A stretch of 64,000 nucleotides of DNA from Octopus vulgaris. Its lineage: Eukaryota. The notes beneath the pieces were generated by a model, which saw nothing but the letters and a program-made list of their open reading frames with translations, had not been told where the DNA came from and did not search any database. The position numbers were made by a program, and so were the translations under genes. This document shows, in pieces, positions 1-64,000 of the stretch (position 1 is its first letter; each line of letters begins with the position of its first letter). The stretch covers positions 71,238,001-71,302,000 of the forward strand of contig OX597826.1 in the NCBI GenBank assembly GCA_951406725.2. The letters are read 5' to 3'.

Positions 1-430
1 ACTGCTTGTGTGACAATTCAGGTCTACTTGGGCCACATTTTAAAGATCTTGCCCTAGGAGCCATGCCTTTCAATTGAGCAAACTCAAAGTTGCCACGCAA
101 ACTCGCCAGCACTTTTAACATAGGTGTGCAAATTTTCAGGTCAATCTGCAATCCGACCACATTTACTGACACTTTTGCCTGCACAACTGCTTGGAGGGAG
201 AAGCACAGACACACAAATACATACATACATACATACATGCATGTATGAGGGGCATCTTTCAGTTTTTATCTACCAAATCCATGCACAAGTCTTTGGTCAC
301 CCAAGGCTATACTACAAGCCATTTGCCTATGGTGCTACACTGTGAGACTCAACCCAAAAGCATGTGGTTGGAAAGCAAGCTTCTTGCTACACAGCCACAT
401 ATACATGTGCATATATACGTACATGCATTT

Positions 431-815
431 GGAGGCGCAATGGCCCAGTAATTAGGGCAGCGGATTCGCGGTCATAGGATCATGGTTTCGATTCCCTGAC
501 CAGGCGTTGTGAGTGTTTATTGAGCGAAAACACCTAAAAAAGCTCCACGAGGCTCCGGCAGGGGGTGGTGGCGATCCCTACTGTACTCTATTACCACAAC
601 TTTCACTCACTCTTTCTTCCCATGTCTGTTGTACCTGTATTTCAAAGGGCCAGCCTTGTCGCACTCTGTGTCACCCTGAATCTCCCCAAGAACTACGTTA
701 AGGGTACACGTGTCTGTGGAGTGCTCAGCCACTTGCACGTTAATTTCACAAGCAGGCTGTTCTGTTGATCAGATCAACTGGAACCCTCGTCATCGTAAGC
801 GACAGAGTGCCAACA
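431..815 (+). mobile_element. tRNA-derived SINE, family B
   Basis: Head GGAGGCGCAATGGCCCAGT..TTAGGGCAGCGG..GGTTTCGATTCC has A/B-box-like motifs; related copies at 20438-20812 and 29262-29640. Confidence 0.85.
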
Positions 816-1047
816 CATACATGTATACATATATATACACACACATACATAATGGTGTTTACATAGTGTGCAAGCCCGCTGGGAAAATTTTTATCAAAAT
901 CAATTCACAGAAAACCAAGAAATCCTAAATTTCACTCCTAAGCTATTAGCATGGTTTTGGGTGTATATTATCAGATATTATTTATTTAGCAAACTATTGT
1001 ATGCATACATAAACTCATACACATCTGTACACATATTTATATATATA

Positions 1048-1438
1048 CTAGCAGTATCACCTAGCGTTGCTCAGGTTTGTTTCAACCCTTTAGAATTGGA
1101 ATTTTTGAAAAGCAAAAATTTTGCATTATGTAGCTTGTTATTCTCTTTAAGTGAACAATTTTCTGGTTGAAATACACCGAAAAATGGCGACACAGCAGTC
1201 AAAAAATCGTAAAAATAGGGATTTTCATAGTAAAAAAAAGCACCTTTTTGATGTAAATAATTTTTGGTCTTAACATGGTCCGATTTGAATTTTATCTTCT
1301 ACAGAATGAAGAGCAAGCCTTCTTCTATCATACTCTCAGTTTTGGTCAACTTGCACAGCAGGGTCTCGGAGGAGATAGTATTAGTTGAAAGCTACCAAAC
1401 CTGCCACACACAGACAACTTCAGCTTTATATATATAGA
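1048..1438 (-). mobile_element. Non-autonomous Helitron-like element
   Basis: Minus strand starts TC(TATATATATAAAGCTG) and ends CTAG after a short GC-rich hairpin, between A and T; several copies in the window. Confidence 0.75.
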
Positions 1439-1529
1439 TTTACACACACACACACACACACACACTTTAATATATTTTAATATATGCTTTCATTTCCTTA
1501 CAATTTTTTGTTTTGTTTTGGTTTTACAG

Positions 1530-1556
1530 ATGCTGTTGAAAACGATCCTCCAAATG
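1530..1556 (+). CDS. 27-nt micro-exon of an unknown gene (xAVENDPPN), phase 1/1
   Basis: Long T tract + ttttacag|ATGCTGTTGAAAACGATCCTCCAAATG|gtatga; frame-compatible with the downstream micro-exons. Confidence 0.65.
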
Positions 1557-1775
1557 GTATGATTTTTTTTTTTTTTACTATTATAACCGTTTCTAATGTT
1601 CTCTTTGTTGTTGGTTGTCTGTGAGTCAGCCTGTATCAAGTAGAGTCATGGTCGAAGACACTGAAACCTTTGCATATTGTATTTTCAGATATTATTTTGG
1701 AATCTAATGCTTTATCTCATTTTCTTTTAGATAGTGGTGTATTATTATAGGGATATTTAGTTACTATTTCTAGCA

Positions 1776-2107
1776 TGGCTCAGTGGTTAGAGTGTCGAGC
1801 TTATGATCATGAGGTTGTGAGTTCAAATCCCGGACCGTGCTGCATGCTGTGTTCTTGAACAAGACACTTTATTTCACGTTGCTCCAGTTCATTCAGCTGT
1901 AGAAATGAATTGCGATGTCACAGGTGCCAAGTTGTATCGACCCCTTTGCCTTTCCCCTGGATAACATCAGTGGTGTGGATAGGGGAGACTGGTATGCATG
2001 GGTGACTGCTGGTCTTCCATGAAAACAACCTTGCCCGGACTTGTGCCTGGGAGGGTAACTTTCTAGGTGCAATCCCATGGTCAGTCATGACCAAAGGGGG
2101 TCTCAGC
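1776..2107 (+). mobile_element. tRNA-derived SINE, family C, with 10-bp TSD
   Basis: TGGCTCAGTGGTTAGAG...GAGTTCAAATCCC head; ATTTCTAGCA flanks both sides; the paralogous site at 6301 is empty. Confidence 0.85.
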
Positions 2108-2849
2108 ATTTCTAGCAAGTTGAATGACTGTGTAAAGGCTTCTTTAGTGACACATATCCAGAATTTATGTTATATTCTAGCTTTTATTGTGATAGCAATG
2201 GTTTAAGGATTAAATTCTAGCTTTGTTTTATTAAATTTACCTGAACTTCAATATGGAAACTAAATTTTAAAATTTATATAGACATATTTAATCATACATT
2301 GAATACCTTAGACTACAATATCTGATGTGTCTTCTTTCTTTTAAGTTGATAATTGAACAAATGAACTGTTTTACTTCATGTTTATCTTGGAGGGAACAAG
2401 GCAGGCATTTTGTAGTTGACTGACCTGCTAAAAATAGCAGCGAAGTATGTTGGATATTATATTCAATTGCCTTAGGACAGGTCAGATATGTAGGTAGATG
2501 TTTTCAAAGATAAGACCTTTAATCACAGGTCTACTCAACCAGGGTCTATGTAGAATTAAACATTAACCATATTTACCAACTTCAAAGTTCAGGGATATTT
2601 AACTTCTCACTTCAAATATCATTTGAAATATATTTTCATTACTCTGAAATTCTGAAATTACTATCTTTCTTTGCATATCTACCTTATTTCATTGAGATGT
2701 CTTATTTTCTTTTTTATTTATAAGTGCTCCACCTTCCCCTTGTAAGTTAGAAAATTTACTCCTGAATAATATGTTACACATAGATTGTCACTATTTCTTA
2801 TATTCAGCTTTACATGTGAGCCACAACCTTTCAAACACAGACCATATTA

Positions 2850-2975
2850 TTTGGGTCTGGATCACATCCTTCAGATGTGAACTGCACTCTTCCAATGTGG
2901 TGGGTCACAGTCTCTCAGATGTGGATTGTAGTCTTTAGATGTGGATCAGTCTTTCAATGTGAACCACAGTCTTTA
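2850..2975. repeat. Short array of ~21-bp AGATGTGGATCACAGTCTT minisatellite
   Basis: Several degenerate units; a much longer paralogous array lies at 7610-9150. Confidence 0.65.
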
Positions 2976-3108
2976 TATTCCCTTTTCCCTCTGTTCTTTG
3001 TAATTTGTAATTTTTTTCTATTTCCAGTATTCACACAATTTTTTTTTTAGCTTAATTTGCTTGTATACATAACACTGGAACTTTTTATTTTCCTTCTGTC
3101 TTTATTCA

Positions 3109-3337
3109 TTAACCCTTTTGTTACTGTATTTCTGTTGAGATGCTCTGTGTTTCTTTCAATTACTTTAAATATATCAAAGAATTTAGTAAAATAACTTTGT
3201 TATCAATCAGCTAGTGTTAGGAACATAAATTGTGACTATGGTTTGGTGGAAGAGTTTAATTTAAAACTTATGAAAACAAGACCTTTGTACTACAGAGCCA
3301 GAGCTGGTTTCAGCCGGGTTGGTAACGAAAGGGTTAA
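3109..3337. mobile_element. TTAA-flanked MITE (piggyBac-like ends)
   Basis: TTAA-CCCTTTTGTTAC...GTAACGAAAGGG-TTAA; copies at ~31116-31342, 31366-31592 and 48090-48316. Confidence 0.75.
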
Positions 3338-3854
3338 GTGTTATTTCCTATTTGCTTCTATCTAAAAATCAAATGAAATGAACTACTTTTCCCTTCAAAC
3401 TTTGTTTTTGTGAACTGAACTTCAATGCTTTGAAACTGACCTATTTTCCATTACATTTCTGACAGTTTCAGCACTGAGTTGCTGAAGCAGAAATATCATT
3501 ATAGCAAATATTCTCTTCAATATCAATGACTTGTTTGTCAGTTGCTTGACTTTAACCACTTGAGCAAGTCCCTTAATGGCTGACAATATGTGCATCTCTG
3601 ATCATGAGCAGGTTTAGTGAGGGAGCATCGCAGCCATTTGTTGGGAGGGATTCTTTGGGGTTTGAATAAATATAACAGAAGTAAATGTGAAGTATATTTG
3701 CCATCTAAATGTGGCTAACCACTAAGGGTGGATGCTACTGTAGCTTATAGCCCCAGGAGAACATCTTCTCCGGCTGGCTATTGACACACTTTCTCTGCAC
3801 TATCGGTATTTGCAAAGGGAAGCCATCCTTCCCATCGTCGACCTGACGTGATAC

Positions 3855-3896
3855 GCATGGACCCGGGTTTCTGGGTATTTACCCGTCATCAGCACA
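3855..3896 (-). ncRNA. Type I hammerhead ribozyme (Penelope-type) in a pLTR-like remnant at ~3690-3945
   Basis: Minus strand: tgtg CTGATGA c-gggt-aaat-accc-a GAAA cccggg TC^ catg; palindromic minimal stem III. Confidence 0.75.
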
Positions 3897-4159
3897 TGAC
3901 AATCACTGGTCTTCGATGCGAAGGGGTCCCAATGCAAATACATATATCTGTTTTCCAGTGACTTCAAGATCAGTGACAAACAGAAGTAAAGTTTGACAGA
4001 AATATTAGCCATATTTCATAATTTTTAGGGGTAGACAAACAAGAAATAACAGTTGCTACCCAAGGGTAAAAATTGCCTTAAACATTGTAATGCATTCCCT
4101 TTTCCATGTGTTGTCATCAATTGCAAAGCTAATTAATTTTTTTGCTTTTATTTTTTTAG

Positions 4160-4174
4160 ATCGAAGCATTTTGT
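4160..4174 (+). CDS. 15-nt micro-exon (DRSIL), phase 1/1
   Basis: tttttttag|ATCGAAGCATTTTGT|gtaagt; consensus splice sites, preserves frame. Confidence 0.6.
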
Positions 4175-6068
4175 GTAAGTTTCAATTTATTCCATTGAGT
4201 GTTTATGCCTGTTATGTGTTGAGACTGTGTATGTACATTGTGATTGTGTATGTATTTGTGTTGTCAGTATTATATAGTTGTTGTGTTTGTGTATTGTGAC
4301 AATATGTATTTGTGTTGTTTGCTGTGAGTGTTTGTTAATATTTGTATATCTCGCATGAGTATATATCCCTTATTACATGAATATGTATCCTCTTTGTCAC
4401 TCTCACATAAACACACACACACACACACACATGCATGCATGCATTTATTCATGATCCTGCAACCATGCAACAGGTTATACTGGATTTCATGTTACCAGCA
4501 GCACTCTTGAAAGACCTCACAAGTGGTGAGAATGGGTATTAAAAATATCCTTATCTGCTGATAATTTTGTAATTCTCCTAGAAAAACTTTTAACTACTGT
4601 TTTTAACACATTATTGGGGTGATTTGATAGTTTGCTCATGTATCTTGTAACTTCACCTGGTTTCCTATAAGGATGGTATAATCCTGAGCTAATGTCTAAA
4701 GTAGTATCTAAAAAATTTACTACCTTTGTGCCATATTCATATGTAATGCCTAAGTTGAAGCTTTTAAAAAATTTTCAAATTCTTTTTCTCATTCTTTCCA
4801 TGACTGATTTGTTGTTGCTAGTGATTAAGCTATTTATTCCTTTCTATGGTGTTCTACCCTACCTGATCATATTATTTTTATAATAGCCTTTATGAAATTT
4901 AACCTAATTTTTGTACCCCTAAATATTTATATTAGTTATATATAACAGCACCAGTAGCTTTACAACTTATAATATACCTCTTAGATTATAATTAATATAT
5001 AGTTAGCGTGTTCTATTGCCCCAGTGCTTCTTTATTAAATGCCAGTAAATGCCAGTGATCAATCTTCATAGATACCATCTAATAAGTAAATATTTAAGTA
5101 TATGAATAAATATTAAACTAATTCTATGTAATTTCTTTTCTCCTCTATTGTTGTAAATTTTGGTATATACTCAAAAGTATTCAAAAATTAATCCTTTTGG
5201 TTGTAATATTCTTAATTTTTTTCTTGATAACCCTAACTTTTATCTTTATACAATATAACAATATTGTTTAAATCATTCAACTATAGTACCCCATGATAAA
5301 ATTTCCCCTATATTATCATCATTGGTTTTATTAGAGTCTTGCCCCTTTAACTGGTAACTAACATCTTGATTTAAGATCTTCCTTTACCAAACCTCATTAT
5401 AGACAGTTACTTTATACTACTTGACAAGTTTTATGACTATACCCACTATGATTCTGTCAACTCACTCAGGCCCTTTCCTACTGGACAATGCTCTTTGATC
5501 TTAGATTTTGATATGGAAAGATTTGATAAACAAGACTATAAATTGAAACTGACCCAAAAATCAGTGACAAGTTTTTTTCCTGATGTCTTAGTAGCTTCTA
5601 AATTGAAGTGAATACAGCATGGACTTTGTCTTCTTACCATCTTAGAGGATGTAGGTAAAATTGTACAAATGTGTCCAACTGATTAAATTAATTCTATTTA
5701 TTTGTGCAGCTGAGGATAGCTCTGCATTTAAATTGATGTAATGATTGCATTGTTCAATGAAATGGAGCCGCTTGAAACAATTGTCCTGCATCACCCCTGG
5801 ATATCCTGTTGCTTATTTTGATTTTATTCACCTTATTTTGAAACATATATGTATATATTTATGATATGTACACATACATAGATTCATATACATTCATACA
5901 TGTGTATACATACATTTACATGCACACTGACACTTTCATATGCTGCTGCACATACCAAAATCCATATATGGACATACATGTATTCATTCTTATCTCTCGT
6001 CCCTTCATTAGAACTGATTACACAATTATATTTTCATTTTCTCACAATTTTTTTTTTACTTTTTGCAG

Positions 6069-6095
6069 ATGCAGATGCACACGAACATTTACCTC
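6069..6095 (+). CDS. 27-nt micro-exon (YADAHEHLP), paralogue of 1530-1556
   Basis: ttttgcag|ATGCAGATGCACACGAACATTTACCTC|gtatga; the downstream intron is homologous to that of the 1530 exon. Confidence 0.65.
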
Positions 6096-6906
6096 GTATG
6101 AATTTATTTTATTATTATTATTATCCCTTTCTAATTTTCTCTTTGTTGTTGTTTTGTTGCAGGTCTGCCCTAATCAAATAGATTTATGGTTAAAAGCATG
6201 CCATCCATATTATATTATCAGACTGTTTATTTAGGAAACATGTCTGTCATTGCTTCTTTTTTTAGATGGTGGTGTATTATTATAGAGAGATTTGATTACT
6301 ATTTCTAGCAAGTTGGGTGACTGTGTAAAGCTTCTTTAGTGACACTTCAGCTTTTATTGTGAATAGTAATGATTTAAGGATTAAATTTTGGCTTTCTTTC
6401 ATTAAATTTACCTGAACTTCAGTATGAAAGCTAGATTTTAAAATTTATATAGACACATTTAATCATCTTAGACATTGGATACCTTGGACTACAATGTTCA
6501 ATGTGTTTTCTCTTTTAAGATGGTGGGACAGGATTAAGCTGGTCTACAATTTACATGACAACCCAACAAGTTTTCAAATATGTTCGTTTTCACTTAGTCT
6601 GAAGGAATTGACTGTTTTTTTACTTCATGTTTATCTAGGAAGGAACAAAGCAGGCGTTTTGTGGTTGACTGACCCGCTAAATGTAGCAGCAAAATTCGTT
6701 GCACATTACATTCAATTGTCTTAGCAAAAAGGACAGAATGGATAATGTAGACCAGGAGTTTACTAAGAGAAAGCACTTGATCGTAGGTCTACTCAACCAA
6801 TTAAACATATTTATCTACTTCATATTTATCTTCCTCTTGCATATCATTTCTAAAACATATTTTCATTACTCCTCTGAATATTCTGGAATTACTATTTTAA
6901 TTTGTA

Positions 6907-7419
6907 CTAGCAGTATCGCCCGGCGTTGCTCGGGTTTGTAAGGGAAATAACTATATAAGCATTTTTAGAGAGTTACTTCCCTTATAGATGCCAATTCGGG
7001 CTTTCTTAGCCATTTCTGTTTTGGTGTCTTCAAGCCATGAAGTCGTTGTTCTAAAAGAACGCTGGTCTCCTTGACAACGCTTTACGACGTTGATTTCCTT
7101 ACACTCCCTTCCCCACAGCTTCATGAGGGAGGGAAGAAGGGGGAGAAGCAAACAGGTGGAGGTGTTTGACCATGGACACCAACTCCGCCGCCATCGACAC
7201 ACGAAAAATTATGCATTAAAATGGAATAAAAAATGATGTTAAATTATTTTTTAAATCGTAGACTCATCGTAGATGCGCGCTAATACTCAGACGGGCTCGA
7301 TATGAATCACGACTATAAGATACCCGAATTTGGTTAAACTGCACCGCAAAATGTGGGAGTAGTTAGGAATCTAAATCGAAGGGGACAGACTCACACAACT
7401 ACAGTTTTATATATATAGA
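6907..7419 (-). mobile_element. Helitron-like element with a divergent interior
   Basis: Same TC...hairpin-CTAG termini as 1048-1438 but a different internal sequence. Confidence 0.7.
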
Positions 7420-7472
7420 TTTGTATTTTATTTTATTAAGGTAATATATTTAATTTCTTTCTTTATTTTCAG

Positions 7473-7499
7473 TTCATTCACTATCTGCAGATTCCTATC
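7473..7499 (+). CDS. 27-nt micro-exon (LHSLSADSY), phase 1/1
   Basis: ttattttcag|TTCATTCACTATCTGCAGATTCCTATC|gtaagt. Confidence 0.55.
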
Positions 7500-7922
7500 G
7501 TAAGTGATAAAATTTACTCCAACATAATAAATTACACGTAGATGTTCACTATATATTATATTCAGCTTTAGGTGTGACTCACAATCGTTCAACACATATC
7601 GCATTATTAGAGTCCGGATCACATTCATATGTAGATCACATCCTTCCAATCTTAATTGCAGTCTTTAGATGTGGATCACAAGCATCGTCTGTAGATCATA
7701 GTCGCTGCATGTGGATCAGTCCTTAGATGTGGTTCACAGTCTTTACATGTGGATTTTAGCCTTCACATGCAAATCACATTATTGAGATGTGGATCACATC
7801 GTTCAGGCATGTGTGACATTATCCCACTCTATATCACAGTTTTTAGACGTGGTTTGCAGTCGTTAGATGCTAATCATTGTATTTTGGTCTGGATTCGGTT
7901 CTTCAGATACATATCACAGTCT

Positions 7923-8149
7923 TTAACCCTTTAGTATTCAAACTGGCCATATCTGGCCAAAATATTTTATTCTGTTTTATGTTCAAACTGACCAGATCCA
8001 GGCTCTCACACCTACCCTACAATGTTATTCTACATTAAGTAATTACACAATCAACATCTTGAAGATATGAGATAATGCATGATTAATTCAAATCAATGGG
8101 AATCAATAAGCATTATGTTTGAAAGAATAATCAGAACACTAAAGGGTTA
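7923..8149. mobile_element. TTAA-type MITE
   Basis: TTAACCCTTTAG...CTAAAGGGTTA terminal inverted repeats. Confidence 0.65.
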
Positions 8150-8479
8150 GATGTAGATGACATGTGAAGCACACTTATTAGACACAGATCACATTAGTGA
8201 GATGTGAATCAAGTATGAATTGCAGTCTTTAGGTGTGAGTCATTGTCTTTCAATGTGAATCACATTATTTAGATAATAATCACATTCTTCACTTATGTAT
8301 CACATTCTTCAGATATGTACCACAGTCTTTAGATGCAGATCACACTATTGAGATGTGGATCACATTCTTTTGATGCGGATTGCTTGTGTTAGATGCAGAG
8401 CACTTTATTTCAATCAGTATCTCCTTCTTTAGATGTAGGTCATATTTTTTAGATGCAGATCATGTTATTCAGATATGAA

Positions 8480-8815
8480 TCAAGACCCCTGGACTGGAGA
8501 TACGTAAAAAGCACTATCCGAATCGTGGCCGAAGCCAGTGCCGCCTCGACTGGCTTCCGTGCAGGTGGCACGTAAAATGCACCAATCCGACCGTGGCCGA
8601 TGCCAGCCTCGCCTGGCACCAGTGCAGGTGGCACGTAAAAAGCACCCACTACACTCATGGAGTGGTTGGCATTAGGAAGGGCATCAAGCTGTAGAAACAT
8701 TGCCAGATAAGACCGGAGCCTGGTGCAGCCTTCTGGCTTCCCAGATCCCCGGTCGAACCGTCCAACCCATGCTAGCATGGAGAACGGACGTTAAATGATG
8801 ATGATGATGATGATG
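8480..8815 (+). mobile_element. RTE-related 3'-end repeat (short LINE tail/SINE)
   Basis: GTGGCACGTAAAAAGCACC subrepeats, TTAGGAAGGGCATC core, (TGA)n tail. Further copies at ~9863-10290, 14414-14590, 21300-21508, 26382-26730, 32220-32712, 41732-42020, 45556-45893, 46040-46395, 61525-61920. Confidence 0.8.
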
Positions 8816-9665
8816 GATCACAGTCTTTAGATGTGGATTACATCCTTGGAAGTGGATCATAGTTTTTAGATGTATATCATATTTAGAAATGGATTACATT
8901 CTTCAGATATGCATTACACACTTTAGGTGTTGATCACAGTCCTTAGATATTGATCACAATCTTCAGATATGAATCACAATCCTTAAATGTGGTTTGCAGT
9001 CTTTAAATATGGAGCACAATCTTCAAATGTGAATCACAGTTTGTAGATGCAAATCACATTATTTAGATTTGGAAAACAAGCTTTTGATGTCGATCACATT
9101 ATTTAGGCCTAGATCACCTTCTACAGATAAGTGTCACAAGATGTAGATGTGGAGCTGGTGATATCCCTCCTGGTTTAGGAGTGACTTGGTTTTAAGCAAG
9201 AGGAGCCAAGGCCAGAAATTTCTCAAATATAACCATCATTCAGTTGATCTTGTGTTTTCATCAATTTAGAAGCTTCACCCAAAATTATTCTACAGCAATA
9301 TTAAATATGTTTTAAACAACTTAAAACCATGGCAACTGAAGAAGGGGTTTTTTCCTTGTGTTAATTGTCCTGTACTCTATTTTTTTGTTGTTTAAGAAAA
9401 ATGTCCAGTTCTTTGGGTTTGTGTCTATGTTTTCGTTTCTCATTGTGTTCGACGTTTTTTTGGTGTCCTGTACTCATATATGCGTGTATATATACATGTA
9501 AAGGTAGGTACGTACATATATGTATATATATATGCATATGTTTTATTTATTAATATATATATAATTAATCATGGATAGAATGAATTCTGTCTACTGCCTG
9601 TTATTGTAAATGAGTGTTTATATTTTATTTCTCATTTCTTTCATTTTTTTCCTTTTTTTTTACAG

Positions 9666-9678
9666 AAGACTTAAACAA
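9666..9678 (+). CDS. 13-nt micro-exon (QDLN), phase 1/2
   Basis: ttttttttacag|AAGACTTAAACAA|gtaagt. Confidence 0.55.
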
Positions 9679-10318
9679 GTAAGTTGTTAATTCATTATCT
9701 CTCTCTCTTTCTTCCTCTCTCTCTCTCTCTCTCTGGAATAGTCTTCTTAACAATCTTGTATAAATTATTAATCCTCACTATGCTGGTGGAATTTTTACTA
9801 GTAATGTAACGTGCTAACCACATGCAAATCAGTTCTCAGGATCTCTTTCTATTGGTCATCCTCATCATCATCGTTTAACGTCCGCTTCCCATGCTAGCAT
9901 GGGTCGGATGGTTTGACTGAGGGCTGGCAAACCAGATGGCTGCACGAGGCTTCAATCTTGATCTGGCAGAGTTTCTACAGCTGGATGCCCTTCCTACCGC
10001 CAACCACTCCGAGAGTGTAGTGGGTGCTTTTACGTGCCACCAGCACGGGGTCAGTCAGGCAGTACTGGCAACAACCTCAATCGAATCTTATACACATGCC
10101 ACCGGCACAGAGGCCAGTAAGGCAATGCTGGTTACGATCACGCTTGAACGGTGTCTTTTACGTGCCACTGGCATGGAGGCCAGATAGCCGCTCTGGCAAT
10201 GATCATGCTCGGATGGTGCTCTTAATACCCTACTAGCACGGGGCTCAAGTGCCTGTAAGACGACACTGGTAACGATCACACTCAAATGCTGAAAATAGAA
10301 TATAAATGCTACATCACA

Positions 10319-10725
10319 GGCGCAGGAGTGGCTGTGTGGTAAGTAGCTTGCTAACCAACCACATGGTTCTGGGTTCAGTCCCACTGCGTGGCATCTTGGG
10401 CAAGTGTCTTCTGCTATAGCCTCGGGTCGATCAAAGCCTTGTGAGTGGATTTGGTAGACGGAAACTGAAAGAAGCCCGTCGTATATATGTATATATATAT
10501 GTATATATATGCGTGTGTGTGTGTCTGTGTTTGTCCCCCTAGCATTGCTTGACAACCGATGCTGGTATGTTTAAGTCTTCGTTACTTAGTGGTTCGGCAA
10601 AAGAGACCGATAGAATAAGTACTGGGCTTACAAAAGAATAAGTCCCGGGGTCGAGTTGCTCGATTAAAGGAGGTGCTCCAGCATGGCCACAGTCAAATGA
10701 CTGAAACAAGTAAAAGAGTAAAAGA
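10319..10725 (+). mobile_element. tRNA-derived SINE, family A
   Basis: GGCGCAGGAGTGGCTGTGTGGTAAG...GGTTCAGTCCC head, central (TA)/(TG) tract, GTAAAAGAG tail; more than 10 copies in the window. Confidence 0.9.
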
Positions 10726-11008
10726 GAGAGAGTATAAGCATCCACATACTTGCATGTGAAGGTGTATAGCTTAGTGGATAGTTTTATTTGGCTCATGACT
10801 GTAAGGGAGTGACACCAAAATATTTCCTCAAAAATTAATTTCATCTCTAAATCCAAGCTTTGTCTTATAGCTTGTTTCAGTCACTGGATCGTGGCCATGC
10901 TGGAGCACTGCTTTGAAGAGATCTTTTTTTTTTTGTTGTTGTTGTTTTGTTTTGTTTTTATTATTATGAATATGTATCAATTTTATTTTTTCATTTTTTT
11001 TTTTACAG

Positions 11009-11027
11009 TATGGAAATGAATATTTAA
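11009..11027 (+). CDS. Terminal coding exon (NMEMNI*)
   Basis: Long T tract + ttttacag|T ATG GAA ATG AAT ATT TAA; accepts phase 2 from the 9666 exon. Confidence 0.5.
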
Positions 11028-11492
11028 GCCACTGCACAGTCCATTTCTCATTTTAACTCAAGCGAAAACCTTAAGTGCCTGCTCTACATGCTGATCTCCA
11101 ATGGACACTGAAAAACTGACTGTGATAATCTTTCTAATAATGACTTTTAGGGACCCATTATTTCGTTATGCAACTATAAACGTTTTTTTTTTTTTTTTTA
11201 AATATGCTAAACATTTTTTATAAGACAATTCTGTGTTCCACTGTGTTAGCTGTGCTATTATATCACTTGTTAAGATTTTGCACTTATGAGCATATATCTA
11301 TCTTTGTGTCAAGTGAGGATGTACTCAATCTGGCTGGCGTCCCCCCACCCCGCCCCAGATTGATGAGTAGTCAGACAGTTGACAGGATTTCTGAAGGTGG
11401 TGTTGCAGACTAATAAACCACGAGCATCGCAGAACCCCAGCATCTTTGTCCCCTCCTCATTTCTGGAGCTAAAGCCATAGTCGCCATGCACA

Positions 11493-14140
11493 TGTAGATG
11501 TGTGTTGTGTCCAAGACGTATGATGGCGGAGAGCCTCAGCTAGACTGCAAAGGGCATAGACACAAATTTTTCTGGGTAGGCAACAATAATGTGACATAGG
11601 TGTGCTACTAGCAGTGAAATGAGTGGGTAAGGTGATTGAGCTAGTCAGGGTAAGTGATCAGATTATTAAAGCTTAGAATAACCTTGTTTGATGTAACTGC
11701 ATCAGTTATCTCTGCGTATGTATCATATGCCTCGTAGATACTCAGAAGGACCACTTCTATGAATCTCTTCTGAGGACTACCTCAATGATGAAAAATGACT
11801 GCATTTTCATCATGGCTAAGGGACTTTAATGAACATGTTGGAAAACACTCTGATGGATTTTAGGGTGTGCATGGCGACTATGGCTTTAGCTCCAGAAATG
11901 AGGAGGGGACAAAGATGTTGGGGTTCTGCGATGCTTATGGTTTATTAGTCTGCAACACCACCTTCAGAAAACCTGTCAACTGTCTGATTACTCATTAATC
12001 TGGTGGACACGCCAGCCAGATTGAGTACATCCTCACTTGACACAAAGATAGATATATCCTTAAATCTTTAAAAATGTTTTAGGCCGCGGCCATGCTGGGG
12101 CACCACATAAATGCAAAATCTTTCCCAGGAGAATAATGTACAATGCAACGTAAGATGTTAATGACTTCAGGCTTAGGGCCAGAAAGATGCAGATGTGCAA
12201 GCCAATATGGAAAAAGAAGCTCTGGAAGGTCAAAGATCCTTCAAATGGATAGTTTTAGAGATGTCCTCAATAAGGCCTATGATGAGGAGGGAGAGATAGA
12301 GACACAAGATGTAGAGAACAACAGGACGTTTCTATGGGACAATCTACTAAGGGCAGCAGACCAAATTTATGGCTGGAGCAAAGCCTCTACTAGACCAAGG
12401 GTGATATGGTGGTGGAACAGTGAGGTTGACAGGGTCCATAAAAGGGAAGAGACAGGTCTGGAAAGAATGGAAAAAAACAGGAGCAGAGAATAATATCAGA
12501 AAGCTAAAAGGGAAGCTAGATGTCAGTTCTATCTAGATAGAATAGAAGCAGAAGAGAAGAGCTTTGCCAAAGTCTTACAGCATGACAATTGGAGACTTGA
12601 AGTGTTCCAGATTGCTAGAGTATGTGAGTGAGGATTGAGATATTGTAGAAGAGAAGTGTGTGTGGGTAGATAAGTATGCTTGCACTTAGTGATATGAACA
12701 GGAAAGGAGTGTAGAAGAGTTACTGTGCAAGACTGTTGAATCTAGAGAATAGATAGGCTAAAGGGAGTTTCCCTTGTGTGAACCCAACAGAGGGACTGTA
12801 TATGCTAGTGGACAGCAGTGGCAATTAAAACCATAAAGACCAGGAAAATCCCTGGTCCATCTGGAATCACTGCTGAGATGCTCAAAATATCTGGTAAAGT
12901 ATTGTAGAGGCCATTCACTCTGCTTGCGAAGACCTGCTGAGGCAAATGAAATCGAAATCCGGTAACTGGCATCCATTGATAGTGGAGCACTAAGAGTACC
13001 ATATGAGTGAGATCGTTGCCAGAGCAACAAGCTGGCCTTCGTGCCGATGGCACGTTAAAAACACCATTCGAGCGTGATCATTACCTGCATCGCCTTACTA
13101 AGCACTTGTGCTGGGGGCACGTGAAAAAACATTTGAGCGAGGTCGTTGCCAGTGCCACTGAACTTGCTCCTGTGCAGGTGGCACGTAAAAAACACCATTT
13201 GAGCGTGGCCGTGGCCAGTACCACCTAACTGGCCCTCAGATAGTTTTCACGTGTACAAGATCCATAAAAACTATAGAGGCATGGGAAATTGATTCTCTCA
13301 AATACCCTGGTGGCTCATTAGAGGTAGTAGATAATTTCTGTTACCGAGGGGACCAAATTAGTAGTGGGGGTAGATTCACGGAGCATATGATTGCTAGAAT
13401 AAGAATAGGATGAAGAAATTCAGAGAGCTGTTACCTCTGTTGGCCACAAAAGGTTTCTCTCTCTAAGTGAAAGGAAGATTGTATGATGTTTGCATATGGA
13501 CAGCAATTTTACATGATAGTGAGATGTGGGTCCTGAATGCAGGGGAGATGTGAAGATTAGAAAGGCATGAGGTTAGTATGCTCATCTGGATGTATGATTT
13601 AGGTGTACCTGTTCAATAGAGTGTCAGTGTTTTGAGAGAGAAGATAGGCATGAAAGGAATTAGCTGCTGGGTGTAAGAGAGAAGACTGCACTGGTTTGGT
13701 CATGTGATGCAGATGGATGCCAACAGCTCCATAAAGAAGTGCCGATCTCTGAAAGTAGATGGAACATGTAGAAGGGAAATGGGATGAAGAATGACCACAG
13801 GAGGCTGAACCTTTCAGGTGAGATGACAAAGGACCGCGATGCCTGGCACCTTGCTGTTCTCAAGAAGACCTGTACACCACAGAGGGTATTAAGATCAGTC
13901 CCTCTGGTGTAAGGCACTCGAGGCAGTGGCATGTAAATGGATCCATATGGTGCCACATGAGCACCTGTGAAGTGCCACATAAAAGCACCTGTCCAGTGTC
14001 GTGTAAAAGCAGCTCTGTGGCTCCCCGTAAAAGCACTCTGAAACATGGTTGGCATTAGGAAGGGCATCCAGCTTTTGAAACCATGACGGATCAGACTGGG
14101 ACCTAGCATGGAAAATGAATGTTAAATGATAATGATGAAC
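11493..14140 (+). mobile_element. Decayed, internally deleted RTE-clade LINE
   Basis: APE endonuclease remnants (DFNEHVG, CNTTFRK, QIEYIL), GPSGITAEMLK, RLHWFGHV, RTE 3' UTR; homologous to 56180-59075. Confidence 0.8.
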
Positions 14141-14848
14141 AAATGTAGGGGCCATTCACTCTGCTTGATGAACAAACTTTAGAACCACCAGTTATTTCCA
14201 CTCATTTATTTATCTTATTGTCTTTATTTTTGTTTTTTTATTTATAATTTTCTCAATCTTTTATATTTATATTCCTTTTTTTTTTTTTGTATTCATATAT
14301 ATGTGTTAGTTTAAAAAAAAAAATTTTTTTATGAACATTCCGTAATCTGAAATGCTAAAGTTATAAACCCCTATGTTTCTCTTTGTTACGTATTGGTTTA
14401 TCCACTTATATTGCCACTACACTCACGGAGTGGTTGGCGTTAGGAAGGGCATCCAGCTGTAGAAACACTGCCAAATCAGACTGGAACCTGGTGCAGCCTT
14501 CGGGCTTCCCAGACCCCAGTTGAACCATCCAACCCATGCTAGCATGGAAAGCGGACGTTAAACGATGATGATGATGATGATGATGATGATTGCCAGTCAA
14601 CTGATCATGATCTTTATGAGTGTATACTTAACAGCTTTCACAGATGCACATATCTATAAATTGACTGAAGAAAGGGAAATATGGTACAAACATTTGATTT
14701 TGTAACTGAAAAGCCTTTGTTTTGACATCAATAAAGTGGAGAGCCATTATAATTGTGTAATGTACTTTTCTGGAATCTTTTGGTTTTATTTTATTTTCTA
14801 TCGTTTTACATTCTCCATCAACCATGCATCAAACATTGAACATTATTT

Positions 14849-15059
14849 ACATTGTTTACATTAGACGGATATTTGTCCTCATCTTGTTTGTTGTTAACAC
14901 AACGTTTCGGCTGATAAACCCTCCAACCTTCATCAGGTGAGAACCCAGGTTTGAAATTTCCCCAAGACACCTGATGAAGGCTGGAGGGTACATCAGCCGA
15001 AATGTTGTGTTAACAACAAACAAGATGAGGGCAAATATCTGTCAAATGTAAATAATGTA
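14849..15059. mobile_element. Inverted pair of Penelope-like termini, each with a hammerhead ribozyme
   Basis: ~90-bp arms; plus strand gacac CTGATGA a-ggctg..cagcc GAAA tg TT^gtgtt at 14966-15011, mirrored at 14896-14939. Confidence 0.75.
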
Positions 15060-15218
15060 CAACTTATCTGTGGTAAAAAGTTAGCTCCCCAAACACATGG
15101 TTCTGGGTTCAGTTCCACTGCATGGCACCTTGAGCAAGTGTGTTCTACTAGAGCCCTTGGCCAACCAAAGTTTTGCAAGTGGATTTGATAGAGAGAAATT
15201 GAAAGAAGCCCATCATAT

Positions 15219-15571
15219 TTGGTAGCTTTCAACTAACACTATCTACTCCGAAACCCTGCGGCGCAAGTTGACCAAAATTGAGAGTATGATAGAAGAAGGT
15301 TTGCTCTTCCTTCCGTAAAAGAAAAAAATTCAAATCGGACCATGTTAAGACCAAAAATTATTTACATCAAAAAGGTGCTTTTTTTCTATGAAAATCTCTA
15401 TTTTTTACGATTTTTTTTTACTGCTGTGTCGCCATTTTTCAGTGTATTTCAACCAGAAAAATGTTCACTTAAAGAGAATAACAAGCTACATAATGCAAAA
15501 TTTTTACTTTTCAAAAATTCCAATTCTAAAGGATCGAAAGAAACCCGAGCAACGCCGGGCTATACTGCTAG
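15219..15571 (+). mobile_element. Helitron-like element, 5'-truncated
   Basis: Ends CCCGAGCAACGCCGGG...CTAG; matches 28448-28840. Confidence 0.7.
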
Positions 15572-15982
15572 TTCTTTAATATGTTGGTCGAGCAAGGAAT
15601 ATCTGCCCCTTAGCTTGTTTCTAGGATCCTAAAAAAAACGGAAGCGAACGATGCAAGCTTTGATATAGCAGAGCGGACAAGGGTCATTAGATACTTGTCG
15701 TAAGGGTGGAATTCTCGTCCGTCGATAAGAGCTGGGAAATGTTATTGCAGACTTGAAACAGCCTAAGGGCAGAAAATTCCCGTTTGTCCATTAGACCCGT
15801 CAGATTTGTTAACCGGTCTAAGGGAGATAACTCGGCCTATTTAACGTTCAAACGACGTACATTATTCTTTCGTTTACAAATTAACTCACCGTAAAAGCTT
15901 TCCTATCATCGTTTGAATCTAACGAGTCGTCTTTAAAACTAAGCGCTTTATGGATGCTAAGATATATATATATATATATATA

Positions 15983-16366
15983 GGCGCAGGAGTGGCTGTG
16001 TGGTAAGTAGCTTGCTAACCAACCACATGGTTCCGGGTTCAGTCCCACTGCGTGGCACCTTGGGCAAGTGTCTTCTACTATAGCCTCGGGCCGACCAATG
16101 CCTTGTGAGTGGATTTGGTAGACGGAAACTGAAAGAAGTCCGTCATATATATGTATATATATATATGCGTGTGTGTGTTTGTCCCCCTAGCATTGCTTGA
16201 CAACCGATGCTGGTGTGTTTATGTCCCCGTTACTTAGCGGTTCGGCAAAAGAGGCCTATAGAATAGGTACTGGGCTTACAAAAGAATAAGTCCCGGGGTC
16301 GAGTTGCTCGATTAAAGGCGGTGCTCCAGCATGGCCGCAGTCATTTGACTGAAACAAGTAAAAGAG
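15983..16366 (+). mobile_element. SINE family A
   Basis: Full-length match to 10319-10725. Confidence 0.9.
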
Positions 16367-16767
16367 TATATATATATATATACAAGTGGACATCCAATAT
16401 GCTAGAAATAGATCACCTACGATCTCACAACAAAGTGGTCATCCCTTATACGCATGTAATACAAAATTTTCTGAATTTTCAGATTTTTCTATATGCTAGG
16501 CCACTGGTTTTAAATTGATGCTAATTAAATTAATATTCAATTTATTACCCTCATTACTTAAATTTGTGTGTGTGTGTGTGTTCCTTTAGGTTAATATAAA
16601 GATTTACTCCCGTTAACGAAAATAAAAACCTGCCTGCTCGGTGTTAAAAACTGTGTAGAAAACGAATATGAAAAAAAATTGCGCAAACGAACGTGGGCGG
16701 GAGACTTTCGGAAAATTCACAAGATCCGATTTTTCCTTCATAACTTCAGGAAAATGGATAAATAATA

Positions 16768-17121
16768 CTCTTTACTTGCTTCAGTCATGCTGGAGCACCA
16801 CCTTTAGTCGAGCAAATCGAACCCGGGACTTATTCTTTGTAAGCCCAGTACTTATTCTATCGGTTTCTGTTGCCGAACCGCTAAGTAACGGGGACGTAAA
16901 CACACCAGCATCGGTTGTCAAGCAATGCTAGGGGGACAAACACAGACGCACAAACATACACACATACATATATATATACATATATACGACGGGCTTCTTT
17001 CAGTTTCCGTCTACCAAATCCACTCACAAGGCTTTGGTCAGCACGGGGCTATAGTAGAAGACACTTGCCCAAGATGCCATGTGGTTGGTTAGCAAGCTAC
17101 TTACCACACAGCCACTCCTGC
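16768..17121 (-). mobile_element. SINE family A
   Basis: Reverse-complement match with small deletions. Confidence 0.85.
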
Positions 17122-17414
17122 GATAATGTTGAAATGTTATAGAAATACCGTTCAAATGGAACAAATTACGATTATAAAGACATTTCTGGGGGAAAATTTT
17201 TCCGAAGAAGTGGGGAAAAGACTGTCGGAAAATTCACACGAGCCATTATTTTTCCTTCATAACTTTCAGGATTTAGCTTAGCGACCAGTCGCCAAAATGT
17301 TACTATTTTTTTTATGTTTGTCTTTTGCTTTAAATTTGTACAAGTTGGCTCCAAGTTTCACCCAGAGACTTCAAGAGACAACAAGTTGGAAGTTCTATTA
17401 TTATTATTATTATT

Positions 17415-17963
17415 GAGTGAGAGAGCAGTTCATGCCATCAAAGTGACACTGGGATAAAATATACGAAGCCCAATATACCCATCATGACTACCCGTCTGAT
17501 AAAGGTACACCAGGCACATGCATCACAACCATATGTGCGCGACATGGTGATCTCATATCAAGATAAACAGCACATGACCTTGCAGGTGGGGCCCAGTTAG
17601 AATTTTCTTCAGGTTGAGTAGCCCATCCCGCTCAAACGGTCCCTGAATAAGGGTTGTTTAAGGATGTTGAAAGAACCACCCATGTTTCCAGAGGTGAACT
17701 ATTCAAACCCCAAAGAATCCCTCTCAACACATGGCTATGATGCTCCCCCACTACTTCTGCTCGTGATCAGAGATGCACATATCGTCAGCCACTAAGGGAC
17801 ATGCTCAACTGGTTAAGGTCAAACAACTGACAAGCAAATCTGTGGTATTGAGCAGAATATTTGCTGTAGCCCATCTTTTATACCAAGACAAAACAATGTA
17901 CATGATAACACTTCCAGTCAGTTAAGATCAGAAGCCATGAGAGCCACTGCCTGGGACTGCATC
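17415..17963. mobile_element. Interspersed repeat inserted in a (TTA)n microsatellite
   Basis: Flanked by (TTA)n on both sides; part of it recurs inverted at ~3490-3670. Confidence 0.55.
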
Positions 17964-17981
17964 AATTATTATTATTATTAC

Positions 17982-18012
<31 letters not shown>

Positions 18013-18164
18013 GTTATTATTATTATTATTATTATTATTGCACTGGATTCCTATGTTTTCGATTACGGAGATTCCGAATATGCAAAAAAAAACACGTTTT
18101 ATAAATTTTTAATAGTGGAGGACAAACACAGGCACACAAATACACACACACACACACATACAAT

Positions 18165-18222
<58 letters not shown>

Positions 18223-18226
<4 letters not shown>

Positions 18227-18630
18227 TACAGAGATGTACTTGCATAGCAAGTGACCTGATCTGAGATCGTGTGGTGGAACGTAAACAATTGCAGCGTGGA
18301 AGGTGTTTATAAGCCATTTAAGAAACACAAAAACCGTTAGATTCACTTCGACATTTAAATTTAATTTGTCAAACTATTTTCATCGCTTTGAGACCGCCAC
18401 CTGTTCACTGACAAAAAAAAGATGCAGCAGAGAATTTTGTCAGTGAACAGGTCGCGGTCTCAAAGCGACGAAAATATTTTGACAAATTAAATTTCAATGT
18501 TAAAGTGAATCTAATGGTTTTCGTGTGTTTCTTAAATGGCTTATAAACACCTTCCACGCTGCAATTGTTTACGTTCCACCACACGATCTCAGATCAGGTC
18601 ACTTGCTATGCAAGTACATCTCTGTAATGT
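18223..18630. mobile_element. ~190-bp-arm palindrome of Penelope-like termini with a G3:C8 hammerhead
   Basis: Arms ~18223-18416 and ~18434-18630; tttgtca GTGAACA g-gtcgc..gcgac GAAA atat TT^tgacaaa at 18436-18486. Confidence 0.72.
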
Positions 18631-18651
18631 ATATATTCCACGCTGCAATTG

Positions 18652-18694
<43 letters not shown>

Positions 18695-18869
18695 TAATAA
18701 AAAGGGTTCAGCAAAGATTTGCTACACCACAGACCGAAGTTTAGAAATAGCAGCCAAAAATCTTAGCTATTTCTTCTACTTTAAAAGGGGGTCTCCCGGA
18801 AAAACCAAAATACTTGAAGAAAATTCACACGAGCAGAGAGTAAAGCAACGAAAATCAATCAATATCTGG

Positions 18870-19210
<341 letters not shown>

Positions 19211-19212
<2 letters not shown>

Positions 19213-19460
19213 AGGAAAAAAGCAACAAGAATGGATCAATATATCGGTACAATTGTTTCGTACGAGGACATCTTTAATAAAGCTACAATGTCCTCGTACG
19301 AAACAATTGTACCGATATATTGATCCATTCTTGTTGCTTTTTTCCTATTTGTAATCACCCCACTTTGTCGTATGGTTAACACCATATAGATTTCCGGTGC
19401 ATCCTAGTTAAGGACCATATTCATGTGAATTCATTAGAACTCACTTGAATCTCAATTACT
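19211..19460 (+). mobile_element. Penelope-like terminus with a ~60-bp fold-back
   Basis: Inverted repeat 19211-19270/19289-19348 carrying the 3' half of a hammerhead (GAAA caattg TA); homologous to 40875-41040. Confidence 0.65.
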
Positions 19461-19876
19461 TAAGCCGTATATATATATATATAATATATATATATTATTA
19501 CAAAAATGTAAATTTTGGATATAGAGTTACCAAAGGTTTCGTATCCACAAAGCCAAAGCCTTGTGGACAGCTTGTCAGACTCTGTGCAAAGACAATTCTA
19601 ATTTTCTACATCAAAGACGTTAGGAAACACTTAGAAATAGAGATTTAAATCTCAACATATAAAATGTTTATGCGGATGGGGTTGTCTCCCCTGAACCACG
19701 GTATATAAAAACAACCGTTAGAGACCCGAGAATGCTTACACAAGCAAGCGTGGAGATGCAATTTGGAAGTAGATAGCGCTTGGAGCTTTTTTGGTTTGTG
19801 TCCATTTCAAGCGCTACCTACAAGGTTTTGGTCGACCTAGGGCTATAGTAGAAGACATTTGCCCAAGATGCCACAT

Positions 19877-20290
19877 AGGCGCAGGAGTGGCTGTGTGGTA
19901 AGTAGCTTGTTTACCAACCACATGGTCCCGGGTTCAGTCCCACTGCGTGGCACCTTGGGCAAGTGTCTTCTACTATAGCCTCGGGCCGACCAAATCCTTG
20001 TGAGTGCATTTGGTAGACGGAAACTGAAAAAAGCCCGTCATATATATGTATATATATATGTGTGTGTGTGTGTATGTTTGTGTGTCTGTGTTTGTCCCCC
20101 CAACATCGCTTGACAACCGATGCTGGTGTGTTTACGTCCCCGAAACTTAGCGGTTCGGCAAAAGAGACCGATAGAATAAGTACTGGGCTTACAAAAGAAT
20201 AAGTCCTGGGGTCGATTTGGTCGACTAAAGGCGGTGCTCCAGCATGGCCACAGTCAAATGACTGAAACATGTAAAAGAGAGAGTAAAGAG
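19877..20290 (+). mobile_element. SINE family A
   Basis: Full-length match. Confidence 0.9.
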
Positions 20291-20437
20291 TAGGACTGAA
20301 CCCGGAACCATGTGGTTGGGAAGCAAGCTTCTTACCACACAACCACTCCTGTGCCTTATACATGCATACATACATACATACATGCATGCATACATACATA
20401 CATACATGCATGCATGCATACATACATACATACATAC

Positions 20438-20812
20438 ATCGGTTATGACGATGAGGATTCCGGTTAATCCGAATCAACGGAACAGCCTGCTCGTGAAATT
20501 AACGTGTAAGTGGCTGAGCACTCCACAGACACGTGTACCCTTAACGTAGTTCTCGGGGATTTTCAGCGTGACACAGAGAGTGACAAGGCCGGCCCCTTGA
20601 AATACAGGTACAACAGAAACAGGAAGTAAGAGTGAGAGAGAAAGTTGTGGTGAAAGAGTACAGCAGGGATCACCACCATCCCCTGCCGGAGCCTCGTGGA
20701 GCTTTAGGTGTTTTCGCTCAATAAACACTCACAACGCCCGGTCTGGGAATCGAAACCGCGATCCTATGACCGCGAGTCCGCTGCCCTAACCACTGGGCCA
20801 ATGCACATCCAC
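20438..20812 (-). mobile_element. SINE family B
   Basis: Reverse complement of 431-815. Confidence 0.85.
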
Positions 20813-21678
20813 TGAAAACTATATATTACAACAATGAAAGATGTAAGAGGTTTTGAAGTTTTTATAAGTTTAAATCAATAAATGTTGGAACAGGAAATAT
20901 AAAAAGAGAAAAATTACTTGGCATCTTGGGCAAGTGTCTTCTGCTATAGCCCCGGGCCGACCAATGCCTTGTGAGTGGATTTGGTAGACGGAAACTGAAA
21001 GAAGCCTGTCGTATATATGTATATATATGTATATATATATATGTATTATGTGTGTGTGTTTGTGTGTCTGTGTTTCTCCCCCTAGCATTGCTTGACCACC
21101 GATGCTGGTGTGTTTACGTCCCCGTCACTTAGTGGTTCGGCAAAAGAGACCGATAGGATAAGTACTGGGCTTACAAAGAATAAGTCCCGGGTCAATTTGC
21201 TCGACTAAAGGTGGTGCTCCAGCATGGCCGCAGTCAAATGCCTGAAACAAGTAAAATAGTAAATAGTAAATACAATTTTTCATTTTGGTTTTTAACCAAC
21301 ATCAAAATGAAAATCAAATGGAAATTGTAGTTAAGATATCCGTGTTGGTGACAGGTTAAAAGCACCATCCGAACGTGGCTGTTGCCAGCGCCGCCTGACT
21401 GGCGTCCGTGTCGGTGACACGTAAAAAGCACCAACCGATCGTGGCCGTGTGCCAGCCTCATCTGACCGCTGTGCCGGTGGCACGTAAAAAAAGCACCCAC
21501 TACACTCATTTCCTCTATTTACATAATATTGAGGTCTCTTTCTTTCTTTTGTTACCTTACCATTTTTACCAATATATATATATAGATAGATAGATGCATA
21601 TATATAGATACATATTTGTATGTATATATATGTATATATAAATATGTGAGTATATATATGTATACATATATGTATATA

Positions 21679-21711
<33 letters not shown>

Positions 21712-21760
21712 GAAAAAACAAGTCAAGATAGAAAATGCTAAAATAATTTTATAAAGAACA

Positions 21761-21805
21761 TTTCAGTACCGGTTTCGGTCATTTTGAGACCTTTTCAACT
21801 GTAAA
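21761..21805 (-). ncRNA. Type I hammerhead, U3:A8 core variant, in a Penelope-like remnant
   Basis: tttacag TTGAAAA ggtc-tcaaaat-gacc GAAA ccgg TA^ ctgaaa. Confidence 0.68.
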
Positions 21806-22130
21806 GATTAAATAATTAAATTTAGAAAAATTAAAAGAAAAGTTTTTTTTAAGGAATATTTGTACAGTGTTCAAATATAAGTGGCATTTTCCTTGTTTCT
21901 GCCTTTCTCTGTCTCTCTTGTTTGCACTTGTGTGTTCGAGGTCAGGTCTTTGTGAATTCTTGGTAGGGTAGAAGAAGAAGAAGAAGGATGATGAGGAGAA
22001 AGGGTAGAAAAATTTGGGAGTGCCTTGATTGTCGTATTTTGAATGGTCAGTTGCAGTTCAATTCAGGAGAATATTTCTATTGAAAGGTTTGTTTATAGAA
22101 TTTGCGTAGGTGTTATACTAAAAAACATTA

Positions 22131-22180
<50 letters not shown>

Positions 22181-23849
22181 TATGTATATATACATATATA
22201 TATGTATATAGCCATATATATGCATACATACATATATAGATATTTATACATATATGTGTGTGTGTGTGTGTAATCTTTGTACTCTATGTTCGATAAATGG
22301 AGTGGGTACGAATTCCATATGGTGTATATTATGTAATTTATGGATGTACTAAAGGACAAGAAGTGTACTCGAATCACAGATAGACTGAAAGTGAATAATG
22401 ACGTTGCTTGTGATAAATATACTGCTGTAGTAAGTAACCAGAATTCCATCTCACCTTTGTTGCATTTCTCCATATCTATTTCCTATTATCTATTAATATA
22501 CATTTCCTATTCATGTAAGTACAGGAAGATGATATGATTCCAATTAATATGTATGTGTTCTGAGAACTCAGATAAGTGTACCACCAAAATTCCAGGTAGT
22601 TCAGCAGTTTAAGTTGTGGTTGTGTGATTGTCATGTTCAAAAGGCGGCTAATGGTGGCTTCCCTTTGAGTCAGAAGGTATAGGCTAAAATAGTGAGGAAA
22701 GACAAACATTTAGTCAAGGTGAGACAAAGACATTTGATTTAATTTGATTGAATCTAAAAATTTACCCACATAACAAATGGTAAAAATAGTACAAACTGGT
22801 AAAGATAGTGTTCTGTTATCATTCACTCTTCCTCTGGAGTGAATAGCCTTCAATATACTGAACAATATATATCCAATGTATACCTCTTAACTTTTAATCT
22901 TTGCCCTCACCAGAATGTATCTTTATTACATGCACAACACTGGATCTGCTAGCATTTTCAGTCTCTTTCAATATAGAGTTCTGCATAACAATTCTTTCCC
23001 TCCTCTTACCTTGATGTAATATTTTACCATTCTTTCTGATCACAGATTTACCTAAAGAAGACTCAATCCAACTGGATTAATTGGACCCTCCCACCCACCT
23101 GGACATAATGAACCACAACAAATATCATTGATGAGGAGCATTCTTTCCACTATCAAACATATATTTCTCCGATGATGGAATACTCAATTTATATATGAGG
23201 GGTTATATGTACACACATAAGCCTTTATTCTCTGATTACTTCTGGAAGCAGGTCACACCAAGCTTGCAGACTTGTCCAGGATGACTGAGAGATTGGGCCT
23301 CATTGATGTGCATCCAAAAATTTTCCCCTTGAGGAACTGCTTTACTCCGCCTGAGCTCCCTTTCTTGCTATGCAGTGTATTACATCACCCTCTCAGAGAC
23401 TGCCAAAGTTATTTAGATAACACCATCCAGTGATGTACCAAATTAATCTGCTAAGTCAGTTTTGACAGCACTGGCTGGTAACAGGCTAAACTGTCCATAA
23501 GATTCAGTGGCCTTGGTTTCTGTCATTCCTTGCACCTGGCTCTACCAGCCTATCTTCCCTCGGTCTCCTTTAGCTCCACCCTCATCAGCAAGATACTCCA
23601 AGAGATGGCTGAACCAGATATTGCCCTGGAACTGGAGTCAGACCTAGTTGACTGGACTGCTGTAGGCCTTGCCATCCCCAAGAACACAGATGTCCAATGC
23701 AGCTAGGATAACATGAGATACAAGTCCACCTTCAAGCAGCTCGAGACATCACTAGACCAGCATCATCTTATTTGCCTCCATCTCACCTTGCAACCAAACG
23801 ATGGGGCTTGGTTCAATTCAGTGTCCTCAATGGTTCAGTACTTTTCTAG

Positions 23850-24460
23850 ATGAGGAGTGCACTCATTGGAGTGGCCCAAGGCCTTGGTCTCTATATGAGT
23901 GAGCTGCTCAAATGTCATTGCGGAGCAGTAGCAGACAAATTTAGCCTGCATCCATTATCCTGTAGCCTTTGTGTGAGCCAGTTTTCCCAACACACCACTC
24001 TGAATGAAATAACTGTAAGGGGCTTTGATGTAGCTGGCTTCTTGTTTCAACTTCAACCAACATGTCTTGACTGTGGGGTCATTAAGTACTCTAATTGAAT
24101 ATCCTTCTTCCTATTCAAGTCAGGCAGATCCCTGTTCTGGACATGATGTGCAGTGAGATGTTCTCTGGCTCCAACCATGCTGTGTTAGCCGCAGTTCTGG
24201 ATGTTGCTGCCTGTAACACAAAGGAAAGAAAAATCAATAAATACAGGGACCTGACTGGTTGCTATACGTTTCAAATGATCAAGATCAAGACATCAGATGT
24301 TCTCAGAAACCCCATCACTACCAAATTCTTCTGCCTAATCAAGATAATGGCAACCCATCAGAGAAATGAATGCCACAAGGTGGAGTGGCTAATACTGCGA
24401 GCGTCACTGGCCATTCTCTGTGGCATTGCCATCATGGTCATAGCCATGGGGCATGGCTAA
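23850..24460 (+). pseudogene. Decayed C-terminus of an RLE-type (CRE-like) non-LTR retrotransposon ORF
   Basis: CHCG...HPLSC...HTTLNE zinc-knuckle/RLE region, KERKINKYRDL; related to the 44950 and 48330 fragments. Confidence 0.55.
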
Positions 24461-24589
24461 GCACACCATTTCTTCTGGGGTATGTTGCTCATCGCTCCCT
24501 CCTCCTCCATCTTCCGCTGCTTTACCCCCACCATTCTTTCTCTTTCTTTCTTTTCCTTTCTTAACTCACTTCTTGCCTGTTTCTTTGGA

Positions 24590-24816
24590 ACAAACTGCCG
24601 GCATCAGTTGTTGGTTGTCGGAGCACTGCATCCTTCAAGACTTCCATGCTTCCTGAGGTTCACCAACACTACACCTGATTTTCTCCCCTCCATACACACA
24701 CAAGCATGTATCTGACTCATACACTGTTCACTTTCCAGACATTTGTACATTACTGCATAAACTTTACAAGCACATTGGACAAGTTTTGGTGCACCTGAGC
24801 ACTGTATACAATAATT

Positions 24817-24866
<50 letters not shown>
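24590..24866 (+). mobile_element. CR1-like LINE 3' end with (ATT)n tail
   Basis: Inverted match to 27921-28150. Confidence 0.75.
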
Positions 24867-25124
24867 GTACTTCATATAAAATCTGGTTTGTTGCTGGAAT
24901 TTACTGCATATTATTACATTTCAATAGACAAGACCTGAACTATTCAATCTTTCTTCCTTTTCTTTCAGTGGAATTTTTTTGCTGTAACAGGCTGATAAAA
25001 ACAGGATTGAGCAAATAATTTGCTGTACTGTGTGAATCATAGCTTCTTAGATGCCTGAATTATTTTTCTCGGAAAATCTTCCTGAATTGTTAAACAAAAA
25101 TACTTTCACTTCAGTTTTACTTAC

Positions 25125-25243
25125 AACAATAAGACAGCCAGGAAGATATTTCTGTTTTTTGTCATGTTTTTGTATCTTTTTACACTTCAGCGCATTTTTG
25201 GCGCTAAAGTAATATTTTCTCTTTACATTTTAAACAACCTTGA
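25125..25243 (-). other. Candidate exon of a minus-strand transcript (possible ATG at 25165: MTKNRNIFLAVLL)
   Basis: gttttgttttgtag acceptor and gtaagt donor; all frames are closed upstream of the ATG. Confidence 0.35.
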
Positions 25244-25939
25244 CTACAAAACAAAACTGTAGACTTGGGGGGTAAAAATGACGCAATATAGGAAAGAGAT
25301 ATGAGAAGAAAAATAGGGCATAAGACAAAGTTTAAACCAAGGCCAACAGATAAGAAAAGTCAATACTGCCAGGTGTGATAAAGTGGCAAAGTGACAGAAT
25401 GCTTAGTGGCGTTTTGTCCATCTTTGTCTTCTGAGTTCAAATTCAACCAAGGTTAACTTTGCCTTTAGTTTTTTCAGGGTCAGTAAAATAAGTACCAGTC
25501 ATGTACTGAGGATCAATGTAATCAACTTACTCCTGCCCCCAAAATTGCTGTCCTTGTGTCAAAATTTGAAACCAATATTACCAAGCTTGAATAGTGAAAT
25601 ATTTCACAATATCAAAGAAAAAAATCAACAGGTACCTAGAGATAAGATGGACAGGGAACAATGAGTTGATCCCATGTGATACTATCAAGAGAAATCCAGT
25701 GAAATAGAAACAAAGACGAAAGCGTGAAATATTAGGAAGAACGTTGAGAAAGCAATCAAGAACAATGAAAAAATATGGTTGCAGATTTTCTTTAGAATTG
25801 ATCCTCTGGCATTTCTGTCAATATGAGGTCTTGCTTTTAGTCAATATTATCATATATGGTATTATAACAACCGCATGCACAAAAGTACATACATGCAAAT
25901 ACACCTTCTGACATTTATTTCAATAAATGTATATATAGA

Positions 25940-26339
25940 CATAGGAGTGGCTGTGTGGTAAGTAGCTTGTTTACCAACCACATGGTTCCCGGTTCAATCC
26001 CACTGCGTGGTACCTTGGGCAAGTGTCTTCTACTATAGCCTCGGGCTGACCAAAGCCTTGTGAGTGGATTTGGTAGACGGAAACTGAAAGAAGCCCGTCA
26101 TATATATGTGTATATATATATGTATGAGTGTGTATATGTTTGTGTGTCTGTGTTTGTCCCCCCAACATCGCTCGACAACCGATGCTGGTGTGTTTACATC
26201 CCCGTAACTTAGCGGTTCGGCTAAAGAGACTGACAGAATCAGTACTAGGCTTCCAAAGAATAAGTCCTGGGGTCGAGTTGCTCAACTAAAGGCGGTGCTC
26301 CAGCATGGCCACAGTCAAATGACTGAAACAAGTAAAAGA

Positions 26340-26340
<1 letters not shown>
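25940..26340 (+). mobile_element. SINE family A
   Basis: Full-length match. Confidence 0.9.
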
Positions 26341-26383
<43 letters not shown>

Positions 26384-27572
26384 TCATCATCATCGTTTAG
26401 CGTCCGCTTTCCATGCCAGCATGGGTTGGACGGGTCAACTGGGGTCTGTGAAGCAGGAAGGCTTCGTCAGGCCCAGTCAGATCTGGCAGTGTTTCTACGG
26501 CTGGATGCCCTTCCTAACGCCAACCACTCCGCGAGTGTAGTGGGTGTTTTTTACGTGCCACCTGCACAGGTGCCAGACAGAGCTGGCGAACGGCCATGAA
26601 CGGATGGTGCTTTTACGTGTCACCGGCACAGGGCCAGGCGATGCTGGCAACGGACACGAACGGATGGTGCTTTTACGTGCCACCGACACGGGGCCAGACA
26701 GAGCTGGCAAACGGCCATGAACGGACGGTGCTTTATATATATATATATGTTTGTGTGTCTGTGTTTGTCCCCCAACATCTGTTTTATTATTACCCACTAG
26801 GGGCGAACATAGAGGGGACAATACAACATCCCCGTAACTTAGTGGTTCGGCAAAAGAGACTGACAGAATAAGTACTAGGCTTACAAAGAATAAGTCCTGG
26901 GGTCGAGTTGCTCAACTAAAGGCGGTGCTCCAGCATGGCCGCAGTCAAATGACTGAAACAAGTAAAAGAGTAAATGATTAAAGAGTAAATAAAAGTGTAT
27001 TTTTGTTTTTCTCCATTTTTTTTTTTCTGTTTTTTTTTTTCTGTCTTGTAAGTTACCTGGCAACTTCACAAGAGCCAATGTCATGAGGAAAAACAAACAC
27101 CCAGTTACACACTGTAATATGGTTTGTGTTAGCAGACACTGCAGCTTAGTGCAACCTTGTGTCTTGCGGGATTCTGTGACGCAATCATGGAAAGCAGGTG
27201 TTAAGTGGAAGTGACAGCGATAATGCCAACTTGAAAGACAGGATTATTTCCTTGCCAAAATTCTGATTCTGACAGAACTTTCTGGAACATTGCAACATTC
27301 TTTTATGTTTTTAGTTTTTTTTTTTTTTTTATATATAAACAAGTTTCCCTTCAAACTTCTCACCAGAGTTTGCTTTAATGCAACCGAACGCAATGTCATC
27401 TTATCCTGACCATTAAAGTACAAATCACTCACAATTCATATTCTATGTCCATTACATATCTTCTGCAGGAGACAATATATGTACATTTTCCAAGCATACA
27501 ATCCTCATATATCTGTTTCTCTCTTTCATGCATATAAACACACAAAAATAGACAACAGAGCTAATGCTGAAG

Positions 27573-27573
<1 letters not shown>

Positions 27574-27644
<71 letters not shown>

Positions 27645-27707
27645 GGTGGTGGTGGTGGTGGTGGTGGTGGTGGTGATGGAGGCGGCGGCGGCGGCGACGA
27701 CGACGAC
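27574..27707. repeat. Compound trinucleotide microsatellite (AAT)(GAT)(GGT)(GGC)(GAC)
   Basis: Direct reading. Confidence 0.9.
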
Positions 27708-27815
27708 TTTCAATACAGTAACCATCAGAGCATCACAACAAATCATAGCACATACCCAAGGCACACAGATCTGCGCTCGGTAGTGAAGTGAAAGCACGCT
27801 ATAAAAATAGAACTA

Positions 27816-27819
<4 letters not shown>

Positions 27820-27870
<51 letters not shown>

Positions 27871-27873
27871 GTA

Positions 27874-27922
<49 letters not shown>

Positions 27923-28370
27923 AATTATTGTATACAGTGCTCAGGTGCACCACAACTTGTCAAAAGTGCATATAAAGCATATGCAGTAATGTACAAATGT
28001 CTGGGAAGTGAACAGTGTATGAGTCAGATACATGTTTGCGTGTGTATGGAGGGGATAAAATCAGGTGTAGTGTTGGTGAATCTCAGGAAGCATGGAAGTA
28101 TTCAAGGATGCAGTGCTCCGACAACTAACAACTGATGCTGGCAGTTTGTTCCATACTTCAGTAACTCTTAGCGTGAAAAAATGTTTCCGAAAGTCATGGG
28201 AGCTGTGCTTTTTTCTGACTTTGTAAACATGTCCACGGGTGTTAGACAGGTGGAGTTTGAAAAGGTGCTCAGAGTTATTGCTAGTAAGATGGTTAATAAT
28301 TTTATGGGTGTCTGCCAAGTCAGCTGCCAGACGTCGGAGTTCCAATGTATCCATGCCCAGGGAAGTAAGG
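27820..28370 (-). mobile_element. CR1-like LINE 3' end
   Basis: LELRRLAADL..TRGHVYK..RKHFFTLRVTEVWNKLP is a typical CR1 ORF2 C-terminus; (ATT)n tail. Confidence 0.85.
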
Positions 28371-28447
28371 TGTGTTTATATTGAAGTTATCTAGACTGAT
28401 CAATTCAATGATTTCTGTTAAGCAAGCAGTAAAAATAAACATATTAA

Positions 28448-28840
28448 TCTCTCTATATATAAAGCTGAAGTTGTCTGTGTGTGGCAGGTTTGGTAGCCTT
28501 CAACTAACACTATCTCCTCCGAGAACCTGCAGTGCAAGTTGACCAAAATTGAGAGTATGATAGAAGAAGGCTTGCTCTTCATTCTGTAGAAGATAAAATT
28601 CAAATCGGACCATGTTAACACCAAAAATTATTTACATCAAAAAGGTGCTTTTTTTTTCTATGAAAAGCCCTATTTTTTACGATTTTTTTACTGCTGTGTC
28701 GCCATTTTTTGGTGTATTTCAACCAGAAAATGTTCACTTAAAGAGAATAACAAGCTACATAATCCAAAATTTTTACTTTTCAAAAATTCCAATTCTAAAG
28801 GGTCGAAACAAACCCGAGCAACGCCGGGCGATACTGCTAG
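28448..28840 (+). mobile_element. Helitron-like element, full length
   Basis: A|TC...CCCGAGCAACGCCGGG...CTAG|T. Confidence 0.8.
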
Positions 28841-29261
28841 TTTTAGAATAAATCATTTTGGTTATCTCTTCCTGGTTCAGCTTTCAATAACTACACACAG
28901 AATATATTCTCTCTACATAGCATTTGTTGATTCTTATGAAATCATGTGGTATAGTGGTTAGAGTGTTGCAGTCACGTTCACAATAATGTGATTGTCCATT
29001 AAAAAAATAGAAAAAATAGGATGGTTGTTAAAAAGTTTTAAAATTAGAATGCACACGATTGTTATGAGCTACAAGTTGTTAACTTACTTTGAGGCTAAAT
29101 ATAAATAATAACTAGAGACAGGACTTATTTCAGTCAGGAACCTTCTGTATCAGAGTTTTTCAACCATTTTTTATCTATGGAACCCTTTGATTCCTACTTT
29201 ACTTGGAAGGACCCTCCTAGCCATTCAATGGTTTAAAAACTCCTATTGTATTTTCATATTG

Positions 29262-29640
29262 TGGAAGCACTCCGTCGGTTGCAACGACAAGGGTTCCGGT
29301 TGATCCGAATCAACGGAACAGCCTGCTCATGAAATTAACGTGTAAGTGGCTGAGCACTCCACAGACATGTGTACCCTTAACGTAGTTCTCGGGGATATTC
29401 AGCGTGACACAGAGAGTGACAAGGCCGGCCCTTTGAAATACAGGTACAACAGAAACAGGAAGTAAGAGTGAGAAAAAGTTGTGGTGAAAGAGTACAGCAA
29501 GGATCACCACCATCTCTGCCGGAGCCTCGTGGAGCTTTAGGTGTTTTCGCTCAATAAACACAACGCCCGGTCTGGGAATCAAAACCGCGATCCTATGACC
29601 GCGAGTCCGCTGCTCTAACCACTGGGCCATTGCGCCTCCA
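29262..29640 (-). mobile_element. SINE family B
   Basis: Match to 431-815; TATTTTCATATT duplicated on both flanks. Confidence 0.85.
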
Positions 29641-30562
29641 CTATTTTCATATTAGGAATTGTATAAAAAAAAAGTTGCTAGAATATTTTGTGTATTGTAG
29701 AAATAAAACCAATCTATTGCACAGAAATTTTAACAAGTAAATCTTACATGGACCCCATTTGAGAACCATTGGTCTACAGGGTCTCCCAATCTGCTAAAAA
29801 TAAAGATAACACTTCCATTTTGAGACTTATCTTTAGCATAGATGGACCCCCTGCACACACACACACACACATACAATAATTGGCTAGGACAAAGAAGGTT
29901 CCAACTGATCCGACCAACAGAAGAGCTTGCTCATGAATTTAAATGTGCAAGTGGCCGAGTACTCCACAGACACACATACCCTTAATATAGTTCTCAGGGA
30001 GATTCAGCATGACACAGAGTGTGACAAGGCTGGCCCTTTGAAATACAGGTACTACTCACTTTTGCCAGCTGAGTGGACTGGACCACCGTGAAATAAAGTG
30101 TCTTGCTCAAGGACACAAAGCGGCACCAGGAATTGAACTCACGACCTTGTGATAGTGAGTCGAATACTCTAACCATGAAGCCACACTTATATAGTTCAAG
30201 TAATATTCTATCAAATGATATAATGACATGCAATTAATTTTCAGAGTGATTTAGCATCTAAAACTCCAACTTCTAAAGCCAAAAGATAATGATGATACAG
30301 TTGCCTGGCAACAAATGACTATAAAGTGGTTTGTCATTGAGCAGAAACACATACTGTAGAACACAATCATGAATAAGGCAAATAATTGATATAATTTTAG
30401 GTCAAGGCATTTATATATTTAAACATAATTGCTAGGTTGTTAGTGTGAGAGTGCGTGTGTGAATGTGTGTGTGTGAGAGAGAGAGAGAGCGTGCATGTGT
30501 GTGCATGCATGTGTATGTAATTTATATTAGTTAAATAAGATTTGGGTAAAAAAAACCTTGTG

Positions 30563-30815
30563 TGGAGGTGCGTGGCTTAGTGGTTAGGGTGTCAGCATCA
30601 TGATCGTAAGATTGTGGTTTCGATTCCTGGACCGCGCGACGCGTTGTGCTCTTGAGTAAAACACTATATTCCATGTTGCTCCAGTCCACTCAGCTGACAA
30701 AAATGAGTAATGTTGTGATGGACTGGCGTCCCATCCAGCTGGGGAACACATACGCCATAGAAACCGGGAAACTGGGCCCATGAGCCTGGCTAGGCTTTAA
30801 AAGGGCGCATTTATT
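30563..30815 (+). mobile_element. tRNA-derived SINE
   Basis: TGGCTTAGTGGTTAGG...GGTTTCGATTCC head, ATTT tail. Confidence 0.75.
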
Positions 30816-31115
30816 TTTATTTAAAAAACCTTGTCATATGCTATGCAAAGCTCACCCACAGTTATTGGCTAGCAGATGTCATTATACAGTGGAAATGCTT
30901 ATGATAAAGGATATATTCATCAGGAATTCCATAGTATCCATAGATCTTAAATAAATAGATAAATAACAGAGAATGGACTGAGTGGCATTATTTAAAATCA
31001 TTTCAATTGTGTGTCCCATCCATGCTAGTATGGAAGACAGAAGTTAAACGATGATAACATTGGTACATTGGTGAGATGATATAATTAACATATTGTGTAA
31101 TCACTATCATCCATT

Positions 31116-31592
31116 AATCCTTTCGTTACCATATTTATTTTGAGATGCTCTGTGTTTCTTTCAATTACTTTAAATATAACAGAGAATTTTGTAAAATAAC
31201 TTAGTTATCATTCAGCTAGTGTTAGAAACATAAATTGTGACAAAGGTTTGATGGAAGATTTTAATTCAAAACTTTTGAAAACAAGACATTTGAATTATAT
31301 AGCCAGAAGCGGTTTCAGCCAGGTTGGTAACGAAAGGGTTAAGAATGGTTTCTCTATTATATATTTTAACCCTTTTGTTACCATATTTCTGTTGAGATGC
31401 TGTGTTTCTTTCAATTACTTTAAATATAACAAAGTATTTAGTAAAATAACTTAGTTATCATTCAGCTAGTGTTAGGAACATAAATTGTGACTAAGGTTTG
31501 GTGGAAGATTTTAATTCAGAACTTTTAAAAACAAGACATTTATACTACAGAGCCAGAGCTGGTTTCAGCCAGGTTGGTAACGAAAGAGTTAA
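31116..31592. mobile_element. Two adjacent TTAA MITE copies
   Basis: Both match 3109-3337. Confidence 0.75.
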
Positions 31593-33151
31593 AGGTGCAA
31601 GATGTGCTTCTTCAGGTGATTGTTTTAAATAAGTCCTTCGTTAGATCATACTGTCATTTCACCCAGTGAGAGAATGAACACCCAAAGCAGTGACTATTTT
31701 CAGCAATTTGCAGACAAAATTCAATCCATAGATACAGCAACAGACAAAACACAATTATATTAAAAATACAAAACACAGAAACTGAAAAAAATAAAGAAAG
31801 GAAAAGCAAAAAATTGTCCATGCTGGCTATAAATTCTGATTCTGTCTTTGTGGTCAGATTATGAGGGAGAGAAGGTAAAACAGAATGAAGAATAAAATGT
31901 TTTATTTTGTTCTTTGTTTTATTTTGACTTTCCTAGAATTGAGAAATTTCACAATAATCTTAGCAAAGACTAAAGTTACTGTAAGAAGAAAGAATTCAGT
32001 TGGCATCGGAGAAATCTTTGTGCTCTATATTACAGAAATGGAGCGGGTAGGAATTCCATATGGTGGGCATAATGTGATCTATGGATGTACAAAAGGACAA
32101 GAAGCATAATGGGATCACAGACAGACTGAAAGTGAATAAAGACTCGGCTGTAGTTAGCAATCAGAATTTCATCTCATTTCACCTGTATTTTACCTGATTT
32201 ATGGTATTTCAATTTCATTTTGCTTGCGAAGACCTGTTGGGGCAAGTGAAATCGAAATCGGAATCGAAATTGAACCAATCCTATGACTGGCACCCGGCAG
32301 ATGCCAGGACCCCTGGACTGGAGGTACGTAAAAAGCACTATCCGAACCGTGGCCGATGCCAGCACCGCCTCAACTGGCTTCCGTGTCGGTGGCACGTAAA
32401 AAGCACCATCCGAATCGTGGCCGAAGCCAGCGCCGCCTCGACTGGCTTCCGTACCGGTGGCATGTAAAATGCACCAATCCAACCGTGGCCGATGCCAGCC
32501 TCGCCTGGCACCAGTGCAGGTGGCACATAAAAAGCACCCACTACACTCACGAAGTGGTTGGCGTTAGGAAGGGCATCCAGCTGTAGAAACACTGCCAGAT
32601 CAGACTGGAGCCTGGTGCAGCCTCCTGGCTTTCCAGATCCCCGGTCGAACCGTCCAGCCCATGCTAGCATGGAGAACGGACGTTAAACGATGATGATGAT
32701 GATGATGATGATTTTCATTTAAACTCACCTTTGATGCATTTCTCCTTATCTATGACCTCGTTTGTATTATCTTGTCACATGTTGTATGGTTAAGAGGCTT
32801 ATTTCCCAACCACATGGTCCCAGCTTCAATTCTACTGCAGGGCACCTTGGGTAAGAGTTTTCTACTTTAGCCACTTTAAAGCCTTGTGATTAGATTTGGT
32901 TTTTGGTAAATAAAAACTGAAAGAAATGTATGTATATATATATATATATAGGGAGGATTCACAAAAAAAAACAAAAGACAGGTGGTGTAGAAAACAAACA
33001 GATGTATTAGTATAACACTCAGGAATTCAAAAAGTTTTTAATGTTTCGAGCCTATGCTCTTCTACAGAAAGGAACACAGAAAGAAACAAGGAGAGAAAAC
33101 AAATGTGTGTAGTGGTTAGCGATCTATCATGGCGAATGATATATATATATA

Positions 33152-33373
33152 TATGAATGAGTGCTGGAAAGTTCCTGGCTTTTAAGGGTATTGTGAAAGG
33201 TCTGCCTGGAGGCCCAACCTTCCAAGTTCTTTTACAGGGCTTAGAAAAACTGAAGGACCACTGCAATAAGTGTTTGAATCTGAGAAGGGAAATATGTGGA
33301 ATAAAATAATAACAACCAATCCTCCTGTATTTTGTTTTACTCAAAACTAGGAATTTTTCAGCACCCTCTTCAT
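33152..33373 (+). mobile_element. Mariner-derived MITE-like remnant
   Basis: Imperfect TIRs (GTGCTGGAAAGTTCCTGG / CTAGGAATTTTTCAGCAC) in TA context; interior resembles a transposase C-terminus (GLEKLKDHCNKCLNL). Confidence 0.55.
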
Positions 33374-33419
33374 ATATATATATACTGGATGGCCACCTCT
33401 GACACTTCTACATATGTCA

Positions 33420-35860
33420 GACCAGTGGCCCCTACTGACATTCCATATGCCATACTAGTATTCCTGCTAAACATCAGGGGCCTTGTAATGTCCCACCAAT
33501 ACAAAACCCAATACCAGAGAGATTCAGTGACATATAGGCAGGCTAAATGCATGGCGTTGACGAGGCCAAGGTACACATGCAAAAATATGTTGTATTGTGA
33601 ACTGGCAGAAGGGAAAGGACTCATGGTGGAGTTGCCGTGTATATCTGGGAATATGTCATGCCTATCGTCCTGCTGTTACACTCAAACTCAGTCTGTGACA
33701 CTTTGGTGTGCACATTAAATAGATGAAATGATAATATGCATTACATATCACCCACCAGATGCTCCAAGTCATGGAGACTCATTCAAAGAGAGTGTCAAAA
33801 CGAAGAAAGAAGCATTAAACAATGTTGATGACAGCCTTCAAACACTTCTTTTAGGAGACTTCGACCTCCCCAATGTCAAATGGCCTGAGAGCTGCCTTCT
33901 CTCAGGTATGTCACTGCATGAACAGAGGCAAGCAGAGTCTCTGCTTGACCTCACAAGCATGCTCTTTGTGGGAACAAATAGTGCACCACTCAACAATGGG
34001 AAAAAATGTCCTGAACTTCTGATTCGCAAATAATGCAGTGCTCATCCACAATGACAACTCTCTCAGACCATAACTTAATAAAACTAACAATGTATGGTCT
34101 GCAAAATACTGCAGACATGCAGGCTACTAGAAGCGCTCACTTCCTCTCCAGTCTGAACTTTCACAACGCTGATTGAAAGGGTGTTGAGAAAGAGGTCTGC
34201 CAGTCTCTCTGTGCAAGATATTTACATAAAGACAAAACCTAAAACCTCCTATAGGTTTACTAAAGAGTCTGCTTCAGTATGGTACCAGACACTAGTTGAA
34301 AAAATGGGCCACTGACTGCAGACCCCCAGAGGATCATTAAAATACTGAATATGCAATACAAGAATACTTTCATAACTGTTATATTGTGCATGTATTGTGG
34401 TGAGTTCTTCGGCACCACAGCTCTACACAAAAAGATGGCAATTATTGATAACTTCTAAATAGAGGAAACAGGCATATCAGTCATTGATGAAACGAGCTCA
34501 AACTCAGCAACAAGCTCTGATAAATTACCAGCAGTCCTCCTAAAGAAATGCAAAGGGGTTCTAGCAAGACTACAACAGATTCTCTTTCAGAGTTTTCTCG
34601 CAACTGGGAAACTTCCCAAAAAGTTAAAGGAAGACATGGTATGTCCTGTCCATACGAAAGGTAGCTGAACAAATGTTAAATTATAGACCTGTCTTTCTCA
34701 CCATCCATATCACCAAAGTCACGGGATGCTTTGTTAAGAGGAACCTGATCGAGTTCCTCAAAGATAATGCTAGGTGCCCCCTGACACCTAGCATGGCTTT
34801 TGCTCAGGAAGAAGCTGCCTTACACAGCTCTTGCAGCATTATGACAAGGGGTCAAAACAATTAATGAATGACTCAAATATGGATGTGGTACATCTTGACA
34901 TTGCAAAGGGCTTTGATATGGTAGATCAAGGGATGATATGTCACAAGTTATGGAGGCTCAGCATAGTAGGAAAACTGGAAGAGTGGTTACATGACTTCTT
35001 AAAAGACAGAAACCAGTGGTAGCAGCTAATGAAGTCCTCTCAAGAAGATATCAATAGAGAGTGGAGTGCCTCAGGAAACTGTCTTGAGACCACTGCTGTT
35101 TATGATGGCTCTCTTAAACATGCTATGAGTTAGGCAGACAACCACATTTTCTAGCTATGTCAATGACACAAGCAGTCAAAGAATCTTCCAATGCTAATCT
35201 TCTAAAGAAAGACTTAGATGGGCTGAAGAAAACAACATGCAATTTAATGCAAGTAAATTCCTTGCCCTCCACTATCACCAAGCTAGAGTTCACATGCCAC
35301 AGCAACAATACTTTTGATCAGAAGAGCAGCAATCTCAGAGTCATGTACTGTGTGTGATCTGAGGGTCGATATGAGCAACAATGCTTCATTTCACATACTT
35401 ATCACCAAGACAGTGGCAATGGGCAAGCGAATGGCTGGCTGGATTCTGAGAACCTTCAGAACAAGGGACCAGGAAATTATGCTGGTTCTATGGAGAACGT
35501 TTGTACTCAGCTATTTTGACTATTGCTCATAACTGTGGTTACCACACAGGGTCAAACTAATAGTAGAACTTGAGGCAGTTCAGCAGTGCTACACCATGAA
35601 GATTGCATCAATGGAACAGATAATCTACTGGGAGGAACTGAAAGAGCTATGGCTCTACGTCCTGAAGCAACAATATAAGTATGGAAGATTCTGGAGGGGT
35701 TGGCACCAAACTTTGATATCAAGAGCTGTACTAACCCCTGAACTGGACGTCACTACACTGCTCCAGATGTCCCATCTATCCCATCTAGAGTGAGGAACAT
35801 GTGCTGCAGTGGCTTGGGATTCAAGGGCCCACAGCGATTTAGTGTCTTGCCAGTTGCATT
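33420..35860 (+). mobile_element. Decayed CR1/L2-group LINE ORF2
   Basis: CITYHPPD and LLGDFDLPNVKW (APE); NYRPVFLT, DIAKGFDMVD and SGVPQ (RT); many stops and frameshifts. Confidence 0.85.
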
Positions 35861-36195
35861 AGGGCAATCACTGAAAAGGTGATGACACTAGCCATCCTCC
35901 AGCATGCCCATATATGAAATAAAGGATATATATGTATATAAAAATATATACAAGATAAGAAAATGGAGAAATACATCTAAATCAAATATCAATTACACGA
36001 TAATACTCAATCACATACTTTATTAAACCACCACATAAGAGACTGTAGGGTTACATATAAAAAGCAGAACAAATCAGTGTACATACAGTAGTGTACATAA
36101 AAAAGCATACATAAAAGAGTAATGATGTATAATAAGTAGAATATATATAAAAGAGAATATAAATATAAGTAAATATAAATATAAGTATAAATTAC

Positions 36196-36322
36196 ATCTT
36201 ACAGCTGTTTCGGCCATGTAGATAAGTATGTCTCATTTTACCAATATTAGCCTTTTATGGTAGGTCAATATATAGATATAAATGAGACATTTACAAAAAT
36301 ATCATAAGGCCTCTTCGGAGAT
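36196..36322 (-). ncRNA. Type I hammerhead, C4 variant, long stem II
   Basis: atct CCGAAGA ggcc...ggcc GAAA cagctg TA^ agat. Confidence 0.62.
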
Positions 36323-36768
36323 TATATATTTATTTATATATGTGTGTGCGCGTGTGTGTGTGTGTGTGTTTGTGTGTCCATGTTTGTCACCCCACCATCG
36401 CTTGACAACAGATGCTGGTGTGTTTACGTCCCCATAACTTAGTGGTTCAGCAAAAGAGACCGTTAAAATAAGTCCCAGGATTGATTTGCTCAACTAAAGG
36501 CAGTGCTCCAACATGGCTGCAGTCAAATGACTGAAACAAGTAAAAGAATAAAAGAATATATATATATATATAACTATGTCCCTTTCTTATGCTGATGGCA
36601 CATAAAAGCACCCATTACACTCTCAGAGTTTGGAAGGGCATCCAGTCTTAGAAACCATGCCATGACAAACTGGAGTCTAGTGCAGCTTGCCAGCCCTGGT
36701 AAAAACATCCAACCCCTGCCAGCATGGACAGCAGACGTTAAATGATGATGATATGTGTGTGTGTGTGT

Positions 36769-36816
<48 letters not shown>

Positions 36817-36817
<1 letters not shown>

Positions 36818-38092
36818 GAGGGGCGTTCAATAAGTAATGCCCCTGACCCACTTCCCATCGCAGTAGAGCAACAAAACTTGGTACAGTTATTAGTCTTTTT
36901 CTACATAGGACCCACCAAGAGGTACGCATTTCTCCCATCATTTGATGCAGCTCTGGAGACCGTTTTTGTAGAAGACCCCAGCTTGGTCCTCCAACCACGA
37001 CGTGACTTCAGAAATCAAGGCTGCATCATCTGGGAAATGCTTTCCTTTCAAAAACAACTTCATGGCTGGAAAGAGGAGAAAATCAGAGGGTGCAAGGTCA
37101 GGAGAGTAGGGGAGAGGGGGGAGGGGTTCATAGCCACACGCCTGTGCTTCTGATCTGGCGACACGCGAGTTGTAGACCGGAGCGTTGTCGATGCCTTTGC
37201 TGATCTTGCCCCGCCTCATGATTTTGATAGCTTCTCTTAATTTCCTAAAAAGTGAAGCATAATAGGCTCCTGTAATTGTGGTACCCTTTGCCAGGAAATC
37301 TGTCATCACTACTCCGTCCTGGTCCCAGAAGACTGTGAGCATGACCTTGCCAGTGGAGGGCTGCACCTTTGCCTTCTTTAGAGGAGGTGAGTCATGGTGC
37401 TTCTACTGCATTGACTGGGCTTTGGTCTCTGGATCATAGTGATGGACCCAGGTTTCATCCTGTGTAATCAGTCTTTTGAAAAATTTTGACTCATCTTCTT
37501 GGCACATCTCCAAATTCATCCTTGAGCACTCGACGCGTTTTTGCTTCTGGAAAGGTGTGAGCAACCTGGGAATCCAACTAGCAGACACTTTTTGCATATG
37601 CAAATGGTCATGAATGATAGTTTCCACAGACCCGGTACTAATCTTGATCTCATGGGCTATTTGGCGAATAGTTATGCATCGATCTTCCAAAATGGCAGCC
37701 TCAACTTGACAGACAGATGCCTCATCAATAGCAGAAGGGGGCGACCAGATCTGGGAGCTGTTTCCACAGAGCTCCGACCATGTTTGAATTCACGATGCCA
37801 GCGTTTTACAAGGTCATATGATGAGGCATCATCACCATAAGTTACTTTCATTTCATCAAAAGTCTCCCATGGTGTGCATCCTTTCAAATACAAAAACCGG
37901 ATCACTGCTCGACACTCAACAGGCTCCATTTCACACTTGACTCTGTTCAAACACCTGTAAATCAGAAACTGCAATTAGTTCAGAGCTGTAATTTGCCACT
38001 TAATCTATAGAGATATAAATAATTGCACATGCAAAATTTCAGCTAGATCAAATAACTGCAAGTGAGTCAGAGGCATTACTTATTGAACGTCC

Positions 38093-38096
<4 letters not shown>
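36817..38096 (-). mobile_element. Full-length mariner transposon (~1.28 kb), inactive
   Basis: TIRs CGAGGGGCGTTCAATAAGTAATGCC / GGCATTACTTATTGAACGTCCCTC, embedded in (TA)n. Confidence 0.92.
36938..37929 (-). pseudogene. Mariner DDD transposase, frameshifted with stops
   Basis: WIPRLL, DETWVHHY, DNAP, PYSPDLAPSDF motifs spread over three ORF pieces. Confidence 0.9.
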
Positions 38097-38150
<54 letters not shown>

Positions 38151-38241
38151 TAATCCAAACGGGAAAACAGAAAAAACAACAACACGTGGAACAATTACAG
38201 TATTATTATTATTAGGCGCTCAGGAAAATGGAAGAAGGAGG

Positions 38242-38277
38242 GTATGACGTTTCGAGCGGAGCTCTTCATCGGAAACA
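38242..38277 (-). ncRNA. Minimal type I hammerhead, C4 variant
   Basis: tgttt CCGATGA a-gagc-tcc-gctc GAAA cg TC^ atac; stem I has a mismatch. Confidence 0.55.
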
Positions 38278-38449
38278 TAAGAGAAAGAAAGAAAGATCCC
38301 GAGACGGGAGGACTGAGGAAAATAAATTGCAGGTCGTCTTCACGAGGTCACATACTGAAAAGACAGAAGTAGTAAAAAAGGAGGAAAATGTTTTTTTAAA
38401 AACAGGAGAGCTGAATCAATGAGGGAATGGTAAAAAAGGTGTTGCGAGA

Positions 38450-39193
38450 TGACGGTGTGTGTGTGTGAGTGTGCGTGTGTGTGTATATGTGTGTATGGTG
38501 GACAATGGCTAGTAGCAAGCAGTAGTAGAATTAAAGGAGTGGTGTGGGGGTACCCTAGCAAGTCAGAAAGGCAGGTCAGAAGCAGGGAGGTATGTGTGTG
38601 TGCGTGTGTATGTATGTGTGAGTGTGTGCGTGTGTGTATGTGTGTGTATGGTGGACAATGGCTAGTATCAGGCAGTAGTAGAATTAAAGGAGTGGTGTGG
38701 GGGGTACCCTAGCAAGTCCCTAGAAAGGCAGATCAGAAACAGGGAGGTATGTGTGTGTGCGTGTGTATGTATGTGTGAGTGTGTGCGTGTGTATGTGAGT
38801 GTGTGCGTCTGCATGTGTGTATGTGTGTGTGAGGCTGTATATGTTAGTGCGAGCAGGGCGGGAAAGGGTGGGGGCGTATGTAACGTGCCAGTGTGTGTGT
38901 TGAGTGGTAGTGTGTGTATATGTCCAGCGTGCGTAGTTGTGTGTGTGGCAAGTAAATTTGAAGTGTGTGTAAGTGTAATGTGTATATATATGCAAATGTG
39001 TGTGTGTGAGTGTGTGTGTGTATGTGTGTGCGTGTGTGTACAAAAGGGGGGGGTTAAGGGGAAAAGAACTGCAGCGAAGGGGGGGGGGGAGGAGGGGGAA
39101 GATGTGTGGATGTGTGAGTGTGTCTGTGTGTAAGTCTGAGTGTCAGTGTGTCCGATGAATGTATGTAAGTATGTGTGTGTGTATAGATGTATG

Positions 39194-39231
<38 letters not shown>

Positions 39232-39287
39232 AGTGTGTATGTATGTACGTGTGTGTGGAAGTGTGTGTATGTGCATGTGTGTGCGCG

Positions 39288-39356
<69 letters not shown>

Positions 39357-39372
39357 TGATCGATAGATAGAC

Positions 39373-39443
<71 letters not shown>

Positions 39444-39470
39444 TAGATAGATAGATAGACATAGATGTAT
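38450..39470. repeat. (TG)-rich low-complexity DNA, a ~150-bp tandem duplication and (GATA)/(GACA) arrays
   Basis: Direct reading. Confidence 0.85.
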
Positions 39471-40180
39471 AGGTATATGTTCCATTTTTTGTGTTTGTCT
39501 TAAATCTTTGAAACATTATATAATGTAACACCACACCCCTGGCTGTTATATTTTTATCCATTCTGTTGTGACATCTACATTAATCACTCCTTATTCTTTT
39601 TCTATCTCTTTTGTCTTCCTCTCTCTCTCTTTATCTCTCTGTAGCACTCTCTTCTGTGCTGCTATGTACTTCTGTCTCCTCTCTCTTCTAGTATCTCTCT
39701 CTTCCATTTACTTTTTTGCCTCACCTTTGATTTGATCGCACATATCTCATCTCATCCACTTTCTACCTGGTTTGTTTTTTTTTTGTTTTTTTTCATTATG
39801 ATTTTTTTCCCCATCTCTTGTTTTCCAGTCTACAGGATATTTTCCTCTGCATTACTTTGCATTATCAGTCTTAGAACCACACAGCCTTATTTTGTTTGTA
39901 TAAGTATATATTTTTTTTTTTTGTGTGTGTGTTTTCGTATCTACATTTTGTCGTGTTCGCTTTTGTCATTGCCTTGCATGTCCGTTCATTCTACCCAGTC
40001 ACTTCGTAGGACTGTTACCATCAAATGTGAACATCATTGGTAAAGCTGTGAAATTGTTTGGGATGTTGATTGATGGAATTAGCAACATTCTTGTATGTGA
40101 ATTTCCCATTTGTTGTGCTTCTGTTAAAGTTTGAAACATTATATAAATATACACACATTTATAAAAAATACATACATATA

Positions 40181-41045
<865 letters not shown>

Positions 41046-41190
41046 TTTTTGTATATATATATATATATATAAAGATATATATGTATATACATACATACAT
41101 ATATAAATATAATACAAAATTATATATATATACACATATATATATGTACATATACATATATATACATATATATTTATATGTGTGTATATG

Positions 41191-41233
<43 letters not shown>

Positions 41234-41342
41234 ATAAATATTAGGGAATAAATCCAAATTTACAGGGAAAAAATCAGATTTAGGATTAAATCCAATTTTA
41301 TAGTATAAATATATTATATAATATTAATTCGAGACAATTTTT

Positions 41343-41728
41343 GTGGCTGTGTGGTAAGTAGCTTGCTAACCAACCACATGGTTCCGGGTTCAGTCCCACT
41401 GTGTGGCATCTTGGGCAAGTGTCTTCTGCTATAGCCCCGGGCCGACCAAAGCCTTGTGATTGGATTTGGTAGACGGAAACTGAAAGAAGCCTGTCGTATA
41501 TATGTATATGTATGTATGTGTATGTGTTTGTGCGTCTGTGTTTGTCCCCCTAGCATTGCTTGACAACCGATGCTGGTGTGTTTACGTCCCCGTCACTTAG
41601 CGGTTCGGCAAAGAAACCGATAGAATAAGTACTGGGCTTACAAGGAATAAGTCCCGGGGTCGATTTGCTCGACTAAAGGCGGTGCTCCAGCATGGCCACA
41701 GTCAAATGACTGAAACATGTAAAAGAGT
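41343..41728 (+). mobile_element. SINE family A
   Basis: Near-full match. Confidence 0.9.
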
Positions 41729-42019
41729 ATATGTGGCCGATGCCAGCGCCGCCTCGACTGGCTTCCATGCCGGTGGCACGTAAAATACACCAATCCGACC
41801 GTGGCCATTGCCAGCCTCGCCTGGCACCTGTGCAGGTGGCACATAAAAAGCACCCACTATTCTCACGGAGTGGTTGGCGTTAGGAAGGGCATCCAGCTGT
41901 AGAAACATTGCCAGATAAGACTGGAGCCTGGTGCAGCCTTCTGGCTTCCCAGATCCCCGGTCGAACCGTCCAACCCATGCTAGCATGGAGAATGGACGTT
42001 AAACGATGATGATAATGAT

Positions 42020-42525
<506 letters not shown>

Positions 42526-42535
42526 CCTCATCCAA

Positions 42536-43266
42536 CGACAGACACCCATGCCAACCCCCATGCTTGCGAAGACATGTTGGAGCAAGCGAAATCGAAATCG
42601 AAACCGAATTGAATCAGCCAGGATCCCTGGCCTGGTGGTACGTAAAAAGCACTATCCGACTCATGGCCGTGGCACGTAAAATACACCAATGCGACCGTAC
42701 GACAGGCACCCATGCCAACCCCCTTTGCTTGTGAAGACATGTTGGGGCAAGCGAAATCGAAATCGAATTGAACAAGCCAGGATCCCTGGTCTGGTGGTAC
42801 GTAAAAAGCACTATCCGACTCGTGGCCGTGGCACGTAAAATACTCCAATGCGACCGTACGACAGGCACCCATGCCAACCCCCTTTGCTTGTGAAGACATG
42901 TTGGGGCAAGCGAAATCGAAATCGAATTGAACAAGCCAGGATCCCTGGTCTGGTGGTACGTAAAAAGCACTATCCGACTCGTGGCCGATGCCAGCACCGC
43001 CTCGACTGGCTTCCGTGCCGGTGGCACATAAAATACACCAATCTGACCGTAGCCGTTTCCAGCCTCGCCTGGCACCTGTGCAGGTGGCACGTAAAAAGCA
43101 CCCACTACACTCACGGAGTGGTTGGCGTTAGGAAGGGCATCCAGCTGTAGAAACATTGCCGGATTAGACTGGAGCCTGGTGCAGCCTTCTGGCTTCCCAG
43201 AACCCCGGTCGAACCGTCCAACCCATGCTAGCATGGAGAACGGACGTTAAGCGATGATGATGATGA

Positions 43267-43270
<4 letters not shown>
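42536..43270 (+). mobile_element. RTE 3'-end repeat with a ~160-bp internal tandem repeat
   Basis: Unit CGACAGGCACCCATGCC... starts at ~42536, 42700 and 42859. Confidence 0.8.
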
Positions 43271-43313
<43 letters not shown>

Positions 43314-43314
43314 G

Positions 43315-43411
<97 letters not shown>

Positions 43412-44209
43412 TGCGTGATTTAAGGAAGATTTCACTGTTGTCTCTAGCATATTTCATGACTGGTAAGGTTGATAAAAATCGTAAGTTTAAAAAAAATTTT
43501 AATAGCATGAATGAGTTTATGCTGTTAATGGGGAGAAAATATTATTTTTCTACTCTGGGCACAAGGCCCAAAATTTTTGGAGAGGTGGGGGGGGGGGGCA
43601 GTCAATTAGATTGACCCTAGTATGCAACTGGTACTTAAATTATCAACCCGGAAAGGATGGAAGTTAAGGTCGACCTCAGTGGAATAATGGGGAGAAAATA
43701 TTGGAAAACATTAATACTTGTCAGTTAACAAGAAACGACGAAGGTGGTCATGGAACATGCTAAAAACAACAACCAAATCTTCCTTTAATCCCACACCATT
43801 TTGCCTGAAAATATTCCCTATAGTATATTCATGATCTTCTGAAGTGTCCTTTTTGTGATATATTTACACAACATGAAGTTAAAGAATGAAAAAAAAATCA
43901 TTGAAATTAGTCATTACTCATTTTATCCCATTTTGACATCATTTTTTGAAACTGGAAAATTGTGTGGATAAAAATTTACTTGGAATCCAATTGAGGATAA
44001 TGATCGTTAAACACGAAAAAATCATCCAGATATTTTATTAGCAGCCTCAATTAAACTCAGGTCAAAGTAGAATGAAAATTTCTTGAAACAAGAGGACCTG
44101 CACCTAACTATATTTTGGACTACATCAACTTCTAGAACAAGTGAACTATGCCCTCAGATTCAGCTTGAAAAAGTACATCAATACACCAATTTTGAACTTT
44201 TTCACTTAA

Positions 44210-44608
44210 CTAGCAGTATAGCCTGGCGTTGCTTGGGTTTGTTTTCTTTTCGACCCTTTAGAATTGGAATTATTGAAAAGTAAAAATTTTGAATTATGTA
44301 GCTTGTTATTCTCTTTAAGTGAACATTTTTCTGGTTGAAATACACCAAAAAATGGTAACACAGCAGTCAAAAAGTCATAAAAATAGGGATTTTCATAGAA
44401 AAAAAGCACCTTTTTGATGTAAATAAATCTTGGTCTTTACATGGTCTGATTTGAATTTTTCCTTCTACGGAATGAAGAGCAAGCCTTCTTCTATCATATT
44501 CTCAATTTTGGTCAACTTGCGCCACAGGGTCTCGGAGGAGATAGTGTTAGTTGAAGGCTACCAAACCTGCCACACACACACAAACAACTTCAGCTTTATA
44601 TATATAGA
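44210..44608 (-). mobile_element. Helitron-like element
   Basis: Matches 1048-1438. Confidence 0.8.
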
Positions 44609-44949
44609 TTTTTATAATTTCAAAAAGTGCAGTCAAACAGAAAGACCCATAAAATTTATAAGTCCAGACTGTTTGTCAACTTCATTTCAGTTCATACATA
44701 AACTTGCCACACGCAGCTTTCTCTAATTCAATAACTTCTGCTTGTCACGTAATTGTTTGATATATCCTGCCAACTGCCAGCTGTTGCTATTTAAATCTTA
44801 CCCCTTCGATAGAGATACGATAGGATCAATTGCATGGAAGAGCCTGCTTTAGGTGTACATGCCAAATTTATAGCTTCATGTGATGTATGTCGGCAGTCCT
44901 CTAACTGATAATGATGAACTCTACTTCTCCATCACACTCAGAGTGGGAG

Positions 44950-45550
44950 GCTGATGTCTGTAGGGAACTGAGATGTTGCTGTGGTAGGCCCCTTGACCCC
45001 ACAGGTCTTCATGGTCTGTCTTGCTGCTTAAATGCTGGTCACTTTGCTTGTCACACTGAGCTAATCCTAATCATTAAGCAGGCTCTGGCTCAGATTAATA
45101 TCCCCACAGTCCTGGAGCCATTGGGATTATCCAGCAGTGATGGAAAGAGACTAGATGGTCTATTTCTATTTCTTTTATACCCACAAGGGGCTAAACACAG
45201 AGAGGACAAACAAGGACAGACAAATGGATTAAGTCAATTATATCGACCCCAGTGCGTAACTGGTACTTATTTAATCAACCCCGAAAGGATGAAAGGCAAA
45301 GTCGACCTCGGCGAAATTTGAACTCAGAACGTAGCAGCAGACGAAATACCACTAAGCATTTCACCCGGTGTGCTAACGTTTCTACCAGCTCACCGCCAAT
45401 GGTCTTATCCTCTGTCCCTGGGTTAGAAGTAGGTGCCTCATTTGGGATGCCAAAGTTTGCGACTCCTTTGCTTCCACTCACATCCTGGATGCTACAGTTA
45501 ATGGGAGGATCACTGCTTCCATAGCCAAACAGAAGAAAACCCTGAAGTAT
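44950..45550 (+). pseudogene. CRE-like RLE retrotransposon C-terminal fragment, split by a SINE at ~45170-45398
   Basis: CCCGRPLDPTGLHGLSC...HTEL..IIKQAL..INIPTVLEPLGL...GKRLDG. Confidence 0.65.
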
Positions 45551-46479
45551 TAGTTCGTTGCCAGCACTGCTCCGACTGGCCTCCGTGCCGGTGGCACGTA
45601 AAAAGCACCATCCGATCGTGGCCGTTGCCAGCCTTGCTTGGCCCTCGTGCCGGTGGCACGTAAAGAGCACCATCCGTCCGTGGCCGTTTGCCAGCCCCGT
45701 CTGGCACCTGTGCGGGTGGCACGTAAAAAGCATCCACTACACTCACGGAGTGGTTGGCGTTAGGAAGGGCATCCAGCCATAGAAACACTGCCAGATCAGA
45801 CTGGGCCTGGTGCAGCCTTCTGGCTTCCCAGACCCCAGTTGAACCGTCCAACCCATGCTAGCATGGAAAGCGGACGCTAAATGATGATGATGATTTGGAA
45901 TTGAAAGTAAACTATCTCTTCCAAACTGTGGCGTTTGAGATGATCGGAGGGACTGGGCTACTAAACAAGGTGTCGGGTGATGCCTTCACAGACATCACCC
46001 AACACCTTGTTTATATGTATGTTTATATGTTATAAATAAAAATTAAATGGAAATTGTATTTGTGATACTCGTGCCAGTGACATTTAAAAAGCACCATCCA
46101 AACGTGGCCAATGCCAGAGCCGCCTTGACTGGCTTCTATGCCGGCGGCATGTAAAAAGCACCAACAGACCATGGCTGTTGCCACCTCCTCCGGCCCCTGT
46201 GCCGGTGGCACGTAGAAAGCACCCACTACACTCACGGAGTGGTTGGCATTAGGAAGGGCATCCAGCTGTAGAAACACTGCCAGATCAGACTGGAGCCTGG
46301 TGCAGCCTCCTTGCTTCCCAGACCCCAGTCGAACCGTCCAACCCATGCTAGCATGGAAAACGGACGTTAAACGATGATGATGATGATGATGATGATATAA
46401 AAATAAAAACCTTTACTTAAGACAAAGGACAGCATAAACCAATCAATCTACACACAAAGGGGTTAAATTTATTTAAATA

Positions 46480-46882
46480 CTAGCAGTATCGCCCGGCGTT
46501 GCTTGGGTTTGTTTTGACCCTTTAGAATTGGAATTTTTGAAAAGTAAAATTTTGCATTATGTAGCTTGTTATTTATTTTCTTTATGTGAACATTTTCCCG
46601 GTTGAAATACACAAAAAAATGGTGACACAGCAGTCAAAAAATCGTAAAAAATAGGGATTTTCATAGAAAAAAAGCACCTTTTTGATGTAAATAATTTTTG
46701 GTCTTAACATGGTCTGATTTGAATTTTTTCTTCTACGGAATGAAGAGCAAGCCTTCTTCTATCATTCTCTCAATTTTGGTCAACTTGCACCGCAGGGTCT
46801 CGGAGGAGATAGTGTTAGTTGGAGGCTACCAAACCTGCCATACACAGACAACTTCAGCTTTATATATATAGAGAGAGAGAGA
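46480..46882 (-). mobile_element. Helitron-like element
   Basis: Matches 1048-1438. Confidence 0.8.
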
Positions 46883-47036
46883 TACCCTCTGTATAATTGA
46901 GGAAACAAAGGCGTTTGCATTGATATGTTTCATATTTCTGCAGCATTTTGTTGATGAATTTAAAAGCTAAAAATAATCGGTTTTTTTTCTTTTGTTTTGT
47001 TTTTACTTATCTATTCATTTGCCCATCCCATCTTAC

Positions 47037-47300
47037 ATATATATAAGAAGGCAACGGTGCTTGTGATCAGATACTTTAGCTTTCTTCGGCTTATTTGTGA
47101 CTAAATTGAAAACCAGCTTATGTTTTTGGGTTTGTAGCCGGGCATCTCGTACAGGTTTATGCCACTCCATATATGAGAAGCCAAAATGCTTTTGCACTCC
47201 ATTATTTCAGCTTTCTTCGACATATTTGTGGAGAAGTTTGAAAATTTAAAACCATCGTAAGTTGACGAATTTCTCCGCGCTCTCTTCAACCGTCACTTCC
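47037..47300 (-). promoter_or_regulatory. Candidate promoter and first exon of a minus-strand transcript
   Basis: Locally CpG-rich unique DNA; GGAAGTGACG (ETS + CRE half-site) on the minus strand at 47291-47300; donor gtaaga at 47036. Confidence 0.4.
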
Positions 47301-48329
47301 ACCCCTTGAGAAACTCAATTGTATGTCACAAAATATAATAGGAACACTGAAGTGTTTATGGAAGCGTTTCTTTTTTCTCTCGCCTTTTTATTATTTATCA
47401 TTTTTTCGATTTCTTTCGTTTTTTTACAAACCTGTTTCTGACGAATCTCAGATGTCCTGCTTTGTTTCTGTTTTTTTTTTCAGTTATAAAACAATATATG
47501 ACTTAGTAGACACGTGAAGTTTATGCGAATATATTCATTTACTGTTATTTTTAGCCATAAAGACATTAATTTATATAAATTCAAATTACGTAAACAAAGA
47601 TGAAAGTATACAAAGCTTGCTTTAGAAGCGTTAAGATGTATTGAAAGTCAAGGAAATGATTTTATTCTCAAACACAGGATAATGTTGATAATATTGCATG
47701 AACAGGATAAACTATAGATATTTTTCTCCTAAATTAAATTAAATCCTATTCGAGCACTGTATACAATAATTTCATTATCATTTTATTAAATTATTTCCCA
47801 TTCGGATAAGTTTGACCAAACATCTGGCAACACGTCATAAGGTGGTTTTGAATTTAATATAATCGGGTTGTTTCTTATCAACCGTCAGTCGTATAAACAT
47901 CCGGGATGTTCACTTATGATTTTTTCGAGTCAACAAAATGGTAAATATATATATATATTTATATATTTTATAATATTTTTTCTATGTTGTTAAGTCCTGA
48001 GCAACACCTCCCCCCCCCCCCTATCCTGTACTTCTTTGTTTATGTTCTAGGTGCTGACTACATTACGTAGCTTTTGTTGTTATTTATTTTTAACCCTTTC
48101 GTTACCAACCCGCCTAAAACAGCTTCTGGCTCTGTAATGCAAATGTTTTGTTTTCATAAGTTTCGAATTAAAATCTTCCACCAAACCTTAGTCACAAATA
48201 CTGTTCCTAACACTAGCTGAATGACAACTAAGTTATTTTACTAAATTCTTTGTTATATTTAAAGTAATTGAAAGAAACTCAGAGCATCTCAAAATAAATA
48301 CAGTAATGAAAGGGATTTGATTACATCTG

Positions 48330-48790
48330 TGGAGGACAAATGTTCGCTGTGGTAGGCCCCTCAAGCCCACAGGCCTTCATTGTTTGGTTTGCCGTCTTAA
48401 TGCTAGTCGTTTCGCTCATCACGTTGGCCCCCACAGGTCTTCAGGGTCTGCCTTGCTGCCTAAATGCTGGTCGCTTCGCTCGTCACACTGAGCTAAACCT
48501 AATCATTAAGCGGACCCTGGCTTGGGTTAATATCCCCTCAGTTCTGGAGCCGGTGGAATTCCTCAGAAGTGAAGGGGAGAGACCAGATGCTTTCATCCTT
48601 TGTTCCCCGGATAAGAAGTAGATGTCTCACCTGGGACGTCACTGTCTGTGACCCTTCTGCTCTCTCTCTCTCTCTCTCTCTCGCATCTTGGATGCTGCTG
48701 TCATTGGGGGTGAGGTGGAGGCGCAGCTTCCGTAGCTGAACGGAACAAAGGTCATCTCTACAAAACGAAAGGTTGCCCAGATTTTTTTGA
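48330..48790 (+). pseudogene. CRE-like RLE retrotransposon fragment
   Basis: GLPCCLNAGRFARHTELNLIIKR..NIPSVLEP...GERPDA...TWDVTVCDP. Confidence 0.65.
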
Positions 48791-49298
48791 TTTTTTTTTT
48801 TATAGAAGTTAAAGCTAGCACTGATCGCATCCAAGACGTCAGATGTAAACAAACAATGAGATTGAAGATGGAAAAAAAAAAAAAAACGGGGGTACTACTT
48901 AAGAAGAGTGGTCCCGGTGTGCGCACTCGCGTACTCGTGCATCCGCGCTAGCTAGTCGTGACTAGTCGATCCTTACTTTGTGTTTTTGTGATTTATTTAC
49001 TTTATTTTCCAAGGGCACAATGACCACATGCAACTCCAGGCTGAACCCAGCCGCTAGCTCCCTAAGGATTACCGGGCATTCCGTCCTGACATCATATCTT
49101 CTCCTTTCTGATCCCTCATCCTTCCTCCACAGAGGGGATGCTTTTTTTCCCCTTTTTCTTCTTTTTCATTTTTTTTTTCTTTGCTTATGTTTGAGTTTAC
49201 TTCAATTTTGGATTGGGATTGGTTACCTTTCGATAAAGGCACACGGAAAATGAAACCATTTCTTTGGCAATTTCCATAAAAAATTTTCTTTTTTTCTC

Positions 49299-49444
49299 TG
49301 TGGTAAGTAGCTTGCTAACCAACCACATGGTTCCGGGTTCAGTCCCACTGCATGGCATCTTGGGCAAGTGTCTTCTGCTATAGCCCCGGGCCGACCAATG
49401 CCTTGTGAGTGGATTTGGTAGACGGAAACTGAAAGAAGCCTGTC

Positions 49445-49506
<62 letters not shown>

Positions 49507-49700
49507 CTGTGTTTGTCCCCCTAGCATTGCTTGGCAACCGATGCTGGTGTGTTTACGTCCCCGTCACTTAGCGGTTCGGCAAAAGAGCCGATAGAATAAG
49601 TACTGGGCTTACAAAGAATAAGTCCCAGGGTCGATTTGCTCGACTAAAGGTGGTGCTCCAGCATGGCCGCAGTCAAATGACTGAAACATGTAAAAGAGTA
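49299..49700 (+). mobile_element. SINE family A
   Basis: Near-full match. Confidence 0.9.
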
Positions 49701-50527
49701 TCACTTAAGTTTATGTATTTTTTTCTGTATGTATTACGTGTTTATGTATATTTGTGTAAGTACTGTATATGTATGTGTATATATTATGTGTTTATATATA
49801 TTTGTGTAAGTACTGTATATGTATGTGATCACCGTGACCGACCAGGCTATCAGATGTTGTTACACATCGCTGGTCGCAATGCGCTTCGCATTGTTCTAGC
49901 CTTCAAATGACGCCACCCCACTGGCTAAGCGAGCAGAAAGTTGTGGCGAAAGAGTACAGCAGGGATCGCCACCATCCCCTGCTGGAGCCTCGTAGAGCTT
50001 TAGGTGTTTTCTCTCAATAAATCGAAACCGCGATCCTACGACCGCTGCCCTAACCATTGGGCCATTGCGCCACCACGTATATGTATGCGTATGTATAAAT
50101 AAACATGGCAATTCAGCTGAAAAAAAAAATTAAGAAATAGACATACACACAGATATACATACATGCACGTAAACACATACATATGTTTATTTACATACAA
50201 AAATATACATACATGCACACATAATAAACAGAAGGGCCAAACTTAGAGGGGTCAACAGAAAATGAATACGGGGTCGTGAAGCGTATGGGATTTACATAGA
50301 AATGAATTTAAAATTTGCAATAATAATTCTCTAAAAGGAATATAGACAGTAACTGCTCGACAACATAAGGGACTAAAGCCATCTGAATATGGCTAGGGAC
50401 AGGGCAGGGTGGTGGGGGTGTTACTGTTGCATTTAGCCCCAGGCGAACATCGACGTCACCAGAAAGGCTCGACACCGTCACGGTGCCCTAAACCTGCAAA
50501 GGGAGGTAATTCCCCGATGAAGCGGAA

Positions 50528-50579
50528 ACCACACACGGACCATGGTTTCAAGGTGTATTGCCTATCATCGGCGTGTGGT
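50528..50579 (-). ncRNA. Type I hammerhead (CCGAUGA core), unit 1
   Basis: accacacg CCGATGA t-agg-caataca-cct-t GAAA ccatgg TC^ cgtgtgtggt. Confidence 0.78.
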
Positions 50580-50886
50580 AGGCCTCCGCTTCCTCGACGA
50601 ATTCTCTCTCTGCAGGATTTTCTTATATAGATTTTCAAGCAAAATAAATTTGCTGATTTCGAAAATCTGTTCGAAAGCAATAATAATTCTCTAAAAGGAA
50701 TATAGACAGTAACTGCTCGACAACATAAGGGACTAAAGCCATCTGAATATGGCTAGGGACAGGGCAGGGTGGTGGAGGTGTTACTGTTGCATTTAGCCCC
50801 AGGCGAACATCGACGTCACCAGAAAGGCTCGACACCGTCACGGTGCCTAAACCTGCAAAGGGAGGTAATTCCCCGATGAAGCGGAA

Positions 50887-50938
50887 ACCACACACGGACC
50901 ATGGTTTCAAGGTGTATTGCCTATCATCGGCGTGTGGT
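50887..50938 (-). ncRNA. Type I hammerhead, unit 2
   Basis: Identical to unit 1. Confidence 0.78.
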
Positions 50939-51246
50939 AGGCCTCCGCTTCCTCGACGAATTCTCTCTCTGCAGGATTTTCTTATATAGATTTTCAAGCA
51001 AAATAAATTTGCTGATTTCGAAAATCTGTTCGAAAGCAATAATAATTCTCTAAAAGGAATATAGACAGTAACTGCTCGACAACATAAGGGACTAAAGCCA
51101 TCTGAATATGGCTAGGGACAGGGCAGGGTGGTGGGGGTGTTACTGTTGCATTTAGCCCCAGGCGAACATCGACGTCACCAGAAAGGCTCGACACCGTCAC
51201 GGTGCCCTAAACCTGCAAAGGGAGGTAATTCCCCGATGAAGCGGAA

Positions 51247-51298
51247 ACCACACACGGACCATGGTTTCAAGGTGTATTGCCTATCATCGGCGTGTGGT
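51247..51298 (-). ncRNA. Type I hammerhead, unit 3
   Basis: Identical to unit 1. Confidence 0.78.
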
Positions 51299-51644
51299 AG
51301 GCCTCCGCTTCCTCGACGAATTCTCTCTCTGCAGGATTTTCTTATATAGATTTTCAAGCAAAATAAATTTGCTGATTTCGAAAATCTGTTCGAAAGCAAT
51401 AATAATTCTCTAAAAGGAATATAGACAGTAACTGCTCGACAACATAAGGGACTAAAGCCATCTGAATATGGCTAGGGACAGGGCAGGGTGGTGGGGGTGT
51501 TACTGTTGCATTTAGCCCCAGGCGAACATCGACGTCACCAGAAAGGCTCGACACCGTCACGGTGCCCTAAACCTGCAAAGGGAGGTAATTCCCCGATGAA
51601 GCGGAAACCACACATATGAGAATTCGTCGAGGAAGCGGAGGCCT

Positions 51645-51696
51645 ACCACACGCCGATGATAGGCAATACACCTTGAAACCATGGTCCGTGTGTGGT
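51645..51696 (+). ncRNA. Type I hammerhead in the inverted unit
   Basis: CCGATGA at 51653-51659, GAAA at 51675-51678, GUC^ cleavage after 51686. Confidence 0.78.
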
Positions 51697-52659
51697 TTCC
51701 GCTTCATCGGGGAATTACCTCCCTTTGCAGGTTTAGGGCACCGTGACGGTGTCGAGCCTTTCTGGTGACGTCGATGTTCGCCTGGGGCTAAATGCAACAG
51801 TAACACCCCCACCACCCTGCCCTGTCCCTAGCCATATTCAGATGAATTTAAAATTTATTTTAGATATAAAAGCGAATGAAAAACAAACAAGACAACAGTA
51901 CAAGGAAGTGGCGGGAGAGAACGTTTAAGACCCCCAAGATACGTTCCCCTTCTGGACTTTGTACTCACGCAGGAACTTTCATTCCCAGCATGTTTTCTAC
52001 TTGCTTCCATCTTTTACCAAACGTGTCTGATGACAAGCACCCCTTTTCTAGCCTTATAAACAAAGAAAGTTAACAAACTTTGACCAGAGACGAAGACTGG
52101 TGGCACCCCAGTAATATATGTCACAGTTCCTAATCGTTATTACTATCAATGAATATACATACATACAAATATGCCTACGTAAGTACATTTATACACACAC
52201 ACATACACACACACACACAAACATATACACACACACAGAGTTAAGTCTGATTTATTCATCATATCCAAAATTAGAAGAATAAGCTTTCTCTCTTCTCATT
52301 CCCTCTCTCTCTCTCCTCCTACTCTCTTTCTCCCCTCTCCCTTTCTCCCCTTCTACCTCTCCTTTTCTGCCCTTCTCCCTTCTCTTCTTCTCTCCTCATC
52401 TCTCCCTCTTTCCTCCTCTCTCAATTTATGTTTTATTTTCTCTTCAAGAATTTGATTATTTTGTTTAGTTCAATTGAAAATATCACCCTTTCCCATCCAT
52501 CTAACCACACCACCTTTCTCTGATAACTTTTGGTGGTTGTCCTTGAGAAGGCAGCACCCATTATGCATGTATACAAACATATGCACATTGATTACAGGTA
52601 TCTTATCACAGATGTCTGCTACAAGTCACAGATGATTGCTCCAGGTAAAATGTATACCT

Positions 52660-52886
52660 ATTTCTTTACTACCCAAAAGGGGCTAAACACAGAGAGGACA
52701 AACAAGGACAAACAAACGGATTAAGTCGATTACATCGATCCCCAGTGCGTAACTGGTACTTAATTTATCAACCCCGAAAGGATGAAAGGTAAAGTCGACC
52801 TCGGCGGAACTTGAACTCAGAACGCAGCGGCGGATGAAATACTACAAAGCATTTCGCCCGGCGTGCTAACGTTTCTGCCAGCTCGA
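52660..52886 (-). mobile_element. SINE family D
   Basis: CCCCGAAAGGATGAAAGG.AAAGTCGACCTCGG core; copies at ~45170-45398, 63093-63272 and 25370-25580. Confidence 0.8.
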
Positions 52887-53139
52887 AGATATCTGTCACC
52901 AATCCTTTCATTCGTGTTCTCCATATAGCCTCTTTGGCATTCTTTCGATATGAGTCCCATTTACGTCACGTGTATTTGTTTACATTTGAAGAAGAAGATC
53001 GTCACTTTCCGTAAAATTTTTATTTTTTTATATACGTGGGGGTAAGGGTTAAGGGTGGAGGGAAGAGTTTCTTTTTTCTTCAGAAATGTAAATAAACCCA
53101 CGTGGGTTGATATGACAGTTATGTTACTAGTACCGAATA

Positions 53140-53760
53140 ATCGCCGCCTCTTTCGCTATAGCAACCACTACAAGGAAACAGACCTTACCTTCTCTGTTCA
53201 GTGAGGTAGGTGGAACAATGTTTATGACTGACTCGGACGACAGCTGTACTCTTCCAAGACGTGACAGCAGTCGTTCGACGTAAGCCCACAGCTCTGAAAT
53301 CCTCGAACACTGCACAAATGCTTGCGGAACAGTTTCACTGTCCCTCCCACATCTTGGGCAGGTGGGTGAGCATGAGGTACCATGCCTTGCGAGTTTATCG
53401 TGAACTGGTAAAGTTCCTCGGTAACACTGCCAGCTTAGCGACGTCTGGAAGTTGTCCAGAGATCCCGGCCCGAATGTCCTTTGCAACAGGCTGGCTAGTT
53501 GGCCTTCGTCGAAGCCCAGGGTTTCTCCCAGAGTCTTATCACACTTGGTCTCTACAAACCCTCCATAGAATGACGAGGTGGAACCCACGCTACCAGCATT
53601 GACCGTGCAGCAGAAGAGCAAGAGTGCCGAACGATCGAGTCGATGTTGCTGTATAACGCTGTGATCTAACCGTGAAAGATCGGGCCCAGCCCGGCCACCG
53701 CAAAAACCGTCACCAGACACCGATGGTCAACCCTATCAAAAGTTTTAACCTGGTTTAAAT
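53140..53760 (-). mobile_element. L1/Tx1-like LINE ORF2 remnant
   Basis: KTFDRVDH (RT) and GTLPVHDKL...TCPRCGRDSETVPQAFVQC (C-terminal zinc finger). Confidence 0.7.
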
Positions 53761-55141
53761 GTACAAGCACCCCACATAGCATATACGATGGAGATTCAGC
53801 CACTCTGCTTGGCTGGGTGGGATCAGTGATCACCAGTGAGAAAAGAGTTCGGACGAAAGGTGCCGTGGTGATGGTGAAGCGCCGTCTAGGAGTTCTGGGA
53901 GAATTGATTGCCAAGTTCGGACTGAAGCTGAACGTGGTTTTCGTGCCTTCGAAGAGAAACAGGGCAGATGCACTGACCAGGGTGAAAAGGGCGCGGTTGG
54001 AGGAACCGGAGGAGGCAAAGAAAGGGATAGCTACGGAGTATCAGTTAGATGACTCCGAACTGAAGAGACTACACGCTGTGCATCACTTGGGTGTGAACAG
54101 GACTCTGTATGTCGCAAAGATGATTGATGCTGACATCACTATGAGAAGCATCCGGAAAGTGGACGGGAACTGCGATAGGTCTCAGTCCATTGACCCTGCT
54201 CCGTGTGGGCATGAGCAAGGAAACCTTTCGATGGAGCAGAACTGGAAGAGACTAGCTGTGGATGTGATGCACTACTGTCAGGGAATGTATCTCTCCATGG
54301 TCGACTGCAGGCCGGGCCGGCTGGCCATTTGGAGGGAGTTGAGGACGGGCGTTACTGACGAGATTTTGAACAGGATATTTTTAGAGAGGGGTCCCGTGGA
54401 AGAATTGCTAATGGACAACGAGGCGGCGTTTCGTTCGGAAGCGTTGAGGGATATGCTCGACCGGTGGAAGTGCGTCGCTTGTTCAGAGCAGCGTATAGGC
54501 CGAGCGGTAATGGAATCGTAGAAAGGCACCATCGGATAGTAAAGGCCATTGCGGAAAGAGGGCACATTTCACCGCTGGAAACAGTTTTCTGGTACAACAT
54601 GTCTCCCCGATCCGGACAAGCTGAAGAATCTGTGCCACACAGAGCACTATTTAAATACAAATGGAGGCATCCGAGTAAAGCGCTGGAGTGTCACGAGGAA
54701 GCGAAGGGACCCCCTGCATGAAAATAGGGGAGGAAGTCTGGGTTAAGCTACCGAAAGCTCGCTGTACGTCTCAATGGAGCAGAGGAATGGTGACGGCAGT
54801 CAATTCCAGAAACAACGTCTCCGTGGATGGAATGCCGCGACACGTCTTGGACCTTCGCAGGATTGTCGCTTCGTTGGATGACGATTATGGAGAGGAGGAG
54901 AACGAGGTGCCTAGCCTGAGAAGATCTCGACGTGCAAGGTGCCCCCAGTTGGATGATGGACTTCGACGTGGAGTAGAGGGAATGTGATCTTTAAGATCAG
55001 GGTGGCATGTGGGATGACGTCAGCAGCTGGGGAGCTGACTGGAAGAGAAGGGGCGCAGCGGTGACGCGTGCGCAGGCAGGAGACGATTGGGCATTTTCGA
55101 TCGGGGAAACTGACAGTGCTTGACATGTGAGCGCTTCGACA
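53761..55141 (+). mobile_element. Gypsy-type LTR retrotransposon 3' part: RNase H end, integrase, PPT and putative 3' LTR (54983-55141)
   Basis: NRADALTR; HHLGVNRTLY; WKRLAVDV; LLMDNEAAF; AYRPSGNGIVERHHR; purine tract before TGTGA; putative end CA. Confidence 0.8.
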
Positions 55142-55760
55142 AGGTTAGGGAAAGCAGCTGCTATTTTTAGCGTTCGGGTCGGGCCACATGGAAGGGTGCA
55201 TTATCACCGGGGAGGTCTGCGTCAACGAAGAGAAGGTAGGTGTCTTATTTCAAATCTCCTGCATACACCACAGGGGAATCATTTGGGTGTCGTGTGTGTC
55301 TGCAGGGGGTGGGAGAGAGATTTTTCTTGTTGGTGCTAGGTTAGAATTGGTGATTTTCCTTTATGGTACATTTTTTTGGTTACCGTATCCCAATCTTTCC
55401 AATGTTTCATTGTTTACGGGAGCTTGGGCATTTCTTTCCTGCGCTGGAGTTTTAGAAGCTTCTACGTTTCGAGTGGGGCACTGTGCTCTTATGTAGCCCT
55501 TTTCGCCACATTCAAAACAACGAGGCCTTCTCCCCTCGATTATGACACGCAATGTGGTTTCTCACTGATTATATTTTCTGCTATCTCACCTAAATGTTGA
55601 GATTCAGCTTGAATTATTATCTCAAGTCCTTGGCCTTTCTAGTTTTGTTGTTCAATCAGGGTGGCTTCGAGTATTGTTATTTTCTCCTCTGATCCCATAA
55701 GAGCCGCACACAGCCAGGTAACGTTTATTTCCAGCAGGATTTCCTCCACTTAATCTTATT
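55142..55760 (-). mobile_element. L1/Tx1-like ORF1 remnant with a zinc knuckle
   Basis: EGRRPRCFECGEKGYIRAQC (CX2CX4[H>Y]X4C). Confidence 0.6.
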
Positions 55761-56179
55761 CAAAAATACAGACCACAACTCAACATACTCTAACGTACCC
55801 CCTCAGGTACACACCCAAAACAAACACACACAGAAACACATACAGATATACAAAGTCACATACACCCAAAAACAATGCAAACCTCTGATGCAAACACACA
55901 TACATATACACACATGCACAAACACAATATCCCCACACTAGAGCACAAACCTACGCACATTCCAAGAAAAAACACATACATATGTACGCTTGCAATACGA
56001 TCCTAGCAACCATAACCAACACTCACACACACACACACACATACGTAAACACGTACATACACATACCTACACACACCACTCTGACAATTACAAATCACAT
56101 AAACACACCCACACATACACAGATACACACAAACATACAAATACAACACAGCCCACACAAACACACACACACATATATG

Positions 56180-59075
56180 CACGGAAGCCAGCCAGCTGCT
56201 CTGGCAGCGATCACGCTCGAATGGTGCTCTTAGCGCTCCACTGGCATGGGTTCCAGTCATCGAATTTGATTCGATTTCAGTTTCACTTGCCTCAACAGGT
56301 CTTCACAAGCAGAGTTTAGTGTCCAATGAAGGAAAGGTACACATAAGTGGGCTGGTTACACCCCTGGCATAAGCCATGGGTTATGGTCTCATTTGGCTTG
56401 CTGGGTTTTCTCACACTGCATATTTCCAAAGGTCTCGGTCACTAAGTCATTGCCTTGGTGAAGCCTAATGTTCGAAGGTCGTGCTTCACCACCTCATTCC
56501 AGGTTTTCCTGGGTCTACCTCTTCCCCAGGTTACATCAACCACTAGGGTGTGGCACTTTTTTCACACACCTCATCCATTCTCCCACATGACCATACCAGC
56601 GCAGTCATCTCTCTTGCACACTACATCTGATGCTTCTTAGGTGCAACTTTTCTCTCAGAATGCTTACACTCTGCCGTGTATGCACATTTACATTATACAT
56701 CCATTGGAGCCTACTGGCTTCATTCCTTGCGAGCTTACACATGTCCTCAGCAGTCACGGCCCATGTTTCACTGCCATGTAGTATGGCTGTTTGTACACAT
56801 GCATCATACAGTCTACCTTTTACTCTGAGTGAGAAGCAGAGTTAAGAGCTCTCTGAACTTTGCCCAGGGTATTCTTATTCTAGCAGCTACACTTTCGGTG
56901 CACTCTCCCCCGCTACTGATTTGTCACCTAGGTAACAGAAGCTATCAACTACTTCTAGTTTTTCTCAATGGAATGTGGTGGAAGTTGTTCTCTGTACATT
57001 TTCAGTGTTTATTGCTCCCGAGCATCTGCCACATACAAAAACTATCCTCCCAGTTAGCCTTCCTTTGATATTACTGCAACTCTTATGTGTACATAGCTTA
57101 TACTGTGTACATCTTATAGAGTTTCTATCTATGCCTTTTCTGCAGGTCGAGCAAGGCCATCTACCTGAAGGGACTTGTTGTTTATCTGCCTTCCTACTTA
57201 TTAGGACTTTGGTTTTAGCTAGGTTGACTCTAAGGCCCTTCGATTCTAATCCTTGCTTCCACACCTGAAACTTCTCCTCTAGTTCTGATAGTGAATCAGC
57301 AATTAGAGCAAGGTTGTCAGCATAGAGGAGCTCCCAGGGGCATCCTGTCTTGAATTCCTCTGTTATTGCCTGGAGGACTATGATAAATAGGAGGGGGGTG
57401 AGGACTGAACCTTGGTGGACCCCTACCTTTACCCTGAATTCTTCACTGTACTCGTTGCCAACCCTCACCTTACTGACAGCATCCCTGTCTGTACATGTCT
57501 TGCACAGTTCTCTCTAACCATTTATCTATCCCTAGTTTCCTCATTGACCACAAGATAAGGGGATTGGGGGATCCTGTCAAAGGCTTTCTCCATGTGAACA
57601 AAAGCCAGGTACAGGGGCTTATCTTAGGCTAGGTATTTCTACTGCAGCTCTCTTACCAGAAATATAGCATCAGTGGTGCTTTTCCCTGCCATGAAACCAA
57701 ACTGCATCTCATCCAAACTGACTCTCTCCGTAATTAGTTGGGCTATGACCCTCTCCGTGACCTTCATTACCTGATCCAACAACTTGATACCTCTATAATT
57801 ATTTGTATCTAAAGTGTCACCTTTACCTTTGTAATAGTTGACTATGGTGTTGCTACACCAGTCATTGGATATGACTCCTTTGTATATCACCTGGTTAACT
57901 ATACGGGTGACTAGGCTATAGCCAACACCACCAGATATTTTGAGCATCTCTGCAGTAATTCCTGATGGGCCAGGGGCTTTCCCTGTCTTCATACTCTTAA
58001 TTTCCTTATTTACCAAGGTACTGTCAATTCAGATTGCCAGTCCCTCTGTTGGGTCGACATTCAGCAGACTCTCTTTCTCCCATTCATTTTCTTTATTGAG
58101 CAACCTTTCATAGTGGCATCTCCAAACCTCTCTCTTTGCAGCCTCGTTTAGTGCAAGTGAATCATCATCCATGCAGACACATTTCTCTCCTACAACATCA
58201 CGATTCTCTCTCACACACTGTTTTGCAACACGAAATACCTCAAGGCTTTGTTCCTCATGGCACAGGACGTTGGCAAATTTTTTCTCATCTACTTTCCCTC
58301 TAGCTAAATAAACCTGTCTCCTAGCCTTCCTTCTAGCAGTCGGATACAATTCCCTGCTATCACCATCCTTCCAGTCCTTCCAAGCCTGTTTCTTTTCTCT
58401 AATATTCCTGTCAACAACACCGTTCCACAACCATGTAATTTTGGGTCGTGAGGGGACTTTGCACCATCTACAGATCTGGTCAGTGGCCCTCAGCGGGTTG
58501 TCCCGTAGAAACCGCCAATTGTCTTCTACATCGTGTGAAGCTATATCCCCTTTTATTTCATCAAAGGCTTCGAGTAATATGTCTCTAAATTTCTGTCCCT
58601 TTGCAGGATCTTTAAGCTTCCAGACCCTTCTCCTCTATGCTGGTCGTCTTCTGGGCATCCATTTAGCCCTGATCCTGAAGTCGCTAACTACCAATCTATG
58701 TTGTAGGGTACATTCTTCGCCTGGGAAGGTTTTGGCATTTATAAGCAGCCATCTTTCCCTTTTTCTGGCAAGGATGTAGTCAATTTGGCCAGTGTCTCTG
58801 CCAGAACAGTAGGTGACTAGGTGACTGGCAGGTTTCCTGAAGTTAGTATTGCAAACCATAAGATCATTTGCATTGCAGAACTCCAGCAGCCTGGTTCCCT
58901 CCTCATTGCATGTACGCGATAGAAGCCCCCTGCATGTTGTCCAACATGTCCATTGAATTCACCAGCCACAAAGAGATGGTCCCTGTCACTCGTCAACGAG
59001 GTAGTCTGCAAGAGGGTGTCATAAAATCGGTCTTTCTGTCCATCAGGTAGCATAGGCCGAGATAATGGTTGCTAA
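56180..59075 (-). mobile_element. RTE-clade LINE, 5'-truncated and decayed
   Basis: GEFNGHVG and QIDYIL (APE); NYRGIKLL, QFGFM, GVHQGSVLTPLLF and YADNL (RT); its 3' UTR matches the abundant short RTE-tail repeats. Confidence 0.92.
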
Positions 59076-60610
59076 TTCATGATGCCAGAGAGGGGATGCC
59101 AGAGTTAGGGTGGTTAGAACACGAGGAAGAAAAATATCCTTTTGGAATTTGGGTAGTATAATTTAACGAAACAGCAAATGTTGATAATAGTAAAATAGAG
59201 TTGAAAAATCTGAGAGTTTTCAGTCAGCCAATCTAGGACAAAATTGGAGAAATAAGTGACTGTGTGATAAACTTGAATGAATGAATATGTTGCAGTTAAG
59301 GATATGTGTGATCTAAGGTTATCTTACAAGATCTTAAGGCAACAACAAGGAAGACAAAACTATTGAAACTATATTTATATGTTGACATGGTTATGAAATA
59401 GAGAGAATAATGGAAAAAACTAATAAGGTGTTTGTGATCTGCGCCGAAATAGAAAAGTAAGTGAACGGGGTTGAAAAGACAAAACTTCTTATCTGAGCAT
59501 CTTCTGAGATTCGTATCACAAAACTTCTTCAGGAAACTGGCCCTGTGCTTCTTCTGGAGTAAAGTGGACTCATACATACTTTTAAGAAATTATCAAGTTT
59601 TTTTTGTTGTGCTACCAAGTCTATGAAGAGGAAACAAACATCCAAAAGCAAGGCTTTTACAGGGATGAAAAGTCATTGGAGATTGGGGGAAAGAACTTTT
59701 ATCATTTGAATCAGATAAAAACACTGTCAACATGCTTTTGAATATCCTTGATAACTTCCTTTGTTTATGACCCAATCAGTTATCTGAATGAAATACAACT
59801 CTGCCCTCAGTTGGATAATTGGAGACTAACTGTGAACGATACTTGTCTAAAATCACTCATTCATGAATAAATAACTTTTTTTAGTGAATCATACCATTCA
59901 GTCGGGTCTCCTGGATTTTTTACAGGTATAGCGAGAGAGGTCACCATAACTTTCCCACAATATTTTACAGCAAACAATAAAAAAAATCGTTATAAAACCT
60001 AACTCTTTAACGTGTCATGTATTGACATGTATTTCTAATGTATTAATTTCTCTTATAATGTTTCTTAGAAAACTATCAGCTTACTATTTTCGATCTTTTA
60101 TCTATTTTCGTATCTATTTTTGAGTTACTTCACAAATTTTCCAAGAAAAGAAATTAGAACAGGATTGAAAATATAGTTCGTGGAAAAACCAGATTTTGAA
60201 TATATAGGTCAGCTATAGTTGTTTACCATCCAGCAAATGAGTTACTGCGTTTTATATTTTTGTAAAGTTAATAGTTGTCTTTGTTGTTGTTGCTAACTTT
60301 ATTTTTGGCTATATATCACATAAAACGTTTCTATATGTGATATATCGGAGCAATCGAAGAGGCAAGTAAAATGTTAAAAATCTTTAAATAAGTACTTGAT
60401 ATAAAACTGTGTGATAAAACAAGTTGTGACATGTAATAATATATCTTTGGAGGGATCGATCTGCCAATAAACCAAACTATCTATAATTTATATATATAGA
60501 TTAATCATCATGGTGATGATGATGATGATGATGATGATGATTAACTGGCAGTTGTAGCTACTTTGTCTATGTATGTACGTATCTATGTACTGTGTAGATA
60601 AGGTAGCTAT

Positions 60611-61008
60611 ACTCTTTACTCTTTTACATGTTTCAGTCACTCGACTGCGGCCATGCTGGAGCACCGCCTTTAGTCGAGCAAATCGACCCCGGGACTTATT
60701 CTTTGCAAGCCCAGTACTTATTCTATCGGTCTATTTTGCCGAACCGCTAAGTGACGGGGACGTAAACACACCAGCATCGGTTGTCAAGCAATGCTAGGGG
60801 TACAAACACAGACACACAAACACATACACATACATACATATATATGACAGGCTTCTTTCAGTTTCTGTCTACCAAATCCACTCACAAGGCATTGGTCGGC
60901 CCGGAGCTATAGCAGAAGACACTTGCCCAAGATGCCACGCAGTGGGACTGAACCCAGAACCATGTGGTTGGTTAACAAGCTACTTACCACACAGCCACTC
61001 CTGCGCCT
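60611..61008 (-). mobile_element. SINE family A
   Basis: Full-length reverse match. Confidence 0.9.
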
Positions 61009-61993
61009 ATGTACATAAAGTTTCTATCTATGTACTTATCTATAAGACAAAGAAATCCTTGAACACATCTTTGTTTCTGTGCCAACTCTGCTTTCAGCAT
61101 CAGTTTACACAAAAGTTCAAAGTGAAAATTTATGAAATATTTGCAGTTTCGGACATTAGAGTCTCAGCCCTTATCAGACTTGCATCAGAGGTGCGTTCTT
61201 ACATTGGGCGTCTTCCAGACCCTTTTTTTTTTTGTTGCTTTGTTTGTTTATATCAGGAGGAAACAAAAAGTAAATAAAAGTATGGTAAAGGGGATGAATA
61301 ATTAACATAAAGAACATGTGAGAAGAAATGGATGAAGGGGAAGAAGAGGAAGGGAAAATGGAAAAGGTGGAGAAAAACAGGAAGACAAAGATGATGAGGA
61401 GGATAGAAAGAAGGTGGAAAAAGAAAAGCTAATTGGATATCTGGATGAAGGGTAGTACATAGCCATCAGTATGAAATTTTAATTAATGGGTGAAAAATTA
61501 AAAAAAATTAATTCAATTTATCATACCGTAGCCAGTACCGCATCGACTGGCCTCCGTGCTGAGGGCACGTAACAAACACCATCCGAGCGTGGCCGTTCGC
61601 CAGCCTCGTCTGGCACCTGTGCCGGTGACACATAAGAAAACACCATCCGAGCGTGGCCGTCTGGTACCTGTGTCGGTGGCACATAAAAAACACCATCCGA
61701 GCGTGGCCGTCTGCCAGCCTCGTCTGGCACCTGTGTCGGTGGCACATAAAATCACCTAATACACTCTCGGAGTGGTTGGCGTTAGGAAGGGCATCCAGCT
61801 GTAGAAACACTGCCAGATCTGACTGGCCTGGTGCAGCCTTCGGGCTTGCCAGACCCCAGTTGAACCGTCCAACCCATGCTAGCATGGAAAGCGGACGTTA
61901 AACGATGATGATGATGATGACAAAAGGGAAAGATGGGTGAAATTGAAAACAATACAAATATTGTGAAAAAAAAAAAAAAATTATACTGCAGTC

Positions 61994-62065
61994 AGCAGAG
62001 TGGCGCAGTGGAAGTGTGCTGGGCCCATAACCCAGAGGTCCATAGATCGAAACTACGCTCTGCTA
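61994..62065 (+). tRNA. tRNA-iMet-CAT: Initiator tRNA-Met (CAT), possibly a pseudogene
   Basis: AGCAGAG...CTCTGCTA acceptor stem with A1:U72, GGG-CCCATAA-CCC anticodon arm, ATCGAAA T-loop, T6 run just downstream; T-stem mismatch and an extra D-stem wobble. Confidence 0.85.
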
Positions 62066-62080
62066 GATAGACTTTTTTAT

Positions 62081-62484
62081 AGGTGCAGGAGTGGCTGTGT
62101 GGTAAGTAGCTTGCTAGCCAACCACATGGTTCCGGGTTCAGTCCCACTGTGTGGCATCTTGGGCAAGTGTCTTCTGCTATAGCCCCCGGGCCGACCAATG
62201 CCTTGTGAGTGGATTTGGTAGACAGAAACTGAAAGAAGCCTGTCGTATATATGTATGTATATATGTGTGTGTGTGTTTGTGTGTTTGTGTTTGTCCGCCT
62301 AGGATTGCTTGACAACCGATGCTGGTGTGTTTACGTCCCCGTTACTTAGCGGATATCCAAAAGAGACCGATAGAATAAGTACTGGGCTTACAAAGAATAA
62401 GTCCCGGGGTCGATTTGCTCGACTAAAGGCGGTGCTCCAGCATGGCCGCAGTCAAATGACTGAAACAGGTAAAAGAGTAAGAGT
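62081..62484 (+). mobile_element. SINE family A
   Basis: Full-length match. Confidence 0.9.
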
Positions 62485-63274
62485 ACCATAATTATTAATG
62501 ATAATAAAGACAATAATATTAGTATCATAAACGATAGTAAGAATAACAATAGCATGATTAATGATGGGAAACAGTCTGGACAGGAAGACCAAAGAATAGA
62601 AGTTTGTGACGTGGCTGGAAATGCGCAATAACTCACATGACACAACGACCCTGGTGACTCAGAATGCTACATGTTCGGATATAAAAGCAAAAGTGAAAGA
62701 GGATGGAAAAAAACTAATGGGAGTGGTCAAGAAATTTATATATTTTGAGTGAATGTATCGCTGATAATGGTATCAGGTGAATTAAAGAGTCATAGGAAAT
62801 AAAATGTAGGGGGTGAAACATTAATACTTGGTTGGTCATATAGATATAACAACTGTATAAAGGAGACTACAGGAAACAGCTTTTGAAGTAAAATATATGA
62901 GGTATACTCTTTACTCTTTTTTTCTTGACTGTGGCCATACTGGAGCACTGCCTTTTGTTGAGCAAACTGACCCCAGGACTTATTCTTTGTAAGCCTAGTA
63001 CTTATTCTATCGGTCTCTTTTGCTGAACTGCTAAGTTACGGGGGCGTAAACACACCAGCATCGGTTGTCAAGCGATGTTGGGGGGGGGGGACAGACAAAT
63101 GGATTAAGTCGATTATATTGACCACATTGCATAACTGGTACTTAATTTATTGACCCCGAAAGGATGAAAGCAAAGTCAACCTCGGTGGAATTTGAACTCA
63201 GAACGTAGCGGCAGACGAAATACCGCTCAGCATTTCGCCCAGTGTGCTAACGTTTCTGCCAGCTCGCCACCTTT

Positions 63275-64000
63275 TAGTCATAGTTCTGTATATGAAATCA
63301 TCCACGACAAACATTGCATCTGTAAAGTCTGTGTGAGTTGGATACCAAGAGAGCTTGGCATATGGACAGTTGAGTGGAGATCTGTCAATGCTTAATTAAC
63401 CACTATTACAATGAAGGCGAAGCAGTTTTTGGAGAGAGTGGTCACAAGAAATGAAACCTGAACCCATCACTTTGAGCTAATACAGGTGGTAGTTTCCCAT
63501 ATATTTGTACTTTGGTTGGATGATGCTTCCACGAGAGATTTTGAGCTCTCATAAGGAGGCGAGTGTAAGTTCCATCCAACCACCTCTCAAGCTTCCTTGA
63601 TAACTATCACCTGTATCATCTCTTGTGAAAGGTAGAAGAGTCCAGTTTGCTGGACATTGTTGTAGAGCTGAAAACCAGGTAATTTCTACTCTTCTCCTCT
63701 GGAAGCCACCTGCTCGCGATACCAGAGGGCGCACACTCTCCTACCCTGATGTAATCTCCAGGGATACAGGCATCCGGCAACAGGACCTCCGTAATGCTAT
63801 GGTGGACCGTGAGGTCTGGCGTAACATAGTAAATTCCATTGTCTCGACCACGGTGGAACAATGATGATGATGATTGAGCTAACATCTAAAAGGCGGAGTA
63901 TGGAATGGAAACACCTGGAATTGGCAGCAAAAAACAAAATCCAAATCTCAACCTTCCACATGAAAAATCGATGTTAACCATTTCTTGGGGATGCAAAAGA
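63275..64000 (+). pseudogene. Decayed mariner transposase fragment interrupted by an RTE insertion
   Basis: SVYEIIHD...KVCVSWIPREL; HHFE|LTSKRRSMEWKH resumes after the insertion. Confidence 0.65.
63481..63873 (+). mobile_element. 5'-inverted RTE-type LINE fragment with 9-bp TSD
   Basis: RRVQFAGHC...DREVWR, (TGA)n tail; TTGAGCTAA at 63472-63480 and 63874-63882. Confidence 0.8.

Follow-up and report, generated by a model that had tools for sequence, protein, structure and literature searches.

The question raised by this 64-kb stretch of Octopus vulgaris DNA (the window) is whether the hammerhead motifs in it constitute a genuine ribozyme population, where they come from, and whether the C found at core position 4 of several of them is an inherited state or a product of decay.

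Hammerhead motifs in the window

The window contains 14 hammerhead copies from nine insertion events. The initial annotation had listed eight loci with their cores, all of which were recovered in place and on the expected strands; its count was short by four copies, with cores at 5710(+), 14936(-), 18408(-) and 51653(+). The first of these also fails the thresholds of the single-core-change scan described below. The nine events represent about eight families, because locus 3892 and the array at 50.3-51.8 kb are distant homologues outside the ribozyme. The type I three-way junction (stems I, II and III, GAAA, UH) passes a tier in all copies except 18408, in which stems II and III are decayed. 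Positions 3 and 8 form a Watson-Crick pair in 14 of 14 copies (C:G in 11, G:C in two and U:A in one), and we infer that G3:C8 and U3:A8 are compensatory swaps of the tertiary pair. Stem III, annotated as palindromic nearly throughout, is an exact palindrome in seven of the nine events when the listed copy is taken, and a wobble palindrome at 14971 and 40819. One extra base follows A9 in copies 14971, 18443 and 38272. Inverted pairs occur in three of the nine events.

The motif counts were compared with those in 300 dinucleotide shuffles made in 500-nt blocks of the window. With paired 3:8, the strict tier yields five U4 matches against 0.070 in shuffles (maximum 2) and five C4 matches against 0.007 (maximum 1). 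The loose tier yields seven U4 matches (six events) against 0.45 (maximum 4) and six C4 matches (three events) against 0.093 (maximum 2). None of the 300 shuffles reached the observed counts of the paired-3:8 U4 or C4 classes, and the control classes (unpaired 3:8, or a purine at position 4) are at background level. Shuffled DNA, suggested in the annotation as a control, thus gives about 1% of the strict match rate. Weak pattern matches at 4792, 6359, 23278, 23450 and 34452 belong to background classes and were dropped.

Two published descriptors, the cuganga minimal descriptor and CYGANGA, recover two and one of the 14 copies, respectively; standard searches would therefore miss most of them. 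The claim that CUGANGA searches overlook a large population is borne out to this extent, while its genome-wide reach rests on one window.

Loci outside the array

Pattern scan and alignment place at 3700..3896(-) a CUGAUGA hammerhead (core start 3892, N17 at 3860, stem III ACCCGGGU) together with about 160 nt downstream that are homologous to the array unit. Outside the ribozyme, its alignment score against the array is 73, compared with a mean of 19.9 and a maximum of 29 in shuffles (n = 300), and on this likeness the locus is regarded as a U4 relative of the C4 array family. Two plus-strand loci have a long stem II and a stem I of 6 bp: CUGAGGA at 5704..5791, with an extended stem II and stem III ACAAUUGU (pattern scan, fold), and CUGAUGA at 40813..40903, with the wobble palindrome ACGAUUGU (pattern scan).

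Two loci are head-to-head inverted pairs. The pair of truncated elements at 14848..15059 (pattern scan) consists of two CUGAUGA hammerheads with an extra A, at 14898-14939(-) (core 14936, stem III ACGU) and at 14966-15011(+). The stem III of the latter is AUGU, a wobble palindrome, and not ACGU as annotated; the exact ACGU is that of its partner and of 38272. The pair at 18217..18636, flanked by microsatellites, carries GUGAACA cores at 18365-18415(-) (core 18408, the decayed copy) and at 18436-18486(+) (core 18443, fold z -3.04), so that a natural G3:C8 pair is present in both arms of one insertion.

The remaining loci are on the minus strand. UUGAAAA (U3:A8) at 21761..21805 has stem II GGUC/GACC and stem III ACCGGU (pattern scan, fold). 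CCGAAGA (C4) at 36196..36322, core 36318, has a long rod as stem II and stem III ACAGCUGU (fold z -2.24). CCGAUGA (C4) at 38242..38277, core 38272, has an extra A and stem III ACGU, passes the loose tier only, and has a stem I of one pair, a mismatch and two pairs; it is the weakest locus of the set and, taken alone, the least certain as to chance. Both of these C4 loci are single copies in the window.

The 360-bp array

The array is bounded by a 15-bp target-site duplication, with the left copy at 50302..50316(+) and the right copy at 51842..51856(+), the first 3 bases of the latter being common to the element end. Between the two are a direct arm of 3.6 head-to-tail 360-bp units (50317..51614(-)) and an inverted, 5'-truncated arm (51618..51844(+)). 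A 3' tail of about 63 nt (50317..50379(-)) occurs in the direct arm only. A partial tandem, an inverted 5'-truncated copy and a one-sided tail are therefore all present. Among the nine events, a target duplication and a tail were seen at the array alone.

The unit is non-coding, and the Pfam search of the array's one frame of at least 100 aa gave no match. The three full copies, which differ by 0-1 mismatch and 0-1 gap, carry one C4 hammerhead each (50532-50577, 50891-50936 and 51251-51296, all (-), pattern scan). A fourth, at 51647-51692(+) with its core at 51653, lies in the inverted arm and matches the other three without a difference across 95 nt. The 5' end of the direct arm falls just 2 nt beyond the position where cleavage is predicted; this, at most an indirect hint of cleavage, was noticed post hoc and would arise by chance in about 2% of cases.

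The first array hammerhead is enclosed by a predicted extended stem I rod (50505..50606(-); -44.7 kcal/mol, z -5.24) that was matched by none of 200 shuffles, and the fold of the circular monomer reaches -117 kcal/mol (z -6.1, 100 shuffles) with 66% of bases paired. The hammerhead itself has a stem II of just 3 bp and a U.U mismatch at 10.1-11.1, where locus 3892 has C.A, and a predicted 3-bp hairpin over C3-C4 competes with the core fold. A possible switch in the unit, in which the C4 core would pair with a 7-nt antisense copy of itself, was set aside for now (predicted core pairing 0.0 in two folds), and an opposite-strand hammerhead was rejected (no GAAA following its stem II).

The array family in sequencing runs

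The array family was compared among runs X1 (DNA, 1413 contigs), X2 and X13 (other organism labels) and X4 (only guessed to be RNA). C4 accounts for 98% of the summed contig depth in X1 (non-C4, 3,096.5 of 155,689.7, or 2%). This depth does not measure copy number, X1 may itself derive from the source sample, and the 80% likeness cut leaves out older U4 relatives such as 3892. C4 is also present in the single spanning contig from X2 and in the single one from X13. C4 is the consensus of the array's subfamily, and its presence in the array family is therefore not post-insertion decay. The family-consensus check proposed in the initial annotation thus gives C4 in the one family sampled, and the contention that C4 is not decay holds for the array, one of three C4 families, the only one sampled beyond the window.

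The stem III change from CCAUGG to CCUAGG, which preserves the palindrome, makes up 13% of X1 depth; the CCCGGG of the relative 3892 likewise keeps the palindrome despite change. The joints 50676-50319 and 50674-50317 are present in X1 and X4, and the element end 50317 is found beside different flanks in X2 and X4. A 359-nt contig from X13 wraps the array unit from end to start, which fits tandem DNA as well as a circle. The family is too recent for a direct test of core conservation: in X1, 13 sites vary at a level of 5% or more. A U3U4 form occurs in the DNA run X1, and in X4 with other linked changes, on which grounds C-to-U editing was rejected as its source. X4 contig ends at 50536 resemble cleavage ends, but the polymorphism at 50506 is exactly 30 nt away and they were rejected as graph artefacts; a depth drop in X1 5' of the cleavage site was disregarded since depth is not copy number.

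No RNA run carrying the array is listed on record. A metagenome scan with the array core pattern returned 16 loci, none of which is a hammerhead or resembles the unit, and pattern scans of prokaryote genomes and viral contigs gave no matches, including for the 38272 family.

Changes in the core

C4, which CYGANGA descriptors admit, replaces the strict U4 consensus in six of the 14 copies and three of the nine events (36318, 38272 and the array). U4C is the sole enriched single core change, with six matches from three events against 0.01 expected, while the other 28 single-change classes together give one match against about 1.4 expected, at thresholds set after the loci were seen. Under a simple model, three random changes share one class with p 0.001-0.003.

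U4C is known from a viroid variant that remains viable (cited in PMC3088659), and it considerably lowers activity in vitro (PMC3088659). In a pairwise scan, changes in the CUGA region were all low except for the G:C swap (PMC9901934), and the CYGANGA descriptor with its C/U degeneracy has been described (PMC13481778). Natural U4C hammerheads (PMC3088659, PMC13481778) have the same substitution with the rest of the core kept, as here; in the present case, however, U4C predominates in a multi-copy animal repeat and occurs at three unrelated loci in one window. Engineered C3G/G8C double mutants, in which the swap partly restores cleavage (PMC11167929, PMC9901934), have a natural counterpart in the G3:C8 pair of the window; a literature search, with Lünse et al. 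2017 outside its reach, found no other natural example. Among the 56 representatives in Fig. S3 of PMC4209133, where the descriptor fixed cuganga, a U3.G8 core is shown and none has C4 or G3:C8.

C4 is probably an inherited state of an amplifying family, and most likely makes a slowed ribozyme that depends on dimerisation, on a bound protein or on the long stem I. The candidate C4 ribozyme of the array has slightly better than even prospects of cleaving at a useful rate. That C4 would be a repeatedly selected, throttled or protein-dependent core, active in vivo in several unrelated families, appears rather unlikely.

Origin and alternative explanations

The loci are probably minimal type I hammerheads from the terminal repeats of Penelope-like element (PLE) families and from non-coding derivatives of these, the array being a recent retrozyme-like insertion. 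The annotation had not traced the motifs to these known sources, the terminal repeats of PLEs and the non-LTR retrozymes. PLE terminal-repeat hammerheads (Cervera and De la Peña 2014, PMC4209133) are likewise of type I with a short palindromic stem III, have an extra base between 9 and 10.1, and comprise many families per genome, with opposite-strand pairs and U3:A8 families. In contrast to them, stem II is lengthened by 50-90 nt at several loci in the window, and the loci are without an attached PLE reading frame. None of 16 nearby frames chosen from a set of 67 gave a PLE-related Pfam match, and a PLE-RT-like fragment at 4520-4774(-) is 630 bp away from 3892, with a microsatellite in between. 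An RT plus GIY-YIG frame would be missing from copies that are short and truncated.

In the proposed mechanism, several PLE families whose terminal repeats carry hammerheads would have left copies that are mostly short and truncated, in part accompanied by the inverted partners typical of PLE insertion. The array would stem from one recent insertion of a non-autonomous element, with a PLE reverse transcriptase/endonuclease acting in trans to copy a 360-nt RNA in circular or multimeric form. Copying may begin at two internal positions separated by about 63 nt, and two ribozymes may pair via their palindromic stems III, with cleavage following N17. The array matches the PLE architecture of a tandem, an inverted 5' copy and a one-sided tail (10.1101/2021.04.23.441226), and two internal start sites produce a tail in PMC11167929. 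Two observations count against the model: the array tail, at about 63 nt, exceeds the 30-40 bp given in 10.1101/2021.04.23.441226, and the inverted arm of the array and both other inverted pairs start upstream of intact cores and so were copied from uncut RNA. In PMC7229834 and 10.64898/2026.07.22.740005, the non-LTR retrozymes of animals consist, like the array, of strongly self-paired units of 170-400 nt that are arranged head to tail and carry a single type I hammerhead each; mussel units measure 350-390 bp, against 360 bp here, and axolotl HHR_Amex2 shares the U.U at the base of stem II. The array differs in having C4 as subfamily consensus and an explicit PLE-type footprint (inverted arm, tail, 15-bp duplication). 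Dimers of Xenopus retrozymes showed no cleavage in eight of nine cases (10.64898/2026.07.22.740005).

Chance matching of a relaxed pattern in repeat-rich DNA is highly improbable as an explanation. Five of the nine loci, as monomers, do fold no better than shuffles (z -0.4 to -1.0), and no Rfam hammerhead model reaches its gathering score in the window, the best match being a weak one to HH9 at 21745-21812 (19.3 bits, threshold 52, E 4.8); monomer stability, however, is not expected of minimal hammerheads, and the shuffles refute chance at the level of the set. It is improbable that the array is a satellite, formed where it stands when unequal crossing-over expanded a single fragment of a terminal repeat, and not a copied multimeric or circular RNA. 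This route has been proposed for retrozyme arrays (10.64898/2026.07.22.740005) and is compatible with the wrapped X13 contig, but the tandem arm, inverted arm and tail all lie within one exact duplication, and the near-identity of the units fits one recent insertion.

The alternatives for C4 concern its meaning. It is unlikely that only the array inherited C4 and that 36318 and 38272 acquired it by independent T-to-C decay of old copies: each is single and without a relative in the window, C4 in their families is known from that copy alone, and stem I of 38272 is already broken, but no further single core change exceeds background, and 36318 has all stems intact with a long, paired stem II. 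It is possible, with the odds against it, that the origin is as proposed and the C4 ribozymes are catalytically dead, the fold being kept as a PLE-protein binding or initiation signal or as a passive passenger. Low U4C activity in vitro (PMC3088659, PMC9901934), the further handicaps of the array core (U.U, short stem II, competing hairpin), PLE insertion in vitro that is unaffected by ribozyme mutants and proceeds without cleavage (PMC11167929), and the prolific hammerhead-less Naiad PLEs (10.1101/2021.04.23.441226) are all consistent with it, and the 5' end near the ribozyme could mark where the reverse transcriptase stalled on the rod of stem I. Drift, however, would be expected anywhere in the core, yet recurrence is at position 4 only; palindrome-preserving changes persist in stem III, and U4C is the change that stays viable in a viroid.

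Implications

That PLEs supply minimal hammerheads in large numbers was already known in general terms; abundance, palindromic stem III, U3:A8 pairs and opposite-strand pairs have been published for PLE and retrozyme hammerheads. Less ordinary are the enrichment of U4C, its status as consensus of the array subfamily and the natural G3:C8 pair. Hammerheads of PLEs and retrozymes cleave poorly in vitro, and one assay showed insertion to proceed without them. Fixed for a change that lowers activity, the young, multi-copy C4 family, beside which stand a U3U4 subfamily and a U4 relative, is a natural experiment on selection, and poses the question of whether cleavage rate, protein help or the fold alone is selected. 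As the recovery by the two descriptors illustrates, surveys of animal genomes can greatly underestimate the number of ribozymes. Were the window representative, nine events in 64 kb would correspond to about 140,000 per Gb, among the densest ribozyme loads known; this load would be mostly invisible to published descriptors, and the genome would amount to a natural mutagenesis library for hammerhead cores.

Hammerhead copies in the window

All the cores listed in the initial annotation are present in the window, but its count of eight loci was short: there are 14 copies arising from 9 events, the overlooked ones (named, like the others, by core position) being 5710 (+), 14936 (-), 18408 (-), and 51653 (+). 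The structured scan left positions 3, 4, and 8 free, and specified stem I, a stem II of at least 3 bp in which one added base or a mismatch at the first pair was allowed, and a palindromic stem III of 2-8 nt. Against 300 block-wise dinucleotide shuffles of the window, the counts with a paired 3:8 are far in excess: 5 with U at position 4 (U4) vs 0.070 and 5 with C (C4) vs 0.007 in the strict tier, and 7 vs 0.45 and 6 vs 0.093, respectively, in the loose tier. None of the 300 shuffles reached these counts in either tier. Counted as events, the loose tier holds 6 U4 (shuffle maximum 4) and 3 C4 (shuffle maximum 2). Cores with an unpaired 3:8 or a purine at position 4 show no excess over the shuffles.

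Homology between locus 3892 and the array at 50.3-51.8 kb extends downstream of the ribozyme, and the 9 events therefore represent about 8 families. The three C4 contexts, namely the array, 36318 (36196-36322, -), and 38272 (38242-38277, -), yield no pair with z > 3 when compared pairwise; 38272, with an interrupted stem I, is the weakest locus. Monomer folds are no better than those of shuffles at five of the nine loci, and the Rfam search called none of these loci. At 5710, 36318, and 40819, stem II is lengthened by 50-90 nt into predicted rods, too long for the loop that the published minimal descriptor allows. The G3:C8 ribozyme 18443 (+) and the U3:A8 ribozyme 21798 (-) agree at 9 bases spanning stem and loop II, which may reflect related families or a common contact.

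Decay or inheritance of the C4 core

C4 may be viewed as decay of single copies or as an inherited state. In a test that required a single departure from the core, at whichever position (200 shuffles; thresholds set after the loci were seen), U4C gave 6 matches from 3 events vs 0.01 expected, and the remaining 28 classes together gave 1 match vs about 1.4 expected. Under a simple model, three random changes would fall in one class with p 0.001-0.003.

The array subfamily was sampled by aligning contigs of 4 of the 24 listed public runs to one unit at 80% likeness, a cut that leaves out relatives below 80%; summed contig depth is not equivalent to copy number. The subfamily has C4 as its consensus: U4 accounts for only 3,096.5 of 155,689.7 summed depth (2%, five contigs) in run X1 (DNA by guess, possibly the source sample; 1413 contigs aligned), and C4 recurs in spanning contigs of X2 (320 nt) and X13 (359 nt), one contig per run, under other organism labels. 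The X13 contig wraps from unit end to start. The summed depth of the array flank in X1 is 97-160. No further conserved core position is listed as varying at 5% among these contigs, and in stem III CCAUGG becomes CCUAGG in 13% of X1 depth with the palindrome kept. The array's older relative at 3892 carries U4. The initial view that C4 is not decay thus holds for the array subfamily, which was the one sampled among the three C4 contexts; U4C is also the lone enriched single change.

U at position 3 has the same X1 depth as U4. The U3U4 form (U3.G8 wobble, CCUAGG stem III; window 50570-50571) makes up 2% of X1 depth and 58% of that of X4 (RNA by guess), the latter from single contigs (U3U4, depth 21.2; C4, depth 15.3). 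This is a weak hint that the U3U4 subfamily may be favoured in expression or stability.

Insertion architecture and proposed mechanism

Head-to-head inverted pairs occur in three events (14848-15059, 18217-18636, and the array). The array consists of 3.6 units of 360 bp (direct arm 50317-51614, -) plus an inverted arm (51618-51844, +), all within an exact 15-bp duplication (50302-50316 and 51842-51856). Its full units differ by at most one mismatch and one gap, and a tail of ~63 nt is present on one arm only. The footprint of Penelope-like elements (PLEs) described in 10.1101/2021.04.23.441226 (excerpt) has the same components: tandems that are partial, a second copy that is inverted and truncated at its 5' end, and a tail on one side. 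Two internal reverse-transcription start sites are linked to the tail in PMC11167929 (excerpt). As a circle, the 360-nt unit folds strongly (z -6.1, 100 shuffles), like non-LTR retrozymes (PMC7229834, excerpt). None of the 16 reading frames submitted, of 67 nearby, had a PLE-related Pfam match.

A PLE protein would work in trans on multimeric or circular 360-nt RNA, and two ribozymes would join via stem III, then cut after N17. The predicted stem III duplex is -11.2 kcal/mol for the array; at 14936, 14971, 18408, 18443, and 38272, with palindromes of 4-6 nt, it is weak or unfavourable. The direct arm begins 2 nt beyond the predicted cut, a coincidence of ~2% by chance that was spotted post hoc; a reverse transcriptase halted by the stem I rod could leave the same start. 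Several published results, known from excerpts, count against efficient cleavage: U4C considerably lowers in vitro activity, yet is viable in a viroid (PMC3088659); in a pairwise scan, a G:C swap alone rescued the CUGA region (PMC9901934); ribozyme mutants had no effect on insertion in vitro, and the ribozyme required protein (PMC11167929); and 8 of 9 Xenopus dimers showed no cleavage (10.64898/2026.07.22.740005). On balance, useful cleavage by the C4 form is slightly favoured.

Within extended stem I, each array unit also carries a 7-nt stretch (50514-50520, -) that is perfectly antisense to the C4 core. It lies 51 nt downstream from where the core starts, and no pairing between the two is predicted.

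Surrounding repeats

The window is rich in microsatellites, dispersed short repeats, and mariner and LINE fragments, a landscape that suggests octopus DNA. An 85-aa fragment (4520-4774, -) resembles, with Atlas feature scores of 0.96-0.97, the C-terminal part of a PLE reverse transcriptase; HTH_animal (PF26215) occurs in 17% of members of one Atlas cluster for it, and a Pfam search of the fragment gave no relevant match. It and the 3892 ribozyme are probably separate insertions. A broken mariner transposase (36941-37974, -; Transposase_1, HTH_48) sits between the single-copy C4 ribozymes 36318 and 38272. LINE fragments (RVT_1, zf-RVT) and integrase-like frames lie at 56968-58958 (-), 53130-53726 (-), and 53676-54987 (+); the integrase-like frames read as an LTR element, with no Pfam match for the two submitted. 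A tRNA match with anticodon CAU (61994-62065, +; 45.5 bits) has a copy of a dispersed repeat immediately after it and is possibly a pseudogene. A degenerate 20-bp minisatellite forms several blocks (2908-2961, 7708-9119).

Relation to known hammerheads

PMC4209133 (excerpt) describes thousands of minimal hammerheads per genome, including families with U3:A8, pairs on opposite strands, palindromic stem III, and a base added after A9; its Fig. S3 includes a U3.G8 core. In contrast to the window, C4 and G3:C8 are absent from all 56 of its representatives, but the descriptor used there fixed cuganga. U10.1.U11.1 is already known (PMC7229834, PMC3088659; excerpts), and CYGANGA is in use, with C/U degeneracy reported at position 4 (PMC13481778, excerpt). 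In our renderings, CYGANGA matches 1 of the 14 window copies and cuganga just 2, in agreement with the earlier expectation that CUGANGA-only searches miss many. The literature search turned up neither an animal family with a C4 consensus nor a naturally occurring G3:C8 pair, and no hammerheads from octopus; such variants may already be listed in Lünse et al. 2017. The available part of PMC13282606, on octopus repeats, does not mention 'ribozyme', and PMC6765202, PMC11014351, and PMC6155905 (excerpts) serve as background only.

The density is 9 events in 64 kb, in a window picked for richness, so that any genome-wide figure is an extrapolation from one window. The loci are real and mostly a case of known PLE and retrozyme hammerheads. 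Within that kind they are set apart by a C4 core that is both inherited and recurrent, by a naturally occurring G3:C8 pair, and by their density.

What the first reader, a model, noticed from the sequence alone, without database searches (positions are those of the whole stretch)
50302..51856. Retrozyme-like insertion: 3.6 tandem 360-nt hammerhead units plus an inverted unit inside a 15-bp TSD, suggesting rolling reverse transcription of a small circular RNA
Seen: units of 360/359/360/219 bp differing at only two positions that I could see; an inverted ~225-bp copy; a perfect TSD ATGAATTTAAAATTT; no credible ORF. Each complete unit has a minus-strand type I hammerhead with a CCGAUGA core, palindromic CCAUGG stem III and a GUC site. 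The unit is heavily self-complementary (ctgcaaagggag/ctctctctgcag, gaagcgga/tccgcttc, acagtaac/gttactgt, agccat/atggct). Known: Penelope-like elements and animal non-LTR retrozymes carry minimal type I hammerheads that work as dimers, and retrozyme repeats yield circular RNAs. Inference: both flanks prime cDNA of the same polarity (twin priming; 3-nt ATG microhomology on the right). Priming is at two different internal positions, neither at the cleavage site, and both cDNAs read through that site. This fits a circular or uncleaved multimeric template copied in one young event by a Penelope RT in trans.
Basis: partly seen in the sequence, partly recalled or inferred. Interest (0 to 1): 0.9.

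Follow-up and report, generated by a model that had tools for sequence, protein, structure and literature searches.

The report
Retrozyme copied round and round
This is one of roughly 800 insertions of a 360-base non-coding repeat that carries a hammerhead ribozyme motif; all repeats within an insertion usually share the same rare, mostly A-to-G changes, so each insertion was likely made by a Penelope-type reverse transcriptase copying one small, probably circular RNA again and again from both cut ends of the target DNA.

Summary
The insertion belongs to a family with about 800 ends in this genome, mostly inserted in (TA)n; no sampled copy is joined to a Penelope ORF. It is a non-LTR retrozyme, i.e. 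a non-autonomous Penelope-like element (PLE): a known kind.

The family says much about mechanism. Outer ends are fixed at two sites 45 nt apart (the PLE 'tail'), one per flank: 92 of 96 two-block loci, none with the same site twice. cDNA crosses the ribozyme site with no indels and no pile-up of ends. Rare variants are shared by all units of one insertion, often in both orientations. They are A>G in RNA sense in 13 of 28 cases, against 14 of 129 unit-specific ones (P=5e-5). The youngest arrays are the longest, up to 23 units.

Best reading: twin-primed, rolling-circle reverse transcription of one RNA monomer, sometimes A-to-I edited.

Against: 2 of 66 loci look copied from a multimer; no ADAR neighbour preference; cleavage, circles and the partner RT are not shown.

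The parts
50302..50316 (+). Left target-site duplication (15 bp apparent; 12 bp plus 3-nt microhomology is possible); its 3' end is the inferred primer of the direct block
50317..50676 (-). Unit 1 (RNA sense is the minus strand); starts exactly at family priming site A (phase 1); identical by majority to the unit at 11 other loci
50317..50361 (-). 45-nt 'tail' between the two fixed priming sites A (phase 360/1) and B (phase 46)
   Evidence: matches the PLE tail described in PMC8557442 and PMC11167929
50493..50616 (-). Predicted rod of about 36 bp extending hammerhead stem I; first-pass cDNA ends cluster near its base (phase 151-180: 32 of 90)
50532..50577 (-). Type I hammerhead motif 1; C3 at 50571, predicted cleavage 50538/50537
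50677..51035 (-). Unit 2 (359 bp, two unit-specific differences)
50891..50936 (-). Hammerhead motif 2; predicted cleavage 50897/50896
51036..51395 (-). Unit 3
51251..51296 (-). Hammerhead motif 3; predicted cleavage 51257/51256
51396..51614 (-). Partial unit 4 (phases 1-219); 5'-truncated end of the first cDNA
51615..51617 (.). Three non-unit bases at the inversion junction
51618..51844 (+). Inverted block (unit phases 290 to 64; RNA sense is the plus strand); inferred second cDNA primed from the right flank
51647..51692 (+). Complete hammerhead motif 4 in the inverted block; C3 51653, C17 51686
51842..51856 (+). Right target-site duplication; the first 3 nt also match unit phases 64-66 (7 of 9 nt match over phases 58-66)

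Best explanation
This is a young insertion of a non-coding, hammerhead-bearing 360-bp repeat (a non-LTR retrozyme) whose family has fixed outer ends at two sites, one per flank; it was likely made by a Penelope-like RT/endonuclease acting in trans, which would nick both target strands and copy one, probably circular, RNA monomer many times over from each nick. Steps: (1) A tandem array is transcribed (inferred). Two hammerheads are predicted to pair through the palindromic stem III and cut out a 360-nt monomer, which a host ligase would close into a circle (inferred from coral, mussel and axolotl retrozymes; not shown here). (2) A PLE protein, probably a dimer, nicks AT-rich or (TA)n DNA on both strands about 12 bp apart (TSDs shown; enzyme inferred). 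(3) One 3' end primes at site A and the other at site B, 45 nt upstream on the RNA (geometry shown). (4) Each RT runs round the same monomer for under 1 to about 15 turns (multi-unit blocks shown; single template inferred from shared variants). (5) The two cDNA ends are joined head-to-head with little or no overlap, giving tandem plus inverted blocks inside a TSD (shown). A single edited adenosine in the template would be copied into every unit, which is the likely source of the A>G excess.
For: Family size: 805 junctions of TA with site A genome-wide, reversed-pattern control 2. Geometry: of 129 loci examined, 96 were complete two-block loci, 92 with A+B ends, 4 with A+other and none A+A or B+B. 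On C1, from independent lists of 68 A and 52 B ends: 31 facing A/B pairs, 0 A/A, 0 B/B. Target: 83 of 96 lie in TA runs on both sides. Read-through: 0 indels in 3,247 aligned positions around the cleavage site, against 240 of 155,349 overall (about 5 expected). Only 5 of 119 later-pass cDNA ends fall at phase 215-228 (4.6 expected) and 7 near site A (5.3 expected); 335 of 341 internal site-A junctions are identical. Single template: 28 rare variants are shared by all (>=75%) covering units of one locus, in 25 loci, and 22 of 28 are in both orientations. Two were tested genome-wide and are confined to their locus: 12 of 12 matches and 8 of 8 on both strands. RNA-level origin: 13 of 28 shared variants are A>G in RNA sense against 14 of 129 unit-specific ones (P=5e-5), A>G:U>C is 13:2 (P=0.007), and the excess holds when collapsed to distinct sites (12 of 25, P=6e-5) or private-only (7 of 14, P=0.001). 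Born long: 9 of 14 youngest-subfamily loci are >=1.8 kb against 12 of 85 older ones (P=2e-4), up to 23 units. A- and B-block lengths correlate (rho 0.58, n=92; 0.49, n=62), and B is longer than A in 37 of 92, so B is not a copy of A. Ribozyme under selection: strict core 2 of 954 changes against 628 of 38,943 overall; the loop palindrome is kept through AU/UA swaps and C3-G8 varies as CG/UG/UA. Machinery present: 16 of 150 scored GIY-YIG hits have 781-aa frames; the ORF has RT plus GIY-YIG; these elements end in (TA)n, with a ~37-nt tail in 3 of 10 and an inverted tail-less copy in one. Precedent: the Anolis PLE protein nicks and extends both strands and starts internally at two sites bracketing the tail (PMC11167929).
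Against: Mirrored pass-specific changes, the mark of a multimer template, occur in 2 of 66 testable loci: L049 (four linked sites) and L147 (one site); 5 of 55 site tests were mirrored. The two reversions at L047 site 278 (19 of 21 units carry the variant) can be read as an inosine misread twice, but also as one template unit if the B pass is offset by one. The A>G sites show no ADAR neighbour preference (5' neighbour G in 5 of 12 distinct sites; G is disfavoured, recalled) and no clear excess of pairing (0.63 vs 0.57). Many unit-specific variants may be sequencing errors, which inflates the comparison set. The active hammerhead fold is not the monomer MFE (-4.4 vs -19.5 kcal/mol), young copies have C instead of the usual U at position 4, and only 1 of 9 Xenopus retrozyme dimers cleaved in vitro (10.64898/2026.07.22.740005). 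In the Anolis PLE, ribozyme cleavage was dispensable and unprocessed RNA was the main substrate in vitro. No PLE sharing sequence with the unit was found. On pairs with a change on both sides, covariation is not above shuffles (4 pairs; 102 of 500 shuffles reach it). Most loci were found through the A end, and 129 of about 800 were examined.
Confidence: 0.68

Rival explanations
1. Same two-site twin priming, but on an uncleaved linear multimeric transcript of a pre-existing array; the ribozyme plays no part in transposition.
For: Seamless read-through of the cleavage site fits this equally well. L049 and L147 show changes mirrored at the same pass in both blocks. Anolis PLE uses unprocessed RNA in vitro. 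The monomer ribozyme fold is weak.
Against: An RNA-level change would hit one unit, not all. Variants in 12 of 12 or 8 of 8 units exist nowhere else in the assembly, so no parent array is seen. A>G strand bias of all-unit variants. No large master array: the young 30-mer has only 201 genome matches. The strict core is about 8-fold more conserved than the unit average.
Confidence: 0.14
2. One linear, self-cleaved monomer whose ends are held together by stem I (a nicked circle) is copied repeatedly, with the RT jumping from the 5' end back to the 3' end each turn.
For: Explains all single-template evidence without needing a ligase. Repeat synthesis by template jumping is known for other RTs (DRT2, PMC12039810, search listing only).
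Against: No indels in about 405 passes over the junction and no excess of cDNA ends there (5 of 119). End-to-end jumps usually leave extra or missing bases (recalled).
Confidence: 0.08
3. Short two-block PLE-type insertions were later lengthened and homogenised in the DNA by unequal crossover or gene conversion (the satellite-birth model for retrozyme arrays).
For: Proposed for vertebrate retrozymes in 10.64898/2026.07.22.740005. Homogenisation could spread one variant to all units.
Against: The youngest loci are the longest. The two block lengths correlate. Shared variants have an RNA-strand A>G bias in both orientations. Unit-specific changes persist in the same arrays.
Confidence: 0.07
4. 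The long arrays are assembly artefacts (collapsed or expanded repeats).
For: One locus (L050) interleaves retrozyme patches with an unrelated repeat, and some single units are degraded, as consensus errors would give.
Against: Locus-private variants present in every unit cannot come from other loci. Exact TSD and fixed ends. A second, unrelated PLE family shows the same design.
Confidence: 0.03

Closest known systems
Metazoan non-LTR retrozymes (Cervera and de la Pena 2020, PMC7229834; I read parts 2 and 4 of 6 and search passages)
   Same: Small non-coding tandem units with a type I hammerhead, GC below 50%, TSD longer than 4 bp, self-paired fold. The hammerhead resembles axolotl HHR_Amex2 (2-bp stem III with tetraloop, U.U at the base of stem II). 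That paper proposes circRNA as template for tandem cDNA, probably via PLEs.
   Different: The words 'inverted', 'rolling', 'microsatellite' and 'octopus' do not occur in its main text (supplement not seen). There circles and cleavage were shown and the copying step was hypothesis; here the copying step has genomic evidence and the RNA is not shown.
Endonuclease-containing Penelope-like elements (Craig et al. 2021, PMC8557442, passages; Adineta Penelope, PMC3846280, passages)
   Same: Tandem copies plus an inverted 5'-truncated copy, a tail at one end only, (TA)n target bias; TSDs of 8-10 bp in Adineta; non-autonomous multicopy head-to-tail derivatives known in Chlamydomonas.
   Different: No ORF; tail 45 nt rather than 30-40; both blocks can be many units long; no sequence link to an autonomous family found.
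Poseidon PLE of Anolis in vitro (Frangieh et al. 2024, PMC11167929; parts 1-2 of 4 read)
   Same: Internal initiation at two adjacent sites that bracket the tail, nicking and extension of both strands, AT-rich targets, predicted dimer.
   Different: That work saw no difference in start site between strands and found ribozyme cleavage dispensable. Here each insertion uses each site once (92 of 96, never the same twice), and a monomer template is indicated.
Vertebrate retrozymes as non-autonomous PLE derivatives (Li, Clavereau and Pollet 2026, 10.64898/2026.07.22.740005; parts 1-3 of 5 read; bioRxiv supplements closed)
   Same: Co-occurrence with PLEs; multimer arrays; rolling-circle mobilisation mentioned as likely.
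   Different: They link retrozymes to pLTRs by sequence and discuss local amplification by unequal crossover; junctions, inversion and per-locus variants are not analysed in the parts I read.
PLE hammerheads (Cervera and de la Pena 2014, PMC4209133, passages)
   Same: Palindromic stem III for dimeric cleavage; pairs of motifs on opposite strands 100-700 bp apart; proposal that circles template more-than-unit reverse transcription.
   Different: Their minimal motif has a long helix II and a conserved G10.1-C11.1 pair; this one has a short helix II with U.U.

Membership tests
Non-LTR retrozyme | Short (150-450 bp) non-coding unit in tandem copies, no LTR | tested here: met
   360-bp units, 3.6 here and up to 23 per locus; longest frame over the element 158 aa stop-to-stop
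Non-LTR retrozyme | Type I hammerhead motif in each unit | tested here: met
   Core, stems and covariation; Rfam itself gave no hit; C at position 4 in young copies
Non-LTR retrozyme | TSD longer than 4 bp, dispersed copies | tested here: met
   15 bp here, about 11-13 bp at eight informative loci; 805 A-end junctions
Non-LTR retrozyme | Self-cleavage of the RNA | not testable with these tools
   Only fold energies: palindrome duplex -11.2 kcal/mol; monomer active fold not the MFE
Non-LTR retrozyme | Expression as linear and circular monomer RNA | tested here: inconclusive
   No holder on record as RNA; contigs only
Non-autonomous Penelope-like element | Tandem plus inverted 5'-truncated copy | tested here: met
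   96 of 129 loci are complete two-block insertions
Non-autonomous Penelope-like element | Tail at one end only (two fixed initiation sites) | tested here: met
   92 of 96 have A+B ends, tail 45 nt
Non-autonomous Penelope-like element | AT-rich or (TA)n target | tested here: met
   83 of 96 in TA runs on both sides; this locus is AT-rich but not (TA)n
Non-autonomous Penelope-like element | Terminal sequence shared with an autonomous PLE | tested here: inconclusive
   No similarity to 30 GIY-YIG loci or 11 long elements beyond a 26-nt in-ORF match at E 0.08-0.14; only the top GIY-YIG hits were examined
Autonomous PLE (unit is merely a pLTR) | RT-GIY-YIG ORF joined to the repeat | tested here: not met
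   tblastn against 129 loci gave 1 hit (L143), about 960 nt away across unrelated DNA; most loci are closed on both sides by target DNA
Plant LTR retrozyme | Type III hammerhead in paired LTRs, 4-bp TSD | tested here: not met
   Type I motif, tandem units, TSD of 11 bp or more; PBS/PPT not searched

The most novel reading that the evidence does not exclude
The genome records rolling-circle, target-primed reverse transcription of single circular RNAs: a PLE RT dimer primes both target strands at two programmed sites on one covalently closed 360-nt circle and copies it up to about 15 turns each, writing individual ADAR-made inosines into every unit of the new insertion. This would be direct evidence for the circle-template model of retrozymes, a one-step explanation of PLE tandem/inverted/tail structure, and a route by which RNA editing becomes heritable DNA.
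Probability: 0.4. Interest if true: 0.85.

Novelty: new member of a known kind. Interest (0 to 1): 0.66.

Why it matters
How PLEs make their tandem/inverted/tail insertions is described as undefined (PMC8557442), and circles as reverse-transcription templates for retrozymes have been a proposal since 2014-2020. In this family a small unit, hundreds of insertions and a very young subfamily make each insertion a readable record of one event. The per-locus variant test separates monomer from multimer templates and can be run on any genome with retrozymes. The genome also supplies an intact candidate enzyme and a defined 360-nt substrate with two mapped start sites for an in vitro test. My literature searches (open-access library only, mostly listings) turned up no paper reporting these signatures for a retrozyme; subscription papers and unseen supplements may.

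Tried and rejected
Rfam scan: no hammerhead family hit.

Circularly permuted starts as the sign of a circle: rejected, the starts are fixed.

Template jumping at site A: no excess of ends or junction errors there.

A plus-strand look-alike core at 50514 lacks the GUC/stem III arrangement.

The 'diverged relative' inside L050 proved to be part of an unrelated composite repeat of about 2.2 kb; L050 was left out.

Autonomous partner: not found by sequence among 30 GIY-YIG loci and the long elements fetched.

RNA evidence: no RNA holder listed; the runs are only guessed to be RNA. In four laid runs (contigs only), X6 and X13 each have one 390-nt contig covering a full unit plus 30 nt and bridging the unit junction and the ribozyme site; X3 has a 359-nt contig. 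The dominant haplotype differs between runs, X13 is another organism label, and the right unique flank has no cover. Contigs cannot show strand, ends, circularity or editing, and DNA carry-over is not excluded, so this is used neither for nor against.

ADAR neighbour and pairing tests gave no support.

The empty site and raw long reads could not be checked. PMC5785218 (dimer cleavage of PLE hammerheads) is not held; I cite that point only through the review PMC6765202 (passages). Our-findings look-ups by place, sequence and long word list returned nothing.

Rows dropped before counts: 3 of 129 loci had no unit hit; 13 were cut by the fetch edge or complex and were left out of end counts. Variant counts used 118 loci, units >=93% identical, no sites within 4 nt of a gap, and alleles in <=2 loci, which excludes the recurrent site-291 A>G and 3 intermediate-frequency variants. 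Eleven loci picked for a long A-B distance were excluded from the age-length test.
Full report
1. Observation. The window holds a 15-bp direct repeat at 50302-50316 and 51842-51856 enclosing 3.6 tandem 360-bp units and an inverted 227-bp copy of unit positions 64-290. Unit 2 differs at two positions, three non-unit bases lie at the inversion point, and the inverted copy overlaps the right TSD by 3 nt. The minus strand carries a type I hammerhead: core CCGAUGA, a 6-bp stem I, stem II of 3 bp with a U.U base, and GAAAC CAUG GUC with the 8-nt palindrome ACCAUGGU. The predicted cut is 50538/50537. Rfam does not call it. Across loci the strict core changes in 2 of 954 locus-positions against 628 of 38,943 overall. 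In 12 aligned copies the palindrome centre varies as AU 6, UA 5, UG 1, and C3-G8 as CG 6, UG 4, UA 2. 98.5% of cells pair (0 of 500 shuffles reach this), but the number of pairs with two-sided change (4) is not above shuffles; the sequences are related and I chose the structure from them. The longest frame overlapping the element is 158 aa stop-to-stop.

2. The family. The genome is 2.8 Gb in 227 contigs; the repeat landscape looks like an octopus to me (recalled, not established by any search). The unit gave at least 297 matches, and the 150 listed fall in 24 loci. A junction pattern gave 805 sites, control 2; a few are stubs or chance (3 of 129 fetched). I examined 129 loci: the window, 23 from the DNA search, and the rest from A-end pattern lists. 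96 are complete two-block insertions with both cDNA-sense blocks pointing inward, 17 are one-block, 13 are edge-cut or complex. Outer ends are fixed at site A (phase 360/1) and site B (phase 44-48): 92 A+B, 4 A+other (this locus among them), none A+A or B+B; one-block loci are 15 A and 2 B. Because of the A-end ascertainment I also paired independent A and B lists on C1: 31 A/B, 0 A/A, 0 B/B. 83 of 96 sit in TA runs; eight informative targets show TSDs of about 11-13 bp, read by eye. No locus is joined to a PLE ORF. The window unit equals the majority sequence at 11 other loci, so the event is very young. This locus is unusual in its non-TA target and its second end at phase 64-67, where 7 of 9 target bases match the unit.

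3. This is PLE anatomy. Tandem plus inverted copy, a tail at one end and (TA)n targets are described for PLEs. The Anolis PLE protein nicks and extends both strands and initiates internally at two sites that bracket the tail. So fixed, internal, two-site priming is known chemistry; the strict one-site-per-flank rule is what this family adds. The genome has a young candidate enzyme: 16 of 150 scored GIY-YIG hits lie in 781-aa frames, with RT and GIY-YIG domains and a CxxxxCxxC linker as in Neptune/Nematis. These elements end in (TA)n with or without a ~37-nt tail, and one has an inverted tail-less copy. They share no sequence with the unit, so the partner is not identified.

4. What was the template? 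(a) Read-through: 0 indels in 3,247 positions around the cleavage site. Later-pass ends show no pile-up there (5 of 119) or at site A (7 of 119); first-pass ends peak at phase 151-180, near the base of a predicted long rod. (b) Homogeneity: of 94 loci with at least five diagnostic sites covered twice, 9 were heterogeneous, and only L049 and L084 at four or more linked sites. 28 rare variants are shared by all units of their locus, 22 in both orientations; two tested genome-wide occur only at their locus. (c) Spectrum: shared variants are A>G in RNA sense in 13 of 28 against 14 of 129 unit-specific (P=5e-5), with A>G:U>C 13:2; this is robust to collapsing. At L047 one such variant is in 19 of 21 units and reverts once per block while a neighbour 13 nt away does not. 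(d) Length: the youngest loci are the longest (9 of 14 vs 12 of 85 at >=1.8 kb), and the two block lengths correlate. Together these point to one RNA monomer copied many times by both primers. A covalent circle is the simplest such template, and A-to-I editing the simplest source of the bias (both inferred; a transcription-linked A>G bias in source DNA is not excluded).

5. Against. Two of 66 loci (L049, L147) carry changes mirrored at the same pass in both blocks, as a multimer template would give, and L047's reversions mirror with an offset of one pass. So some events probably used multimers or larger circles. The A>G sites lack an ADAR neighbour signature. The monomer's active fold is unstable, fitting dimer-only cleavage but also weak activity; 1 of 9 Xenopus dimers cleaved, and cleavage was dispensable for the Anolis PLE. 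At least one locus looks like a consensus artefact (L050). No experiment on this RNA exists here.

6. Comparison and novelty. By anatomy it is a non-LTR retrozyme and a non-autonomous PLE. The defining RNA properties could not be tested, and it is not a pLTR of an autonomous element in any sampled locus. The circle-to-tandem-cDNA model is published as a proposal, and a 2026 preprint discusses local amplification instead. I found no report of per-insertion shared variants, A>G bias or the one-site-per-flank rule in my searches. An earlier AI note in this scan describes a similar Penelope-type tandem repeat in TA microsatellites that has no ribozyme (unchecked); if right, the architecture alone does not prove a ribozyme-made circle.

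7. Verdict. Real; a new member of a known kind; unusually informative about mechanism. Best explanation 0.68, interest 0.66; novel case probability 0.4, interest 0.85.

Noticed in passing
L121-L130 (e.g. L125:1206-3548 +): Young, intact PLE family: 781-aa RT+GIY-YIG frame, long 3' UTR with repeated CCAAT/CRE-like motifs, a TATA-like box and a variant hammerhead-like motif about 70 nt before the tail-less end; targets (TA)n. A ready candidate for in vitro PLE work.
   Followed up: partly
L211:520-960 and L202-L214; window unit phases 49-117 (50365-50433): A composite repeat of about 2.2 kb with many near-identical copies (Helentron/HINE-like start, recalled; SINE pieces; 107-bp minisatellite) shares about 65 nt with the retrozyme unit (local score 59 vs shuffle maximum 33). 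Direction of capture unknown.
   Followed up: partly
L050:2400-3280: Retrozyme patches interleaved with the unrelated 2.2-kb repeat inside one insertion: either repeated template switching or an assembly consensus artefact.
   Followed up: partly
L049, L084, L090: The innermost unit switches to another subfamily haplotype; in L049 both blocks switch at the same pass, in an interval that contains site A rather than the cleavage site.
   Followed up: partly
unit phase 291 (window 50607): The same RNA-sense A>G change is the majority allele at several loci on at least three haplotype backgrounds: a possible editing hotspot or a sub-lineage.
   Followed up: partly
window 50621-50631, minus strand: TATA-like sequence about 50 nt upstream of the hammerhead's 5' strand; could be the unit's own promoter.
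   Followed up: no
window 53127-54987: Decayed LINE-like frame on the minus strand and a Gypsy-like integrase region on the plus strand, judged by eye; unrelated to the finding.
   Followed up: no
window 49560-49700 and 49840-50076: Copies of very abundant SINE-like repeats next to the insertion; 50000-50076 has very high contig depth in all four laid runs.
   Followed up: no
L094, L118, L111, L112, L132: At least three further, more divergent PLE families; the four 3' ends printed all run into (TA)n.
   Followed up: no
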